Positions 1 through 64,000 of a stretch of DNA of 64,000 nucleotides are shown piece by piece. Position numbers and translations under genes: made by a program. Position 1 is the stretch's first letter; every line of letters begins with the position of its first letter. The notes below the pieces were generated by a model. The model did no database searches and was not told the origin of the DNA. It was given only the letters and a program-made list of their open reading frames with translations. The DNA comes from Fimbriimonadales bacterium (lineage in GTDB: Bacteria > Armatimonadota > Fimbriimonadia > Fimbriimonadales > JABRVX01), in assembly GCA_045862955.1 (NCBI GenBank), contig BTVI01000001.1, positions 32,001 to 96,000 on the forward strand, read 5' to 3'.

Positions 1-643
1 GTTTGTCCACCTTCGGAAGCAGGTTCTCGATCACGGCGATCTTGTCTTCGACCTTGGCTCCGCCGAGCACCGCGACGAAGGGGCGTGCCGGGTCCGCCAG
101 AGCATCGCCTAGGAACTTTAGTTCCTTCTCCATCAACAGGCCGGCGACGCTGGGCAGATGATGCGCCACCCCTTCTGTACTGGAATGTGCACGGTGTGCG
201 GACCCGAAAGCATCGTTCACGTACACGTCGCCGAGCTTCGCCATCTGCGCAGCAAGGTCCGGGTCGTTCTTCGTCTCGCCCTTCTGGAAGCGCACGTTCT
301 CCAGCATCAGCACGTCGCCGGGTTTCAGGGAAGAGGCCATGGCCTCGACCTCTGGCCCAGCGCAGTCCGGGGCTAGGCGCACTTCCCTGCCAAGCAGTTC
401 GCTCAAGCGCCGGGCAACGGGTCCCAAGCTGAACTGTGGGTCCGGCCCTTCCTTCGGGCGCCCGAGGTGAGACATCAGCACCAGCGAGGCCCCACCGTCC
501 AGCAGAAGCTGAAGGGTGGGGAGGGCGGCTCGGATGCGGCGATCGTCCTTGATTACGCCCTCCTTGATGGGCACGTTGAAGTCCACGCGAACAAGCACGC
601 GCTTGCCGCGCACGTCTATGTCGCGAACCGTTTTCTTGGCCAT
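1..643 (-). CDS. pgk: Phosphoglycerate kinase (5' part; runs off the window start)
   Basis: Manual translation from ATG at 643 gives [25 protein letters not shown], the PGK signature. Lies directly downstream of gap. Confidence 0.96.
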
Positions 644-653
644 CGCAGCCTCT

Positions 654-1667
<1,014 letters not shown>

Positions 1668-1852
1668 GGTCACTCCCAAGGTGCGGTATAGATGTCCGAG
1701 TCTACCCAGGGATGCCACGCTGGACGGTCACTTCGGGACTTCTGCGAAGGCGGTCTCTGCATGAACCCGGTCGCTCTGCGGAACCCGTGCGGGTTGGATA
1801 AGGTTGTAGAATAAGATGGGTCGCCTCAGTCGAGGCCCGATAGGAGAAGCCG

Positions 1853-3853
1853 TTGCTGCCGACATTCGCACTTGCGCTTGCTGTCCTTCTCGCACCGCCT
1901 AAGGGCGTGATTCTCGACCACCCGCCAGCGTTTACGGAGCTGACCAAGACCCTCGCATCACCCAATCGCGCGATCGTACGATTCGCCTCGCCCGCTCACC
2001 GGTTCGCGGCTGCCGCAGCTGGCTACAAACTCCTGTGGGATATCCCGCAGCTCGGCTATAGCGTGGTGCTGGTGCCCTACGGGAGAGTAGATACTTCGAT
2101 TCGGCATCTGAAGGCGCTGGGTTACGTGACGGAAGCTTTTCCGGATCGAGTGTATCACCCTGCGTACACTCCGAACGATCCGGTATTCCCCGACCAGTGG
2201 AACCTGTTCGACCAGAAGATTCCGCAGGTATGGGACGTGGAGAAAGGCAGTTCCAGCGTGGTGATCGCCGTGCTGGACACCGGCGTGGACTACAACCACT
2301 CCGACTTGAACGCCAACATCTGGCGCAACACCGCCGACCCGGTGAACGGCGTTGACGACGACGGCAACGGCTACGTGGACGACTACTGGGGATGGGACTT
2401 CGCCTACAACGATCGCAACCCGATGGACGACCACGGCCATGGCACCGCGTGCGCGGGCATCAACGCTGCGGTGCAAGATAACAACTTCCAGATAAGCGGC
2501 GTGGCACCGCGATGTCGCATCATGTGCGTGAAGATCGGCCAGTCGGACGGCTACAGTTACGATTCGATGTTTGCTCCGGGCGTCGTGTATGCTGCGGATA
2601 ACGGTGCGAAGGTGCTCAGCATCAGTTACTTCAGCGACGACCTGACGCCGCTGTTACGTGCTGCCTGCGACTATGCCTACGAGAAGGGAGCGCTGCTATC
2701 GGTAGCGGCAGGCAACTTCGACGAGGTGTTCCCGCTGTATCCTGCCGGCTATGATCGCGCCATCGGCGTCGCCGCTCACGGGCAAGGCGACACGAAAGCG
2801 TACTTCAGCAACTTCGGGACATGGGTGGATGTTTCCGCTCCAGGCATTGGGATCCCGGCTAGCAGTCTGGGCGGCGGATACACGACTGGATTCTCGGGCA
2901 CTTCTGCGGCTGCACCGAACGCTGCAGGGGTGCTGGGGTTGCTGTTCAGCCACTTTCCCGGCGAGACTAACGAGCAGATTCGGCGTAGGCTCGAATACAC
3001 GGCCGGTCCCATCCCACCCACCCGGGAAGGAGAGGTGTGCAACTACGGTCGCGTTGACGCATCGGCGGCACTGGGTTTCGGACTCAGCGATCCAAACAAC
3101 GGGCTTGCGGGTCTGCGCGGCAAGCCTGCGGAGATTCGCTACGTCTCGCCGATGGTATTGCCGGCAGAGGGGGGGCGCCTCACGGTTCGTGGGCGCTACT
3201 TCGATCCGGGCGTCAAGGGGGTGTCCTTGCGTCTCGGCAGTACTCGCATCCCGGCGACCTACTGGTCCGATGAAGTGGTGGTGGCCGAGGTGCCACCCGG
3301 TACGCCGAGCGGTGTGCTCGTCGTCGATGCGCTGGGAACGTCCAACGGCATTCCCATCACCATAGCAGGACCAGGCGCGAGGTTCGAAGCGGTTCCGTCC
3401 GATTTCAACAGCGCGATCATCCCCGTCGGGGGTGGCTTGTCGCCTTTCGGCACCGCACGAGACATGTGGTTCGAGGACGGGCAAGTGGCCCGATTCGTTG
3501 CCGACTACGCGGGTCAGGATTTCGATATGAGGATCTTAGTCCGCGGTCTGGACAAGAACACGGTGAGCGAGCTAACCGCTTGCATCACCCGGTCAGTCGG
3601 TCCAGTGGGTCCCAATCCTGGGGGATCGCTACAACTCTATGACTTCTCGACGGGCAGCTACCCCTACGGAAGCTGGGCTACGGTGCTGACCGAGAACTTC
3701 AACCTGCAGGCCGGTACCGTCAAGGCCGCAGTGGGTGGTGATGTTTCGCGCTTCGTGTCGTACGAAGGTGACCTCTTCGTGCGCTATCGAGGTTTCCTCA
3801 AGCACTCTCAGGGCTACGTGGACGTGGATCGGCTGTGGTTCGAGTGGAAGTGA
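1853..3853 (+). CDS. Secreted S8 subtilisin-like serine peptidase with IPT/TIG-like and C-terminal beta domains
   Basis: Signal-like N-terminus; catalytic triad motifs VLDTG, HGHGT, SGTSAAAP; NGVDDDGNGYVDD insert; LTVRGRYF..WSDEVV IPT-like segment. Confidence 0.88.
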   Translation: MLPTFALALAVLLAPPKGVILDHPPAFTELTKTLASPNRAIVRFASPAHRFAAAAAGYKLLWDIPQLGYSVVLVPYGRVDTSIRHLKALGYVTEAFPDRVYHPAYTPNDPVFPDQWNLFDQKIPQVWDVEKGSSSVVIAVLDTGVDYNHSDLNANIWRNTADPVNGVDDDGNGYVDDYWGWDFAYNDRNPMDDHGHGTACAGINAAVQDNNFQISGVAPRCRIMCVKIGQSDGYSYDSMFAPGVVYAADNGAKVLSISYFSDDLTPLLRAACDYAYEKGALLSVAAGNFDEVFPLYPAGYDRAIGVAAHGQGDTKAYFSNFGTWVDVSAPGIGIPASSLGGGYTTGFSGTSAAAPNAAGVLGLLFSHFPGETNEQIRRRLEYTAGPIPPTREGEVCNYGRVDASAALGFGLSDPNNGLAGLRGKPAEIRYVSPMVLPAEGGRLTVRGRYFDPGVKGVSLRLGSTRIPATYWSDEVVVAEVPPGTPSGVLVVDALGTSNGIPITIAGPGARFEAVPSDFNSAIIPVGGGLSPFGTARDMWFEDGQVARFVADYAGQDFDMRILVRGLDKNTVSELTACITRSVGPVGPNPGGSLQLYDFSTGSYPYGSWATVLTENFNLQAGTVKAAVGGDVSRFVSYEGDLFVRYRGFLKHSQGYVDVDRLWFEWK

Positions 3854-3860
3854 GCCTGCG

Positions 3861-5057
3861 CTAGGCTGCCTTCGTAGCAGGTGACGGGCGCCGCTCGCGG
3901 GCTATGCCTGGGAAGCGGAGCGTCACTCGATTGATCTTCCCTGGCTCGCTGATGCAGATCATCCGGCCGCCGTGCTCTTCCACGATGCTCTTGGCAGCAG
4001 CGAGGCTCAGTCTCGTCTGCTCGCTGGCTGCGAGGGAAGTCGGCCACTGGCCTTTCGAGCAGTCCTCATCTCGGAAGCCCGTGTCTGCTATCTCGATGAC
4101 TGCCTGAGGCGGTCTTCCATCCTCGCGCCGTGTAGAAACCGTCACCTCGCCGCCTGGGCGGCACGTCTCGATGGCGCTCATCACGAGGGTTACGAAGACC
4201 TGTTGCAGCCTGCTCGGCACAGCGAACACCTCGGGCACATTCGGGTCGAGGTGCGTAGTCAGGACGAGTCGGGACTGAACCAGTTCGCTTTCTAACAGCA
4301 GCAGAGCATCACCGAGAACGGAATTCACGGAGACTCGTCTAGGCGTCGCCTGCTCGGCGGACGTGTACTGGATCAGCGCCTCTAGTACTCGCTTGGAGTG
4401 TCGAGCGGCCGTTTCGAGACGCTGCAGACCGAGGATGAGGTGCTGCTTGTCTCCCTCTGCGGCCGGGTCTGTCGATAGCGACTGCGCTTTCTCCGTCGCG
4501 TACTGAGCCAGATACTGGACGGCTTCCAGGGGGGCGCTGATGTCTCGGACGACCGTCTCGGCCAGCTTGCCTACACCGGCGTGCCGCCCTGCCGTGATCA
4601 ACTCTTCGGCGCCCTCTTGAAGACGCCGCACGGCAGCCTCGAGGTCGGCTTCCAGACGACGGTTCTGGGCGCGTAGCTGGCGCGTATGCACTGCCCGCTC
4701 AACGGCTACGGTCAGCTCTCGGATATCGTCGAGCGGCTTCGTTAGGTAGTCGTAGAGGTTTCCAGCACGGACTGCTTCTAACACGTTCTCGAGGGAGCCG
4801 TAGGCGGTGAGGATGATGACCTCACAAAGCGGCCACCTATTCTTTGCGGCGTGCATGACCTCGAGGCCGTCTGCCTTGGGCATCCGCATGTCGGTCACGA
4901 CTACGGAGTATTCGTTCGACTCGATGCAGGCAATGGCCTCGTGCCCGTCGGCGGCTCGGTCTACGGAGAAGCCGGAGATCTCCAATTGTTTGCTTAGGAC
5001 AAGTCGGAGGCCCTCCTCGTCCTCTGCAACTAGGACGCGGTGAACGTGATGGGACAC
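3861..5057 (-). CDS. Receiver domain fused to a degenerate histidine-kinase module
   Basis: REC motifs VLVAEDE, VVTDMRMP, LTAYG, YLTKP, then a coiled coil and HisKA/HATPase-like region. GTG start at 5057 follows a GGAGGGGG RBS. Confidence 0.82.
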   Translation of the reverse strand: MSHHVHRVLVAEDEEGLRLVLSKQLEISGFSVDRAADGHEAIACIESNEYSVVVTDMRMPKADGLEVMHAAKNRWPLCEVIILTAYGSLENVLEAVRAGNLYDYLTKPLDDIRELTVAVERAVHTRQLRAQNRRLEADLEAAVRRLQEGAEELITAGRHAGVGKLAETVVRDISAPLEAVQYLAQYATEKAQSLSTDPAAEGDKQHLILGLQRLETAARHSKRVLEALIQYTSAEQATPRRVSVNSVLGDALLLLESELVQSRLVLTTHLDPNVPEVFAVPSRLQQVFVTLVMSAIETCRPGGEVTVSTRREDGRPPQAVIEIADTGFRDEDCSKGQWPTSLAASEQTRLSLAAAKSIVEEHGGRMICISEPGKINRVTLRFPGIARERRPSPATKAA

Positions 5058-5152
5058 TGTGTTTCCCCCTCCGTACCCTGACATTATCGGTAGCGAGCAG
5101 GCTGCATCGGACCTAGTGCCGTTGGAGGCGCTGGGAGGTTGCGACGCGGGTC

Positions 5153-5830
5153 GTGCTACACTTCTGTGCTGTGGATCCCCTTCACGCACAGGTCTTGCGC
5201 TGGTCGGAGAGACTGCGCGCCATTGCACAAACGGGCCTGGCCTTTCGTCCTCACACGTACGACGAAGAGCGCTACTCTGAAGCGCTGCGGCTTGCCGCCG
5301 AGATGCAGGCATTCGCGCTCACCGCGGACGCCAAGGAACTCGAGGTCGAGTGGCGGGCCAGTATCGGCGAAGGACCCCGTGGGTACGTCACCCCGCAAGC
5401 CAGCGTCATCGCTGCCGTTCTGAACGACCACCGCGAGCTGCTGCTGGTCCATCGGCCAGACAGTCAACGCTGGTTTCCACCCTCGGGGTGGGCAGACGTG
5501 GGCCGGACGGCAGCCGAGGTCGCGGCCAAAGAGGTGCGAGAGGAAACCGGCTACCGGGTCCGTCCTATTGGCCTACTCGGCTGCTTCGACAGCATCGCTC
5601 AAGGGCTGTCCAGCTTTCATTTCTACTGCCTGTTCTTCGAGTGCCGACTGGAGGGAGGAGAGCTGCGTAGGAACGACTTAGAGGCGCTCGACATAGGATG
5701 GTTCCCCCGAGATGGGTTGCCAGCGCCGCTGCACGGTGGGGACTGGTGGGTTCCGGTGTGCTTCGGCCCGGCAGAAGGGCCCGGGTTCGATCCCGTGCCC
5801 GAGAGCATCTTGGAGGAGGTTTGGAAGTGA
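5153..5830 (+). CDS. NUDIX hydrolase with N-terminal Nudix_N domain
   Basis: LRAIAQTGLAF..YDEERY N-domain; Nudix box GWADVGRTAAEVAAKEVREETG. Confidence 0.9.
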   Translation: MLHFCAVDPLHAQVLRWSERLRAIAQTGLAFRPHTYDEERYSEALRLAAEMQAFALTADAKELEVEWRASIGEGPRGYVTPQASVIAAVLNDHRELLLVHRPDSQRWFPPSGWADVGRTAAEVAAKEVREETGYRVRPIGLLGCFDSIAQGLSSFHFYCLFFECRLEGGELRRNDLEALDIGWFPRDGLPAPLHGGDWWVPVCFGPAEGPGFDPVPESILEEVWK

Positions 5831-6246
5831 GCGACACGATGACGGTGCGCTGGACGGGAGGTATGAGCTTCAGCGCCACCAGCAAGTTCGGAATGGAGAT
5901 GCGAGCCGACGCATCCAGGCAGGTGGGCGGGCAGGAATCGGCGCCCTCGCCGGGTGAGTACCTTTACTTTGCTGCGGCGGGCTGCACGGGCATGGACGTG
6001 ATCAGCATCCTGAACAAGATGAAGCAGGAGGTCTCGTCCTACTCCATCACAGTCGAGGTCGAACGGCACATGGGTGACTACCCTAGGCCGATCACCAAGT
6101 TGAAGGTCATTCACACGCTTTCCGGCCCCAATCTCGACCCTGAGGCGGTGGAAAAAGCGGTGAAGCTCTCCGATGAGAAGTACTGCTTCGTAGCTGCCAG
6201 CTTGCGACAGCCCGTCGAAGTTTCGGCGGAGTATCGGGTCGAGTAG
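5827..6246 (+). CDS. OsmC/YhfA family protein
   Basis: GTG overlaps the NUDIX stop (GTGA); PSPGE..AAAGCTGMDV and LSDEKYCFV conserved Cys pair. Confidence 0.88.
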   Translation: MSDTMTVRWTGGMSFSATSKFGMEMRADASRQVGGQESAPSPGEYLYFAAAGCTGMDVISILNKMKQEVSSYSITVEVERHMGDYPRPITKLKVIHTLSGPNLDPEAVEKAVKLSDEKYCFVAASLRQPVEVSAEYRVE

Positions 6247-6260
6247 TTCCCGAACGAAAC

Positions 6261-6296
6261 GGGGCGGTGCGCTGCGGCACCGCCCCAATTTCATTT
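6261..6296. terminator. Probable bidirectional intrinsic terminator
   Basis: Perfect 10-bp stem ggggcggtgc/gcaccgcccc (6261-6286) with T-rich flanks on both strands, between convergent genes. Confidence 0.7.
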
Positions 6297-6311
6297 TGGC
6301 CTGGGAGTAGG

Positions 6312-6440
6312 CTACTCCCCGGTGGTCTCTTGCTTGGGCTCGGGAGCCGGCGTCTCCTCCTTGGCGCCGCAACCAGCGATCAGAGCGACCGACGACGCCA
6401 GAACCAGAACGGCCAAAAGCTGAGCGATAAGCTTCTTCAT
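6312..6440 (-). CDS. Small 42-aa lipoprotein (absent from the ORF track)
   Basis: GGAGGGAAGA-ATG; MKKLIAQLLAVLVLASSVALIAGCGAKEETPAPEPKQETTGE*; lipobox IAG-C; own promoter motif upstream and terminator downstream. Confidence 0.8.
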   Translation of the reverse strand: MKKLIAQLLAVLVLASSVALIAGCGAKEETPAPEPKQETTGE

Positions 6441-6515
6441 TCTTCCCTCCATAGTTCAGCGTGGCCGCTCTGTGCGGCAGCCCGCTGAGATCTCACGTGC
6501 TCTTTCCCAATCGGT

Positions 6516-6542
6516 TTCGTTGGCGCGGCGGAGCATTCCTGC
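6516..6542 (-). promoter_or_regulatory. SigH-like alternative-sigma promoter for the small lipoprotein
   Basis: GCAGGA-N17-CGAA on the minus strand; the same motif and spacing recur at three other gene starts. Confidence 0.55.
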
Positions 6543-6564
6543 TGTGCCTACCCAAGAACGGTCC

Positions 6565-8094
6565 TTAGGGCTGCAGCGCAGCGAGCAGAACTTCCGCGGT
6601 GAGGTGGATCGAGTCCTTCTCGACACGCTCCGTCACGCCGTGCGCATCCTTGCCCCACGGGCCTATGTTGGCGATTGGGCAGCCGAGCCCCGAGAGGCCG
6701 ACTTCGGGGACAGTATAGCCCAAACGGCGCGCTTTCCACTGCGGCGTGTTCGAGGCCAGTTCGGCGACGTGCTCCGCCTTCTCCGCTCCGCCGATGTAGC
6801 TGACGTCGCTGATGTACGGGTAGAAGTCTCGAACGCACATTCCGAAACGCCTGCCTAAGGCCTCGATGCTTGTGCGAAATGCGGCGTCGCGTACGTGAAC
6901 GTGAGGGTAGTATGGCGGAGCCAACAGGATGAGGATGAACGGCCACTCGATACGTGACCGCTCCACGGCGGCTCGCGCAACAGCTAAGCTGATGTCCCTG
7001 TGGTCCGGCTCGCCATCGGTCTGCGCAATGACGTCGGTCATCGCGGCCTCTCTAGCCTCGGCTGGCAGTTCTTCGTATAGAAGCACCCGTGGACGAAGCT
7101 CGGCTGGAGTTTCCTGGTCTTGGTCGCCGGAGTAGCGGGCTAGGCTCTCGTTGCGGCGCTCTAGTACCTTCTGCACGGCTTGGCAGGCAAGAGACTTCAG
7201 TGCAGCTAGAGCGTCCCCGGGACCTCGCGAATAGGTCATCAAGTTGCAGTAGGCGTACGCCTCGAAGGCCGTCTGCACGTCATAGTTGCGCTTTAGGTCG
7301 CGAAGGCAAAGGGTAACGGGGGGGACGGATACCTCTTCGCCAACCCTGTCGCACAGGTCGGGATTGAGGTGAATGAGCGACACCAACTCCGCTGCGAGTG
7401 CGCAGGCATCCAGACCGCGATACGGCTCGCCGACATGGGTCTCGATGCCGCCGATGAGGAACATGGGAAGCAGCTTGCCGATGGAACCCAGGTATATGTA
7501 CTTGGTCTCGTCGCCGGGGAAGCGCGGCGCCGTGTAGTCGGAGTTGAGCACCCCGCACAGGCTGAGACCCTCCGCTTCGGCCATCGCCTTCACCTCTGGC
7601 AGCGCGCTCAGGATGCCCGCCGACGCGGCTTCCTCGTCCGGGCAGGAGAGAAACAGCACATTTGCCTTCGGCCGGGATGCCAGCACGGCGATCTGAGCCG
7701 CAATGCCCGACTTCATGTCCAGCGCGCCACGCCCGAACAGGTACCGCCCGGACCTCGCATCGTCGGCCACTTCTCGCCCGTAGCGCCCGGTCGCGAACGG
7801 CTCGACGAGGGTGTGTGGCCGGAACGCATCGCCTCCGGGGATGCCTGCGTAGTCGCCGATGCCGACGGTATCGAAGTGGCTCGTCAAGACCCAAAGCTCA
7901 TCTCCAGCGCCTCCTCGATGCAGCGTCCACACGCTCCTTCGACCGTCCGTCGTAGGCCAGAAGCCGGGTCGTAGGCCGATGGCTGCCAGTTCCTCGGCGA
8001 TGAGGTCGGCCATGCGGTTTTCGGATGCGACATCGCCCGTCACACTGGGCTGGGCCACGAGTCGCTGGGTTAGCAGAATGGGGTCGATCTTCAT
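6565..8094 (-). CDS. rocB: M20/M25/M40 metallohydrolase, RocB (arginine utilisation) type
   Basis: SHFDTV, GRGALDMKSG, PDEE, GSIGKLLP, ETHVGEP, YPYISDVSY, GPWGKDAH..TER motifs. Start ATG 8094 after GGAGAGG. Confidence 0.78.
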   Translation of the reverse strand: MKIDPILLTQRLVAQPSVTGDVASENRMADLIAEELAAIGLRPGFWPTTDGRRSVWTLHRGGAGDELWVLTSHFDTVGIGDYAGIPGGDAFRPHTLVEPFATGRYGREVADDARSGRYLFGRGALDMKSGIAAQIAVLASRPKANVLFLSCPDEEAASAGILSALPEVKAMAEAEGLSLCGVLNSDYTAPRFPGDETKYIYLGSIGKLLPMFLIGGIETHVGEPYRGLDACALAAELVSLIHLNPDLCDRVGEEVSVPPVTLCLRDLKRNYDVQTAFEAYAYCNLMTYSRGPGDALAALKSLACQAVQKVLERRNESLARYSGDQDQETPAELRPRVLLYEELPAEAREAAMTDVIAQTDGEPDHRDISLAVARAAVERSRIEWPFILILLAPPYYPHVHVRDAAFRTSIEALGRRFGMCVRDFYPYISDVSYIGGAEKAEHVAELASNTPQWKARRLGYTVPEVGLSGLGCPIANIGPWGKDAHGVTERVEKDSIHLTAEVLLAALQP

Positions 8095-8248
8095 TTGGAG
8101 CCTCTCCGTCGAGTCACGCTTCGTTGCGCGTTGATCGAAAGATACCTCCATGGACCCAGCTTTGCGAGTAATGCGGTTCCGAGCGGATAATCTATAGGGG
8201 TGGGGAGCAGCGTGGCTCCCCAATCTCTACCGAAGGAGTTGAGACGAA

Positions 8249-9607
8249 ATGGGTTCGAAAGTCAGGCGCCGGGTCGTGATCATGGGTGCCGCGGGGCGAG
8301 ACTTCCACGTGTTCAACACGTATTTCCGGGGGAACGACGGGTACGAGGTGGTGGCTTTCACCGCGACGCAGATACCCAACATCGAGGGCCGTGTGTACCC
8401 TACCGAGTTGGCGGGTGAACTGTATCCGAACGGAATCCCGATCCACCCAGAGGGCGAACTAGCCGAGATCGTGCTGAAGCACCAGGTGGACGAGGTGGTG
8501 TTCGCTTACAGCGACATCACGCATCTCGAGGTTATGCACAAGGCGTCGCTCGCACTCTCGCTCGGTCCCGACTTTCGATTGTTCGGCGCAGATGCGACGA
8601 TGCTGCATTCTAGCAAGCCGGTGATTGCCGTGTGCGCGGTGCGGACCGGCTGCGGAAAGAGCCAAGTGACGCGCGCGCTGGCGACCGCCCTAAAGGAGAT
8701 GGGCCTGCGAACGGTGGCAGTGCGTCATCCGATGCCGTACGGTGATCTTCGGAAGCAGGTATGTCAGCGGTTCGAAACGATCGAAGACCTCAAAGCGCAC
8801 CACTGCACCATCGAGGAGATGGAAGAGTACGAACCGCACATCGCTGCCGGCCACGTGGTGTACGCAGGCGTGGATTACGAGCAGATTGTGCGTAACGCCG
8901 AGCAGGAGGCGGACGTGATCCTGTGGGACGGCGGCAACAACGATGTTCCCTTCTTCCGACCCTCCCTGATGATCGTCGTAGCCGATCCGCACCGACCGGG
9001 ACACGAGATGCAGTATCACCCCGGCGAGACGAATTTGCGCATGGCGGACGTGGTAGTGGTAAGCAAGACCGACACGGCACCTCTATCGGGGGTGGAGCAA
9101 GTAGAAGCCAACGTGCGCGCGGTCAATCCGAAGGCACGCATCCTGCGAGCCAAGTCACCTGTTAGTGTGCCTGACCCGTCGGCTATTCGTGACAAGAGCG
9201 TACTACTCATCGAGGATGGTCCGACGGTCACTCACGGAGAGATGTCCTATGGTGCTGCCTACGTTGCGGCGAAGAAGTGGGGCGCTGGCGAGCCCATAGA
9301 CCCACGACCCCATGCGGTGGGCACGATCAAAGCGACATTCGAGAAGTACCCACACCTGGAGAAGGTGCTCCCTGCTATGGGGTACGGCGACCGCCAGATT
9401 GCCGACTTGGAGCAGACCATCGCGGCGGTGCCTTGCGACCTGGTTTTGATTGGGACGCCGATCGACCTGTCGCGCGTGGTGCGCATCGAGAAGCCGGCGA
9501 TGCGGGTCAAGTACGAGCTGGATGCAGAGACGGTTTCCGCCCTTCGCGCGGATCTGGAGCGCACGGTACAGGAGAGCCGATTGCCGGCACCGGGTGTAAG
9601 GGCGTAG
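8249..9607 (+). CDS. COG2403 P-loop ATPase (cyclic 2,3-diphosphoglycerate synthetase-like; possibly arginine synthetase ArcE)
   Basis: MGAAGRDFH, AFTATQIP, AVRTGCGKSQ P-loop, RHPMPYGDL, WDGGNND, EDGPT.THG, LPAMGY. Confidence 0.8.
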   Translation: MGSKVRRRVVIMGAAGRDFHVFNTYFRGNDGYEVVAFTATQIPNIEGRVYPTELAGELYPNGIPIHPEGELAEIVLKHQVDEVVFAYSDITHLEVMHKASLALSLGPDFRLFGADATMLHSSKPVIAVCAVRTGCGKSQVTRALATALKEMGLRTVAVRHPMPYGDLRKQVCQRFETIEDLKAHHCTIEEMEEYEPHIAAGHVVYAGVDYEQIVRNAEQEADVILWDGGNNDVPFFRPSLMIVVADPHRPGHEMQYHPGETNLRMADVVVVSKTDTAPLSGVEQVEANVRAVNPKARILRAKSPVSVPDPSAIRDKSVLLIEDGPTVTHGEMSYGAAYVAAKKWGAGEPIDPRPHAVGTIKATFEKYPHLEKVLPAMGYGDRQIADLEQTIAAVPCDLVLIGTPIDLSRVVRIEKPAMRVKYELDAETVSALRADLERTVQESRLPAPGVRA

Positions 9608-9693
9608 GGGACTCGTTCTGACGGCTGATACGCAAGCCCCAGGGTGCCTAACCTCACCTCCTTGGGGGCAGCCGAAACAGCGGTTCGGTACGG

Positions 9694-10584
9694 TCAGGTG
9701 GTTGCGCAGTCTCGCTGCAGGCGGTCCCAGCGCTCCTGGACATCTACGGTGAACTGCGCGACCATCTCTGGCGTAAGGTGTTTGAAACGACCCTGCACCC
9801 TCAAATACTGCTCCACGCTGATCGGTCGCTTCGGGTGATAGGTGATGTGGTACCGGACTCCGTCTTCCACCTCATAAAGCGGAAACACGTTCGATTCAAC
9901 GGCCATGCGTGCGATCTCGACCGTCAGCTCCGATGCCATCTTCCATCCTGCGGGACAGGGGGCGAGGATGTGGATGAAGCGCATTCCTACGATGCCTTTC
10001 GCCTTCAGAAACTTCCGCATCAGGTCTTCGGGGTACGCAACGGATGCGGTGGCACAGTAGGGGATCCGATGCGCCGCCATGATGCGGTCTATATCCTTTT
10101 TCCGGTCCGCTTTAGGTGACGTCTCTGGCGTGGTAGTGGTCCACGCGGAGAATGGAGTCGCAGACGAGCGCTGGATGCCCGTGTTCATGTACGCCTCGTT
10201 ATCGTAACACACGAACAGGATGTTCTCGTTCCTCTCCGCCGCAGCGGAGAGCGCCTGCAATCCGATGTCGAAGGTTCCCCCATCGCCCGCCCAGGCCATC
10301 ACGGTGACATTCTCGATCCCCTGCATATCCAGGGCCGCACGTATGCCGCTGGCAGTTGCCGCCGCCGTCTCGAACGCACAGTGATACACGGGCACCCCCA
10401 GATTGCAGTAGGGGAACGGGCCCGCAATCACCGACCAGCAGCAAGCCGGCAGTGCTATCATGGTGCGCTCCCCCAGCGCCTTCAGCGCATAGCGCATGGC
10501 CAAGGTGGCCCCACATCCCTGGCAGGCTAGGTGTCCCGAGCCGCACAGTTCCGGGGCTCTCAGGTCTACGGCTGTCTCGGTCAT
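9694..10584 (-). CDS. porB: Pyruvate/2-ketoisovalerate:ferredoxin oxidoreductase beta subunit
   Basis: GHLACQGCG; TPP motif GDGGTFDIG..DNEAYMNTG; APCPAGW. Confidence 0.9.
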   Translation of the reverse strand: MTETAVDLRAPELCGSGHLACQGCGATLAMRYALKALGERTMIALPACCWSVIAGPFPYCNLGVPVYHCAFETAAATASGIRAALDMQGIENVTVMAWAGDGGTFDIGLQALSAAAERNENILFVCYDNEAYMNTGIQRSSATPFSAWTTTTPETSPKADRKKDIDRIMAAHRIPYCATASVAYPEDLMRKFLKAKGIVGMRFIHILAPCPAGWKMASELTVEIARMAVESNVFPLYEVEDGVRYHITYHPKRPISVEQYLRVQGRFKHLTPEMVAQFTVDVQERWDRLQRDCATT

Positions 10585-10587
10585 TGG

Positions 10588-11799
10588 TTACTCCTTCAGC
10601 TCCAGCCAAATGGGTGTGCCATCAGAGGTGTCGCTCTCTAGGGTCATCTCCAGGGCCTTGCGAATCGTATTCGGTGTGATGTCGCGTCCACCCAAGCCGA
10701 CGATGTACGGGTGGATTTGTGGTGCGGACGGCACGTTGCACATCGCAGCCTTCACTTCCTGGGCGAAGATTCCCTCGGCACCTGCGCTGATGTTACGATC
10801 CAGCACTGCCACCTTCTCGAGAGGCGCCAAAGCGGCTCGCAGGATCGCCGTCGGGAACGGTCGGAACACACGTAGCTTAATCAGGCCCACTCGCTTGCCC
10901 TCGTCGCGCATTCGGTCCACCGTCTCACGCGCCGTTGCGGTCATGGAACCAGCACACAACACCGCGACCTCGGCACCTTCGCATCGGTAGCACTCGATCA
11001 GGCCGTAGTCGCGACCGAAGGCTTCTCGAAATCGCTGCCCCTCCTCGACCGTCACTTTCAGTGCCTCACCGAAAGCCAACTGCTGTCGGTAACGCAGCTC
11101 CATGTAGTGCTCGGGCGAGGTAAGTGGGCCGAAGGCCGCAGGCTTGGCTAGGTCCAGCTTGTACTCCGGCCTATAGGGCGGCAGGAACGCGTCGACACTC
11201 TCCTGATCGGGGACATCCACTGGCTCGTAGGTGTGGGATAGTAGGAAGGCGTCCAGAACTAACATGAGTGGTAGTCGGACCTGCTCCGCTACCTTGTAGC
11301 CGAGGATCACGCCGTCCAGGACCTCTTGATTCGTCTCACAGTACCACTGCATGAGGCCCGTGTCGCGCTGGGCTAGCGCGTCGGTCTGATCGCTCCAGAT
11401 GCTCCAACCCGGTGCCATAGCGCGATTGACATCCACTAACACCACCGGCAGTCGGCCCAGGCCCGCCCAGTGCAGCAGCTCGTGCATCAGCGCCAACCCC
11501 TGCGCGCTGGTAGCAGTAAACGCCCGGACACCCGCAGCGGACGCGCCGATGACACTCGCCATCGCCGAGTGCTCCGATTCTACTTTGATGAACTTGGCAT
11601 CCAGCCGGCCGCTCGCGCAGATCTCGGACAGCTCCTCCACGATCTGTGTCTGCGGCGTGATTGGATAGGCCGAGATCATTTGCACACGAGCACGCATCAC
11701 GCCCCACGACACGGCGTGGTTGCCCATCAGCACCTTGGTGGTGGCCATTCCGCCCTTCTTACCCTCCGTTACCGTACGGGTCCCTTCCACCGTAGCCAT
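10588..11799 (-). CDS. porA: Pyruvate/2-ketoisovalerate:ferredoxin oxidoreductase alpha subunit
   Basis: GNHAV, AYPITPQT, VESEHSAM, TATSAQGL, RVFRPFP, GLGGRD. Confidence 0.9.
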   Translation of the reverse strand: MATVEGTRTVTEGKKGGMATTKVLMGNHAVSWGVMRARVQMISAYPITPQTQIVEELSEICASGRLDAKFIKVESEHSAMASVIGASAAGVRAFTATSAQGLALMHELLHWAGLGRLPVVLVDVNRAMAPGWSIWSDQTDALAQRDTGLMQWYCETNQEVLDGVILGYKVAEQVRLPLMLVLDAFLLSHTYEPVDVPDQESVDAFLPPYRPEYKLDLAKPAAFGPLTSPEHYMELRYRQQLAFGEALKVTVEEGQRFREAFGRDYGLIECYRCEGAEVAVLCAGSMTATARETVDRMRDEGKRVGLIKLRVFRPFPTAILRAALAPLEKVAVLDRNISAGAEGIFAQEVKAAMCNVPSAPQIHPYIVGLGGRDITPNTIRKALEMTLESDTSDGTPIWLELKE

Positions 11800-11802
11800 T
11801 CG

Positions 11803-13572
11803 TCACACCTCTGCCCTCTCGGGGATCATTTCCATGGCAGCGCGAGGGCATTCGTGCACGCACACGCCGCAGCCTTTGCAATAGTCGTAGTCTATCAAGT
11901 AACTGCCATCCCCCATCGGGGTGATCACTGCGTCGGGGCAGTAGATGAAGCAGTTATCGCAGGCGATGCAGTTGCCGCAGTGCAGACAGCGCATCGCCTC
12001 CGATATCGCTGTCTCCTCGTCGATGTCAGGGTGCACCTCTATGAAACCGGCGGTGCGCGCTGCAGCTGCCTGCTCGGGTCTCGGCTGTCTAGTCAGCTCG
12101 TCGAAGTAGAAGGTGTTCAGCAGTTCGAAACCTGCCACTTCCGGCACTGGCTCCACGGCTTCTATCCCCTCGCGCAGCACGCGCAAGTAGGTCTCCATCG
12201 AGAGGCCGGGGCAGTCCGGGACGCGGATGCGTTTGAGCACCTCCCTGAAGGGGAGCCCCCGTTGCTCACAGTCCATTGCAATCGCCGCGCGCTTTCCGCT
12301 GGCGATTGCGTCGATCACGGTGCGCGGCGAGTCGGTCATGTCGCCGCCCGCCCACACTCTAGGGTCGGAGGTGCGCATCTCCTCGTCCGTTGCTAGCGAC
12401 CCGTGCTCTTTCGAGAGGTCGGGGGCGAGTTCCAGTTCGGCCTCCTCCCCGATAGCGGATAGCACGAGTCCCGCGGGCAGGCGGAACTCCGACCCTGGGA
12501 TTGGCTCTGGTTTTCTGCGGCCGTCCGGCCCGGGCTCTCCCAACTCCATGCGGATGCAGGTCATGGCTGCGAGGCCGCTCTCGTCGTCCACCTTCGATGG
12601 CGCCACCAGGTACTCGATCTCGACACCCTCCGCGAGCGCCGCCTCTATCTCGTCCTCGAACGCAGGCATCTCCTGCCGTGTGCGGCGATAGAGGATGGCT
12701 ACCCTCGCGCCGAGGCGCAGCGCTGCACGGGCCGCATCGATAGCGGTATTCCCTCCGCCTACCACGTACACCCGCTCTGGCACCTCGGTCCTAACACCTT
12801 GGGCCACGTCGGAGAGAAAGCGCAGACCGGGCATCACCGATGGGTGATCTTCGCCCGGGACACCCATTCTCCGCGAACGCTGAGCGCCAAAGGCAAGAAA
12901 CACCCGGTCGAAGCCCTGTTCGAACAGATCGGCTACCCGCGGGGCGACGCCGGTATGGAAGCGTATTCCCATGCCCCCGATTCGGTCCAGCTCTGCATCC
13001 AAAACGTCCTTCGGCAATCGGTAGCTGGGGATGCCGTAGCGAAGCATGCCGCCCAGTGCCGGCATTCGCTCGAACACTTCGACCTCGTGCCGCAGCCTAC
13101 GCAGGTGGTAGGCTGCTGCGAGTCCTGCCGGTCCCGATCCGACCACTGCAACGCGTAACGTTTTCGCTGGGGGCACGTCGTGCGGGGGAGCGGGCGGCGC
13201 ACTGGTGGTCATATCGCCGATGTGCCGCTCCAGCATGTTGATGCCCACCGAACCTTCCAGATGCGAGCGGTTGCAGTGCGACTCGCACGGGTGAAAGCAC
13301 ACACGGCCGAGAATCGCCGGCGAGGGATGCTCCAGGCGAATCGTCTCGAGGGCCTTGTCATACTCTCCCTTCGCCACGTACCCCATCCAGCGCTCGATGG
13401 CAGTGCCGGACGGGCAGCCTCGGGTGCAGGGTGGCGTGCGATGGGTGTAGGTGGGTCGTACGTATCGCCACGAGCCGGTGCGGTTCCAACCCATGTCACC
13501 CACGGACACGCAGTTGTCCGGCATGTCGCGATACGAGCGGAAGGTAATCTTCGTGAGGGTCTTGGGCTTCAT
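11803..13572 (-). CDS. POR delta subunit fused with a GltD/NfnB-like FAD/NAD(P) oxidoreductase
   Basis: N-terminal NRTGSWR and C-terminal IDYDYCKGCGVCVHECP (delta motifs) flank a GltD-like core (CTRGCP, GRVCFHPCE, VVGSGPAG, GGGNTAID, YRR). Confidence 0.85.
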   Translation of the reverse strand: MKPKTLTKITFRSYRDMPDNCVSVGDMGWNRTGSWRYVRPTYTHRTPPCTRGCPSGTAIERWMGYVAKGEYDKALETIRLEHPSPAILGRVCFHPCESHCNRSHLEGSVGINMLERHIGDMTTSAPPAPPHDVPPAKTLRVAVVGSGPAGLAAAYHLRRLRHEVEVFERMPALGGMLRYGIPSYRLPKDVLDAELDRIGGMGIRFHTGVAPRVADLFEQGFDRVFLAFGAQRSRRMGVPGEDHPSVMPGLRFLSDVAQGVRTEVPERVYVVGGGNTAIDAARAALRLGARVAILYRRTRQEMPAFEDEIEAALAEGVEIEYLVAPSKVDDESGLAAMTCIRMELGEPGPDGRRKPEPIPGSEFRLPAGLVLSAIGEEAELELAPDLSKEHGSLATDEEMRTSDPRVWAGGDMTDSPRTVIDAIASGKRAAIAMDCEQRGLPFREVLKRIRVPDCPGLSMETYLRVLREGIEAVEPVPEVAGFELLNTFYFDELTRQPRPEQAAAARTAGFIEVHPDIDEETAISEAMRCLHCGNCIACDNCFIYCPDAVITPMGDGSYLIDYDYCKGCGVCVHECPRAAMEMIPERAEV

Positions 13573-14129
13573 GCGGGCACCGCCATCAGCACTGCGTCGT
13601 AGGCCGCGCGGGCGGCGGCCGCGTTCTCCTTCGGTTTGATAGGTACGTTGGCCTCGATGGCCTCTGCAACCGAGTCCAGCGAACACAACGGCACCACGCG
13701 CACGAAGGCCCCCAGGATGGCGGTGTTTACGATGGGCGCCGCCTTGCTGCCCAATCGGTGCTCTACGGCGATGCGCGAGGCGTCCACCGTGGCCACACGG
13801 AAGGCAGCGAGATCCGGGAAGCGGTCGGGCGGCTCGGGCGTGTTGATCAGCACCACCCCTCCGGACTTCAGCCCCGTAGTCGGGATGCCGGTGGCGAGCA
13901 GCGTCGCGTCCAGTACGATAATGTGGTCCGGTTCGTAAATCTCGTTGCGCAGGCGAACCTGGCTTTCGTCAATGCGGATGAACGCGGCGACCGGAGCGCC
14001 CCGCCGTTCGACTCCGAAGGAGGGGAACGCTTGCACCCACTTACCTTCGGCGAAGACGGCTTCGGCCAAGACTTTGGAGGCCACGACCGCGCCTTGGCCC
14101 CCCCGGCCGTGGATCCGAATCTCGATCAT
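13569..14129 (-). CDS. porG: 2-oxoacid:ferredoxin oxidoreductase gamma subunit
   Basis: MIEIRIHGRGGQGAV, FGVERRGAPV, VNTAILGA. Confidence 0.92.
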   Translation of the reverse strand: MIEIRIHGRGGQGAVVASKVLAEAVFAEGKWVQAFPSFGVERRGAPVAAFIRIDESQVRLRNEIYEPDHIIVLDATLLATGIPTTGLKSGGVVLINTPEPPDRFPDLAAFRVATVDASRIAVEHRLGSKAAPIVNTAILGAFVRVVPLCSLDSVAEAIEANVPIKPKENAAAARAAYDAVLMAVPA

Positions 14130-14207
14130 GCACAGACCTCCGTTGGTCTGAGAGGTGTCGGGGCTTCGCTCGCCGTTGAACGCGCCCCGCAGGACAGAGC
14201 CATTAAC

Positions 14208-14246
14208 ATTATACGCCGATTCGCTCCCAGGCCGGTGGATTCCTGC
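14208..14246 (-). promoter_or_regulatory. Promoter region of the POR operon: SigH-like motif plus a TATAAT hexamer
   Basis: GCAGGA (14241-14246)-N17-CGAA (14220-14223), followed by TATAAT (14208-14213) on the minus strand. Confidence 0.55.
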
Positions 14247-14321
14247 GTGCGGGCCAGGGCTGTTTGCAGGTGGCGGCGACGCCCGTCTGGTTCCACGCAC
14301 TGGTTCTCGCTGGCCGGGTGG

Positions 14322-14482
14322 AGGCTGGAAGCCCCCGATCCCCGTGACAGCAGCACCACCCGTGCCGGGCTTACGACGCTCGTGAGGTCCCGAGCTAAGT
14401 CAGCACTTCAGTCCCCGACTACAGCGGCCTCAGTCCCGGGCGCCTCAGCGCCACTCTCACGGAATTGCAGCGCGACCAGCCT
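14322..14482 (-). ncRNA. Candidate long-hairpin structured RNA (6S-like architecture, unassigned)
   Basis: Nested inverted repeats: aggctgg/ccagcct outer stem, and ccgtgagagtggcgc/gtgctgctgtcacgg, which pairs 14 of 15 on the minus strand using G-U wobbles. Intergenic between ftsZ and porG. Confidence 0.4.
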
Positions 14483-14545
14483 GGAGCGCTGCACCGCTAG
14501 ACGTTGCACGCGGGCCGGAGCTCGATACGGCACCCCGAGAGGCAG

Positions 14546-15772
14546 CTACTTTCGGTCCCGATAGTGACGGAGGAAGGCGGGGACCTCGAGTTCTTCGTCG
14601 CTCAACCCGGCACTGGGTGAAGGGCGAATCTCGGGCGGGTCCTCGTGCTTGCTCTCCGGCGTGGGCTCGGCGGTTCTGGCGACCTCGGTCTCGCGAGGGA
14701 CAGGGGCCGGCTCCGGGCGACTGCGCGCCTCCATGCGGGAAGGAGGCACTTGCATCTCCACTGCAGCGGTGCTCGGCAGCCGCCTGGCCTCGCGTACGGG
14801 GGGCGTCGGCGTCCACCCGCTGCCCACACCAGCTGCCAACACCGTGATCCGCACCTCGTCACCCATACTCGGGTCCTCGACATGGCCCAAGAAGATGTCA
14901 GCCTCGTCGGGGTCGGCGAGCTTCTGGATGAACTGCATCGCCTGGTTGGCTTCCACGAGCGTGAGGTTCGGTCCGGCGGTGATGTTCACCAGCATTCGCT
15001 TGGCACCCGCGATGGAGGTCTCCAGCAGCGGGCTCGACACGGCGGCTTCTGCCGCATGAACCGCTCGCTGGTCTCCGCTGGCAACGCCGATACCCATCAG
15101 TGCAGGCCCCGCGCTCTCCATCACCGACCTCACATCGGCGAAGTCCACATTGATAATGCCCGTGTCGGTGATGATGTCAGAGATGCCTTGCACGCCCTGA
15201 CGCAGCACGTCATCGGCGATGCGGAAGGCCTCTTGCATGGTCGTACGTCGATCCACCACGTCCAACAGCTTGTCGTTGGGTATTGTGATGATGGTATCTA
15301 CGCGATCCCTCAACTGAGCGATGCCCTCCTCTGCAATGCGCTTGCGCCGCGCGCCCTCGAAGCCGAAGGGCCTCGTCACCACAGCTACGGTAAGTGCTCC
15401 GAGATCGCGTGCCATTTCTGCAACCACGCCGCTCGCACCAGTGCCGGTACCGCCACCCATGCCTGCTGTCAGGAAGACCATATGCGCGCCTTCCAGCGCC
15501 TTGCGGATGTCGGTGCGGCTCTCCTCGGCGGAGTTTCGGCCCACCTCGGGGTCACCTCCCGCACCGAGACCACGCGTCAGGTTGCTCCCCAGCACGATCT
15601 TCTTGCCGGCCTTCGAGCGGTCGAGCACCTGCACATCGGTGTTCATCGCGATGAACTCCACACCTTGAATGCCCGCCTCTATCATGCGGTCCACCGCGTT
15701 AGACCCGCCACCACCTATGCCGACGACTTTGACCGTGATCGCCACTCTGTAATCATCACTCAACGAAGCCAT
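14546..15772 (-). CDS. ftsZ: Cell division protein FtsZ
   Basis: [21 protein letters not shown] tubulin motif, INVDFADV, C-terminal LEVPAFLR. Confidence 0.99.
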
Positions 15773-15805
15773 TCCTCCCCCTTCCCGGGTTCATGTAGTA
15801 TCTGC

Positions 15806-17023
15806 TCAAGTCCCTTTTTCGAACAGCCTGCGACGGATGTTACTCAACCAATCGCCTGGCTGTTGCGAGTCGTGCTCGTTCCGCATGCCTTCCCCAGCAC
15901 ACTGCAGCAAGCCGATCGGCGTCATCCACTCCGGGCCGTTAGACGGAATGCACGGACCGCCATCCTCGACTGCTGCCATTCGCACGGACGCACCGTCCAT
16001 CACCGTAGCGGCTAGTGCCAGCACACCATCCAACTTGCTACCCCCGCCGGCCAAGACCACTCCGCCGGGCAGGAGGCGTTTGTGACCGAAGTGCTCGACA
16101 ACCGAGCGCGCCATGGCGAGCAGCTCCATCATGCGCGGATGGATGATCTCCGCCAAGAGCTTCCGCCGCAACAACCGGGGAGTCGGGGAGCCGAGCTGCC
16201 GCACTTCGACCAGCTCCTCCTCGGATATCTCCGTGTGTTGGGTGGTGCCGAACTGGATCTTCAGCCGCTCGGCATCCTCCATCGAGGTACGAAGCAGCTT
16301 GCTCAGGTCCGAGGTGACATGCCAGCTCCCGATTGGCACGAGCCCGAATCCGTGGAGCACGCCGTCGTGAAAAAGTGCGACGTTAGTTGCGTTGCCACCG
16401 ATATCGAGCAGGATCGTGCCGACCTCGCGCTCGGAATCGCTCAAGGCAGCCTTGCCCGCTGCCAGCGGCTCCAGAATCAGCTCGCTCAACTCCAGGTCCG
16501 CCCTCTCCACCGCCTCTGCCAAGGTCCGAACGGGGGCCGCGCTTGCCACGACTACGTGGGACCGGACTCCGAGACGTGAGCCCACGATGCCCACTGGGCG
16601 GCTGAGCCCGTCTCTACCGTCCACTCGGTAGGACCAGGGTATCACGTCGAGCACTTCCTCATCGTGTGCCAGCGGCACAGAGCGGCTGTTCTCGACCGCG
16701 CGCTGCACGTCGCCCGCCGTGATCGCCCGCGCAGCTCCCCCGACCATGGCCTGCCCTTCGCCGGGGACGAACCGAATGTGGTCGCCCGTCACGCCGGCCG
16801 ACACCGCTTCCACGCGCACGTCGCAGGACTTCTCAGCATTCTCCACCGCGGCTCGGATAGCGCGGACTGTTTCGTCCATGTCCACCACGGCGCCCTTTCG
16901 AACACCGGTGCAGGCTTCGACACCACTGCCTACGGGGATCGTCGTGCCGTCAGAACGCACCTCTGCGATCAGGCAGGCGACCTTCGTAGAGCCTATATCG
17001 AGAATGGCAACATGCCCTATCAT
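15806..17023 (-). CDS. ftsA: Cell division protein FtsA
   Basis: ILDIGSTKVAC, LDIGGNAT, AERLKIQFG, VVLAGGGS; C-terminal amphipathic WLSNIRRRLF. Start trimmed to ATG 17023. Confidence 0.95.
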   Translation of the reverse strand: MIGHVAILDIGSTKVACLIAEVRSDGTTIPVGSGVEACTGVRKGAVVDMDETVRAIRAAVENAEKSCDVRVEAVSAGVTGDHIRFVPGEGQAMVGGAARAITAGDVQRAVENSRSVPLAHDEEVLDVIPWSYRVDGRDGLSRPVGIVGSRLGVRSHVVVASAAPVRTLAEAVERADLELSELILEPLAAGKAALSDSEREVGTILLDIGGNATNVALFHDGVLHGFGLVPIGSWHVTSDLSKLLRTSMEDAERLKIQFGTTQHTEISEEELVEVRQLGSPTPRLLRRKLLAEIIHPRMMELLAMARSVVEHFGHKRLLPGGVVLAGGGSKLDGVLALAATVMDGASVRMAAVEDGGPCIPSNGPEWMTPIGLLQCAGEGMRNEHDSQQPGDWLSNIRRRLFEKGT

Positions 17024-17412
17024 TGGCCAGTCGGATCCGCTGCAGGAGGCGCGGAAACCTCCCCTCCACCGTTGGTTTCGACGCGAGAGAGCAGGTGCCT
17101 GCGAATGAGCGAGAGATTGACGAAGATTCTGCCGCCCAACACAACCACGGCGGCTAGGAACAGGTCCAGGCCGATCTGGTCTCCGAAGTAGGCAAGTCCG
17201 GCCGCGGTGATCATGTTGACTGCAAAGCCGCTGGCGAAGACCACACGGTCGAAGCTCTTCTCTAGCGCCGCTCGCACCCCGCCGATGATGGTGTCCATTC
17301 CCGCCAAGGCCGCCACCGAGAGGTAGTTGCCGAAGACGCCCTTGCTCGGAGTCGGCAGCCACCACGCAACGATGACACCGACGATCAAGGCAAGCAGGGG
17401 CATCCAGATCAT
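17020..17412 (-). CDS. Small basic protein Sbp (DUF1290)
   Basis: YLSVAALAGMDTIIGGVRA, GFAVN, GGRIFVNLSLIRR; dcw context. Confidence 0.85.
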   Translation of the reverse strand: MIWMPLLALIVGVIVAWWLPTPSKGVFGNYLSVAALAGMDTIIGGVRAALEKSFDRVVFASGFAVNMITAAGLAYFGDQIGLDLFLAAVVVLGGRIFVNLSLIRRHLLSRVETNGGGEVSAPPAADPTGQ

Positions 17413-18164
17413 GGCTTCACCGGTTCCGCGGGCCTTGCGTACAGGATCTTGCTGGAGCCGCTGTAGGCCGGGATGCGCAGTTTCTCCTCCACGATGACCT
17501 CGACCATCTCTTCATCCAACGCTCTCATCCCCGACAACACCCCTCCCGGCATGTTGACGGCGGACTTGAGCGTCTCCGGGTCGCCGATGGCCTGGATGGT
17601 GAATGGGGAGGAGACCGGGACCCCGTCAACGTGGATGACCGGGCCGACACAGCGGATGGCGCTGCGCGAGGTAAGTCGGTGGCCGTCCACCGCAAGCACT
17701 TCGGCGCCTGCAGCCCGCAGCTCGTTGACCACGCGCACGATGTCAATGTCGTGGATGAGATAACGCTCGGCGATCTCTGGCGAGACGATGGCAGGCACGT
17801 TGGGGCTGTCCCGAAGCAGGATCGTGACTCCTGGGCCTTCGACGTCTACGAAGCCCGCGAACACGCGCACGGACTGCATCTCATCGGACATCACCTTGGC
17901 CAGCTTGGACCGCTCGGCAGCCGCTTGCTCTAGTTCGGCCAGCTTGCCACGCAGAGCGATGATCTCTTCACGGTACTCGTCGTCCTGCTGGCGCGCGGTC
18001 TTCAGAATGGAAGTGGCTAAGGGCGTGGCACGGCCGCCGCCCGTCTCGCGATTGATTACCTCGTTTTTATATGCCCAAGTGCCCATTAGACCCAGCAGGG
18101 CGCAAGCGATGGTAAGCGGCATAAGCCAACTACTCTGCCGGGTCTTCCTTGTGGAGGGGTCCAT
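17409..18164 (-). CDS. DUF881 (YlxW-like) membrane protein
   Basis: TM segment and coiled coil, then VEGPGVTILL, IHDIDI..VVNELRAAGAE, AIRCVGP, PFTIQAIGDP. Confidence 0.88.
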   Translation of the reverse strand: MDPSTRKTRQSSWLMPLTIACALLGLMGTWAYKNEVINRETGGGRATPLATSILKTARQQDDEYREEIIALRGKLAELEQAAAERSKLAKVMSDEMQSVRVFAGFVDVEGPGVTILLRDSPNVPAIVSPEIAERYLIHDIDIVRVVNELRAAGAEVLAVDGHRLTSRSAIRCVGPVIHVDGVPVSSPFTIQAIGDPETLKSAVNMPGGVLSGMRALDEEMVEVIVEEKLRIPAYSGSSKILYARPAEPVKP

Positions 18165-18933
18165 CTGACGCCGCCTCTTTCGCAGCCTCTTGCGAATCGT
18201 TCTCCTGTTGACGCTTCATCTTCAGGGCCGGAGCACCGGGGTGCTTCAAGTCCAAGTACTCAGCCCTCGCGAGGAGGGTAGGGTCGCGGCCAAGGATCGA
18301 TCGGAGCGTCGCCAGTTTCTCGGAAACGTTCTCGCCGGACCCGAAATGCACCGGGGCCGACGCGGGCATATTTAAGCATATCTCGCCCGAACGGTCAACC
18401 GTGATGGTGGCCTGGCGGGCAAGGTCGTTCGCTCGAAGAAAGTGTAAGATTTCGAGCGGAACCTGCAACGTGTCCACACGGCGACCCAGGGGAGGCGGGG
18501 TCGGGCGCATGGAGACGATGCGGTAGGGCCGGAGCACGGCAGAACGCCGGAACGGAACGCCGTCTGCGTCGATCTCAACGGACCAGTCGGGCCCCTGCCA
18601 GCGTGCATAGGGCTGCCGATACGTCAAATGCAGTGTCATGCGCCCGTCCAGTCCGCGGGCGATGCGAACGTTCTTCAGACGAGGCTCTTTCAGCAGTTCT
18701 CTCTCGAGGCTCTTTCGATCCAAGGACAGGGCAGGCGTCCCGGCCCACGGGCGAAGTACCGACGCCAGCCAAGCACGATCACCAACGTCTGCGCCGACCA
18801 CGACTACGGTCCTCAGTCCCGTCCACGGAGAGGTGAAGGGGGCGGCGACAACCTCGGCAACGATCACGAGGATCCAGATCCATCTCCACGGGAAGTGACG
18901 GGGTTTGCGCTTATAGGACCGGGCGACGCGCAT
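18130..18933 (-). CDS. ftsQ: FtsQ/DivIB-like POTRA-domain division protein
   Basis: Basic N-terminus, TM segment, POTRA-like region, VHFGSGE..EK and YLDL motifs; position between ddl and ftsA. Confidence 0.7.
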   Translation of the reverse strand: MRVARSYKRKPRHFPWRWIWILVIVAEVVAAPFTSPWTGLRTVVVVGADVGDRAWLASVLRPWAGTPALSLDRKSLERELLKEPRLKNVRIARGLDGRMTLHLTYRQPYARWQGPDWSVEIDADGVPFRRSAVLRPYRIVSMRPTPPPLGRRVDTLQVPLEILHFLRANDLARQATITVDRSGEICLNMPASAPVHFGSGENVSEKLATLRSILGRDPTLLARAEYLDLKHPGAPALKMKRQQENDSQEAAKEAASDGPLHKEDPAE

Positions 18934-21271
18934 CCGCAGCCTCCAGGGCAAGTCTCACGAGGCGCTCGCACAGGTCGGAGAAGGACATGCCCGCAGCCGC
19001 AGCCGCACGCGGGAAGATGGAGGTAGGCGTCATGCCGGGGACCGTGTTTACCTCCAACACCTTTAGCCCGTCTTTGGTAAGCATCATGTCCACCCTGCAG
19101 AAGCCCGCGCAGCCCAAGACGCGGTGACAATCGCCAGCGATGCGCGCTGCCTCCGCTGCGACCTCCTCGGGCACCCGAGCGGGCACGATCTCCTCGGTGA
19201 GACCCGGTGTGTACTTGGACTCGTAGTCGTATGCTCCCTTCCGCGGCACGATCTCGACTATCGGCAAGACCTCGGGCTGTTGGTTGCCCAGCACGCAGGC
19301 CGACAGTTCCGTACCGCGCAGGAGAGGCTCGATCAGCGCCTCGGTGTCATATCGCAGAGCGACTTTGACGGCGTTGCGTAGCTCATCCGACGTGGTTGCA
19401 AAACCGAGTCCCACCGACGAGCCCTGGGAATTGGGCTTCACGACGGCAGGAAGCGGTAGGTCGTCTGGCATTGGGTCCCTCCTCGTCAGGAGATACCCAC
19501 TCGCAACCGGTAGGCCGGCTGCACCTAACAGTCGTTTTGCGAGGTGCTTGTTCATGGCAAGGGCGCTTGCCAGAACGCCGGAGCCGGTATATGGCAGGCC
19601 GGCAAGCTCGAGCAGTCCTTGGAGACACCCATCCTCGCCACCGGGTCCATGCAGCGCGACGAACACCACATCGGGAATACTGGCACCGGCACGACGGGCC
19701 GATTCTGTGACCGAGCGACCCGCGATCAGGTCTCGGAGCACACCGCGCAGCCGTGAGGGATCGAAGGTGTCAACTTCGAAGCCTTTTTCCTTCAGCGCAC
19801 CTGCTACCATCTCGCCGGTTGCACGCGATATTTCTCGCTCGGCGCTGTGTCCACCGGCTACCACTAGCACCTTCATGGGGGTGGCACCGGACGCAGCCAA
19901 GCGCTCACGGATCGGACCGAGCACCTCGTTGATGTCTCCCGCACCCATGGCCACCAGCACATCACCCTCGTGCAGGCTCGGAAGCACTGCTTCTGGTAGG
20001 TCGTGCAGAGACGGGACGTAGGCGAACGGCATCTCTGGACGGATGCGCGTGACCTCTTCGGCGAGACGGGCGGAGCCTATGCCGGGGATAGGTGCTTCGC
20101 GTGCCGGGTAGATGTCGGTGAGCAGCAATGCATCGGCCTGGGTCAGTGCTTCGGCGAAGCCGAGCAGGTAGTCCTTGGTTCGCGTGTAGAGGTGCGGCTG
20201 AAAAGCTACCACTAGCCTTCGGTGGGGATAGCGCTGTCGCAACGCAGCGATGGAGGCTCTGATCTCGGTGGGATGGTGTGCGTAATCGTCTACGAGGGTC
20301 ACACCGCGCACCGTGGCCTTCTCTTCCAAGCGCCTCTCGGCAGTGGTCGGCCTCGCCATGGCTCGTGCAGCTGCGTCGAAAGAGCACCCGCACTCGAGCG
20401 CCGCCGCGGTGGCAGCCAAGGCGTTTCGCACGTTGTGTTCACCCGGAATCGCAATGGTTAGTCGGCCTAACACGTCGCCAGAACGCCACAGGTCGAAAGC
20501 GGTTCCTTCTGGCTTCGGTTCCAAGGCGACTGCACGATAATCCCCCTTCGCGATGCCGAAGGTGAGTACACGACAGCGCGCCGATGCCGAAATGCTGCTA
20601 CATACGTCGTCGTCCGCCGGCGAGATGAGCAGTCCGTCGGGTGGGAGAGAGGCAACGAACTCCCTCACACATGCTATCAAGTTCTCGAAGCTGCCATGGT
20701 AGTGCAAGTGGTCCGATTCGAGGTTGAGAAGTAGTGCCACCTGAGGACGCATGTCTCGGATGGCAGCATAAGCTTCGCAGGCTTCTGCCACGAACCAGCG
20801 TCCCTTACCGATTCGCAGACTGCCACCGAACGCTTCGACCTCTGCACCCACCACCACCGTCGGATCCAATCCAGCTTCTATCAGAATAGAGCCGAGGAGC
20901 GTGGTGGTAGTGGTCTTGCCATGGGTACCCGTTATGGCGATACCATCTCCTTCACCCATCAGGTGTCCCAGCAACTGACTGCGTCGCCACGCGGGGATAC
21001 CCTGCGCCCGTGCCGCTTCGATCTCCGGGTGATCGGATGGCACGGCGTCAGTGTAGATTAGCCAGTCCGCACCGGCGACGTGCGAGGGATCGTGACCCTG
21101 GTGGATAACTGCACCGAGGGCCGCCAAATGATCGGTGACAGGTGTTAGGCGCTGGTCACACCCGGAGACCGCGAGTCCTCGGTGCAGCAGCAACTGGGCT
21201 AACGGGCTCTGGCCAGCACCCCCGATGCCGAGAAAGTGCGGTCTTCGGCAGGCCGAGAAGTCCTCCGCCAT
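18911..21271 (-). CDS. murC-ddl: MurC - D-Ala-D-Ala ligase fusion protein
   Basis: MurC motifs HFLGIGGAG, AITGTHGKTTT, DDYAHHP, FQPH; from about 19876 Ddl motifs AGGHSAEREIS, LHGPGGEDG, YDYESKY, LEVNTVPGMT, all in one frame. Confidence 0.93.
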   Translation of the reverse strand: MAEDFSACRRPHFLGIGGAGQSPLAQLLLHRGLAVSGCDQRLTPVTDHLAALGAVIHQGHDPSHVAGADWLIYTDAVPSDHPEIEAARAQGIPAWRRSQLLGHLMGEGDGIAITGTHGKTTTTTLLGSILIEAGLDPTVVVGAEVEAFGGSLRIGKGRWFVAEACEAYAAIRDMRPQVALLLNLESDHLHYHGSFENLIACVREFVASLPPDGLLISPADDDVCSSISASARCRVLTFGIAKGDYRAVALEPKPEGTAFDLWRSGDVLGRLTIAIPGEHNVRNALAATAAALECGCSFDAAARAMARPTTAERRLEEKATVRGVTLVDDYAHHPTEIRASIAALRQRYPHRRLVVAFQPHLYTRTKDYLLGFAEALTQADALLLTDIYPAREAPIPGIGSARLAEEVTRIRPEMPFAYVPSLHDLPEAVLPSLHEGDVLVAMGAGDINEVLGPIRERLAASGATPMKVLVVAGGHSAEREISRATGEMVAGALKEKGFEVDTFDPSRLRGVLRDLIAGRSVTESARRAGASIPDVVFVALHGPGGEDGCLQGLLELAGLPYTGSGVLASALAMNKHLAKRLLGAAGLPVASGYLLTRRDPMPDDLPLPAVVKPNSQGSSVGLGFATTSDELRNAVKVALRYDTEALIEPLLRGTELSACVLGNQQPEVLPIVEIVPRKGAYDYESKYTPGLTEEIVPARVPEEVAAEAARIAGDCHRVLGCAGFCRVDMMLTKDGLKVLEVNTVPGMTPTSIFPRAAAAAGMSFSDLCERLVRLALEAADARRPVL

Positions 21272-21275
21272 TCGC

Positions 21276-22409
21276 TCACGACACCTTCCTTCGGCGGTCA
21301 GAACGGATCGGCACCTGGGCGGCCTCGACGAGCAGGTCGAGGATCGTCTCTGCAGCGTTGGGCACGAAGGCTTTGCGAGCGGCGGCAGACCTCGCTTCAC
21401 GGATCTCGGGATGCGTTCGCCACTGTTCGATGTGCTCGGCCAGGACCGCGGGCGCGAGGGTGCTCTGACGCACCAGCACGCCGGCACCGGCCTGCTCCAG
21501 TGCCCGAGCGTTATGAAACTGGTGATTTGCTGCAGCGGTCGGCAGCGGCACCATCACGATAGGCAGTGCCCATGCCAATGCCTCGTTCAGGGTCCCCGAC
21601 CCGCAGCGAGTCACCGCCATATCCGCTGCGCGGAACGCGTTGCCTACGTCGGCGCCTTCCAAGAAGCCGAATGCTACGTAGTTTCCATTCAGGGCGCAGC
21701 GATCCGCCGAGGCGCGAACGGCCGACACGTGCTTTTCGCCAGTGACGTGAAGCCACTGCACGCTGGTGCTACCCATGAACTTTGCCGTGCTGAGCACGGC
21801 TTCGTTGAGGGCCTGGGCTCCTTGCGAGCCACCATACACCAGCACGGTCCAGCGGTCGGGGCGCAGACCGAACCTCTCGCGGGCGGCCTCCTTGGTTAAG
21901 TCCGACCGGATCGCCTCGTCTCGCAGTGGCATGCCGGTCCGAACGACCCGTGACCGGGGAAAGTCACGAGTTGCCTGCTCGAATACCACACACACCAATG
22001 CAGCGTGCCTGCCCATCATACGATTTGCACGTCCGGCGATAGCATTCTGCTCGTGGAGGACGTAGGGGCCGCCTCGCTTTCGCTGCGCAATCAGCACAGG
22101 AGCGGCGGCGTATCCGCCCGTACCGAATACGACGTCCGGCTGGAAGGCTTCGAGGATGTGCGCGGCCTCGCGCTGGGCACGCGCAAGCTTGAGCAGGCCC
22201 TTGAGGCCTCGTGGGGTGAGAGGAGCGCCAACCGGTTCGGCGTGCACGCGGTCGAACGCGAAGGGCAGGTCCCGGGCAAACTGGTTCTCGATTCCGCGAT
22301 AGCTGCCGACGTAGAGGACGTCACATCCTCGAGAAGCCGCAGCGAACCCGATACGAAGGGCTGGGAACACGTGTCCTCCCGTCCCTCCGCCGCAGATCAC
22401 GAGTCGCAT
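21276..22409 (-). CDS. murG: Lipid II GlcNAc transferase MurG
   Basis: GGGTGGHVFP, GTGGY, HEQNAIAG, YGGSQGA, HQFHNA. Confidence 0.96.
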   Translation of the reverse strand: MRLVICGGGTGGHVFPALRIGFAAASRGCDVLYVGSYRGIENQFARDLPFAFDRVHAEPVGAPLTPRGLKGLLKLARAQREAAHILEAFQPDVVFGTGGYAAAPVLIAQRKRGGPYVLHEQNAIAGRANRMMGRHAALVCVVFEQATRDFPRSRVVRTGMPLRDEAIRSDLTKEAARERFGLRPDRWTVLVYGGSQGAQALNEAVLSTAKFMGSTSVQWLHVTGEKHVSAVRASADRCALNGNYVAFGFLEGADVGNAFRAADMAVTRCGSGTLNEALAWALPIVMVPLPTAAANHQFHNARALEQAGAGVLVRQSTLAPAVLAEHIEQWRTHPEIREARSAAARKAFVPNAAETILDLLVEAAQVPIRSDRRRKVS

Positions 22410-23553
22410 CCTGCGCTTCCTCCTTCCGCTCGGCAAGCCTGGTAGCTTGAACGATACCCAATCCGAACGCCAGCGCCGTGAGGCTACTACCTCCCATGCT
22501 GAAAAACGGCAGCGGCACACCCACGGGAGGGACGATCGCAGTCACCATGACCAGGTTCATAGCCGACTGCGCACCGATCCAACAGCCGAGTCCCGAGGCG
22601 ACGAGTGCCCCGAATCGTGTAGGAGCCCGGGCTGACAACCAAAACAGCCTCCAAACTATGCTGGCCAGTAGGCCGACGACGATGAGCGAGCCGAGTAGGC
22701 CAGTCTCCTCGGCGATGGTAACGAAGACGTAGTCTGTGGTGGCGGCTGGGAGCGCATACTTGGCGAGGCCCATGCCGATGCCCTGACCGGTTATACCTCC
22801 CATGCCGATACCCAGCTCGGCACGCACCGGCTGAAAGCCCTCGGCCTGTGCGACCGCAGGGTCCCAGCGCTGGTTGTGATGCAAGATGCGCTGCAAGCGA
22901 TAGGGCTGCATCTGCACCATCACGATAACTGCCAGTCCCGCAAGACCGACGATACCCGCAATGGTAGTCCAGCGCACCCCACCCAGCCACATCATGCTGA
23001 GCAGTACTACCATTACCACGGCGGCAGTGCCCAGGTCTGGTTGTCGTTCGACCAACACCGCCGCAATCACGATGGAGCCTACCACCGTGAATCGCAAGAT
23101 GCGGCCCGCGTCGGTGCGTCTTTTCTGCGGCCTTCGCTCACGCTTCGGCAGCTTCTCGAGCAACCAAGCCATTACTAACACGACGCCGAGCTTGAGGTAC
23201 TCGGACGGCTGCACGGTGAAGCCGCCCGGGAGCGACAACCACCTCGAGGCACCATTCACCTCGAGGCCGATGCCAGGTACCATCACTACGACGCACCCGA
23301 CGAGCGACAGGACGAACAGAGTTAGTCCCACGACGCGCAGCCATCGTGCGGAGAGGCGACTGCCAACCACGTACGCCAGTAATACTAACACCAGATACAC
23401 GATCTGTTGGCGCACCTGTACTAAGAACGTGCCCGAGCTGATGGCTCTGGGGTATACGGCGTCTAGGACGAAGAATGCACCTAGCACCGCGGCGATAAGC
23501 CACATGGCGGTCAGATAAACGTCCCGCTTAGGGCGTACTGCTTCGCCGCTCAC
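22321..23553 (-). CDS. ftsW: SEDS protein FtsW
   Basis: Multi-TM; NGASRW, QPSEYLK, QPDLGT, TDYVF, GVPLPFFSMGGSS. Confidence 0.93.
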   Translation of the reverse strand: MSGEAVRPKRDVYLTAMWLIAAVLGAFFVLDAVYPRAISSGTFLVQVRQQIVYLVLVLLAYVVGSRLSARWLRVVGLTLFVLSLVGCVVVMVPGIGLEVNGASRWLSLPGGFTVQPSEYLKLGVVLVMAWLLEKLPKRERRPQKRRTDAGRILRFTVVGSIVIAAVLVERQPDLGTAAVVMVVLLSMMWLGGVRWTTIAGIVGLAGLAVIVMVQMQPYRLQRILHHNQRWDPAVAQAEGFQPVRAELGIGMGGITGQGIGMGLAKYALPAATTDYVFVTIAEETGLLGSLIVVGLLASIVWRLFWLSARAPTRFGALVASGLGCWIGAQSAMNLVMVTAIVPPVGVPLPFFSMGGSSLTALAFGLGIVQATRLAERKEEAQDATRDLRRRDGRTRVPSPSYRVRCGFSRM

Positions 23554-24884
23554 GTCCTGGCCTCCGCAAGGTGTCGAGCAACCAACTGACGGAATCGCTC
23601 GGCCCGCTCCAAAAAACTCCCGAACTGGTCGAAACTGGCCCCCCCTGGCGCGAGCAAGACGGTGTCGCCCGGGCGAGCCAGGCCGACGGCGTTTGCAAAT
23701 GCTTCATCGAGGGTGTTCACTCGTACGTGGGATACGCCGGCGGCAGCGAACAGCCCTGCAAGCTCGCCGGCCATCTCCCCATAAAGGACTGCTGGCCGCT
23801 CGAGCGCGCGGCAGGCTGCCACGATGGGTGCAGGGTCATTCCCTTTCGCCACTCCTCCGATGAGTGGGAGCGTGAAAGGGCCCGAAGACGTGATTGCGTT
23901 CGCGCACGAGGTGGGGTTCGTGGCTGCAGAGTTGTCTACGAAGGTGATCCCCATGTGTACCCCTACCACCTCCATCCGGCTGTGCAGACCGCGGAAGCCT
24001 TGCAGCGCCAGACGAATGGCATCCGTGCGAGCCCCGAACAGCCAAGCCGCGGTCGCCGCTGCCAGCGCGTTGTCCTTGTCGGCCGAGCTGCGTGTTTGGA
24101 GGTCAGCGTGCTCGGCAAGAAAGTGCTCTTCACCCTCCAGCCGCAGCACCATGTGCCCCTCTCGGTGGAATGCGCAGTCTCTCGGCAGCTCCTGCGGAAA
24201 AGAGATGCGGCGCGACGCCACTTCAGGCACGTCCGCGTACCCGATGACGGCGAAGTCCTCTGGAGTCTGCCTGCGGAAGATTCGACGCTTGACTGCCGCG
24301 TACTCCTCGAAGCTCCCGGCGTATCGGTTCAGGTGGTCTTGATCGATTCGTGTTAGCACCGCGATGCGGGGACGGAAGCTATCCACCCATTCGAGCTGAA
24401 AGCTGCTAATCTCTGCAACGAGCACATCGTCTGGATCGGCATCCATGGCAGCTTGCGTGGCAGGCTTGTCCTCGGCAGACCTCGCAATGTTGCCGCACAG
24501 ATGGGCTCGAAAGCCAGCTGCCTGCAACATCCTGTAGGTCAGGTAGGTGGTAGTTGATTTGCCGTTGGTACCGGTGACAGCGATGATGGGTGCCTTCGAG
24601 ATACGGTACGCCAGTTCGGGTTCCGACCATACCGGTATGCCTCTGGCGACCGCGGCACGCAGAGCGGGATGCTCACGCGCGAAGCCGGGGCTGGTGACAA
24701 CCAGCTCGAACGGCTCGCTGGGAAGAGTGCGATCCCAGTTGGCTACGACTTCGCATTCGGGCAGTACGACATCACTCTCATCGTAGATAGTGACACGCAC
24801 CCCTGACGCCGACAGGGCCTGGGCTGCTGCGCGACCGGACTTCCCCGCCCCGAGTACTGCTGCACGCGAGATACCCGCTATCAT
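23550..24884 (-). CDS. murD: UDP-MurNAc-L-Ala-D-Glu ligase MurD
   Basis: VLGAGKSG, AVTGTNGKSTT, EISSFQL, DHLNRY, DNSAATN, LAPGGASFDQF. Confidence 0.95.
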   Translation of the reverse strand: MIAGISRAAVLGAGKSGRAAAQALSASGVRVTIYDESDVVLPECEVVANWDRTLPSEPFELVVTSPGFAREHPALRAAVARGIPVWSEPELAYRISKAPIIAVTGTNGKSTTTYLTYRMLQAAGFRAHLCGNIARSAEDKPATQAAMDADPDDVLVAEISSFQLEWVDSFRPRIAVLTRIDQDHLNRYAGSFEEYAAVKRRIFRRQTPEDFAVIGYADVPEVASRRISFPQELPRDCAFHREGHMVLRLEGEEHFLAEHADLQTRSSADKDNALAAATAAWLFGARTDAIRLALQGFRGLHSRMEVVGVHMGITFVDNSAATNPTSCANAITSSGPFTLPLIGGVAKGNDPAPIVAACRALERPAVLYGEMAGELAGLFAAAGVSHVRVNTLDEAFANAVGLARPGDTVLLAPGGASFDQFGSFLERAERFRQLVARHLAEART

Positions 24885-25804
24885 CGCACCAGAATCCCGT
24901 AGGCTAAGGTGCAAGCCGCTTGGACGGCGAGGAAACCAGCAACTACTCGTCGCTCTGGGACACCCGCAAACTGAAACGCATGGTGGATGGGTGTGCGCAG
25001 AAACAGCCGCCGCCTGAACAACTTCACCCATAGAATCTGCAGCGGTACCGGGACTAGTTCGGCGAGAAGCACTGCCACTAGCAGCAGCAGCCACGGGGAC
25101 GCTTGCGGTTGAGCTAACAGCGCGAAGCCGAAGCCCGCACCGAGCATCAGGGATCCCGTATCACCCATGAATAGCCTCGCGGGTGGTGCATTGTACACGA
25201 GGAAACCTAGCGCGCAGCCGGCGATCACTGCACAGAAGAAAGCATCGCCACCACCCATGAATAGCCCGATGGACGCCAGAACCATCACACCCGCCGCCAG
25301 CCCGTCCATACCGTCAGTGAAATTTACTGCGTTCGCAACCCCGACAACGATGACAGCAGCTGTCGCGATGGCGGCGATGTCTGTGCCGACCAGCCACGCG
25401 GTGCCGTCTTGGGAATTCAGGTACGCAGCGCATACCGGGACCGCGACCGCGAACTGAAGGACGAGTTTGGGGATCCATCCAAGGCCGCGCTTCGTCGTCA
25501 CTCGCGGCAGGATCACATCATCGAGGATTCCGATCAGCGCGAAGCCAACCGTGAGCACGAACCACAGACCGGCTGAGGCAGGTAGCCGGGCCTGCCCGTC
25601 GCGGGCCAGGATGCTCATGGCCCACGCCGCGAGAGCAGCGAGCAGCATCATCAGCCCGCCGGCCGTCGGGGTCCCCTGCTTCTCGCTGTGTTCGGGAACG
25701 TACTCGCTGATCTTCTGTGACACGCCTAGACGGCGAAGCAGCACCATCACCGGCCAGCCGATGATCGCTGTGGCGAGCGCCGTCACGAGCATCGTCTGCA
25801 TCAT
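24881..25804 (-). CDS. mraY: Phospho-MurNAc-pentapeptide transferase MraY
   Basis: KQGTPTAGG, NAVNFTDGMDGL, FMGDTGS, PIHH. Confidence 0.96.
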   Translation of the reverse strand: MMQTMLVTALATAIIGWPVMVLLRRLGVSQKISEYVPEHSEKQGTPTAGGLMMLLAALAAWAMSILARDGQARLPASAGLWFVLTVGFALIGILDDVILPRVTTKRGLGWIPKLVLQFAVAVPVCAAYLNSQDGTAWLVGTDIAAIATAAVIVVGVANAVNFTDGMDGLAAGVMVLASIGLFMGGGDAFFCAVIAGCALGFLVYNAPPARLFMGDTGSLMLGAGFGFALLAQPQASPWLLLLVAVLLAELVPVPLQILWVKLFRRRLFLRTPIHHAFQFAGVPERRVVAGFLAVQAACTLAYGILVR

Positions 25805-27195
25805 GATCGAGCCTCGGCAAGAGCGTCCAGCAGCCGCTCCATTCGCAGTGCGCGCGAGCCTTTGATCAAGATCAGGTCTTCATCTTGTACAAATCCGGGG
25901 AGCCACTCGGCTGCCGCCTCTGTCGTTTCGAGCCGAGTGACTCCCTCCTTGGGCATGGATGCCTCTAGCGCCGCGTCGGCAATCCATCCGGCTTCCGTGC
26001 CGACCACGCCCAACTCGTTCACACCGAGCTCCGCCACGAGCCGTCCTATCGAACGGTGCTCCTGCTCGGCAAACTCTCCCAGTTCGAGCATACTGCCCAG
26101 GACCGCGACCCGCCGCTTAGCCGGCATTTCGGCTAGTGTTCGGAGGGCGGCCGCCATCGAGTCCGGGTTGGCGTTGTACATGTCCGCCAGCACTCGGACC
26201 TTTCCGAATCGAAGGGTTTGCATCCTTTGAGGAGGAAACGCTGCGTTGCGCAGTCCTGCTGCCGCCCTCTCCACGTCCAAGTTCAGCGCGCCGGCCACCG
26301 CCAGGGCCGCGGCTGCATTCTCGGCCTGAAACCTGCCTAGCGCATAGATCTGCCCTACGACCCTTCGCCCGAACGCGGTGAACGAGACCTCCATGTGTGT
26401 CTCTGCAGGTTCGATGTGCACCACCTGCACATCTCCACCAGGGCCGAATGTGATCACCCGGCAAGTGGCGCGGGCTCTCAAGGCGTTCGTCCATCGGTCG
26501 CCGACGCGCAGTATCGCGGCGCCATCGGAAGGCAGCGCCTCGACTAGCTCGCCTTTCGCCTGTGCCACGGCCTCTGGCGAACCGACCTCCGCTACGTGAA
26601 CGAGACCCACGCTGGTCACCACTCCGACGGTGGGTGAAGCGATTCGGCACAACTCGGCGATTTGGCCGAGACCTCGCATCCCCATTTCGACCACGCTGAG
26701 GTGATGCCATGGCATCAGGTCGAAGAGAGCGAGCGGTACCCCGATCTCGGTATTCAGGTTCCCCTCGGTCTTGTGGACTTTGGCGTGCACCGACAACGCA
26801 GCGACCGTCAGTTCCTTGACACTCGTTTTGCCCGTGCTTCCGGTGATACCAATCACCTTTGCAGGCATTCGAGAGCGGTGCCAGGCTGCAAGGTCGCCGA
26901 GAGCGGTTACGGTGTTATCCACTGCGATGTGTGTCGTCTCGGGCAGGGCGCGGCCGCGGTTGACTACCGCGCAGACCGCGCCCCGCCGAAACGCGTCGCG
27001 AATAAAGTCGTGACCGTCCACACGCGCGCCGGGGATTGCGAAGAACAGGCTGCCATCGGAAGCTTGGCGGCTGTCTGCAACGACCGAGGTAACACCCTCG
27101 TCGCGCCCCACCAAGGTGCCACCCATTACGTACGCTGCTTGACTGAGTCGGAAGAGCACGCCGTTAGAGTGGTGCCGGGAAGCGGAGGGTGTCAT
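25801..27195 (-). CDS. murF: MurF ligase
   Basis: GITGSTGKTSVKE, NLNTEIGVP, EMGM, DMYNANPDSM, IKGSR. Confidence 0.96.
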   Translation of the reverse strand: MTPSASRHHSNGVLFRLSQAAYVMGGTLVGRDEGVTSVVADSRQASDGSLFFAIPGARVDGHDFIRDAFRRGAVCAVVNRGRALPETTHIAVDNTVTALGDLAAWHRSRMPAKVIGITGSTGKTSVKELTVAALSVHAKVHKTEGNLNTEIGVPLALFDLMPWHHLSVVEMGMRGLGQIAELCRIASPTVGVVTSVGLVHVAEVGSPEAVAQAKGELVEALPSDGAAILRVGDRWTNALRARATCRVITFGPGGDVQVVHIEPAETHMEVSFTAFGRRVVGQIYALGRFQAENAAAALAVAGALNLDVERAAAGLRNAAFPPQRMQTLRFGKVRVLADMYNANPDSMAAALRTLAEMPAKRRVAVLGSMLELGEFAEQEHRSIGRLVAELGVNELGVVGTEAGWIADAALEASMPKEGVTRLETTEAAAEWLPGFVQDEDLILIKGSRALRMERLLDALAEARS

Positions 27196-28655
27196 GTTAG
27201 CGCCTCACGCACTAACTCGCGGTCGTCCAGGTGGATCTTCGTGACACCAATAATCTGATAGTTCTCATGCCCCTTTCCGGCAACTACCACCAGTTCTCCG
27301 TCTCGAGCGGTTTGGATGGCACGATGGACTGCGCGGCGGCGGTCGGGCTCCACTTCGACCGCCGTCGCATGAGTGGAAGTGATCCCTGCCAAGATGTTCT
27401 CGATGATGCTATTGGGGTCTTCGGTACGTGGATTGTCCGAGGTGATGATCACTCTGTCTGCGAGCTCCGCGGCGATGGCTCCCATTCTCGGGCGCTTGGT
27501 TCGATCTCTATCGCCGCCGCAACCGAAGACCACCGTAAGTCTTTCGGGGCGGAGCTCACGGCACGCTTCGAGTAACTTCTCCAGCGCGTCGGGGGAGTGG
27601 GCGTAGTCTACGATGACGGAGAAACCGCGCCCGGTGGGAATAGCTTCGAAGCGACCCGGAGCGGGTGTAGCTACTGCGAGCCCCGAGGCAATCGTGTCGG
27701 GACTGAGCCCCAAGGCCCAGGCCGTGGCGGCGGCGGCTAGCCCATTCGAGACATTGAACCTGCCCCCGAGGGGCATGACGACATCGGCCGACCCTGACGG
27801 TGTCTCCAGAGTGAAACGTACCGAGTCTGCGGCAACCTGTGTCCCGGAAGCGCGGATGTCACCATCTAGCCTTCCGTAGGTCACGACCCTACCGCGCACC
27901 TCGGTGGCCAGACGGCTCCCGTACAGGTCGTCCACGTTGATGACCCCGACGAAGCTTTTCCCTCCGGCCTCGGCGAGATCGGTGAAGAGCCGAGCCTTCG
28001 CGGCGTAGTAGTCGTTCATGTCGAGGTGGAAGTCCAGGTGCTCTGCGGTCAGATTTGTATAAGTTCCGACGTCGAACCTGCACCCGTCGACCCGACGAAG
28101 CGCCAGAGCGTGAGAGCTGACTTCCATAGAGATCGCCTGGATGCCATCGTTTGCGGCATCCGCCAACAGCTCGGCTAGGTCATGGGCGAAGGGCGTGGTG
28201 TGGCCGAGGTCCCGATGGTGATCTCGCCATTCGGCTCCGAGCGTTCCGACGTAGGCGCATGCGGTGCCCGCGTGGTCGAGAATCACTCGAATCACGTGCG
28301 CTGTCGTCGTTTTCCCGTTCGTGCCGGTAACTCCAATCATCTTCAGGCGGGCCGTGGGGTCGGCATACAGCGCGTGCGCCATGCGCCACAGAGCATCGGT
28401 GGCATCCGGCACCTGTGCCCACGCGACGCCATCGGGCAGCTCGGGGACCGGCCTGTCGGTTACCACCGCTATCGCGCCGCCGTCCACCGCATCGGCTATG
28501 AATGCGTGTCCGTCGGCGTGCTCTCCCTTTAGCGCAACGAACAAAGTGCCCGGGCCCACTCTCCGCGAGTCGACCGATATCCGAGCTACATCGATCTCCT
28601 CCGGACCGCCGAAGACCAGGGGACTCGCGCACCGGACCAGTTCACCAAAGGTCAC
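27192..28655 (-). CDS. murE: MurE ligase (meso-DAP type)
   Basis: GVTGTNGKTT, MEVSSH, VDYAHSPD, FGCGGDRD, DNPR, AGKGHE. Confidence 0.97.
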   Translation of the reverse strand: MTFGELVRCASPLVFGGPEEIDVARISVDSRRVGPGTLFVALKGEHADGHAFIADAVDGGAIAVVTDRPVPELPDGVAWAQVPDATDALWRMAHALYADPTARLKMIGVTGTNGKTTTAHVIRVILDHAGTACAYVGTLGAEWRDHHRDLGHTTPFAHDLAELLADAANDGIQAISMEVSSHALALRRVDGCRFDVGTYTNLTAEHLDFHLDMNDYYAAKARLFTDLAEAGGKSFVGVINVDDLYGSRLATEVRGRVVTYGRLDGDIRASGTQVAADSVRFTLETPSGSADVVMPLGGRFNVSNGLAAAATAWALGLSPDTIASGLAVATPAPGRFEAIPTGRGFSVIVDYAHSPDALEKLLEACRELRPERLTVVFGCGGDRDRTKRPRMGAIAAELADRVIITSDNPRTEDPNSIIENILAGITSTHATAVEVEPDRRRAVHRAIQTARDGELVVVAGKGHENYQIIGVTKIHLDDRELVREALT

Positions 28656-30439
28656 TGGATCACTCCGTTCTCACCAGCGTCAGGCCTGAGCCGCCAGTGG
28701 GTCACCAGGTACGAGGCAATCTTCTGGAACACCGGCCCTGCCACGAGGCCGCCATAGTAGCCGTTGCGCGGCTCGTCGACTAGTACCAATACCACGGCCC
28801 GCGTGTTCTCGCTGGGCACCAGCCCCACGAAATAGGAGTCGTATAACGAGTTCGAGATTCGCTTGGTGATCGGGTCGGTGCGTTGGGCCGTACCCGTTTT
28901 TCCGCCGACGTGAAAACCAGGAACAGCGGCGCTGTGACCCGTGCCGGCCGGATCCTCCACGACGCCGGTCAACATCTGCCTCACCAGCCGAGCGACTTCG
29001 GGAGACACCACCTGCTTACCGGGTCGAACCGGATAGTCGCGGCCGTCCACGCTCGCAACCAGTCGGGGATGAACCGCTCGCCCGTCGTTTGCGAAAGCAC
29101 ACATCGCAGCGGCGAGGGCCAGAGGCGTTACCGACACACTCTGGCCGAATCCGAGCACGGCGAGTTGGTGTGCAGGATTGCCCCACGTCTCGGGTGGTGG
29201 CAGCAATCCTCTGGTTTCGCCGGGAAGCCCAACGCCAGTCTTGTCTACGCAGCCGAAGGCGTGGATGAACTCGACGAACCTTTCGGCGCCCAACCGCTGC
29301 GCAAATTCACCTGCTGCCAAATTGCAGCTCCTCACGATCGCCATATAGGGGTTCAGCGCGCCATGGGCACGTTTGCCACCATGAAGAGCGCACCGTGTAT
29401 CGCGCCCCCCGAACTTGCGTACGCCTGGGCAATAGGTTTGCGTTTCCGGAGACACCACCCCGGTCTCGAGAGCCGCAGCCACCGTGAACACTTTGAAGAC
29501 CGAACCCGGCGGGAAGGCCAAGCTGACACACGAGTTGCGCAGGGGAGACGAGTTCTCGTTCCGGTATCTCGTGCGAAGAGCCGCACCAGGATCGTTGGGG
29601 TCGAAGTCGGGCCAGCTAACCATCGCAAGCACATCGCCGGTTTTCGGCTCCATAACCACCACTGCTACCGTGGAAGGTGTGTGTTTGGTGATCACTTCGG
29701 CAATGGCCTCGGTGGCGGCTTGTTGGATGTCCAGGTCTATGGTCAGTCGCACGGTCTTACCGTGGCGCGCCGGCGTGTACCTCTCCCGATGGCCGGGTAG
29801 CACGTATCCTCGAGCGTCGGTCGGCCCGACGATGACACCATCCACCCCAGTCAGTATTGCGTTCTGCGCCTGTTCGATGCCGCCCAACGCATCGCCGGCT
29901 TCGTTCACGAAGCCTATCACATGCGATGCCAAGCGACCATTGGCGTACACCCGCTTCGAGACCGACTCCAAAGAGAGGCCATCTGCTCTCCAGGAGCGGG
30001 CCAAAGCGCGTAGTTGGGCGGCCTGTTCCTTGCTGAGGCCCGTGGCGACCACGTGACAGGCATTCGGGTTGCGCAGGAGGAGCATACTGACTTCGGCAGG
30101 CGAGACGCCGGCAACCGAAGCAATCGCAGCATGAAATGCCGGACTTTCGGGACAACGACTCGGGGTCAGTCCCAGGCGGTAGGTGACTACGGAAGTTGCG
30201 AGCGGCCGACCGTTCCGGTCCGTGATGTCGCCTCGCCTCGCGGGCACTGGAACGCTCTTTTGCAGTCGTGCTTGCCCTTCGCGCAGATACTTCTCATAAT
30301 CCTGCACCTGCATCGCCCAAAGGCGCACGACAACGGTGCAGAAACCGGCGATCAGCAACAGCGCCGGCAGGATCAGGCGACGACGAACGGCCCGGATTTC
30401 ACGTGCGTCCGTTGCCAAACGTACCTCCCACGCTAGCAT
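28652..30439 (-). CDS. ftsI: Class B penicillin-binding protein (FtsI/SpoVD-like)
   Basis: RRGDITDRNG; SxxK (GSVFK), SCN and KTGTAQ motifs. Confidence 0.92.
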   Translation of the reverse strand: MLAWEVRLATDAREIRAVRRRLILPALLLIAGFCTVVVRLWAMQVQDYEKYLREGQARLQKSVPVPARRGDITDRNGRPLATSVVTYRLGLTPSRCPESPAFHAAIASVAGVSPAEVSMLLLRNPNACHVVATGLSKEQAAQLRALARSWRADGLSLESVSKRVYANGRLASHVIGFVNEAGDALGGIEQAQNAILTGVDGVIVGPTDARGYVLPGHRERYTPARHGKTVRLTIDLDIQQAATEAIAEVITKHTPSTVAVVVMEPKTGDVLAMVSWPDFDPNDPGAALRTRYRNENSSPLRNSCVSLAFPPGSVFKVFTVAAALETGVVSPETQTYCPGVRKFGGRDTRCALHGGKRAHGALNPYMAIVRSCNLAAGEFAQRLGAERFVEFIHAFGCVDKTGVGLPGETRGLLPPPETWGNPAHQLAVLGFGQSVSVTPLALAAAMCAFANDGRAVHPRLVASVDGRDYPVRPGKQVVSPEVARLVRQMLTGVVEDPAGTGHSAAVPGFHVGGKTGTAQRTDPITKRISNSLYDSYFVGLVPSENTRAVVLVLVDEPRNGYYGGLVAGPVFQKIASYLVTHWRLRPDAGENGVIQ

Positions 30440-30911
30440 ACGGCGTGGTGCCGCCCGAGTCCTCGGTCCCGCGGCCTCCCTGCTCGTCGAGCACTACCAG
30501 GCTGCTACCTAGCACCATGTCATGCGCCGCAGCCCAACGGGAGATTCGTAAGGCCGCCGTGCGCTCGTCCACTTCAGCGCGCAGCGCCTGGTTTCGAGCG
30601 ACTACCGCCTCCAATCGCCCTTGCAAATTCACTACATCGGCTCTCGTCTGCTCGGCGAGGATGGAGCCGACAAACCCGAAACCCAGGTGGGCTGATAGCG
30701 CTAGCACGACAAAGCCGTAAGCGAAGGGCAATGCTCGCTTTCTCGGTCGGCGTCGGACTCTCGCGGTGGGGGACGCTACCACACTGCTTTGCCCGGCGGC
30801 GTTGGACTGCGGCATGCGGACCCGCACGTCGGTGGCAGGCACACGCGCGGCAATTCTGCCTCTCTTGCCCTGCCTCTCCTCTCTTACTCTCGGAGCAACC
30901 TTCGTTATCAT
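30399..30911 (-). CDS. FtsL-like bitopic coiled-coil protein
   Basis: Basic N-terminus, TM segment and coiled coil, positioned between rsmH and ftsI. Confidence 0.6.
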   Translation of the reverse strand: MITKVAPRVREERQGKRGRIAARVPATDVRVRMPQSNAAGQSSVVASPTARVRRRPRKRALPFAYGFVVLALSAHLGFGFVGSILAEQTRADVVNLQGRLEAVVARNQALRAEVDERTAALRISRWAAAHDMVLGSSLVVLDEQGGRGTEDSGGTTPYASVGGTFGNGRT

Positions 30912-30922
30912 TCTCGATCCTC

Positions 30923-31864
30923 TTAGCCTGATATGCGTCGAGCCACTCTCAGCTTCGCGCTGCGTGCGCGAGGGTTCGTTCGAATCTCTTCGGCGGTAGG
31001 CCGAACTGGCTTTGGTGTGAGTACCTCCACCAGTTGCACCTTGCCGCAGCGACACTCGGGGACGCCGCGTTCGCAAATGCACTTTCCTGACAGCCGAGCA
31101 AAGGCACGCTTGATCTGCCGATCCTCTAGGCTGTGGTATGCGAGCACGGCGATGCGGCCTCCGGGTGACAGCAGACCGATAGCCTGCTCCACCGCGTCCT
31201 GCAAGCCCACGAGCTCGCCCGTAACCGCGCATCGGATGGCCTGGAACGTGCGGGTGGCGAAGTGGATCCTTCGGTCCCGCGCGTGCGGAGGCACTGCATC
31301 CGATACCGCCGCGACAAGGTCGCCGGTGGAGCGCATCCTGCCTTGTCGTACGCGGACGAGGATAGCCCTGGCAATCGCGCGTGCGTGGCGTTCCTCGCCG
31401 TACTCTTTCAGGATGCGCTCCAACTCGGCTTCGCTGGTGCTCCTCAGGAGATGTTCCGCTGTCCGACCCACCTGCGACCGGTCCATCCGCATATCGAGCG
31501 GTCCCTCCTGTTGAAAGGAGAAGCCCCTCTCAGCCCGGTCGAGGTGGGCCGAACAGACACCCAGGTCAGCGGTGATGACATCGGCGTGCCGGATACCGAG
31601 TTGCCCGAGCACTGCCGGGAGCTTCCGGAAATCGGAGTGGATGAAGTGCTTCCTGCACACCAGCTCCGCAAGCCTCTCCTTGGCCCGCTCCAAAAGCTCC
31701 GCGTCCCAATCCAGACCTACCAGAGTCCCTTCCGGTCCAATCGCCGTCCCTAGCAAAGCTGCATGACCGCCCAACCCGAGGGTGGCATCCACTACGGTCT
31801 CGCCCCGTTGTGGAGCGGTATATCGAATGACCTCTAGGGCCATGACGGGCAGGTGCCCGGTCAT
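30923..31864 (-). CDS. rsmH: 16S rRNA m4C1402 methyltransferase RsmH
   Basis: HLPVM, DATLGLGGH, DLGVCS, GPLDMRMD, YHSLEDR, NPRARSAKLR. Confidence 0.97.
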   Translation of the reverse strand: MTGHLPVMALEVIRYTAPQRGETVVDATLGLGGHAALLGTAIGPEGTLVGLDWDAELLERAKERLAELVCRKHFIHSDFRKLPAVLGQLGIRHADVITADLGVCSAHLDRAERGFSFQQEGPLDMRMDRSQVGRTAEHLLRSTSEAELERILKEYGEERHARAIARAILVRVRQGRMRSTGDLVAAVSDAVPPHARDRRIHFATRTFQAIRCAVTGELVGLQDAVEQAIGLLSPGGRIAVLAYHSLEDRQIKRAFARLSGKCICERGVPECRCGKVQLVEVLTPKPVRPTAEEIRTNPRARSAKLRVARRISG

Positions 31865-31867
31865 GCC

Positions 31868-32380
31868 TTACACTCCGGGTGTGTTGTGTGGGCCGGCGGA
31901 GGGCCGAAGCACCATGCGCCTAAGAGGCGTGCGGTTCTTTGCCTTGTACTCGGCGGGGTTCTTGCGCATTTCTGCGTAATCGTGGCCCCTCCAAATCTGA
32001 AGGTGGCCGCTCGAGTCCCACACTAGGACCACTTCGGTGTTTGCGTCTATGTGCAGCTCTTTTCGCAAATGCTCTGGGATAGTCAGGCGACCGTTGGGCT
32101 TGATCTCTTGTCCATGCTCCGCAGGCTGCTCCACGGCGGTCTTGATCGTCCACCAGTCATCCTCGCTGTAGCACTTTTCCCGGAGACCAGCGATGTAGCT
32201 TTCAAAGTCCTCATCCGAGAAGCAGAGCAGTTCGCCGAGCAGGCCGCTGGTTAGGGTCACGCTGGAGCCGAGCGCTTCACGCATCCGCTGAGGGATGACC
32301 ACCCGACCCTTGTCGTCGGTTTTCGTGAACTCCCTCCCCAGACGCAGGGGTCTCGGTTGCTCCGCGCTCGATCCGCCCAA
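31868..32380 (-). CDS. mraZ: Division/cell-wall cluster repressor MraZ (divergent)
   Basis: DDKGRVVIP and second repeat NGRLTIP..LR; first gene of the dcw cluster. Start tentatively moved to TTG 32380 because the ORF-track start lies inside the promoter. Confidence 0.8.
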   Translation of the reverse strand: MGGSSAEQPRPLRLGREFTKTDDKGRVVIPQRMREALGSSVTLTSGLLGELLCFSDEDFESYIAGLREKCYSEDDWWTIKTAVEQPAEHGQEIKPNGRLTIPEHLRKELHIDANTEVVLVWDSSGHLQIWRGHDYAEMRKNPAEYKAKNRTPLRRMVLRPSAGPHNTPGV

Positions 32381-32444
32381 ATCTGCCTTCTCACGAACAA
32401 TTCTGCCACTCGGTGCCACGAACGGCTCCGTTTCGGGCAGGCAC

Positions 32445-32473
32445 ATCATATCACAGCGCCACTCAGCTGTCAA
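32445..32473 (-). promoter_or_regulatory. sigma70 promoter of the dcw operon
   Basis: TTGACA (32468-32473)-N17-TATGAT (32445-32450) with an extended TG on the minus strand. Confidence 0.8.
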
Positions 32474-32481
32474 GCGTTGAG

Positions 32482-32523
32482 CAAGGATTCCACCGTACTT
32501 TCACAAGGATTCCACCGTACTTT
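32482..32523 (-). promoter_or_regulatory. Direct repeats, probable MraZ boxes
   Basis: Two perfect 20-nt copies of caaggattccaccgtacttt (32482-32501, 32504-32523); on the minus strand GTGG/GTGA/GTGG recurs with 11-nt period. Confidence 0.65.
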
Positions 32524-32581
32524 GCTCAGCTTAGTAGAGAACACGTGGAAGTCCGTCTACTTTTCTAGGGGAGTTCGGCTA

Positions 32582-32862
32582 TAGTAGACGCTTATCTACT
32601 ACCGCAGTAGAGACTGCGTAGCGACGTCGCTGCCGGCTGGACAGGCACAGAACCCGCTGCCCCCATCCCAGCTGTCCGACTCAGGCGGCCAGCAGCTGGC
32701 GAGATGCCAGTGACTTCGCCGTCTCGGCGAAGTATTCGTCCGGCGAACCGGCGGAACTACGCCGTCCCGGAGACCTTCGCTCCGGCGGGACGGCGAAACT
32801 GCGCGTGGCGGAAGTGCCCGCAGCGCAACAATTGGCCGGCTCGAGGATATCGAGCCGGCCAA
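32582..32862. ncRNA. Array of about 9 back-to-back hairpins (candidate structured RNA)
   Basis: Stems at 32582-32601, 32603-32618, 32620-32631, 32639-32677, 32696-32710, 32713-32733, 32735-32756, 32760-32795 and 32832-32862. Confidence 0.45.
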
Positions 32863-32877
32863 CACGAGCTGCCGCTG

Positions 32878-34710
32878 TCAGCGAACGAGGGGTCTGTGAC
32901 TGCTACCCGCCTCGGTGATGTACCACTCGTATCCGCGCCGCTCAAGGGTGTAAGCGACATATACGGTTTCGTAGTAGTCGTCCACGTTGACGAAGGTGTG
33001 AGTGGCGTACACTACCACCATGTCACTGCTCCTGCGCGCGACGCGGTCCACACTGAACGACTTGGTACGAACGTTCAACACCGCGTCCCTCGTGATGGCT
33101 GCATAGTCGTATCCTTCCATCGAGTAGGAGTACTCGCCGTCGAGGAAAATCGCGATTCGATCTTCTGGCCGGACGTGTCTCTCGATGAGCCCCGGATCGG
33201 CATAGCGCCACGCGTCTACTATGTCCGATATGGCACGATCCAGCGGTGAGTACGTCGGTCTCTCTAGGTAGTACCCAGAGCGGACGTACACCCAAGAGAT
33301 GGGTCGCTCCACATACACTACCACTGGATACGAGACCCACACCACTCGCAAGTACCACACATACCCAGGAAGACAGCCATAGTAGTAGTAGAGGGATGGG
33401 ACCGTGCAGCGAGGAACGGGCACGTAGCAGTAGTAGTCCCAGTACCAGAACCGATCGCACCACCACGGATCATAGTGCCAGTAACCATGACGCCATCCAT
33501 CCACGTTCACGATGACACCCGCGCGATCTCTCTGCCGCTCGAGATGCCCGAAACGAATAGGAGCGGGTTTCTGCACCATTACGCCGGCGTCCTTGCGGTT
33601 CAGGTTGTGGTTGCCTCCTTTGTCGGGTGCAGGGACCCCGCGGATCTCGTTAGTGCGCGGATAGGTGATGCCCTGTTCGCGGTTATAGTTCTCACGGCCC
33701 GATCGGATGCCATCGAGCAACGCGCCGGCACTCTCACCTCCGCGCAAGTTCCCCGATGATGTTCCACCGCCAGGCCTCGGGGCCTCTCGCACATGGCCGC
33801 CATCGTAGGAGCCTTGTCCACCACTCCGAGGAGGTGTCACCACCGAACCACCCGACTGGCCGCCACTCCGAGGTGGTGTCACCACTGAACCACCCGACTG
33901 GCCGCCGCTGCGAGGAGGTGTCACTACCGAACCACCAGACTGGCCGCCACTCCGAGGTGGTGTCACCACCGAACCACCCGACTGGCCGCCACTCCGAGGT
34001 GGTGTCACCACCGAACCATCCGACTGGCCGCCACTCCGAGGAGGTGTCACCACCGAACCACCCGACTGGCCGCCACTCCGAGGTGGTGTCACCGCTGAAC
34101 CACCCGACTGGCCACCGCTCCGAGGTGGTGTCACCACTGAACCACCCGACTGGCCACCGCTGCGAGGAGGTGTCACCACCGAACCACCCGACTGGCCGCC
34201 ACTCCGAGGTGGTATCACCACCGTGCCACCCGACTGGCCGCCACTCCGAGGTGGTATCACCACCGTGCCACCCAACTGGCCGCCACTCCGAGGTGGTGTC
34301 ACCACTGAACCACCAGACTGGCCGCCGCTGCGAGGAGGTGTCACTACCGAACCACCCGACTGGCCGCCACCCCGAGGAGGTATCACCACTGAACCACCCG
34401 ACTGGCCGCCAATACGAGAAGGCGTGACCACCGAGCGCCCAGACTGACCTCCGCTGCGAGGCGGAGTAACCTGGGGACTTCCAGACTTTGCCGGAATGGA
34501 GCCCGACGAGCGGTACCTAGCCGGTGGCGTGTTCTTGGCATCAGAGCCTTTGTCGGCCGGCGCCTTGGAATCTGCTTGCGCAAAAACGGCAAGGGCCGCG
34601 CCGGCTTGCGCATGAGCCCCAGGAACTAGGCCCATGGTCGCAAGGAACAGAATGCCCGCGCCGACCCATATCGCCTTGCGAAGAACCGGGGCTTGCTGGC
34701 TGAAAATCAT
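32878..34710 (-). CDS. Secreted protein with G/S/P tandem repeats, a Trp/Tyr/Cys-rich segment and a C-terminal NTF2-like domain
   Basis: Signal peptide ending AHA-Q; about 15.5 copies of PPRSGGQSGGSVVT; WYWDYYCY..YYYYGC segment. Confidence 0.8.
   Translation of the reverse strand: MIFSQQAPVLRKAIWVGAGILFLATMGLVPGAHAQAGAALAVFAQADSKAPADKGSDAKNTPPARYRSSGSIPAKSGSPQVTPPRSGGQSGRSVVTPSRIGGQSGGSVVIPPRGGGQSGGSVVTPPRSGGQSGGSVVTPPRSGGQLGGTVVIPPRSGGQSGGTVVIPPRSGGQSGGSVVTPPRSGGQSGGSVVTPPRSGGQSGGSAVTPPRSGGQSGGSVVTPPRSGGQSDGSVVTPPRSGGQSGGSVVTPPRSGGQSGGSVVTPPRSGGQSGGSVVTPPRSGGQSGGSVVTPPRSGGQGSYDGGHVREAPRPGGGTSSGNLRGGESAGALLDGIRSGRENYNREQGITYPRTNEIRGVPAPDKGGNHNLNRKDAGVMVQKPAPIRFGHLERQRDRAGVIVNVDGWRHGYWHYDPWWCDRFWYWDYYCYVPVPRCTVPSLYYYYGCLPGYVWYLRVVWVSYPVVVYVERPISWVYVRSGYYLERPTYSPLDRAISDIVDAWRYADPGLIERHVRPEDRIAIFLDGEYSYSMEGYDYAAITRDAVLNVRTKSFSVDRVARRSSDMVVVYATHTFVNVDDYYETVYVAYTLERRGYEWYITEAGSSHRPLVR
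33815..34466 (-). repeat. Intragenic 42-nt tandem repeat, about 15.5 copies
   Basis: Unit ~ccactccgaggtggtgtcaccaccgaaccacccgactggccg; variation is mostly at synonymous positions. Confidence 0.95.
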
Positions 34711-34779
34711 CTTTCTCGCCTCCCAACCTTGGAGCCATCTGCTGCTCCAAGGAGTCAGACGCGCGAAGGCTGTTCGGCG

Positions 34780-35223
34780 TCAGCCCTTCTTTCGTCTGCC
34801 CCAAATAGCGTTGTCGAGAGACACGGGTCCGCCGCCCGCAAGAACGAAGTACAAGCCCATCGCTGCCAGCGCAAGGTTGTACTCGAACCCGTTGTCTTTC
34901 AACGAGAACCCGTGCTGGCCGTGTACCAGGGCGATCGCAACGGCCATGACCACGACGATGCCGAGCCCGCAGAGCCGCGTCAGGAATCCCAGGACGAGAC
35001 CGATCCCGCCGCCGAGCTCCGCGAGAATGGCGAGGTAGGTGAGAACGGGAGGGATTCCCAGACCCTTGAAGTTCTGGACCGTCTCCGATATGGAGCCAGT
35101 GCCGAACAAGCCCACCTTGTCAGCACCATGGTAGACAAAAACAGCTGCCAGAGCCAGTCGCAGAACCAGCGCTCCGAACTCGCGAAGCGCAACCGAGCCC
35201 TTCTTCTGCGATCCGTTGCTCAT
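34780..35223 (-). CDS. DoxX family membrane protein
   Basis: LVLRLALAAVFVYHGADK, ELGGG, GFLTR, GFEYNL, GGGPVSLD. Confidence 0.92.
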   Translation of the reverse strand: MSNGSQKKGSVALREFGALVLRLALAAVFVYHGADKVGLFGTGSISETVQNFKGLGIPPVLTYLAILAELGGGIGLVLGFLTRLCGLGIVVVMAVAIALVHGQHGFSLKDNGFEYNLALAAMGLYFVLAGGGPVSLDNAIWGRRKKG

Positions 35224-35317
35224 ACTCTATGCCTCCCTTCCCGTGACCTGCCGCACTACACGCGACAGGGCACGATGTTCGCTGCATCTATCACGTCCCG
35301 AAGGGTGCCCCCTTCGT

Positions 35318-36427
35318 CTAGCCCGCGCCGTCAGACTTGCAGCGTGCATCCGAGCGACTGATTGCGCGGGCGTATACCGCCTCGACTCGCTCCAACATCC
35401 TAGTATGCGTGAAGTTTTCGCGCACTCGCTGCTTACCCCGATCGCCCATCCGGATTCGCTTTTCGTCGTCCGAAAGCAACTGTCGGATTGCATCCGCAAG
35501 TCTTCGGCTGTCCTGCTCGATCAGCAGGCCGGTCTCTCGGTCCACTACGACTTCCTCGAGGCCGCCGGTTCGGGTCGCGATCACGGGACGACCTCGGGCC
35601 ATGGCCTCGATGGCCACCATGCCAAAGGTTTCCTTCTCGGAAGGAAGCAAGACGATCTCCATGGCATCCATCAGTTGCGCAACGTCGTCGCGGTCACCCG
35701 CGAGCACTACATAGCTTGCCAGTTCGTGCCGAGCGATGGCTGCCTCGAACTGTTCGCGAAAGCCGGGCTCTATCCGCCCAACGAAGAGGAAACGCGCCTT
35801 CTTTTCTGACTCGACGACTTGCCTCGCTGCCTCGAGGGCGATGAGGTGGCCTTTCTCCCGCGCGATTCGGCCGACTAGGCCGATAACCCGAGCATCCGAC
35901 GGGATGCCGAACTCCCCACGCACGTCTCTCGTCGTCTCGCTATCTGCCAAGAACTCGGTACCGTTGTGGACGAGGTCAATGGCATCGGCTCGGACACCGG
36001 CAGCGACGAGGCTGTCACGCACGGCCCCAGAAACAGCGATCACGCGGGAGCCTCGCCGAGCGACCAGCCGGTACACCGGATCGCGCGTGAAGACGTGAGC
36101 AGTGGCCACTTGAGGCACTCCGGAAAGGACTGAGAATAGCAGCCCGAGGTAGGTAGCTCGAGTTAGGTGGGTATGCACTACGTCATACCCTTCCCGGGAC
36201 GAGGCTCTGAGCAGAGTCCGGAGCACCACCAGAGACCCTAGGCCCCGCATCCTCAAAGGAAGGACATCGAAGCCGTCTCGACGCGACCACTCTGCGGAGG
36301 GGCATGCGACTGTCACTCGATGTCCGGCCTCGTGCAGCAACCGTGCGAGCAACTGGACGTGTCGCTCACCGCCGGAGTTCTTCGTGCTCGATACGATCTG
36401 CAGCACGTGCAAGGGGCGGTCGCTCAT
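35318..36427 (-). CDS. GT4 glycosyltransferase
   Basis: GGERH, VHTH, VHNG, GRIAREKG, PSEKETFGMVAIEAMARGRPVI. Confidence 0.92.
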   Translation of the reverse strand: MSDRPLHVLQIVSSTKNSGGERHVQLLARLLHEAGHRVTVACPSAEWSRRDGFDVLPLRMRGLGSLVVLRTLLRASSREGYDVVHTHLTRATYLGLLFSVLSGVPQVATAHVFTRDPVYRLVARRGSRVIAVSGAVRDSLVAAGVRADAIDLVHNGTEFLADSETTRDVRGEFGIPSDARVIGLVGRIAREKGHLIALEAARQVVESEKKARFLFVGRIEPGFREQFEAAIARHELASYVVLAGDRDDVAQLMDAMEIVLLPSEKETFGMVAIEAMARGRPVIATRTGGLEEVVVDRETGLLIEQDSRRLADAIRQLLSDDEKRIRMGDRGKQRVRENFTHTRMLERVEAVYARAISRSDARCKSDGAG

Positions 36428-37281
36428 TCCTTCCTCAATACTAGGATGTGCTGGTGGACGATGCTCGGGATAAAGGCGTAGCGATAGCCGTACAGGTGGA
36501 GCTGCTTACTCACATCGTACCAGACGATATCCGCTTTTAGTACCCAGCCTATGTTTTCCAACGAGTTGGCAAGGTCCGCCGACAGCAGGTGATAGCGCCC
36601 ACCTTGGTACATGTCGCCCACCAGGATGGCGCAGTATCCCTTCGGCCGCAGCAGATCGCGGCAGAGGCCGAACGCGGTGTTCATCTCTTCCAACCACTCC
36701 GTCTTGCCCCGTACTTCCCTGTTGTTGAAACGGCTCAGCCTCTTGCGCAAGCGTCCTTCCTCGGCCTCTTGCCCGAATCTCTTCCACCTCCCGTTGGATC
36801 GCTTTGCCGTGTCCATGTTCCAAAAGGGAACGTCCGTCAGCACGAAGTCGAACGGTCCTTGGAGCGACGGCAGCACCTGGAGGCAGTCGCCGACATGCGT
36901 CTCCTGCGGCGTCAGCCCCTCGCGTCGGCACACCTCGTGATAGATGTCCACCCACCGCGGCTCGATCTCGATACCGACGGCGCGTCGTTCCGTGATCGAG
37001 GCCCCGATCAGCGTTCCGCCGACCCCCATAAACGGGTCCAGGACGCTCCCCTCGCACTTGGTGAAGGTCCGGATCAGCTCTGCGCACAACTCGGGCGGCT
37101 TCTGGCCACCGTGCTGATTCCGTAGCTCGAATTGGAAAGAAGGGGGGTACGCCTTGGGGATCACCGAGCGTGTGGCGAACACCCACTCTCGTCCGGTGAG
37201 GTCGTTGAGGCGGTTGCGCGGGTCGTAGAGGCCTCGACTCGTGCCGTCCGGCTCGAACAGCTCCACAATCTCTGTCGGCAT
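36424..37281 (-). CDS. Orphan amino-methyltransferase (N6/N4 DNA MTase or TRM11-like)
   Basis: HGGQKP, VLDPFMGVGGT (motif I), GIEIEP, TDVPF (motif IV variant). Confidence 0.75.
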   Translation of the reverse strand: MPTEIVELFEPDGTSRGLYDPRNRLNDLTGREWVFATRSVIPKAYPPSFQFELRNQHGGQKPPELCAELIRTFTKCEGSVLDPFMGVGGTLIGASITERRAVGIEIEPRWVDIYHEVCRREGLTPQETHVGDCLQVLPSLQGPFDFVLTDVPFWNMDTAKRSNGRWKRFGQEAEEGRLRKRLSRFNNREVRGKTEWLEEMNTAFGLCRDLLRPKGYCAILVGDMYQGGRYHLLSADLANSLENIGWVLKADIVWYDVSKQLHLYGYRYAFIPSIVHQHILVLRKE

Positions 37282-37293
37282 ACACAGAAGCGC

Positions 37294-37320
37294 TTCGCCG
37301 GAAGGTAGTCAGCCTCCTAC
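37294..37320 (-). promoter_or_regulatory. SigH-like promoter upstream of the methyltransferase
   Basis: GTAGGA-N17-CGAA, 12 nt before the ATG. Confidence 0.5.
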
Positions 37321-37487
37321 TGATTGGCCCCCTGGGGAAGCCGAGTACTCGACGGCCTCTGTACGTGTGAATCATGCCCCGGCGCGGTCCTTGGGTTCGG
37401 CCTGCGCGCTCAGTAGGCTGGAAGCGGCGGACGCGGGCCGGGGCATAGAGGTACCAGGAAGCCCTTCGCCGGAAGGTGGGCAGCTTC

Positions 37488-38294
37488 CTACATCAGCTCG
37501 ATCTCGGGTTGTCCGGTTACGAAAACGGGACCGGTTCCGGGCCAGCGCACGGCGAGCACTCCCCCTTTCGAGGCCACGCACAGGTCGCCCTGATGCAACA
37601 GCCCATAGGTAACCGCGGCTACTGCGGCAGAGCCGGTCCCACATCCCAGTGTTTCGCCAACGCCACGCTCCCAGATTCGGATGCGCACGCTACCAGGGGC
37701 GAGGGGCTGCACCCACTCCACCGATGTGCGCTCGGGGAAGGCCGGGTGGTTCTCCAGTTGCCGGCTGAGCGCCTCGAACTCAGCGTCGCTTGGCAGAGAG
37801 TGCACGATGATCGCCGAATGTGCGGTGCCCGTGGACACGGGCCGAATGGGGTATGGAAAGCCGGGCAGCACGACTTCTGCCGGCAACGGGTCCGGCAGCG
37901 CGATCGGGATGGCGCTGGCGAGGCGAGACGGTTCCGGTAGAGCAACCGTCACCGCAATCGGCTGGTCGGTATCCACTTTCAGCGATATCGGAATTTCCGA
38001 CGCCCCGTGGCGAATCGCAAACTGCTGCCGAAGGACCGCTCCCGTGAGCCATGCATAGGCTCCTGTGCAGATCAGGCCGTTCCCGCAGAAATCTTCCGTG
38101 CCGTCCGGGTTGAACATCCTCAGGTGCAGGGGCTCACCGGCCTCGAAAACCAGCAGGCCGTCGCACTCGGCGCGAGTGCGGTCTTCGCCCCAGCAGACGT
38201 CGAGAGCCAACGCCGACCAATCGCGCGCCTCGGTCTCACGGAGGTCCACCAGCAGGAAACGGTTCTGCACGGAGGACACGCGGTGCAGCTTCAT
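37488..38294 (-). CDS. dapF: Diaminopimelate epimerase
   Basis: DGLL, NPDGTEDFCGNG, STGTAH, FPERTSVE, WERGVGETLGCGTG. Confidence 0.88.
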   Translation of the reverse strand: MKLHRVSSVQNRFLLVDLRETEARDWSALALDVCWGEDRTRAECDGLLVFEAGEPLHLRMFNPDGTEDFCGNGLICTGAYAWLTGAVLRQQFAIRHGASEIPISLKVDTDQPIAVTVALPEPSRLASAIPIALPDPLPAEVVLPGFPYPIRPVSTGTAHSAIIVHSLPSDAEFEALSRQLENHPAFPERTSVEWVQPLAPGSVRIRIWERGVGETLGCGTGSAAVAAVTYGLLHQGDLCVASKGGVLAVRWPGTGPVFVTGQPEIELM

Positions 38295-38301
38295 CGGCGG
38301 C

Positions 38302-40266
38302 CTAGGCGCGGGTCTCGTCGAACACGAGGTCCGCAGGCGCGCTACCGCGGTCATCCACCAGGTACACCCATACGCCGCGACACGGGTGCAAACAACGGAG
38401 CACCTTCAGCATCAGTTCGTTGTCTCCCCGTCGCAGCTCGGCGCTGGTGATGTAGGGCGGTTTCGGCAGCGGCACTGCTTCGTGATGGTCGTGGTACCAC
38501 AGCTTCTTCTCGCGGTTGACCCACAAAACCAAGCCGTCATCGGTAGCGGCAATGATGCGCACCGGTCGGGCTTCTGCGCTAACCACGATGGTCCGGAGGT
38601 ACACGACTCCTGGGCTGTCCCCGAAGTCCTCGGCGAGTGGGACCCAGGGGCCCTCCACCCAGCGCGGCTGCCACTTGCCCGGCAGGTTCGAGCGAAGCAT
38701 GAATACCTCGTCGCGACCGTACACATCCTCGGCGCGATAGTGCTTGTCGAAGGCCGTGCCCTCGGGGTTCGGAAACGGCCCGACAACCATCCAGCCGTTC
38801 GGACGCAAGAGAGCTGCCTCGAACGAGCAGTCTCCGATGCGCAGTGCGAGGCGCCCCCGCTCTGGCGGGTGGCCCGACGGAGACTGCGCCACGACGCAAA
38901 ACTCGTAAGCGGATCCTGGCCTTAGTAGGGCCGGTTGCGGCCGGCACGCCAGTGTCCAATCATTTGGTGCCGTCACGCTCGGCTCGGCGCTGACGTCCCG
39001 GTCGCCTAGGTTCTCGACCGTTATCCTCGCCTTGTTGGAGCGACCGGGGTACACCACGGGTGGTTCCTGGAAGTCGAAGGTGACACGTAAGCCACAGCAC
39101 TCCACGATCTGCGAGTTCGGGTTGAGCGACCACAGAGGGCGGCACAGCGCGCTATCTTTCATTGGGAGCAGCGGATCGGGTGGCTCTGACTGTGGGGCTG
39201 TCTCGTCGCCGGTCACTTCCGCTTCAGGTGTTGGCGCAGGCGCCAGAGCAGGCACCTCACCCACGGTGGCCGGCGCTCCCTCGCGGGCAATTCTCTCCGC
39301 GACTTCGCCCATCCGCTGAGCAAGCGCCTCGAAGGGCACCGCATCCTCGGGTCGTCGGATGTCCGCAGTGCTCAGCAGGCGGTCGCCGAGCGGGCCTTTC
39401 CACTCGTCCGAGATGCCGTCCGCACCGACGAGGATGCCCATCGCACCGCCGACTGCCACACCGAGCGGTGCCGAGTCTCCGCCGAGCGAGGCAGCGAGAC
39501 AGACACTCTCGCCGAAGGAGCCTCTTCCTGCCAGCAGCGAGTAGACGAAGAACCCAACGTTCAGCGGGCCGAATGCGTGACTGGGTTCTCTGGCCGCCTG
39601 TTGGATGCGCTTACGAGCCTCTGCCGGAGCCGCGGGTGCCTCGAGGGCCGCGTTGACTCCGGCCCGCACGCAGGCTGCGGTGTTGGATTCGGCAGGGACC
39701 ATCTTGAGCGCGATGCCCACCGCCTCGGACAGCCGCTTGGTGGCGAACAGGGTAGAGCAAGCTGCCGCCACGAACATGGCGCACAGCACCCCCTCGCGGG
39801 CGTGGTCCACCGTCGCCGCGAGGCCTGCAAGCCGGGCGGTCTCGGCCGGGTCGCCAGGGCAGAGGCAGCCGAACATCGCACCCGAGGCAGCAGCACCGAA
39901 GCCCTGAGCCAAGGCATTTCCTACGAACCCGGAGGCGGGGGCCGTGAGACCCATTTCGAGGTTTCGGTACGCAAACGCCCCCGCTGATGCCCGCGTGTTC
40001 GCGGTGTCGCGATAGCGGGTGCAGAAGGGATGCGGCGAGTTCGGTCTGCCGTGGTCGGCAAGCAGCGACAGCCACGTGAGTTGGAGGTCCAGAGCGGGTA
40101 GTGGCCTCATCGCGGGCGGTATCGGGTTGAAGCCCCTGACAGGAAGGTAGGCGCCACCTCCGGCTCGCTGTGCACCCAGAGTCCCGCCCGCCGCGGCCCC
40201 GTACAGGAAGCCGAGACGGCTCTTTGACGCATCTGCACTCGGGATATATATCGCCGTGCCTACCAT
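38302..40266 (-). CDS. ADP-ribosylglycohydrolase-fold protein with C-terminal beta-sandwich domains (catalytic motifs degenerate)
   Basis: GFLYGAAAGGTLG, LDLQLTWL, NLEMGLTAPASG, PGDP..A..VDHAREG, GGAMGILVG; C-terminal WMVVGPF and TDDGLVLWVN. Confidence 0.72.
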   Translation of the reverse strand: MVGTAIYIPSADASKSRLGFLYGAAAGGTLGAQRAGGGAYLPVRGFNPIPPAMRPLPALDLQLTWLSLLADHGRPNSPHPFCTRYRDTANTRASAGAFAYRNLEMGLTAPASGFVGNALAQGFGAAASGAMFGCLCPGDPAETARLAGLAATVDHAREGVLCAMFVAAACSTLFATKRLSEAVGIALKMVPAESNTAACVRAGVNAALEAPAAPAEARKRIQQAAREPSHAFGPLNVGFFVYSLLAGRGSFGESVCLAASLGGDSAPLGVAVGGAMGILVGADGISDEWKGPLGDRLLSTADIRRPEDAVPFEALAQRMGEVAERIAREGAPATVGEVPALAPAPTPEAEVTGDETAPQSEPPDPLLPMKDSALCRPLWSLNPNSQIVECCGLRVTFDFQEPPVVYPGRSNKARITVENLGDRDVSAEPSVTAPNDWTLACRPQPALLRPGSAYEFCVVAQSPSGHPPERGRLALRIGDCSFEAALLRPNGWMVVGPFPNPEGTAFDKHYRAEDVYGRDEVFMLRSNLPGKWQPRWVEGPWVPLAEDFGDSPGVVYLRTIVVSAEARPVRIIAATDDGLVLWVNREKKLWYHDHHEAVPLPKPPYITSAELRRGDNELMLKVLRCLHPCRGVWVYLVDDRGSAPADLVFDETRA

Positions 40267-40524
40267 AGCAATTCGAAGACCCTAGGGCCGTAGCTCGATT
40301 GGAGGCTAGCCGAGTTGACTTTGACGCCCGGCTGTGCCACACTCTGCGAGCGGAGTCTCATGGTGCGATTCGTCATGATCCGCGAGTACCTCCACCCTCG
40401 CTGGAACGAGCGAATGATGGCAGGTTACCTCGGAGGGTGACGGGGCACCGGAAACTTGGGTCCGAATCCCCCAGAGAGCATCCCCGGCGAGCCTCGGGGT
40501 ACCACTGAGAGAGTGCAAACGAGA

Positions 40525-41106
40525 ATGGCCAATTGGAGAATTCTGATAGCAGACGATGACGAAGCCGTTCGTCAGGTATTGAGGGAACATCTGGAGAGCC
40601 TCGGCCACCTGGTCGTCGCCGAGTGTCTCAACGGCCTGGAGGTAGTGGAACAGGCCGCTCAAGTGTCGCCCGACCTCATGATCTTGGACATACGCATGCC
40701 CGAGATGGACGGTATCGAAGCGGCGAAGCGAGCCCAGCTCGTGAGTCCTTGCGCCGTGCTATTCCTCACGGGCTACGTCGAGGATGAGCTGATCCAGCAG
40801 GCGGGTGAAGTCGGGGCCGGTGGATACCTGGTGAAGCCCATTCGGGGCGAGGAGATCCGCCCGGCCATCGAAATCGCCGTGAAGCGCTTCCGTGAGCGCG
40901 TGGCCACGGAGAAGGAAGCCGAACACCTTCGGGAGGCGCTGGAGGCCCGCAAGCTGGTGGATCGTGCTAAGGCGTACCTCATGAACTCGAAGGGGATGAC
41001 CGAAGAGCAGGCGTTCAAGACCATCCACTTCGGTGCTCGCAACTCGAGCCGCACGATGAGGGAAGTTGCGATCGAAGTGCTCCAGCAGGCCGGAATTCCG
41101 ATCTAG
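40525..41106 (+). CDS. ANTAR-domain response regulator (AmiR/NasR/PdtaR type)
   Basis: REC motifs ILIADDD, ILDIRMP, YLVKP; ANTAR LEARKLVDRAKAYLM..GMTEEQAF. Confidence 0.92.
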   Translation: MANWRILIADDDEAVRQVLREHLESLGHLVVAECLNGLEVVEQAAQVSPDLMILDIRMPEMDGIEAAKRAQLVSPCAVLFLTGYVEDELIQQAGEVGAGGYLVKPIRGEEIRPAIEIAVKRFRERVATEKEAEHLREALEARKLVDRAKAYLMNSKGMTEEQAFKTIHFGARNSSRTMREVAIEVLQQAGIPI

Positions 41107-41161
41107 ATTCGGCGTAACCCCCTGAACTGACCGATAATCCTTCCGAGGAGCAGGGCAGTTC

Positions 41162-42874
41162 ATGGTTACACGGCGGCGCTTGGGTGAAATACTGGTCGCG
41201 GCGGGCCGCATTACCGAGCCACAACTCAAAGCTGCGCTCGAGGAGTCGCGCAATTCCGGCCGGCGCCTAGGCGAGGTGCTCGTTGCGTCTCGGCTGATCG
41301 GTTTCGACGATCTGGGGCGCGCCATCGCCGAGCAGTTCGAGGTTCCTTACGAACCGATGTCCGACATCGCGCCCACTCCCGAAGTGCTCGAGTTGGTCCC
41401 GGCATGCACCGCATCGAACTTCCAAGTGTTCCCCCTCAAGCTCGATGCGCATGCGTTCTCTGTTGCGATGTGCAACCCGGACGACCTCGAGGCTCAGGAC
41501 TGGCTCCAAGCCCGAACCGGCAAGCCTCTGGATGTTCGTTATGCTCTGCCTGAGCGAGTGGAGCGAGCGATCTCCTTCTACTACGGGGTCGCGGGCGGCT
41601 GCCGCGAGGCCGGTGCAGAGGCGGAGGCGGCGCCTGTCGAAGACGAGCCTGACGGGTTCTCGGTCGAGAGTATGCGAAGGGCCGGTCAAGAGGCACCGGT
41701 CATCCGGCTCGTGAACGACATCCTGGCGGAGTGCGTGCAGGCCGGAGCTAGCGACATACACTTCGAGCCCCGGCGTACCGGGCTGGAAGTGCGGATGAGG
41801 GTGGACGGAGTGATGCGGCGGATGCGCCAGCTCCCCAAGTCGCTCCGGCCCGCGGTAATCTCCCGGCTGAAGCTAATGGCCGATATTGACATCACGGAAC
41901 GCAGGAAGGCGCAGGACGGCCGCATCTCCATTCGACTGAACCAACATCGCATAGATATCCGCGTCAACACCTTGCCAACCCGATGGGGTGAGAGAACGGT
42001 GCTCCGACTGCTTGACCAGGAGGCCGGCCCCCGTCCCCTCTCCGAGCTGGGCATGACTCCCGAGATAGAACAAGCCTTCCGAGCCGCGCTCACTCATCCG
42101 CACGGTCTTATTCTGGTCACGGGCCCCACCGGAAGCGGCAAGACGACTACGCTCTACTCCGCCCTCCGCGAGCTGAACGACGAGAGGATCAACATTCTAA
42201 CTTGCGAAGACCCCATCGAGTACGAGCTGGAGGGTGTCGGGCAGTCGCAGGTCAACGAGAAGGTGGGCCTGACCTTCTCGGCCCAGCTTCGGGCGGCGTT
42301 GCGCCAGGACCCCGACGTAGTTCTGGTCGGAGAGATTCGCGACCTCGAGACAGCCGAAGTCGCAGCTCGAGCCGCCATGACGGGTCACCTGGTGCTCTCG
42401 ACGCTGCACACCAATGACGCGCCGAGTGCCATCCCGCGCCTCATTGACATGGAAGTGCCGCCGTACCTAATCAACTCGGCACTGATCGCCGCAACGGCCC
42501 AACGCTTGCTGCGCCGCCTGTGTACCGAATGCCGGGTGCAACGAGCCGTCTCAGCGGAAGAGGCCGCAGAGCTGGGCCTGCCTCCCGGAGCGACGATCTG
42601 GGAAGCCAAGGGCTGCACTAGCTGCATGAACTCGGGCTATCGAGGGCGCATTGGCGTGCACGAGGTACTGACCATGAACGACGAAATCCGTGCGCTGACG
42701 CTTCGGCGTGCCTCGGGCACGGATATCCGCAACGCCGCGGTGCGGTCCGGGATGGTGACCATGCAGGACGACATCCGGCGCAAACTGATGGCCGGCGAGA
42801 CTTCTGCCGCCGAAGCCAGCCGCTTCCTTCTGGCGCACACGGCGGAGAGTGAGACCGAGGAACTGGCAGCGTAA
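41162..42874 (+). CDS. GspE/PilB family secretion/pilus assembly ATPase
   Basis: MshEN-like RLGEILV x2, ASDIHFEP, Walker A GPTGSGKT, LRQDPDVVLVGEIRD, STLHTND, tetra-Cys motif. Confidence 0.93.
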   Translation: MVTRRRLGEILVAAGRITEPQLKAALEESRNSGRRLGEVLVASRLIGFDDLGRAIAEQFEVPYEPMSDIAPTPEVLELVPACTASNFQVFPLKLDAHAFSVAMCNPDDLEAQDWLQARTGKPLDVRYALPERVERAISFYYGVAGGCREAGAEAEAAPVEDEPDGFSVESMRRAGQEAPVIRLVNDILAECVQAGASDIHFEPRRTGLEVRMRVDGVMRRMRQLPKSLRPAVISRLKLMADIDITERRKAQDGRISIRLNQHRIDIRVNTLPTRWGERTVLRLLDQEAGPRPLSELGMTPEIEQAFRAALTHPHGLILVTGPTGSGKTTTLYSALRELNDERINILTCEDPIEYELEGVGQSQVNEKVGLTFSAQLRAALRQDPDVVLVGEIRDLETAEVAARAAMTGHLVLSTLHTNDAPSAIPRLIDMEVPPYLINSALIAATAQRLLRRLCTECRVQRAVSAEEAAELGLPPGATIWEAKGCTSCMNSGYRGRIGVHEVLTMNDEIRALTLRRASGTDIRNAAVRSGMVTMQDDIRRKLMAGETSAAEASRFLLAHTAESETEELAA

Positions 42875-42973
42875 GACGTCAGCCTAGGGTCCCGGTTTTT
42901 CCGCAGCCCCCGGTTCTTGCGTTTCCCCCTTGGCGGTGGCTTGGCAGCGGGACTTGCTGTACAATTTGGAATC

Positions 42974-44230
42974 ATGATCGGTGCGGCGTTTCTCGTCTTC
43001 CTCGGGGTCTGCGCGCAAGTCAGCGTGCAGGACCAGGCGCTCCTCGACGAGCTCTCCTACAAGGCCTTCCGTTTCTTCTGGGAGCAGTCCAACCCCACGA
43101 CGGGGTTCACGAAGGACCGTGCCGCCAATCTGGCCGGGTCGGACTCTTACACGGTGTCCAGCATCGCCTCGACGGGCTTCGCGCTCGCCGCGAACGCGAT
43201 CGGCGTGGAACGCGGTTGGATCACCCGAAACCAGGGCCTCATGCGCACTCGCATCACACTACAGAACCTGAACAGTGTCGCGCCGCGAGTCAACGGATGG
43301 TTCTACCACTTCATCCACTGGCAGACAGGCGCCCGGATGTGGAGCAGCGAGGTGTCCTCGATCGACACGGCCATTCTCTTGGCCGGTGCGGTGATTGCCG
43401 AGCGGTACTTCAAGGATGCCAGCGTGACGAACGAGTTCAATGCGATGCTGGGCGCAGTGAATTGGCAGTGGATGTTGACGGACGGCGGCACGAAGCCCGG
43501 CTCCCTCACCTTCTGCCACGGCTGGACCCCCGAAGCCGGGTTCATCCCGTATCGCTGGGACAGCTATGCCGAGCACATGGTGCTGTACATTCTGGCCCTC
43601 GGGGCCTGGGAAGGGATGCCCAATGCCTCGTGGACGGCATTCTCGCGACCCGTGGTCACCTACTACGGCTACAAGTTGTTCGGGGGAGGACCGCTGTTTC
43701 TGCATCAGATGTCGCAGAGCTTCCTGGACTTCTCGCGCACTCGGGACGTACTGGGGCTGGATTATTGGACCAGCGGGAGAAACCACACGCTGGCGAATCG
43801 CCTGTACTGCATCAACAACCCGAAGGGATACGCTGGTTACGGGCCCAACTTCTGGGGGCTATCTGCGGGCGACACTCCAGACGGCTATAAAGCACTCGGC
43901 GCTCCGGGCTGGGGCGAGGACAACGGCACCGTCATCCCGACGTCGGCCATCGCCAGCATCATCTACACACCGGCCGAGAGCATGGCGGCCGCCGAGCACT
44001 TCCGCAACAACTACGCGAACGCGTACGGGCGCTACGGTTTCAGCAATGGCATCAATCCTTCGCGGTCGTGGGTGGGTCCGGATGTAATCGGAATCGATCT
44101 CGGCATGATGTTGCTGGCGTTGGAGAACTACCGCAGCGGTCTTCCCCACCGCCTCTTTCATTCGCATCCGGTGGTGGAGCGCGGGTTCAAGCGAGCGGGG
44201 TTCTGGCCCCGAAGTCAGGCGCTGGATTGA
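42974..44230 (+). CDS. GH144-like (DUF3131 / glucoamylase family) endo-beta-1,2-glucanase, paralogue A
   Basis: Signal peptide; FRFFWEQ..TGFTKDR, SIASTGF, GWFYHF, EVSSIDT, GPLFLHQ, WGLSA, GRYGF, IGIDLG. Confidence 0.82.
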   Translation: MIGAAFLVFLGVCAQVSVQDQALLDELSYKAFRFFWEQSNPTTGFTKDRAANLAGSDSYTVSSIASTGFALAANAIGVERGWITRNQGLMRTRITLQNLNSVAPRVNGWFYHFIHWQTGARMWSSEVSSIDTAILLAGAVIAERYFKDASVTNEFNAMLGAVNWQWMLTDGGTKPGSLTFCHGWTPEAGFIPYRWDSYAEHMVLYILALGAWEGMPNASWTAFSRPVVTYYGYKLFGGGPLFLHQMSQSFLDFSRTRDVLGLDYWTSGRNHTLANRLYCINNPKGYAGYGPNFWGLSAGDTPDGYKALGAPGWGEDNGTVIPTSAIASIIYTPAESMAAAEHFRNNYANAYGRYGFSNGINPSRSWVGPDVIGIDLGMMLLALENYRSGLPHRLFHSHPVVERGFKRAGFWPRSQALD

Positions 44231-44339
44231 GGCCGGCAGGGGCCGCAGGGCCGTCTTTCGGGCTACTGCCATGGTGCGGAGCCTGTTCAGCGAGTAGACT
44301 AGCGGGCGTGATTCCTTTTCGCTCTCGCGGGCCTCTCGG

Positions 44340-46733
44340 GTGAACAGCTTGACCGATTCCGTCCGACTGCTCCCAAATCGCTATGGCCACTTCGATCCCG
44401 AGACCTCGGAGTTCGTCATCACGGACGTGTTGACGCCTCGTCCCTGGGTCAACGTGCTGGCCAACGAGCGCTACGGCGCGGTGGTGAGCCAGGTCGGAGG
44501 CGGCTTCTCTTGGTTCGAGAACTGCCAGCTGTTCCGGTTGTCGCGTTGGGACCAGGACCTCTCGACCGACGCGATGGGTCGCTTCGTGTATGTTCAAGAC
44601 GCAGATAGGCCGGAGGCCATTTTCTCCACGACTTGGCAGCCTACTAGGCGGTCTCAGCCGGGCGAGAGGGTGCGGCACGGGCTCGGCTACACCGTGTACG
44701 AGCGTGAGCTCGACGGCCTGGCCACCTCGCAGACGGTCTTCGTGCCGGTGGACGCGCCATGCGAGGTCTGGTTGATAGAAGTGCAGAACCGCCGGGCCAC
44801 TCCCCGACGCGTACGGCTGACAACCTATCTCGAGTGGCACCTGGGCGGGGTTGCCGACTGGCACCGGGAGTTCCACCGGCTGTTCGTCGAGACGCGCGCT
44901 CACGGGAATACCCTCCTTGCGCGCAAGCACCCCGGGCTGCATCCCTACTCGCGCGAAGTCGCGGATGGGTCGGTCGGCGCGGTGTTGGCCATCGCCGGCG
45001 CGGGCGACGTGGAGTGGATTACGGACAAGCGCGCATTCTTGGGCAGACAGGGCGACCTGGCACGACCCCAGGCCCTTCTCGACCCGTCGCCCCTCGTTCC
45101 GTGCGAACGAGGGACGGGCCGATGGGATGACCCTGTCGGCTGCGGGAGCGTCACGTTCGAGCTGTCTCCGGATGAGAGCAAGCGAGTGGTAGTCGTCCTC
45201 GGCGCGGGCCACTCGGACGAAGCCAATCAAGGGATGGTACAGCGCTTCGATGCGGATGCCGCCCAGGAAGCCCTCGGTGACGTGAAAGCGCACTGGCGCT
45301 CGCTGTGCGCCGACGCGTCGGTGATCAGTCCAGAGCCTGCGCTGGACGTGTTGTGCAACGCGTGGCTTCCCTATCAGGCCATCGCCGGCCGGATGCTGGC
45401 GCGGTGCGGCTACTACCAGCAGAGCGGGGCGTACGGTTATCGAGATCAGCTGCAGGACAGCCTCCTCCACCTGCTTACCGAGCCGTCACGTTGTCTCGAG
45501 CAGATCCGGCTCCATGCGGAGGCGATGTACGAGGACGGCGGAGTTAGGCACTGGTGGCATCCGGGGACCGACATTTACACCGAGAGCCGGCACAGCGACG
45601 CCGCACTGTGGCTTCCGTTCGCCGTTCTCGCGTATCTGGACGAGTCGGGCGACACCAGAGCACTAGAGCAAGAACTGGCGTACCTCTCGAGAGACACGCA
45701 GTTGCACGGCAGCACGGGGTCTCTGCTCGAGCACTGCATGCGAGCACTGGACCGCGCCCTGGACCGGCTATCGCCACGCGGGCTGCCTCTGATCGAATCG
45801 GGTGACTGGAATGACGGCCTGAGCCATGCCGGGATCGAAGGTCGCGGGGAGTCCGTGTGGCTCGGGATGTTCCTCTTCGCCATCCTCGAACGCTGGAAGG
45901 GCTGGCTGGAGCGGCTGCGCCTCGGCGAAGTGGCGAAGCGCTACGCAGGCTGCGCCGAGTCGCTGCGGCGTGCGGTGAACGAGTGGGGATGGGACGAGGA
46001 CCGGTATGTGGGGGGGTATCGTGACGACGGCAAGCCCTTCGGTGCGAGAGAGTGTGCCGAGGGAAGCCTGTATCTCAACCCGCAGACGTGGGCGGTGATC
46101 AGTGGTATCGCACCGCCAGAACGGGCACAACGCGCTTTGCGAACCGTTCGGGAGCAGTTGCTCGAGCCCTATGGCGCGCTCTTGCTCCGGCCCGCTTACA
46201 CGGCGCTCGACCCGTACATCGGCTACATCACCCGCTACGCGCCTGGGCTGCGGGAGAACGGCGGGGTGTATTGCCATGCCGCCACGTGGGCGGTTCAAGC
46301 CTTCGCGATGATGGGAGACACGGATACTGCTCTCGCGGTGTACCGCTCACAGTGTCCGCCCCTGCGGTCGGGCGAAGCCCCAGACCGGTATGCAGCCGAG
46401 CCTTACGTGATGCCCGGCAACGTGGACGGCCCGGACTCGCCACACGAGGGCCGCGCCGGATGGACTTGGTACACGGGCTCGGCCGCCTGGATGAAACGTG
46501 TGGCCTTCGACTGGCTATGCGGGGTGCGAGCAGAGCCCGAGGGACTCCGCGTGCGGCCATACCTTCCCTCGAGTTGGGACGGTCTTCAGATCCGACGCCC
46601 GTTCCGTGGTGACGTTTTCGAGATCGAAGTGCGTCGGCCGCCGCAATACGGGGGGCCGGCGGATGGTCCGATTGCCGATCTGCTGGTCCAGTCGAGCGGG
46701 AGCGGGAAGACGCATTCGATTAGTCTTCCGTAG
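44340..46733 (+). CDS. GH94 glycoside phosphorylase
   Basis: TPRPWVNVLAN, RHGLGYT, YQQSGAYGYRDQLQD, GDWNDG, ENGGVYCHA, WTWYTGSAAW. Confidence 0.92.
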   Translation: MNSLTDSVRLLPNRYGHFDPETSEFVITDVLTPRPWVNVLANERYGAVVSQVGGGFSWFENCQLFRLSRWDQDLSTDAMGRFVYVQDADRPEAIFSTTWQPTRRSQPGERVRHGLGYTVYERELDGLATSQTVFVPVDAPCEVWLIEVQNRRATPRRVRLTTYLEWHLGGVADWHREFHRLFVETRAHGNTLLARKHPGLHPYSREVADGSVGAVLAIAGAGDVEWITDKRAFLGRQGDLARPQALLDPSPLVPCERGTGRWDDPVGCGSVTFELSPDESKRVVVVLGAGHSDEANQGMVQRFDADAAQEALGDVKAHWRSLCADASVISPEPALDVLCNAWLPYQAIAGRMLARCGYYQQSGAYGYRDQLQDSLLHLLTEPSRCLEQIRLHAEAMYEDGGVRHWWHPGTDIYTESRHSDAALWLPFAVLAYLDESGDTRALEQELAYLSRDTQLHGSTGSLLEHCMRALDRALDRLSPRGLPLIESGDWNDGLSHAGIEGRGESVWLGMFLFAILERWKGWLERLRLGEVAKRYAGCAESLRRAVNEWGWDEDRYVGGYRDDGKPFGARECAEGSLYLNPQTWAVISGIAPPERAQRALRTVREQLLEPYGALLLRPAYTALDPYIGYITRYAPGLRENGGVYCHAATWAVQAFAMMGDTDTALAVYRSQCPPLRSGEAPDRYAAEPYVMPGNVDGPDSPHEGRAGWTWYTGSAAWMKRVAFDWLCGVRAEPEGLRVRPYLPSSWDGLQIRRPFRGDVFEIEVRRPPQYGGPADGPIADLLVQSSGSGKTHSISLP

Positions 46734-46751
46734 CGCGCCGCGTTCGCTCTC

Positions 46752-46946
46752 TCAGTTGCCCTGGCCGGATGAAGAGGTACCTTGCGGGGCGGTGCCACCG
46801 CCCGGAATCGCGGGCTCGCCGATGCCTAGCTGCTCGGGTGTACTGCCGCCGTCTCGAAAGAAGAGGGCCCAAGCGACGACCGCCAAGACGATCACCACGA
46901 TACCGATAACGACGCCTGCCACGCGTCCTGAGACCTGCATGTTCAT
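46752..46946 (-). CDS. Small single-TM protein (64 aa)
   Basis: GAGAGG-like RBS; one hydrophobic helix and a G/P/S-rich tail; own promoter motif and operator upstream. Confidence 0.72.
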   Translation of the reverse strand: MNMQVSGRVAGVVIGIVVIVLAVVAWALFFRDGGSTPEQLGIGEPAIPGGGTAPQGTSSSGQGN

Positions 46947-46960
46947 CCTCTCACCGCCTT

Positions 46961-46976
46961 GCTGAAACGGTTATGC
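46961..46976. promoter_or_regulatory. LacI-type operator O1
   Basis: gctgaaacggttatgc; matches O2 and O3; lies just downstream of the SigH-like -10 of the small TM gene. Confidence 0.55.
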
Positions 46977-46982
46977 AGCCGA

Positions 46983-47009
46983 TTCGCTGGTGCCCCCGCA
47001 CCCTCCTGC
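46983..47009 (-). promoter_or_regulatory. SigH-like promoter of the small TM gene
   Basis: GCAGGA-N17-CGAA. Confidence 0.55.
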
Positions 47010-47081
47010 TGAAAAAGGTAATTTACGATACCCGATTTACCAGGTAAAAAGACCTGATTACGCCCCAGATGCTCTCTGAGT

Positions 47082-47130
47082 GTGCCAATCCGGGCGTAGT
47101 GTGTTACACTACTAGGTGAAAGGTTTCAGC
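47082..47130 (+). promoter_or_regulatory. sigma70 promoter of the lacI operon and operator O2
   Basis: GTGCCA-N17-TACACT (47105-47110) with extended TG, then near-palindrome ggtgaaaggtttcagc (47115-47130). Confidence 0.65.
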
Positions 47131-47134
47131 AACG

Positions 47135-48163
47135 GTGTCGAAACGCAAGACCATCGAAGACGTGGCGCGCCTGGCCGGGGTGAGCAAGGTCACCGTAAGC
47201 TATGTGCTGAACGGGCGAGCGGCACAGGCGAGGATCAGTGACGACACGGAAGTCCGGGTGCTCGCTGCAGCGCGAGACCTGGGCTACCGCCCGAACGCGC
47301 TCGCCAAGATGCTTCTGAGGCAAAGGACGGACTCTTTGGCCGTGGCGTTTCAGTATGCGACCTTCTTCTCGGCCTGGTCGAGCTTTACGTCGGAAGTAAT
47401 GCGTGGCGTGTGCGACGCGTGCGTGCAGGCCGGCATGGATTTGCTGTTACACACTCGCGGAACCGAAGGCAGCAGTGCCGACGCCGACACGCTATCGGAC
47501 GGCCGAGTGGACGGAGCCCTGATTCTGCGTGATGCCGACGACCCTACCCTTCTCGAGCTGATCCGGCGCAAGTTCCCTTGCGTGCTGTTCTTCACGCGTT
47601 CCAGTGATGCCGAAGTGCCGTTCGTGGATGCCGACAACTACGCGGGTGGCCGCATGGCAACGCAGCACCTGCTGAAGCTCGGCCACCGGCGCATCGGCAT
47701 GATTCGAGGCTCAGCGAGTTCCATCAGTTCGAACGACCGTTTCAACGGGTATCGCGACGCGCTGGAGATGGCCAAGATGGAAGTCGACCCTTCCTTGGTC
47801 CTAACACTCGAAACGCCGAGCGCCGATCCGACGGCTTTCATGGACCTAATGATGAGAGAAGACCGCCCGACCGCGCTCTTCGTGTGGTCGGACGACGTGG
47901 CGTTCGCCCTGTTGCGACGGCTCTCGGAGCTCGGGCTCTCGGTGCCCGATGACGTGTCGATCGTTGGCTTCGACAGCACGGAGGCCTGCGAGCGCGTGTC
48001 CCCCCCGTTGACGAGCGTGCGACAGCCCATTGTCGAGATGGCACGCGAGGCGACGCTGCTGTTGGTGTCTCTAGTTCGCCAGGAACCGGTTTCCCGAACC
48101 CAGATCATCTACCCGCCGTCTCTAGACGTGCGGCAGTCCACCGCGCCACCGAAGGCGCGGTAG
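47135..48163 (+). CDS. LacI family transcriptional regulator
   Basis: TIEDVARLAGVSKVTVSYVLN, LGYRPNALA, VPDDVSIVGFD, PPLTSVRQP. Confidence 0.97.
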   Translation: MSKRKTIEDVARLAGVSKVTVSYVLNGRAAQARISDDTEVRVLAAARDLGYRPNALAKMLLRQRTDSLAVAFQYATFFSAWSSFTSEVMRGVCDACVQAGMDLLLHTRGTEGSSADADTLSDGRVDGALILRDADDPTLLELIRRKFPCVLFFTRSSDAEVPFVDADNYAGGRMATQHLLKLGHRRIGMIRGSASSISSNDRFNGYRDALEMAKMEVDPSLVLTLETPSADPTAFMDLMMREDRPTALFVWSDDVAFALLRRLSELGLSVPDDVSIVGFDSTEACERVSPPLTSVRQPIVEMAREATLLLVSLVRQEPVSRTQIIYPPSLDVRQSTAPPKAR

Positions 48164-48182
48164 CTCAGTACGGAGGTTACAT

Positions 48183-48929
48183 ATGAGGCGAGTACGTCTT
48201 GCGTTTACCTTGATCGAGCTACTCGTAGTCATCGCAATCATTGCCATCCTAGCGGGAATCCTCTTCCCGGTCTTTGCGCGTGCGCGCACGTCGGCACAGA
48301 TCACTACCGCTCTCTCCAATATGAAGCAGATCGGGATCGGCGTGCACCTCTACACGGAGAACTATGACGGCGTGCTGTTCAAGATTCGCCACGAGAACGG
48401 GCGGAAGAGCTGGAAGCACGCCATCCAGCCGTACCTAAAGAACGCCGACGTGTTCCGAGACCCTATCAATCCTGCTGCCAAATTGCCGGACGAGCAGGCA
48501 GCGCAGACCAACCCGTTCAAGCCAACCTTCGTACGTGGGTACTTCTACTACCGACCGTTCTTCAAGACTGGTAACTGGCAAGACCTGGCCAATTACACCA
48601 TGCGATCGGTACACGAACCAGCTAGGGCACTGCTCATTGCCGAAAACAAGGACGTGTACCCTGACTACGGGCCGTGGATGCAGTACCTATACAACGGTCA
48701 GAACGGATGGAAGATCCCGAACTGGGGTGGTTTCAAATTCGAGGACAAGAGGATGGTAGTGATCTTCATGGACACTCACGCGAAGATCACTGGCCTTCGA
48801 GAAACCTGCCTTCCGGACGACGGCGAGAACATGTGGCAGTACACTCGTGGCAAGTACGTTTATCCGATAGACGGGAACGACACGAACATGCCCTGGCTCG
48901 ACACGTTCTGCTCGACGTTGCCTTTCTAG
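48183..48929 (+). CDS. Prepilin-type N-terminal cleavage/methylation protein (DUF1559-like)
   Basis: AFTLIELLVVIAIIAILAGILFPVFARAR, SNMKQIG; C-terminal VIFMDTHAK, a variant of the H-X9-DG motif. Confidence 0.9.
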   Translation: MRRVRLAFTLIELLVVIAIIAILAGILFPVFARARTSAQITTALSNMKQIGIGVHLYTENYDGVLFKIRHENGRKSWKHAIQPYLKNADVFRDPINPAAKLPDEQAAQTNPFKPTFVRGYFYYRPFFKTGNWQDLANYTMRSVHEPARALLIAENKDVYPDYGPWMQYLYNGQNGWKIPNWGGFKFEDKRMVVIFMDTHAKITGLRETCLPDDGENMWQYTRGKYVYPIDGNDTNMPWLDTFCSTLPF

Positions 48930-48953
48930 CCGCCTGGGCAGGACACACCGGAC

Positions 48954-50306
48954 GTGTTCTCAGTCGCTTTGGGAGCAATCTTATGGGCAAGTGTCACCGG
49001 TGCTCGCGGTGACCTTGCCCTTCTCGATTCGCTCTCGCGCTCGGCCTTTCGCTACTTCTGGGAGCAGTCCAACCCTACCACCGGATTCACGAAAGACCGG
49101 GCACGCAATTCGGAGCAGGGAGATCTCTATGACATCGCGAGTGTGGCTGCCACCGGTTTCGCGCTCGCTGCGTACCCGATCGGCGTCGAGCGCACGTGGG
49201 TGAGTCGCGAGGCCGCCCTCGAGCGGACGCTGCGTACCCTGAAGGCCCTGCGAGATGTGGCGCCGAGGGAGCATGGCTGGTTCTACCATTGGTTTCACTG
49301 GCAGACCGGCGAGCGCATCTGGCAGTGCGAGGTATCCAGCATTGACAGTGCCATTCTCTTTGCTGGCATGATCGTGGCCGAGCGTTACTTCGCGGATGAG
49401 AATGTCACACGACTGGTTGGGGCGATCCTGGACGACGTGGACTGGATGTGGATGCTCACGGACGGCGGTGACCGACCGCAATCCCTTACCTTTAGTCACG
49501 GATGGACGCCGGAAATGGGCTTCCTTTCAGTTCGGTGGGGCTCGTACTGCGAGCACATGATTCTATATATCCTAGGCCTCGGCTCCGATGACAGGGTGCC
49601 CGCTGGCGTCTGGGAGGCATGGGTGCGACCCGTGGTTACCATCGAGGGGTACGACATGCTTGCCGGCGGGCCCCTGTTCATGCATCAGCTATCACACGTG
49701 TTCGTGGACTTCCGAGACCGACGCGATAGGCTCGGATACGACTACTGGGTGTCTAGCAGGAACGCGACTTTGGCCAATCGTCAATACTGCCACACGAATC
49801 CGAAGGGCTTCCACGGGTACGATGAAGACGTGTGGGGTCTCTCCGCGAGTGATCACCCCGAGGGCTACACGGCGCACGGGCTTCCCCCGTGGGGCGACGA
49901 CAACGGGACGATAGCACCTAGCAGCGCAGTCGCATCGGTGTTCCTGTGCCCGGAAGAGAGCATGGCAGCGGCACGAGCGATTGCCGAGCGGTATCCCTCC
50001 ATCCTCGGCAGGTATGGCTTCAGCATCGCGTTCAACCCGACTCGTGAGTGGGTATCGCCCGACGTGGTCGGCATTGACCTAGGTATGATGTTGTTAGGTA
50101 TCGAGAGCTACCGCACGGGGCTTCCACAACGGCTGTTCATGAGCCACCCCGTTGGGCAGCTGGGCATGCAACGGGCTGGGCTGAGGGTGACCACGGAGGG
50201 CCCGGCTTCGCTTCGCCGGCTGTGGCTTGCGCCCTCGGCGCCTGCTGGGAGAACATCGCCGGCCCTGCGCCGCCTCCAACCTCGCACCGCTTTCGGGGGC
50301 TGGTAG
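48954..50306 (+). CDS. GH144-like endo-beta-1,2-glucanase, paralogue B
   Basis: Signal peptide; same motif series as paralogue A (FWEQSNPTTGFTKDRA, EVSSID, GPLFMHQ, GIDLGMML). Confidence 0.82.
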   Translation: MFSVALGAILWASVTGARGDLALLDSLSRSAFRYFWEQSNPTTGFTKDRARNSEQGDLYDIASVAATGFALAAYPIGVERTWVSREAALERTLRTLKALRDVAPREHGWFYHWFHWQTGERIWQCEVSSIDSAILFAGMIVAERYFADENVTRLVGAILDDVDWMWMLTDGGDRPQSLTFSHGWTPEMGFLSVRWGSYCEHMILYILGLGSDDRVPAGVWEAWVRPVVTIEGYDMLAGGPLFMHQLSHVFVDFRDRRDRLGYDYWVSSRNATLANRQYCHTNPKGFHGYDEDVWGLSASDHPEGYTAHGLPPWGDDNGTIAPSSAVASVFLCPEESMAAARAIAERYPSILGRYGFSIAFNPTREWVSPDVVGIDLGMMLLGIESYRTGLPQRLFMSHPVGQLGMQRAGLRVTTEGPASLRRLWLAPSAPAGRTSPALRRLQPRTAFGGW

Positions 50307-50382
50307 GGTGCACTCCGATGTCATGACTCCCTCGTGCACTCGACAGGCACATTGCTACCAGGCTCGCCACGATTCCGACGCC

Positions 50383-50863
50383 GCCATGCTGAGTTTGTCG
50401 AGGATGGCCGACTACCCGGTTCGACCCGGCTCCGTCATGCCGAGCCTGTCAGGGGCATACCACCACCCGAATCGTTGCAGGTCCGACGCAGCCGTGCCGA
50501 GGTCATCGAAGCCCAGTTGCAGCCCAACCCGCTCCGACACCGTCATGCTGAGCCTGTCGGTGGCATGTCACCACCCGAATCGTTGCAGGCTCGATGCAGC
50601 CGTGCAGAGATCATCGAAGCCCAGTCGCAGCCCAGCCCGCTCCGACACCGCCATGCCGAGCCTGTCAGGGGCATACCACCACCCGAATCGTTGCAGGTCC
50701 GACGCAGCCGTGCCGAGATCATCGAAGCCCAGTCGCAGCCCAACCCGCTCCGACACCGTCATGCTGAGCCTGTCGAAGCATGCGGACACCTGCCGCACCC
50801 TATCTCCGTCGTGCCGATTGGTCGCGGCTAGGGATGTCATGCTTCGACAGGCTCAGCATGACG
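50383..50863. repeat. REP/REPIN-like array: five direct and one inverted copy of GTCATGCTGAGCCTGTCGAAGCAT, within 108-nt tandem units
   Basis: Copies start at 50383, 50434, 50542, 50650 and 50758 (108-nt period from 50434); perfect 26-bp inverted repeat 50757-50782 / 50838-50863. Confidence 0.88.
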
Positions 50864-50867
50864 GGTT

Positions 50868-50942
50868 GATACCGGAGCCTCCGATGACTCGGATACCGGA
50901 ACCTCCGATGACTCGGATACCGGAGCCTCCGATGACTTGGAT
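50868..50942 (+). repeat. 24-nt tandem repeat x3
   Basis: gataccgga[g/a]cctccgatgact[c/t]g x3; each copy contains an in-frame ATG (50884, 50908, 50932). Confidence 0.9.
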
Positions 50943-53352
50943 GGTTGGCTGTCCCTACGTGGCCCTACTCCTCAAGCTCCTCGTGCTCGTTGTCATGCTG
51001 CTCGTTGCCTGCGCAGTTGCAGCGGAAGACGTGCATCTGAGGTTCGTCGTGTTCGACGGCGACCAGGGCTTGCGTGTGCTGCGCGAGGTCGTGCGCGAGT
51101 TCGAGAAGGTCCATCCCGGAATCAAGGTCAGCTTGGAAAACGTACCCTACGGCTCGTACTTCCAGAAGCTGTTAGCGCAGTATGCGGCCAACGTTGCGCC
51201 GGACGTCGCCATGATGGACTTCGTCAGTTTCCAGAAGCTGGCACGACGCAAGGCCATTCTCCCGCTCAACCAATTCTTCGAACAGACACCCGGGTTCGAT
51301 ATCAACGAGTACTACCGGCCCATCGTACAGGCGCATTCATTGGGTGGTCAGCTATACGTATTGCCTCGCGACATAGCACCCATCGGACTAATCTATTACA
51401 ACAAGAAGATCTTCGACGAAGCGGGGCTACCGTACCCGGATGGAAGCTGGACTTGGGACTTCGAGCCTCGACCGCACCTCCGCGAGAAGTGCTTCACCTG
51501 GACCATGCAGTACCTCACGAAGCGCGACGCGCAGGGACGGATCGTGCACTGGGGCTTCACGCCCGGATGGATGACTGCGTTCGCCGACTTATGCACCTTC
51601 TCGACGGGCGCGCGATATGCAGATGACAACGAGTCGGTTCGACGGGTGCTCTACGACGATCCGAGGGTAATACGCGCATACCAATTCGTTGCCGACTGCG
51701 CGCTGAAGCATCACTGGATGCCTACGCCGACCGAGATCACGTCAGTTATGCAATCCAACGCCTCGCAGCTATTCCTCAGCGGCAAAGTCGCGATGTTTCA
51801 GTCCGGCATCTGGGAGGTGCCTCGGTTCCGGGAGGTATTGCGCCCTGGGGCGGAGGGCTTCTTCGAGTGGGATATCACGCTAGCACCAGCCTTCAAGGAT
51901 GGCACGCGCGCGGCGCCTACCGGCGGATCGGGTTATTCGATCATGTCATCCACGAGGCACCCGAGAGAGGCCTGGTTGCTTACCAAGTGGATGGCAGGAG
52001 AACCGGGCATGGTAGCGATGGCACGAGCCGGTCTCGCTCAACCTGCTATCCGGAGGCTGGCCATCCGCGAGCCGTGGATTCCGGGACCTAACACTCCAGT
52101 CGAACAACGATACCCAGCGAACCGCATCGTCACCGACCAGGCAGTACCCTACGTCGTGTTTCCACCCACCTCGGATAAGTGGCCGGAAGTAAGCAGCTAC
52201 GTTGCGAGCGAGATCGAGCGCATTTTCAATGGAACCTCTACTGCAGAAGAGGCGCTTCGCCGCGGCACCGCACGAGCACAAGCGAGACTAGACACCCTCT
52301 TGAAGGAGGAGCGCCTGCCCAAGTTCGACTGGTGGCTGGGAGGTGCCCTATGCACGGGACTGCTCGCCGCCGCCGTCGGCTGGGTGTATTGGCCAGAGCG
52401 AGGACGTCGGCTTACACGAAGAGAGAAGGCCGACAACCGCGCTGGCTACCTACTTATCAGTCCGTGGATCATCGGCATGATAGTGTTTACTGCAGGCCCG
52501 ATGGTGCTCTCCCTGCTTATGAGTCTGTCCGACTGGGATATTATCCAACCTGCGAAGTGGCGAGGTGTGCAGAACTATGTCGAGGCTTTCGGTGAGGATC
52601 CGCGCTTCTGGATCACGCTGAGGGTTTCCGCGGTCTACACGCTGGTATCGGTTCCCCTCGGTATCATCGGGGCGCTGATGCTCGCGTTGCTGCTGAACAC
52701 CAAGGTCCGTGGTATGCCAATCTACCGCACCTGCTTCTACCTTCCCGCGCTGGCGAGTACGGTTGCGTCGGCCCTCATCTGGCGCCGCATCTTCCAGCCC
52801 GAGGGGGGACTGCTGAATCTGCTCATCTACGGCGCGGACGGCAAAGGCAACTTTCTCGGGCTTGCCACCTTGCTCTCACCGTTCTCCACCGATGGTCAGC
52901 CCGTCAACTGGCTCGGCAACGAGCACCTGGCGCTCCCCGCACTCATCATCATGTCACTGTGGGGAGTAGGTGGTGGAATGGTCATCCTGCTAGCCGGCTT
53001 GCAAGGCATTCCGGAGTTCTACTATGAGGCGGCGACGCTGGATGGTGCTGGCTGGTGGGCACGGTTTCGCGCAATCACCCTACCGCTCCTAAGCCCTTCC
53101 CTATTCTTCACTCTGGTAACGGGTGTGATCGGTAGCTTTCAGGTGTTTACGCAGGCATTCGTCATGACCGGTGGAGGTCCGAACGACGCGACGCGCTTCT
53201 ACATGTTGCACCTCTACGAGCAGGCTTTCGGCTCGCTGCGCATGGGATACGCCTCCGCCCTCGCATGGGTGCTCTTCGTAGTAATCCTGGGCTTCACCCT
53301 GCTGCAGTTCCAGCTCAACCGAATCGTGTACTACGAGGCGGGCGGACGATGA
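50932..53352 (+). CDS. Sugar ABC transporter substrate-binding protein fused to a permease (CUT1 family)
   Basis: Signal-like region; SBP_bac_1-like motifs (FEKVHPGIKV, APDV, YYNKKIFD); permease GYLLISPW, WLG, LAGLQGIP..YEAATLDGA. Start is uncertain; the ORF-track start 50227 runs through the repeats. Confidence 0.88.
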   Translation: MTWMVGCPYVALLLKLLVLVVMLLVACAVAAEDVHLRFVVFDGDQGLRVLREVVREFEKVHPGIKVSLENVPYGSYFQKLLAQYAANVAPDVAMMDFVSFQKLARRKAILPLNQFFEQTPGFDINEYYRPIVQAHSLGGQLYVLPRDIAPIGLIYYNKKIFDEAGLPYPDGSWTWDFEPRPHLREKCFTWTMQYLTKRDAQGRIVHWGFTPGWMTAFADLCTFSTGARYADDNESVRRVLYDDPRVIRAYQFVADCALKHHWMPTPTEITSVMQSNASQLFLSGKVAMFQSGIWEVPRFREVLRPGAEGFFEWDITLAPAFKDGTRAAPTGGSGYSIMSSTRHPREAWLLTKWMAGEPGMVAMARAGLAQPAIRRLAIREPWIPGPNTPVEQRYPANRIVTDQAVPYVVFPPTSDKWPEVSSYVASEIERIFNGTSTAEEALRRGTARAQARLDTLLKEERLPKFDWWLGGALCTGLLAAAVGWVYWPERGRRLTRREKADNRAGYLLISPWIIGMIVFTAGPMVLSLLMSLSDWDIIQPAKWRGVQNYVEAFGEDPRFWITLRVSAVYTLVSVPLGIIGALMLALLLNTKVRGMPIYRTCFYLPALASTVASALIWRRIFQPEGGLLNLLIYGADGKGNFLGLATLLSPFSTDGQPVNWLGNEHLALPALIIMSLWGVGGGMVILLAGLQGIPEFYYEAATLDGAGWWARFRAITLPLLSPSLFFTLVTGVIGSFQVFTQAFVMTGGGPNDATRFYMLHLYEQAFGSLRMGYASALAWVLFVVILGFTLLQFQLNRIVYYEAGGR

Positions 53353-54209
53353 GCCGACGAGGACACGACCCAATGCTGCTGATCCCGCACCTGGGCAAGT
53401 TCTTGGTGCTCGGGCTGTTGGTGGTGGGGTCATTGGTGTTCCTCACGCCGTTCTACATCTCGGTAACCATGTCGCTCAAGTCCGCTGCCGAAGTAGCACA
53501 GACGTCGGTGTGGTCGCTGCCTAAATCGGTGACTCTGGAAAACTACCGCGAGGTGTTAGCCAACCCGAATGTCAGCTTCCTGCTCTTCTTTCGAAATACG
53601 GTAGTGATCGCTGGGTTCTCCACGTTGGGAGTGGTGCTCAGCTCTAGCATGGTAGCCTACGCATTTGCTAGGGTGCAATTTCGAGGGCGCGACAGGCTCT
53701 TCATCGTACTGCTGAGCACGATGATGCTGCCCGGCATTGTGACGATGATCCCTACTTACGTGCTGTACAAGTATCTGCACTGGGTGAATACCTTCTATCC
53801 CCTCACGGTACCTGCTTTCTTGGGTGGAGGGGCGTTCAACGTGTTCCTTCTGCGGCAGTTCTTCTTGAGCGTGCCGGTCGAGTTGGACGAAGCGGCGAAG
53901 CTAGATGGAGCCTCGCACTGGACGATCCTTACTCGCATAATCATGCCGCTGTCTGGTCCTGCGCTTGCCACGGTGGGTGTGTTCACGTTCATCGGTAGTT
54001 GGCGCGACTTTATGGGACCGCTCATCTACCTGAACGATGTGAACAAACAGACGCTGGAGCTCGGCCTTAGTACCTACGCCTCGCTCCGAGCGGAGCAGTG
54101 GCATCTGTTAATGGCAGGTAGTGTACTCGTAACGATCCCGCTCATCATCATCTTCCTGATCGGCCAACGATACTTCGTCAAGGGGATCGTGATGAGCGGC
54201 ATGAAATAG
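53349..54209 (+). CDS. Carbohydrate ABC transporter permease
   Basis: AYAFAR..FRGRD, FLLRQFF..ELDEAAKLDGA, QRYFVKGI; ATGA overlap with the upstream gene. Confidence 0.95.
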   Translation: MSRRGHDPMLLIPHLGKFLVLGLLVVGSLVFLTPFYISVTMSLKSAAEVAQTSVWSLPKSVTLENYREVLANPNVSFLLFFRNTVVIAGFSTLGVVLSSSMVAYAFARVQFRGRDRLFIVLLSTMMLPGIVTMIPTYVLYKYLHWVNTFYPLTVPAFLGGGAFNVFLLRQFFLSVPVELDEAAKLDGASHWTILTRIIMPLSGPALATVGVFTFIGSWRDFMGPLIYLNDVNKQTLELGLSTYASLRAEQWHLLMAGSVLVTIPLIIIFLIGQRYFVKGIVMSGMK

Positions 54210-54217
54210 GTGCTGTC

Positions 54218-57200
54218 ATGATCGCATTCGTTGTCGCACTCTCGCTCAGTGCCGTATCCCAGGAAACAGCTCGGCTAGACGACTTCGAAGATCTATCGTC
54301 CTGGAGGCCTATCACCTCCGAGGGAGTGGTGCTTCGCCTATCCCAGGCGGAAGGGAGGACCGGCAAGGCGCTTCGCATGGAGTACGACTTTCAGGGCCGG
54401 GGCGGATTCGTGATTGCCGAGAAGCGTATCTCCCTGCCCCTACCCGAGAACTACGAGTTCAGCTTCTGGATACGGGGAAAGTCGCCGGTCAACAACCTGG
54501 AGTTCAAGCTAGGCGATGAGAGCGGCGAGAACGTGTGGTGGAACAACCAGATCGGCTACGAGTTCCCCAGCGAGTGGACGCAGGTGCGGCTACGGAAGCG
54601 ACACATCCGCTTCGCATGGGGGCCTCGAGGTGGAGGGGACTTGCAGAAAGCTGTCACCCTGCAGTTCGTAGTTGCCGCATACACCGGCGGCAAGGGGGAG
54701 GTACTCTTCGACGACCTTCGGTTTCGCGAGCTTCCACCTGTTAGGAGTTACTCCGGTGTGCCTGCGGTGTCTGCGTCGAGCGAGGTGCGCGGCTTCCCGG
54801 CTCGCAACGTGACTAGTGGGGATCGCGGTTGGCGTTCTACTACCACGGGCGAACAATGGATAGCGCTCGACTTCGGCCAGCAGCGTGAGTTCGGCGGTCT
54901 CGTGCTGCGATGGGATGAACAGAGGTATCCCACCCGATTCCGCATCGAGGGCTCTGATGATGGACGGTCTTGGAGCACACTGGAGGAGGTGGCGCAAGCG
55001 GCGGGTGGAACGACCTACCACTATCTGCCCGACTCGGAGGCACGACACCTTCGCATCGTGATGCATGACGGGCCCGGTGGTTGCTACCACCTGAATGCCC
55101 TGGAAGTGAAGGATTTGTCCTTCGGTGACGGGCACAACGCCTTCTTCAGAGCGATTGCCAAGGATCACCCACTCGGTTGGTTTCCGCGAACGACGCGTGG
55201 GGAGGCAGGGTATTGGACGGTGGTAGGCGCTGCAGGCGGGCAACGCGAGGCACTAATCAGCGAGGATGGTGCAGTCGAGCTGGACAAACGCAGCCTCTCG
55301 CTGGAACCGATGCTGTATGCAGACGGCAGGCTATGGACGTGGGCCGATGGGCAGACCACCCAAGGACTAGACGGTGACACCCTACCCCTGCCCTTCGTGA
55401 CACGAAGCCACGGGTCATTCGAGCTTCGAGTGACACCGTTCATGACCGAAGATGATTCGGAGACCCTTTGCGTTACCTATGAGATCGCAAACCGAAGCCC
55501 AGATACGCGAACATGCACGCTCTACGTCGCATTGCGACCGTTTCAGGTGAATCCACCATACCAGATGCTGAACACGATAGGTGGGGTGACACCGATTCGC
55601 CGCCTGTCACTCTCGCGCGATCAGGCACTCATCAACGACTCGGTTCGGCTGGAATCCGTCCCACCGGCCACGCGCGTCGGCGCCGCCCCGTTTCATGTGG
55701 GTGATATCACCAAGTACCTGGCGCAGAACTCCCTGCCCGACCGCGACGATTTGACGGACAGCTTCGGGTTTGCATCGGGAGCCTTCGCTTACGACCTGCA
55801 ACTTCGGCCCTGGGAGCGCATGAGCGTCACGCTGGTCTCGCCACACTCCGACAAACCGACGGCGCTTCGTACTCAGAGAGATCTAGACATCCAGCGCATG
55901 AGGGCTCGCGGTGTGTGGCGTGCGAAGGAGGCTGGCGCAGCCGTCTCACTGCCAACGGCCGTAAGAGACTATGAGCGGCTGCTGAAGGCCAACATAGCGT
56001 ACATACTCGTGAATCGGGACGGACCGGGCATCCAGCCCGGCTCGCGCTCCTATGAGCGCTCTTGGATGCGCGACGGCGCGCTAACATCGGCTGCACTCTT
56101 ACGGTGGGGATGCACCGAGGAGGTCCGGCAGTTCATCGAGTGGTTCGCATCGTACATCCCGCCAAACGGCGCGGTGCCCTGCGTGGTGGACCGCCGCGGT
56201 GCCGACCCGGTGCCGGAGCACGATAGCCACGGGCAGTTCCTGTACATCGTGGCCGAGTACTACCGATTCACGAAAGACCACGAGTTCTTGGAGCGCATAT
56301 ACCCCACCGTGTGTAAGGTGGTGGATCACATCCGCACGCTGCGCGCGAAGCGCATGACGTCGGAGTATCAGACCGAGGAAAAGCGTGCCTACTATGGGCT
56401 GATACCCGAGTCGATTAGCCACGAAGGATACTCCGCCAAGCCCATGCACTCCTACTGGGACTGCTTCTTCATCGCCAGGGGCCTGCGCGACGTGGTCGAG
56501 ATTGCACGCGCTCTCGGAAAGAACGACGAGGCGGATGACTTTGCAGCCCTCGCCGCCGACTTCAGTCGAAGTCTTCGAAACTCGCTGGATCTAACCATCG
56601 AGAAGCACGGCATAGACTTCGTGCCGGGGTGTGTAGAGCTCGGTGACTTCGATCCTACGTCCACTGCCATCGGTGTATTCCCGTGTGCAGTAACGGACTG
56701 TGTGCCGGCAGAAGCCCTCGAGCGCACCTTCGACCGGTACATGGAGTTCCACCGGGACCGTGCGTCGGGCCGCAAGCCGTGGGACGTCTACACCCCCTAC
56801 GAAATCCGGATCGCGAGCGCCCTACTTCTGATGGGTCGGCGGGACCAGGCGCACGAGATACTCGGCTTCTTCCGAACGCACGTTCGGCCACCAGGCTGGC
56901 TCCACTGGGCCGAAGTAGTGCGGCGCGATCCGCGGAAGCCTGGCTTCATCGGCGACATTCCCCACACTTGGGTCGGGTCGGAGTTCGTCAAGTTCGTGCG
57001 CAACGTGCTGGTGTACGAGGACGACGACCGCGGCGCTCTGGTTCTGGGTGCGGGCATCCTGGCGGCTTGGTTCCAGGACGGAGAGTGCATAAAGGTGGCA
57101 GGATTGCCGACTCACTTCGGTAAGGTCTCCTACGAGGTTGCTGCCGAGGACGACGTCATCGTGTTCTCGGTGCGCCAAGCCCCCGCAGCCCCTGGCGGCA

Positions 57201-57322
57201 TCGTCGTCAGAAGTCCGTACGAGCGCACGGCCCGAGCGACGGTGAATGGGCTGCCCGTCGAGCTACTCGACAACGGCGTAACCATCGAGGGCCCCGCCGA
57301 AGTGCGATTCTGGCCCCGCTAG
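54218..57322 (+). CDS. Secreted multidomain protein: CBM-like + discoidin (F5/8C) + (alpha/alpha)6 glycosidase-like domain
   Basis: Signal peptide; CIA30/CBM11-like N-domain; WRS..QWIALDFG..SDDGRSW discoidin; QPGSRSYERSWMRDG, SISHEGY..HSYWD, GDIPHTW. Confidence 0.8.
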   Translation: MIAFVVALSLSAVSQETARLDDFEDLSSWRPITSEGVVLRLSQAEGRTGKALRMEYDFQGRGGFVIAEKRISLPLPENYEFSFWIRGKSPVNNLEFKLGDESGENVWWNNQIGYEFPSEWTQVRLRKRHIRFAWGPRGGGDLQKAVTLQFVVAAYTGGKGEVLFDDLRFRELPPVRSYSGVPAVSASSEVRGFPARNVTSGDRGWRSTTTGEQWIALDFGQQREFGGLVLRWDEQRYPTRFRIEGSDDGRSWSTLEEVAQAAGGTTYHYLPDSEARHLRIVMHDGPGGCYHLNALEVKDLSFGDGHNAFFRAIAKDHPLGWFPRTTRGEAGYWTVVGAAGGQREALISEDGAVELDKRSLSLEPMLYADGRLWTWADGQTTQGLDGDTLPLPFVTRSHGSFELRVTPFMTEDDSETLCVTYEIANRSPDTRTCTLYVALRPFQVNPPYQMLNTIGGVTPIRRLSLSRDQALINDSVRLESVPPATRVGAAPFHVGDITKYLAQNSLPDRDDLTDSFGFASGAFAYDLQLRPWERMSVTLVSPHSDKPTALRTQRDLDIQRMRARGVWRAKEAGAAVSLPTAVRDYERLLKANIAYILVNRDGPGIQPGSRSYERSWMRDGALTSAALLRWGCTEEVRQFIEWFASYIPPNGAVPCVVDRRGADPVPEHDSHGQFLYIVAEYYRFTKDHEFLERIYPTVCKVVDHIRTLRAKRMTSEYQTEEKRAYYGLIPESISHEGYSAKPMHSYWDCFFIARGLRDVVEIARALGKNDEADDFAALAADFSRSLRNSLDLTIEKHGIDFVPGCVELGDFDPTSTAIGVFPCAVTDCVPAEALERTFDRYMEFHRDRASGRKPWDVYTPYEIRIASALLLMGRRDQAHEILGFFRTHVRPPGWLHWAEVVRRDPRKPGFIGDIPHTWVGSEFVKFVRNVLVYEDDDRGALVLGAGILAAWFQDGECIKVAGLPTHFGKVSYEVAAEDDVIVFSVRQAPAAPGGIVVRSPYERTARATVNGLPVELLDNGVTIEGPAEVRFWPR

Positions 57323-57364
57323 CACGTTTTTGGGAGGATTCTCGACGATATCGGCGTTCAGCAC

Positions 57365-57420
57365 TTGCCGTTCAGCGGAACATGTGTTATCATAATCCTG
57401 CGTTGCTGAAAGCATTCAGC
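57365..57420 (+). promoter_or_regulatory. sigma70 promoter and LacI-type operator O3
   Basis: TTGCCG (57365-57370)-N17-TATCAT (57388-57393) with extended TG; near-palindrome gctgaaagcattcagc (57405-57420). Confidence 0.7.
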
Positions 57421-57450
57421 AAGCCAATCTAGACGTGGAGCGAGAGGACG

Positions 57451-59163
57451 ATGATGTCACGCACTCTGGGCGCCCTGGCCCTTGCCGCGCTGAGCGCCAC
57501 TTTGGCCAACGCCCAATTCTCGTCGATCAAAGTTATCGAAAGGGTTTGGAACGATAACCCCAGCTCCGTGCTGACGGTCACGAACAACTACCCCGTGAGC
57601 GTTCAGTTCGCGGAGACCGGGCTCAACAACGGCATCAACCGCCATCTATGGTACTTCTCTGGGGATGGCGGAGCAACGGAAGCGACTTTCAACAACACGG
57701 ATTACTGGCATGTCGCCATGGACGTGAAGATTGACCCGACCCCGAGCGGCACTCCTCGTCAGGAAGCCGGCATTTATTTCAACTACAACGGCTGGGACGG
57801 CGTGATGATGGTCGCGTCCGACGGCGAGGTTGCTTGCTTCGGGTACATCCTGCCATTCTGGTCCGTCCCGAACGGCTACACAGCCGGCACGACCATTCGT
57901 ATCGGCATCCGATACTTCTACGATCCCGTCGAGGGAAAGAACAAGTTCGAGTATTACGCCGGCAACAATCGCGTGATCCTCACACCGGGCAACCTGGAGC
58001 AGGGAATCATCAACGGCACCAAGATCGGTGCGTACATTCAGCACCAGGGCTCGGCATCGAACCCGCGCGACGTGACGACCACCATGAGCCACATCGTCGC
58101 GGGCATGGACGACGTCGACTTCGCTTCGGTGCGGATCATTCCTCGGGTCTTTAACGACAATCCGCTCTCGAATCTAACGATTACTGACCAGTACCCGAGC
58201 TACCTCGAGTTCCTGGAGACTGGGCTCAACGTGTGGATCAACCGCCACGTGTGGTACTTCTCTCCGGACGGTGGCGCCACCGACTCGTCCTTCGACAACA
58301 ACGAGTACTGGAACATCGCGATGGACGTCACGATAGATCGCCTGCAGGGCTCGGTCCATCGGCAGGAAGCAGGCATGTACTTCAACTACAATGGCTGGGA
58401 CGGCCAGTTCATGGTAGCGTCCGATGGCGAGGTGGCGGTCTTCGGCTATATGTTGCCATTCCACACTTTCGGCAACATCTACACGGCCGGTGACACGATC
58501 ACCATCGGCATGCGTTACTTCTACGATCCGACGGACGGGTTGCGCAAGCTCGAGTACTATGCCGGCGATCAGGTAGTCGTCAAGGTCCCCGACAACGCCG
58601 AGCAGGGACTGCTCGACGGCACCAAGATTGGCGGCTACGTGCAGCACTGGGGATCGTCGAGTGACCCGACCGATACGATGACAACGATTAGTCACATCAC
58701 TGGCGTGAAGCTGGAGGCAGCGCCGCCGGTCGCTACGCTAGAAGGAACCGTGAACCTCGACCTGTTCGTGGGCGATCCTGCCACGCAGTCTGCGAACCTA
58801 GAGCTTCGCTCGCCGGGAACGCAGACTGTCTTGTACAGCTACCCAATCACCCTGTCCGGCTTCAGCGGTTACCTCGTTCCGAATGTCGCGACAGGAACCT
58901 TCGATATCGCACTGAAGTTCCCGCACTTCCTGCGGTCGGTTGCGACCAACGTGGTGTTGGGTCCCGGCGCGAACTACCAGGACTTTAATGTCACCAACGG
59001 CGACGCGTTCCCCGACAACTCGGTGGGGCTGCAAGACCTGAATGCTGTGCTCATCAACTTCGGTGGCGCGGATGCGCTCTCGGACCTGGACGGAGACGGT
59101 ACGGTCGCCATCGGTGATCTGAATATCATCCTGATTAACTTCGGCAAGGTAGGCGACCTGTAG
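57451..59163 (+). CDS. Secreted protein with two ~200-aa repeated beta domains and a C-terminal dockerin-like (double EF-hand) module
   Basis: Signal peptide ending ANA-Q; repeats start at 57517 and 58120; C-terminal NGD..DNSVGLQDLN..FG / DLDGDGTVAIGDLN..FG. Confidence 0.85.
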   Translation: MMSRTLGALALAALSATLANAQFSSIKVIERVWNDNPSSVLTVTNNYPVSVQFAETGLNNGINRHLWYFSGDGGATEATFNNTDYWHVAMDVKIDPTPSGTPRQEAGIYFNYNGWDGVMMVASDGEVACFGYILPFWSVPNGYTAGTTIRIGIRYFYDPVEGKNKFEYYAGNNRVILTPGNLEQGIINGTKIGAYIQHQGSASNPRDVTTTMSHIVAGMDDVDFASVRIIPRVFNDNPLSNLTITDQYPSYLEFLETGLNVWINRHVWYFSPDGGATDSSFDNNEYWNIAMDVTIDRLQGSVHRQEAGMYFNYNGWDGQFMVASDGEVAVFGYMLPFHTFGNIYTAGDTITIGMRYFYDPTDGLRKLEYYAGDQVVVKVPDNAEQGLLDGTKIGGYVQHWGSSSDPTDTMTTISHITGVKLEAAPPVATLEGTVNLDLFVGDPATQSANLELRSPGTQTVLYSYPITLSGFSGYLVPNVATGTFDIALKFPHFLRSVATNVVLGPGANYQDFNVTNGDAFPDNSVGLQDLNAVLINFGGADALSDLDGDGTVAIGDLNIILINFGKVGDL

Positions 59164-59189
59164 TCTGCCGCGCTGATAGATGCTCCTAA

Positions 59190-59219
59190 AGCGGCCCCGG
59201 CGAATGCGCCGGGGCCGCT
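59190..59219. terminator. GC-rich hairpin ending the glucan locus
   Basis: 13-bp stem agcggccccggcg/cgccggggccgct; no strong U-tract on the + strand. Confidence 0.5.
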
Positions 59220-59446
59220 GCTCCAAAGCTGACGAGGGCCGGCGCGTCGAGTAGTGTTCGGCCGCAGTCCTGCGGGTGGTGGGCATGGTAGCGCGCTGTC
59301 CCATACGGGCGCCCCCTTTTACCACTCGAGAGCAGCAGCCCAAGACAGCCATGCCACCGGCCCGCCACCCGCTCGAGCGTGGCCGGAAGGCTGGGCGCAT
59401 GCTTGGGTAGAATCGCGCAATCCAAGAACCGGGGGGTTGTGGGGAC

Positions 59447-60088
59447 ATGCCTCCTCCAGTCAAAGTGCCTTTGCCCACGTTAGAGCGTCTGGCAACGTAC
59501 CTGCGTCTGCTGTACGAGCTAGAGCAGCAAAACGTACCGACGATCTCGTCCGCGGATGTGGAGCAGCACACCGGGATTGCCGCGCCGCAGTTCCGCAAAG
59601 ATCTTTCTTACTTTGGCGACTTCGGCAAGCCAGGCGTCGGATACGACGTCGCGGCGCTTTTAGCCTCTATTGCCCGCATTCTCAAGGTGGATCGAGCACG
59701 ACGCATCCTGCTCATCGGGACGGGAAACCTGGGTGCTGCGCTCATCGGGTATCCCGGCATGAGCGAGCACAACTTTCACATTGCAGCCGCATTCGACAAC
59801 AATCCGGCCAAGGTGGGGCAGCGGTTCAGCAACCTGCACGTGCGAGATATTAGCACCCTAGCACACGCGAACCGCGAGATCGGTGCGAAGATGGCTATTC
59901 TCGCCGTGCCTGCCAGCGCTGCGCAGGAAGTGGCGGATGCATGCGTCGCTGCGGGTGTCGAAGTGATGCTGAACTTCGCTCCCACCCACATCCGGGTGCC
60001 CAGCCACGTCCATGTTCGTAATGTGTCGTTCCTCCAGGAGCTTGCCGTGCTGTCATACAACCTGGACGACCGCGATGCCGAGACGTAG
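59447..60088 (+). CDS. rex: Redox-sensing transcriptional repressor Rex
   Basis: PTLERLATYLR, QFRKDLSYFGDFGKPGVGY, IGTGNLG, AAFDNNP, LNFAP. Confidence 0.96.
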   Translation: MPPPVKVPLPTLERLATYLRLLYELEQQNVPTISSADVEQHTGIAAPQFRKDLSYFGDFGKPGVGYDVAALLASIARILKVDRARRILLIGTGNLGAALIGYPGMSEHNFHIAAAFDNNPAKVGQRFSNLHVRDISTLAHANREIGAKMAILAVPASAAQEVADACVAAGVEVMLNFAPTHIRVPSHVHVRNVSFLQELAVLSYNLDDRDAET

Positions 60089-60091
60089 AGG

Positions 60092-61684
60092 ATGCCCACT
60101 GAGCCGAGCGACACCGAGCAGTTCGACTTCCTGGTAGTAGGCAGCGGAATCGCTGGTCTGACCTTTGCGCTGAAAGCAATCGGCCACGGGTCGGTGTGCG
60201 TAGTCACCAAACAGGACCTACCGGAGTCCAACACCGCATACGCCCAAGGAGGGATCGCTGCGTCGGTCGGGGAGATGGACTCGTGGTCGCTGCATGAACA
60301 GGACACGCTGACCGCTGGCGCAGGGCTGTGCGACCCCGACGCCGTCCGGCTCGTGGTACGAGAGGCGCCGCGGCTCGTCCACTGGCTGATAGATATCGGG
60401 GCGCAGTTCGACCGAACGCCGGGGCCCGACGGCCTTCCGCAGCTTGCTCTGGGACGCGAGGGGGGACATAGTCGCAATCGGATACTGCATTCGGCTGATC
60501 GCACCGGTTGGGAGATCATGCGGGCCTTGGCCGAAGCGACCCGCTCGCAACCGGACATTCTGGTGCGCGAGTACTGCTCCGCAGTTAGGCTATCGGTGAG
60601 AGACGGTGAGTGCCTGGGTGCATGGGTCTGGGATGCTCGCGCGCAACGGCTAGTGGCCATCCGTGCCCGCGCTGTGGTGCTGGCTACCGGTGGCTGCGGG
60701 CAGGTGTACCGTTACACGACCAACCCGCCTATCGCTACAGGGGACGGGATCGCGATCGCTCGCCGGGCCGGAGCGGTGCTTGCCAACATGGAGTTCATGC
60801 AGTTTCACCCTACCTCGCTCTACCATCCGCATGCCCGAGCCTTCCTCATCTCCGAGCGGGTGCGTGGGGAGGGCGCGCGGCTGATCAACGCAGAGGGCAA
60901 ACGGTTCATGGAAGGGCTGCACCCGATGGCAGAGCTGGCTCCACGCGACATCGTGGCGAGGGCGATAGACACCGAGATGAAGCGCACCGGAGCGGAGTGC
61001 GTGTATCTGGACATGTCCCACCTGCCTGCGGAGCGGATCCGTGACCTGTTCCCGATGATCTACGAGCGGTGTCTGTCGGTGGGTTTGGACATCTCGCGTG
61101 AGCCGATCCCCGTGACTCCTGCCGCGCACTACTCGTGCGGAGGGGTGTGGACGGACCTATGGGGGCGGACCAGCATCTCTCGGCTCTATGCGTGTGGCGA
61201 GGTCGCCTGCAACGGCCTGCATGGCGCAAATCGCCTTGCCAGCAACTCGTTGCTGGAGGCGCTGGTATTCGGTGAGCGCGCTGCAATCCAAGCCGCCGAG
61301 CTGCCTCCCGTTCAGGGGAACTTGCCCGATGAGGCGGGCGAACCGCTGCCCTCCGTCGGGCCGGACCCCGGTGCGGTTCGGACAGGAGTGCAGAACGTGA
61401 TGTGGCAGGACGTGGGCATCGTTCGGACCGATGTGGGGTTGCAGAGAGCACTGCTATCGCTTCAAGCGCTAGCGGGCAGTGTGGGCAGACCTGCCACCAC
61501 TGGCACGGTTGCCGAACAGATGGAAGCGGCCAACCTACTCACCTGCGGAGAGGCCATTGTGCAGTGCGCGTTAATGCGAAGAGAAAGCCGCGGCGGGCAC
61601 TTCAACGCGGACTGCCCGGATCGAGACGACCTTCGCTGGTCGCACCCGACGCTGCTGGGCCGATCCGAATCGCAACCGCAATAG
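60092..61684 (+). CDS. nadB: L-aspartate oxidase
   Basis: VVGSGIAGL, SNTAYAQGGIA, REGGHS..RILH, QFHPT, ELAPRD, HYSCGG, GLHGANRLASNSLLE, RRESRGGH. Confidence 0.95.
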   Translation: MPTEPSDTEQFDFLVVGSGIAGLTFALKAIGHGSVCVVTKQDLPESNTAYAQGGIAASVGEMDSWSLHEQDTLTAGAGLCDPDAVRLVVREAPRLVHWLIDIGAQFDRTPGPDGLPQLALGREGGHSRNRILHSADRTGWEIMRALAEATRSQPDILVREYCSAVRLSVRDGECLGAWVWDARAQRLVAIRARAVVLATGGCGQVYRYTTNPPIATGDGIAIARRAGAVLANMEFMQFHPTSLYHPHARAFLISERVRGEGARLINAEGKRFMEGLHPMAELAPRDIVARAIDTEMKRTGAECVYLDMSHLPAERIRDLFPMIYERCLSVGLDISREPIPVTPAAHYSCGGVWTDLWGRTSISRLYACGEVACNGLHGANRLASNSLLEALVFGERAAIQAAELPPVQGNLPDEAGEPLPSVGPDPGAVRTGVQNVMWQDVGIVRTDVGLQRALLSLQALAGSVGRPATTGTVAEQMEAANLLTCGEAIVQCALMRRESRGGHFNADCPDRDDLRWSHPTLLGRSESQPQ

Positions 61685-63305
61685 GCCGTTGCCGCTCCGG
61701 TACCGGAACCATCCACTTGCCCGCTGCGCCTCTCGCGACGCTGGTCTCGAGACCATCCACCTCTACCGTCCGGACGCGGGAGCCGTCTGGACCTCCGATA
61801 GCGAAGGCGGGCCCAGGCGCGAGCCTCAACCGGACCACCGACGCGTTGTCGGCATCGTACTCTGCCCGCAGTAACCGACCGAGGGGCGGATGTTCCAGGA
61901 CTAGTGGGGGCTCATCGCCCTTTGGAAATCGGGGAGCGGCCAATGCGAGTCGGGCCGCAAGGTAGCGAACCCGGTCGAAATCACGAGGCTGCCAACGCAC
62001 CAACAGCGCCCGCGCGGCGACATCGGAACACTGGGAGAGGAGCTTCGCGTGCGGCAGTCGGCCCTCCGGCATCGGCAGCAGAGTTGCCCAGTCCATGTGC
62101 AGAGCCACGATGGCGAGACACCGAGCGAGGGCATCCTGCCAAGCGGCATCGGGGCCGCACCAGTCGAGAGCTGCGAGCAGGAGCGCGGCAGCCTCCGTGT
62201 GCTCGGCTAGGTCTGCGCCTCGCGCACGGATGAGCGTAGGCACGCCTCGGCGGGTAATCGGCTCGGTCCAATCCTGCCACGACGCCTCCTTCGCCAGCTC
62301 CGTCGCAAGGGCGCGCAGACGGTTGCGGAGCAGCTGCTGATCGTCATCGGTCAGTAGGAACCGGAGGTCGTAGGCATGTAGGTAATCCGCGACAGAGCGC
62401 GCGGTGCGCATCGCCTCCGCCGCCTCGCTGCGGCGTGCCACATTGGAAGGCTCCACCAACGCCGACGGTGGCGCCAGCGAGTAGCTAGCCGACCCCGACG
62501 CCAGAACACGGAGCGTTCCCTCGGCGGTCTGAATATCGGCGAGTCGGGAAGCCGATGCGGGTGGCGCTTTGGCCACGACCGCGGGCGGTACGAGCCCCCA
62601 AGCCTCGGTGATCGCGAGGCGCCCAGTTTCCGGCTCCCATCGGAGCTTCGGCTCGCCGCTCGGCTGCGATTTGGCGAGTACATCGGCGATTGGTGCGACC
62701 CGCGCAGCGAGGGCCCCCAGATCGGCCGCACCACCGGATGCCACGTGCTCGATCCCCAACGGCGCGAGTAGGCGGACCCATCCGAGCCTCTCTGCCTCGA
62801 CGCGCAGCACCAGGTCACCCCCGGTACGGACAAGCAACACCTCGCGGGGTGGGCTGGAAAAACAGATGGCTAGGCACGGTGCATCCGGACTGCCCGACAG
62901 CAGCAGCCACGGCTGGTCGGTCGGCGCGGGCACACCTTCGCCAACGCTGCCACCGGGCCAGGTGAGGAAAGCCTTGTCCCACCCGTTTATTCGCAGGTTC
63001 ATGGTCGTTGCGAAAGCGAGGTCGAGAGCCGGCAGGGCCACATGCAGCCGGAGCTTTTCGGGCCCGCCTGTAGCACCACCTCCCGCGATGACCTTTTGCA
63101 GGCAGCTTGTGCTAGAAAGCACCGCCCCGCGCACGGGAGCGGCGAAGCGGAAGTCCGGCCCAGCAGTCCGGAAGCGGAATCCATCCCGCTCTACGATGAA
63201 GCAAGGGAGTGTATACGGGAAGGTACCACTGAGCCTACCGACGGCTACGACCTCTGCATCGGCCCCAGCCCAGAGAAGCCCTAGGAGCGCGAGCACGAAG
63301 CTCAT
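61602..63305 (-). CDS. Hypothetical secreted protein
   Basis: 567-aa ORF with signal-like N-terminus, 11 nt downstream of the barrel gene; no recognisable motif. Confidence 0.65.
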   Translation of the reverse strand: MSFVLALLGLLWAGADAEVVAVGRLSGTFPYTLPCFIVERDGFRFRTAGPDFRFAAPVRGAVLSSTSCLQKVIAGGGATGGPEKLRLHVALPALDLAFATTMNLRINGWDKAFLTWPGGSVGEGVPAPTDQPWLLLSGSPDAPCLAICFSSPPREVLLVRTGGDLVLRVEAERLGWVRLLAPLGIEHVASGGAADLGALAARVAPIADVLAKSQPSGEPKLRWEPETGRLAITEAWGLVPPAVVAKAPPASASRLADIQTAEGTLRVLASGSASYSLAPPSALVEPSNVARRSEAAEAMRTARSVADYLHAYDLRFLLTDDDQQLLRNRLRALATELAKEASWQDWTEPITRRGVPTLIRARGADLAEHTEAAALLLAALDWCGPDAAWQDALARCLAIVALHMDWATLLPMPEGRLPHAKLLSQCSDVAARALLVRWQPRDFDRVRYLAARLALAAPRFPKGDEPPLVLEHPPLGRLLRAEYDADNASVVRLRLAPGPAFAIGGPDGSRVRTVEVDGLETSVARGAAGKWMVPVPERQRPIAVAIRIGPAASGATSEGRLDPGSPR

Positions 63306-63316
63306 CGTTGCACGGC

Positions 63317-64000
63317 CTAGAACGGTGCAGCCAGCATCTCGATGCCGAAGCGCCGATCAATGCTGGACCAGCGTAGGGCAATCTCGCGGTAGCCGAGGCG
63401 GTAGCCGAGCAGGAACGAGTGATCACGGAACGTGGACCCCGGGCCGTCATCCCAGGTATAGCCGAATCCCACGCGCCACAGCTTCGAGAGGCCGATGGAC
63501 GCATCACCGAATAGGGTGGTCGCATCTTTGTCCAGGCTGCGGATTGCGTACACGCTGGCGGAGAGCGAGCCCGCGTTGGCCACCAACTGGGTGCTGAGCC
63601 GGTGCATCCCGAAACTGGAGACGCCGAACTGGTTGCGGTTGTACTCGTAGTTCAGGGAGAGCGAGGCGGTGGGACCGAGCATGTAGGAGGAGCTGACCGT
63701 GGCGAGGACAGCCAACCCGTCCCCTGCCCCGCGCCCCCATAGCTGGGTGAGCACCAAGCCGGTGCTCAGCGAGCCGCCTGCCACCTGCATGGGCACCGTT
63801 CTGGCCCGGTAGCGCAGGCCGTAGCCGCGGCGAGTCGTCATCCCCTGACCTGCATCGTATTGCTGATAGGTCGCGGTAAGACCCACACTGTGATAGGCGG
63901 TCTTTCCGAAGAACGGGATGGGGGTCGTCTCTAGCGAAAGGTCCGCCCGCCGGTCGGAGGTCTGGGTCCCGCGCAGGGCCGTCCGACCCGAGGCGGACAA
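63317..64000 (-). CDS. Outer-membrane beta-barrel protein, C-terminal part (possibly LptD-like)
   Basis: Alternating amphipathic beta strands (LSLNYEY, VGFGYTW, LLGYRLG) and a terminal Phe; 5' end lies outside the window. Confidence 0.55.
   Translation of the reverse strand: MSASGRTALRGTQTSDRRADLSLETTPIPFFGKTAYHSVGLTATYQQYDAGQGMTTRRGYGLRYRARTVPMQVAGGSLSTGLVLTQLWGRGAGDGLAVLATVSSSYMLGPTASLSLNYEYNRNQFGVSSFGMHRLSTQLVANAGSLSASVYAIRSLDKDATTLFGDASIGLSKLWRVGFGYTWDDGPGSTFRDHSFLLGYRLGYREIALRWSSIDRRFGIEMLAAPF

Follow-up and report, generated by a model that had tools for sequence, protein, structure and literature searches.

In the bindosome of Sulfolobus solfataricus, an archaeon that has no outer membrane, ABC binding proteins serve as subunits and a dedicated system (Bas) assembles them. 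Among diderms, pilin-like proteins are tied to glycan use through MUL2 of Akkermansia and the Akkermansiaceae, a single conserved locus for pilus biogenesis with a proposed role in attachment (PMC13174399). The monoderm Streptococcus sanguinis has a glycan-binding minor pilin, PilC, stabilised by PilA, itself a pilin; PilC is an adhesin with a grafted lectin module and, in the available part of that account, stands outside any catabolic regulon (PMC9934059). DUF1559/SBP_bac_10 (PF07596) and H-X9-DG (TIGR04294) proteins, in the accessible portion of their description, have an N-methyl motif, an alpha1 helix, a C-terminal 'F.D.H.K' hairpin, genome-wide expansion and neighbouring genes for small membrane or signal-peptide proteins (PMC8567305). 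Lastly, the glucan clusters of the GH144 enzymes CpSGL and XcSGL (XCC2207) combine GH94, CUT1 ABC and LacI genes with the SGL clan's defining residues, namely XcSGL E239, F286 and Y367, with CpSGL E142 as base candidate (PMC12102758, available part).

We analysed a 64,000-nucleotide stretch of DNA (the window) from a member of the Fimbriimonadia whose genome is 97.6% complete. ORF and profile searches across 41162-59163 recovered every gene listed in an initial annotation, in the order given there. The locus shares with the GH144 clusters the clan residues and the GH94, CUT1 ABC and LacI genes. However, it has no TonB receptor and contains instead a pilin with a small transmembrane (TM) partner, together with an undescribed tandem domain; moreover, its sugar-binding protein (SBP) is fused to a permease and its GH94 appears to be of the Cgs C-terminal type, far from 5h3z (E 1e-6). 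The pilin resembles the DUF1559/TIGR04294 proteins in all the features given above, but the present case links a single clade with a single sugar. Unlike the single MUL2 locus, there are dozens of paralogous pilins across substrate-specific regulons, with an own partner for each clade. In contrast to the bindosome, the cell is a diderm, the pilin head has a pilin-like fold, sugar binding is suggested by linkage and conservation, and no dedicated assembly ATPase or platform gene is conserved at the loci. A search of titles and abstract beginnings, covering few subscription papers, found no published link between DUF1559/prepilin proteins and either GH144 or the import of glycans in these phyla.

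The two PF10091 proteins, GH144 A (42974..44230, + strand; PF10091 E 5e-63, XcSGL 8xul E 6e-58) and GH144 B (48954..50306, + strand; E 2e-63, 8xul E 1.5e-61), both have a hydrophobic N-terminus, and their closest solved relatives are GH144 beta-1,2-glucanases (8xul, 5gzh, 5gzk, 5z06). Both copies keep E200, F242 and Y305, the counterparts of the XcSGL residues (Tyr by direct alignment in GH144 B and by a common motif in GH144 A), as well as E126, which corresponds to the base candidate by aligned motif and not by CpSGL numbering. Both are predicted beta-1,2-glucanases. Among 41 genomes, two PF10091 copies occur only in the source genome and in G001, of the same genus; GH144 A is likely a genus-level duplicate, and GH144 B is the conserved neighbour of the pilin. 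The GH94 phosphorylase (44340..46733, + strand; PF17167 and PF06165), in which no signal peptide was seen, best matches residues ~2029-2787 of cyclic beta-1,2-glucan synthase in the PDB (E 2e-123; cellobiose phosphorylase, E 6e-97), its nearest relative thus being beta-1,2-active, and is likely a beta-1,2-oligoglucan phosphorylase of the Cgs C-terminal type. It was found in 4 of the 41 genomes and is absent from 15 of the 17 relatives that carry the cassette. The specificity proposed initially is therefore borne out by comparison of the GH144 clan residues and the Cgs-type GH94, and from its sequences the locus is predicted to serve beta-1,2-glucan.

Import genes follow GH144 B: a CUT1 SBP-permease fusion (50932..53352, + strand; PF01547 E 5e-33 and PF00528; start approximate, 50932-50995), also fused in G001 and G002, and a second, MalG-like permease (53349..54209, + strand; PF00528) whose ATG overlaps the preceding stop codon. 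The SBP gene was not read as 1041 aa, because upstream the long ORF runs over repeats; these form a REP-like cluster with a 24-nt triple repeat (50374..50942), outside the protein. Over both strands of the genome, the repeat unit was matched 814 times. No ABC ATPase lies at the locus, and two MalK-type genes are found elsewhere in the genome. ABC genes are missing from most cassette loci of relatives.

The pilin-like protein (48183..48929, + strand) was assigned by N-methyl models, fold and tree. Its initial description as DUF1559 prepilin-like stands in part: it is an N-methyl prepilin and 3 of 3 tested orthologues exceed the PF07596 cut-off, but the window protein itself passes the N-methyl models only, with no listing at the curated cut-offs of PF07596 and TIGR04294. 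It is therefore DUF1559-related and not a formal DUF1559 member. Its class III signal comprises a short basic leader ending in Ala (-1), 21 hydrophobic residues and Glu5. The leader end has been described as invariably Gly (PMC4471445) and, in the part of another source available, as Gly or Ala (PMC9934059); in 120 orthologues it is Ala in 93 and Gly in 27, and the signal and alpha1 helix are nearly invariant. The model built from a 120-sequence alignment (pLDDT 94.7) was used in place of one from 13 sequences (pLDDT 44) and predicts a lollipop, with alpha1 (residues 10-60) under a large alpha/beta head bearing conserved aromatic and polar residues, which may resemble those of sugar sites, and a Cys pair. 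Its top fold matches are type IV pilins, and the leading rows are PilA4 (Z 5.4, rmsd 3.2 over 115), an ETEC T4b pilin (Z 5.2, rmsd 4.2 over 135) and EpsG (Z 4.7, rmsd 2.9 over 90); with Z values short of the level normally trusted, the head match is weak. Foldseek against the PDB gave zero matches at E<=0.001. Atlas neighbours are DUF1559 clusters (TM 0.75-0.77).

The source genome holds ~45 paralogous pilins, the majority without a sugar gene or regulator alongside. In a tree of the head domain, 24 pilins adjacent to GH144 fall into a single supported group (97/96), separate from 25 own-genome paralogues. A TPP riboswitch precedes another pilin pair, beside a transporter subunit, the one riboswitch in 20 pilin upstream regions. 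In G029, pilin and GH144 share a single 623-aa frame on a 2.8-kb contig; it was rejected as a fusion, since the pilin end and ~100 GH144 residues are missing, pointing to deletion or misassembly.

The genomes compared are related and their counts are not independent samples. An orthologue of the pilin occurs in 17 of 40 relatives, all within the 18 that have PF10091; lacI lies upstream of it in 17/17, and GH144 is directly or one gene downstream in 15/17. The conserved core comprises LacI, the small membrane protein, the pilin and GH144. Outside these phylogenetic limits the pairing is seen in at least one further lineage and a second phylum: in an order-level set defined by a Phycisphaerales genome, 15 of 20 GH144 regions contain a prepilin gene, against ~23% expected from pilin density, and 12 of 20 contain the tandem domain. 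GH144 can work without a neighbouring pilin, since none lies within ~8 kb in 13 of 24 other Armatimonadota GH144 regions and 5 of the 20 Phycisphaerales regions have none. The co-occurrence and synteny of pilin, small TM, LacI and GH144 genes nevertheless held, and the loss of co-occurrence that would have spoken against the proposal was not seen. With ~45-70 pilin-like genes per genome and related genomes, the pilin could be a passenger that came to lie near GH144 by chance and was then co-inherited. We regard this as highly improbable and largely refuted, as PF10091 lies directly downstream in 39 of 42 Armatimonadota clade members, over six families at 40-67% identity, both genes are jointly absent in 22 of 40 relatives, the pairing recurs beyond this lineage and phylum, and in G194, where the pilin and GH144-GH94 units have separated, both still have an operator-like site.

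Such sites also define the regulation expected of the LacI-family repressor (47135..48163, + strand; PF00356 and PF13377). Three operator-like palindromes precede the small TM gene (46959..46978, 20.6 bits), lacI, just 5' of its start (47113..47132, 26.6 bits), and the surface protein gene (57403-57422, 28.6 bits). They rank third, second and first in the 3.36 Mb scanned, the next best scoring 17.4 bits, a ranking that is partly circular because the matrix was trained on sites picked by likeness to the window palindrome. The first two are conserved in G001 and G002, and operator-like sites occur at 2/2 f1 and 7/7 f2 loci and at 0/8 f4 loci. Palindromes before the repressor's own gene and its targets, kept in relatives, are consistent with a local LacI regulon, and the site before lacI suggests autoregulation of a lacI-pilin-GH144B-ABC operon. 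The initial proposal of LacI control is thus supported for the units sharing these operator-like sites, including the surface protein, but does not extend over the whole span: GH144 A has no site and GH94 only one of 7.9 bits. The genome has two strong LacI genes, each directly 5' of a pilin, the second heading a similar cluster of tailed protein, LacI, pilin, small TM, ABC and GH42 genes. A sigma70-like match (57365-57393, + strand) precedes the strongest operator-like site; promoter and terminator scans of the window, this match included, gave numbers within chance, and Rfam gave zero matches inside the window. Contigs from RNA libraries (3 runs, one study) match parts of the small, lacI, pilin, six-hairpin and surface genes near-exactly, and were not counted as expression evidence as they show neither level nor strand and may be of DNA origin.

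The small gene (46752..46946, - strand) encodes a 64-aa single-TM protein with a conserved (T/S)PxQ/ExGxGxPxxPG motif and a Pro/Gly tail, and is kept at 2/2 f1 and 8/8 f4 loci. A small single-anchor P/G-rich gene adjoins 12 of 47 pilins, compared with 4 of 883 other similarly sized genes. The predicted pilin-partner complex scored 0.54 (best control 0.02) and was graded as weak support: 116 of 157 solved pairs and 2 of 215 mismatched pairs reach the mark, and scores above it up to 0.60 include 18 solved pairs and both mismatched ones. Contact agreement among runs was at least 74% and partner pLDDT at least 65. The protein is likely the cognate partner of the pilin.

The missing step is passage through the outer membrane. 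No TonB receptor (PF00593) was found in the whole source genome, in 2 f1 relatives or in 7 f2 cassette carriers, with a search control positive in 3 of 14 genomes; the claimed absence thus extends genome-wide, and a co-regulated receptor elsewhere, which would have explained uptake, was not found. By this PF00593 search the genome shows no SusC/D system, which would pair a TonB-dependent transporter with SusD. In f4, a TonB-receptor frame of 390-680 aa is present in each of the 12 relatives, whether or not they carry the cassette. OprB and LamB had no match in the source genome; the count over 21 genomes was 0. The window-end gene initially taken for an outer-membrane barrel has an Ig/invasin-D3 domain and no barrel-family match, and the diderm assignment is instead based on BamA and three secretins in the genome.

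One alternative is that the pilin binds beta-1,2-oligoglucan and stays anchored with its partner in the inner membrane, as a periplasmic SBP or sensor feeding GH144 or the ABC permease, the outer membrane being crossed by another, unrecognised channel. This would account equally for linkage, regulation and partner, no filament gene is conserved at Armatimonadota loci, most cassette carriers lack an SBP at the locus, and Tuwongella counterparts fractionate unlike plain pilins in the available part of that report (PMC8567305). We consider it possible, if unlikely, as the near-invariance of class III signal and alpha1 goes beyond what an anchor needs, the source operon already has a dedicated SBP, and the outer-membrane step is left unexplained.

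Filament machinery is present in the genome: besides the secretins there are 4 PilC/GspF, 5 PilT/PilU and 1 prepilin peptidase. The PilB/GspE-type ATPase upstream of the locus (41162..42874, + strand; PF00437 E 6e-129, NF053729; MshEN c-di-GMP motif) is one of five PilB-type ATPases, with no PilC adjoining and no operator site. The cassette has a PilB neighbour in 1 of 17 relatives (G001), 0 of 40 further Armatimonadota loci and 2 of 20 Phycisphaerales loci. Its inclusion in the module was therefore dropped, as was the idea of a dedicated motor, on synteny and the missing operator, although the two Phycisphaerales loci do adjoin an assembly cluster; its position here is probably incidental. 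That cluster, GspE/GspF/PilN-like, would suit a pilin acting as cargo adaptor of a type II-like pseudopilus that exports or displays GH144 or the tailed surface protein, glucan being cut outside and small sugars diffusing in. The most constant neighbour of the pilin is moreover a signal-peptide enzyme (39/42), and ~60 frames with a dockerin-like tail need an export route. Such a role is nonetheless distinctly unlikely, given that similar pilins under the TPP riboswitch beside a transporter subunit better fit small-ligand capture, that the conserved head residues are aromatic and polar, as may be expected of sugar sites, and that no sugar porin was found.

The pilin could also sit on an ordinary type IV pilus as an adhesin specific for glucan, attaching cells to glucan-producing bacteria or biofilm matrix with no import role. 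A lectin-bearing minor pilin serves adhesion in S. sanguinis (PMC9934059, available part) and attachment is proposed for MUL2 (PMC13174399). The genome likewise has full T4P machinery. We think this very unlikely: beta-1,2-glucans are mostly soluble, the receptor slot would stay empty, and the vitamin-riboswitch-controlled pilin paralogue would go unexplained.

Two further proteins complete the locus. The signal-peptide surface protein (57451..59163, + strand) has tandem repeats of ~200 aa (57517-58104 and 58105-58725, 61% identical) and an Ig/dockerin-like tail, through which it apparently matches ~60 other frames of the genome. It was initially called dockerin-tagged; NF041540 scores 17.4 against a 29-bit cut-off and PF00404 has no match, and the 'dockerin' is a genome-wide tail. 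The tandem domain has no convincing Pfam match and no match in a PDB sequence search. It occurs in 19 of 251 genomes, all 19 carrying PF10091, is fused to a PF10091 enzyme in G047, and is found in 0 of 27 f2 genomes; a weak search for longer or fused forms gave 4 tandem proteins only. It is an undescribed candidate beta-1,2-glucan-binding module. Atlas feature matches (DUF6645, PelX_N; 0.93-0.95) are leads only. The secreted-type CBM-like, F5/8 type C and six-hairpin enzyme (54218..57322, + strand; profile matches) has a catalytic part for which no solved relative was found. GH144 lies in 5 of 11 loci of its homologues, an association with beta-1,2-glucan across several phyla; at one of these loci (L082) a TonB receptor is present instead.

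The reading we prefer, with confidence no better than evenly balanced, is LacI-controlled scavenging of beta-1,2-glucan in which the pilin, likely with its small TM partner, takes on the capture role of SusC/D through shared pilus machinery and not the adjacent PilB. Sophoro-oligosaccharides would release LacI from the three sites, inducing the small protein, the lacI-pilin-GH144B-ABC-six-hairpin operon and the surface protein, whose tandem domain would hold glucan at the envelope. The pilin, cleaved by the single prepilin peptidase and stored or chaperoned in the inner membrane by the small protein, would join a retractable filament as minor or tip subunit and carry glucan through a secretin. 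Periplasmic GH144s would then cut the chains, the SBP-permease ABC would import short oligomers using a MalK from elsewhere in the genome, and cytoplasmic GH94 would phosphorolyse them. The ~45 paralogous pilins may be interchangeable receptors for other nutrients. More tentatively, Armatimonadota and Planctomycetota may in general import nutrients across the outer membrane by interchangeable, substrate-specific pilins on a retractable filament via a secretin, replacing TonB receptors; the present locus would then supply the variant for beta-1,2-glucan, together with its cognate partner and a new surface domain that binds glucan.

Few proteins are as expanded in Planctomycetota and Armatimonadota as the DUF1559-type pilins, and the locus touches on how diderms with few or no TonB receptors take up polysaccharides. 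For a single pilin clade it supplies a sugar, a partner, a regulator and its sites, and a list of residues for mutation; the cassette occurs in a family to which homologue names give the label Fimbriimonadaceae, so that direct tests become feasible. Two further candidates emerge, a ~200-aa putative glucan-binding domain and an uncharacterised six-hairpin enzyme family tied to beta-1,2-glucan loci.

The genes named in the initial annotation were all found, in the order given there, and the beta-1,2-glucan specificity that it proposed was borne out. XcSGL is the best match of both PF10091 proteins, GH144A (42974-44230) and GH144B (48954-50306), and both retain the Glu, Phe and Tyr by which the SGL clan is defined in the available part of PMC12102758. 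The best match of GH94 (44340-46733) is cyclic beta-1,2-glucan synthase, in its C-terminal phosphorylase domain (E 2e-123), with cellobiose phosphorylase behind. The genome is 97.6% complete and, going by the labels of homologues, belongs to Armatimonadota, class Fimbriimonadia. It holds two PF10091 genes and one GH94 gene, and no cyclic beta-1,2-glucan synthase of its own was seen in it; therefore the glucan would be of outside origin. Very long PF10091 frames (2000-3500 aa), likely cyclic beta-1,2-glucan synthases, occur in many other Armatimonadota families, with none in this genome. Signal-like hydrophobic N-termini can be read in GH144A, GH144B and the six-hairpin enzyme, and GH94 has none. 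Six-hairpin homologues from other phyla lie in loci containing GH144 in 5 of 11 cases (two of the 11 loci being short contigs); one six-hairpin locus, from Eisenbacteria, contains a TonB receptor and no pilin. It is close to certain that the locus is a beta-1,2-glucan regulon. GH94 was found in only 4 of 41 genomes and, among the relatives examined, ABC genes accompany the locus in its own family only, so that both are best regarded as accessories. The fusion of a CUT1 sugar-binding protein to a permease is real and is kept in both family relatives (G001 and G002). Its start lies at approximately 50932-50995, downstream of a partly palindromic cluster of REP-like repeats (50374-50942). With up to 3 mismatches allowed, the 25-base unit of this cluster matches the genome 814 times on the two strands together, and the cluster gives rise to spurious ORF extensions.

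The cassette of lacI (47135-48163), small transmembrane gene, pilin (48183-48929) and GH144 had been expected to recur, and its core does so across the phylum. Of 40 relatives, 17 have a pilin orthologue (E<=1e-30) and 18 have PF10091, among them all 17 pilin carriers. Every one of these 17 has lacI upstream of the pilin, and in 15 GH144 follows immediately or one gene downstream; in G002 the distance is 7.7 kb, and in G026 GH144 sits on a separate contig. The eighteenth PF10091 carrier, G022, has lacI-GH144 without the pilin; a more distantly related pilin is encoded elsewhere in it, preceded by an operator-like site. In that region (L066:6998-10430) the related pilin and a lipoprotein follow a tryptophan-halogenase-like gene, upstream of which lie two operator-like sites. 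Extending the search to 251 genomes of the phylum, the GH144-linked pilin clade was found in at least 42, the scoring having been limited to 10 candidates per genome. PF10091 lies directly 3′ of the clade pilin in 39 of the 42, 4.3 kb away in one and unlinked in two. Among 24 GH144 regions chosen because no clade member was listed nearby, a pilin occurs within about 8 kb in 11 and is absent in 13. In a tree built on the head domains of 31 GH144-locus pilins and of 25 paralogues from the window's genome, 24 of the GH144-locus pilins form a single supported group and four adjoin it, with G153/G145 and G195 placed separately.

A similar arrangement was found in a second phylum. PF10091 is present in 18 of 121 genomes from the order of a Phycisphaerales genome, with 23 matches; the 20 regions examined take in 22 of these, leaving aside one at a contig edge, and contain a prepilin gene in 15 cases and the tandem domain of the surface protein in 12. 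Chance would place a pilin in about 23% of 20 kb stretches (263 pilins in 20.4 Mb of five of these genomes); no p-value is claimed for 15/20 because the genomes are related. The pilins concerned are family-level relatives of the window pilin (65-86 bits), outside its clade.

LacI control, as initially proposed, is predicted for part of the locus. Operator-like palindromes at 46959, 47113 and 57403 rank third, second and first in the genome (20.6, 26.6 and 28.6 bits; next-best match 17.4 bits) using a matrix of 15 sites, all from other genomes, but the scan places none before GH144A or pilB, and the site upstream of GH94 scores just 7.9 bits. This ranking is partly circular because the training sites were picked by their likeness to a palindrome derived from the window; the independent part of the evidence is the position of the site, directly before the cassette in 7/7 loci of the f2 group of relatives. 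The scan found no such site in the 8 f4 loci. GH94-containing units bear one in G002, G194 and G223; in G194 the pilin unit and the GH144-GH94 unit are apart, each preceded by a site.

The absence of a TonB-dependent receptor holds genome-wide, with no match to PF00593 in this genome, in either of its two family relatives or in the seven cassette-carrying f2 relatives; short matches, one or two per genome, occur in all 12 f4 relatives, regardless of the cassette. OprB and LamB were likewise found in none of the 21 genomes searched. A diderm envelope had been suggested on the basis of an outer-membrane barrel at the window end. The envelope is supported by BamA and three secretins, but the barrel is not: the 645-aa protein (63317-64000, running on to position 97254 of the contig) matches only Ig/invasin domains, with invasin-D3/Big_1 at its N-terminus, while its C-terminal part falls into no known family. 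Elsewhere in the window, a single reading frame within a division and cell-wall cluster (18911-21487) joins MurC to D-Ala-D-Ala ligase. Filament genes comprise five PilB-type ATPases, four PilC/GspF, five PilT/PilU over the cut-off and the three secretins, a set (contigs C3, C4, C5 and C11) unusually rich for a 3.4-Mb genome; there is one prepilin peptidase. The adjacent PilB (41162-42874), previously counted as part of the module, did not hold up as such: among the 17 relatives it adjoins the cassette in the same genus only, and it was found beside it in 0/40 further Armatimonadota regions and 2/20 Phycisphaerales regions. Its position is most likely incidental in this genome. In the two Phycisphaerales loci a GspE/GspF/PilN-like cluster abuts lacI (L099:2012-9153 and L097:11064-17986).

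The window pilin carries a class III signal whose -1 residue is Ala, as in 93 of 120 orthologues, the other 27 having Gly; the parts available of two papers give this residue as Gly or Ala (PMC9934059) and as Gly (PMC4471445). Its model (pLDDT 94.7, 120 sequences) finds type IV pilins as top matches among 48,161 chains, weakly (Z 4.7-5.4). It fails PF07596 and TIGR04294, which its orthologues and paralogues pass. Head residues conserved in at least 90% of orthologues are W77, Y84, D103, R118, Y120, W132, E154, K156, D161, W181, D197, H199, W218, Y220, W238 and C209/C243. Such a residue make-up is common in sugar sites. The pilin likely binds beta-1,2-glucan.

The only other strong LacI of the genome is also found upstream of a pilin. 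This cluster (C6:40069-50715; L035:4070-14716) encodes a tailed secreted protein, LacI, a PF07596 pilin, a small transmembrane protein, a 577-aa unknown, a CUT1 ABC set, a GH42 beta-galactosidase and a GDSL esterase, and is likely another sugar-specific pilin module. A TPP riboswitch lies ahead of a pair of pilins that have a PF09819 transporter subunit between them (C33:18765-21103; L109). The pilin at C4:79971-82254 comes after a pair of secreted proteins, one of which is His/Asp-rich at its N-terminus; it is possibly a metal-uptake version. Most pilin paralogues in the genome lack such a regulator, sugar-gene or riboswitch context.

Co-occurrence of the 64-aa transmembrane gene (46752-46946, minus strand) with the cassette was upheld, the gene being kept in 2/2 loci of its own family and 8/8 f4 loci. 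It is also kept in further families, where its motif is once carried on a lipoprotein-type anchor; f2 loci have a different small lipoprotein upstream of lacI (called in 6/7). By our own gene calls and rule, 12 of 47 pilins in the genome have a small neighbour of this type, versus 4 of 883 other genes of like size. Co-folding of pilin and partner scored 0.54 (best control 0.02), with contacts agreeing by at least 74% between runs and partner pLDDT of at least 65. We rate the support as weak: among solved pairs 116 of 157 reach the mark, and among mismatched pairs 2 of 215, but with a score of 0.60 or less there are only 18 solved pairs and both mismatches. The score could reflect the packing of two membrane helices. 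The rival view that the pilin is a membrane-anchored binding protein seems to us unlikely.

The surface protein (57451-59163) carries two repeats that are 61% identical. This tandem domain is undescribed; a search of 251 genomes detected it in 19, each of which also has PF10091 (base rate 117/251). It bears dockerin-like or PEP-CTERM-like tails and is joined to a PF10091 enzyme in G047 (by fusion) and G062 (by shared frame), and the fusion and varied tails point to a putative binding module. About 60 frames in the genome match the protein, and the tandem domain itself occurs at this locus only, which argues that the tail is a general tag. The matches apparently run through a C-terminal tail common to these proteins, Ig plus dockerin-like, which is possibly a lineage-specific sorting tag. 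A rival role for the pilin as secretion adaptor is improbable in our estimate, and one as adhesin slightly more so.

Among the titles and abstract openings listed in literature searches, none connects such pilins with GH144 or with glycan import in these phyla, and the available part of PMC8567305 reports an expansion of the DUF1559-type family without assigning a function to it. The nearest precedents are the archaeal bindosome (PMC4471445) and S. sanguinis PilC (PMC9934059), each as described in the part available, and Akkermansiaceae MUL2 (PMC13174399). The pilin very likely plays a part in the beta-1,2-glucan regulon; carried on a retractable filament, it would import the glucan, the single mechanism that we favour, at roughly even chances.
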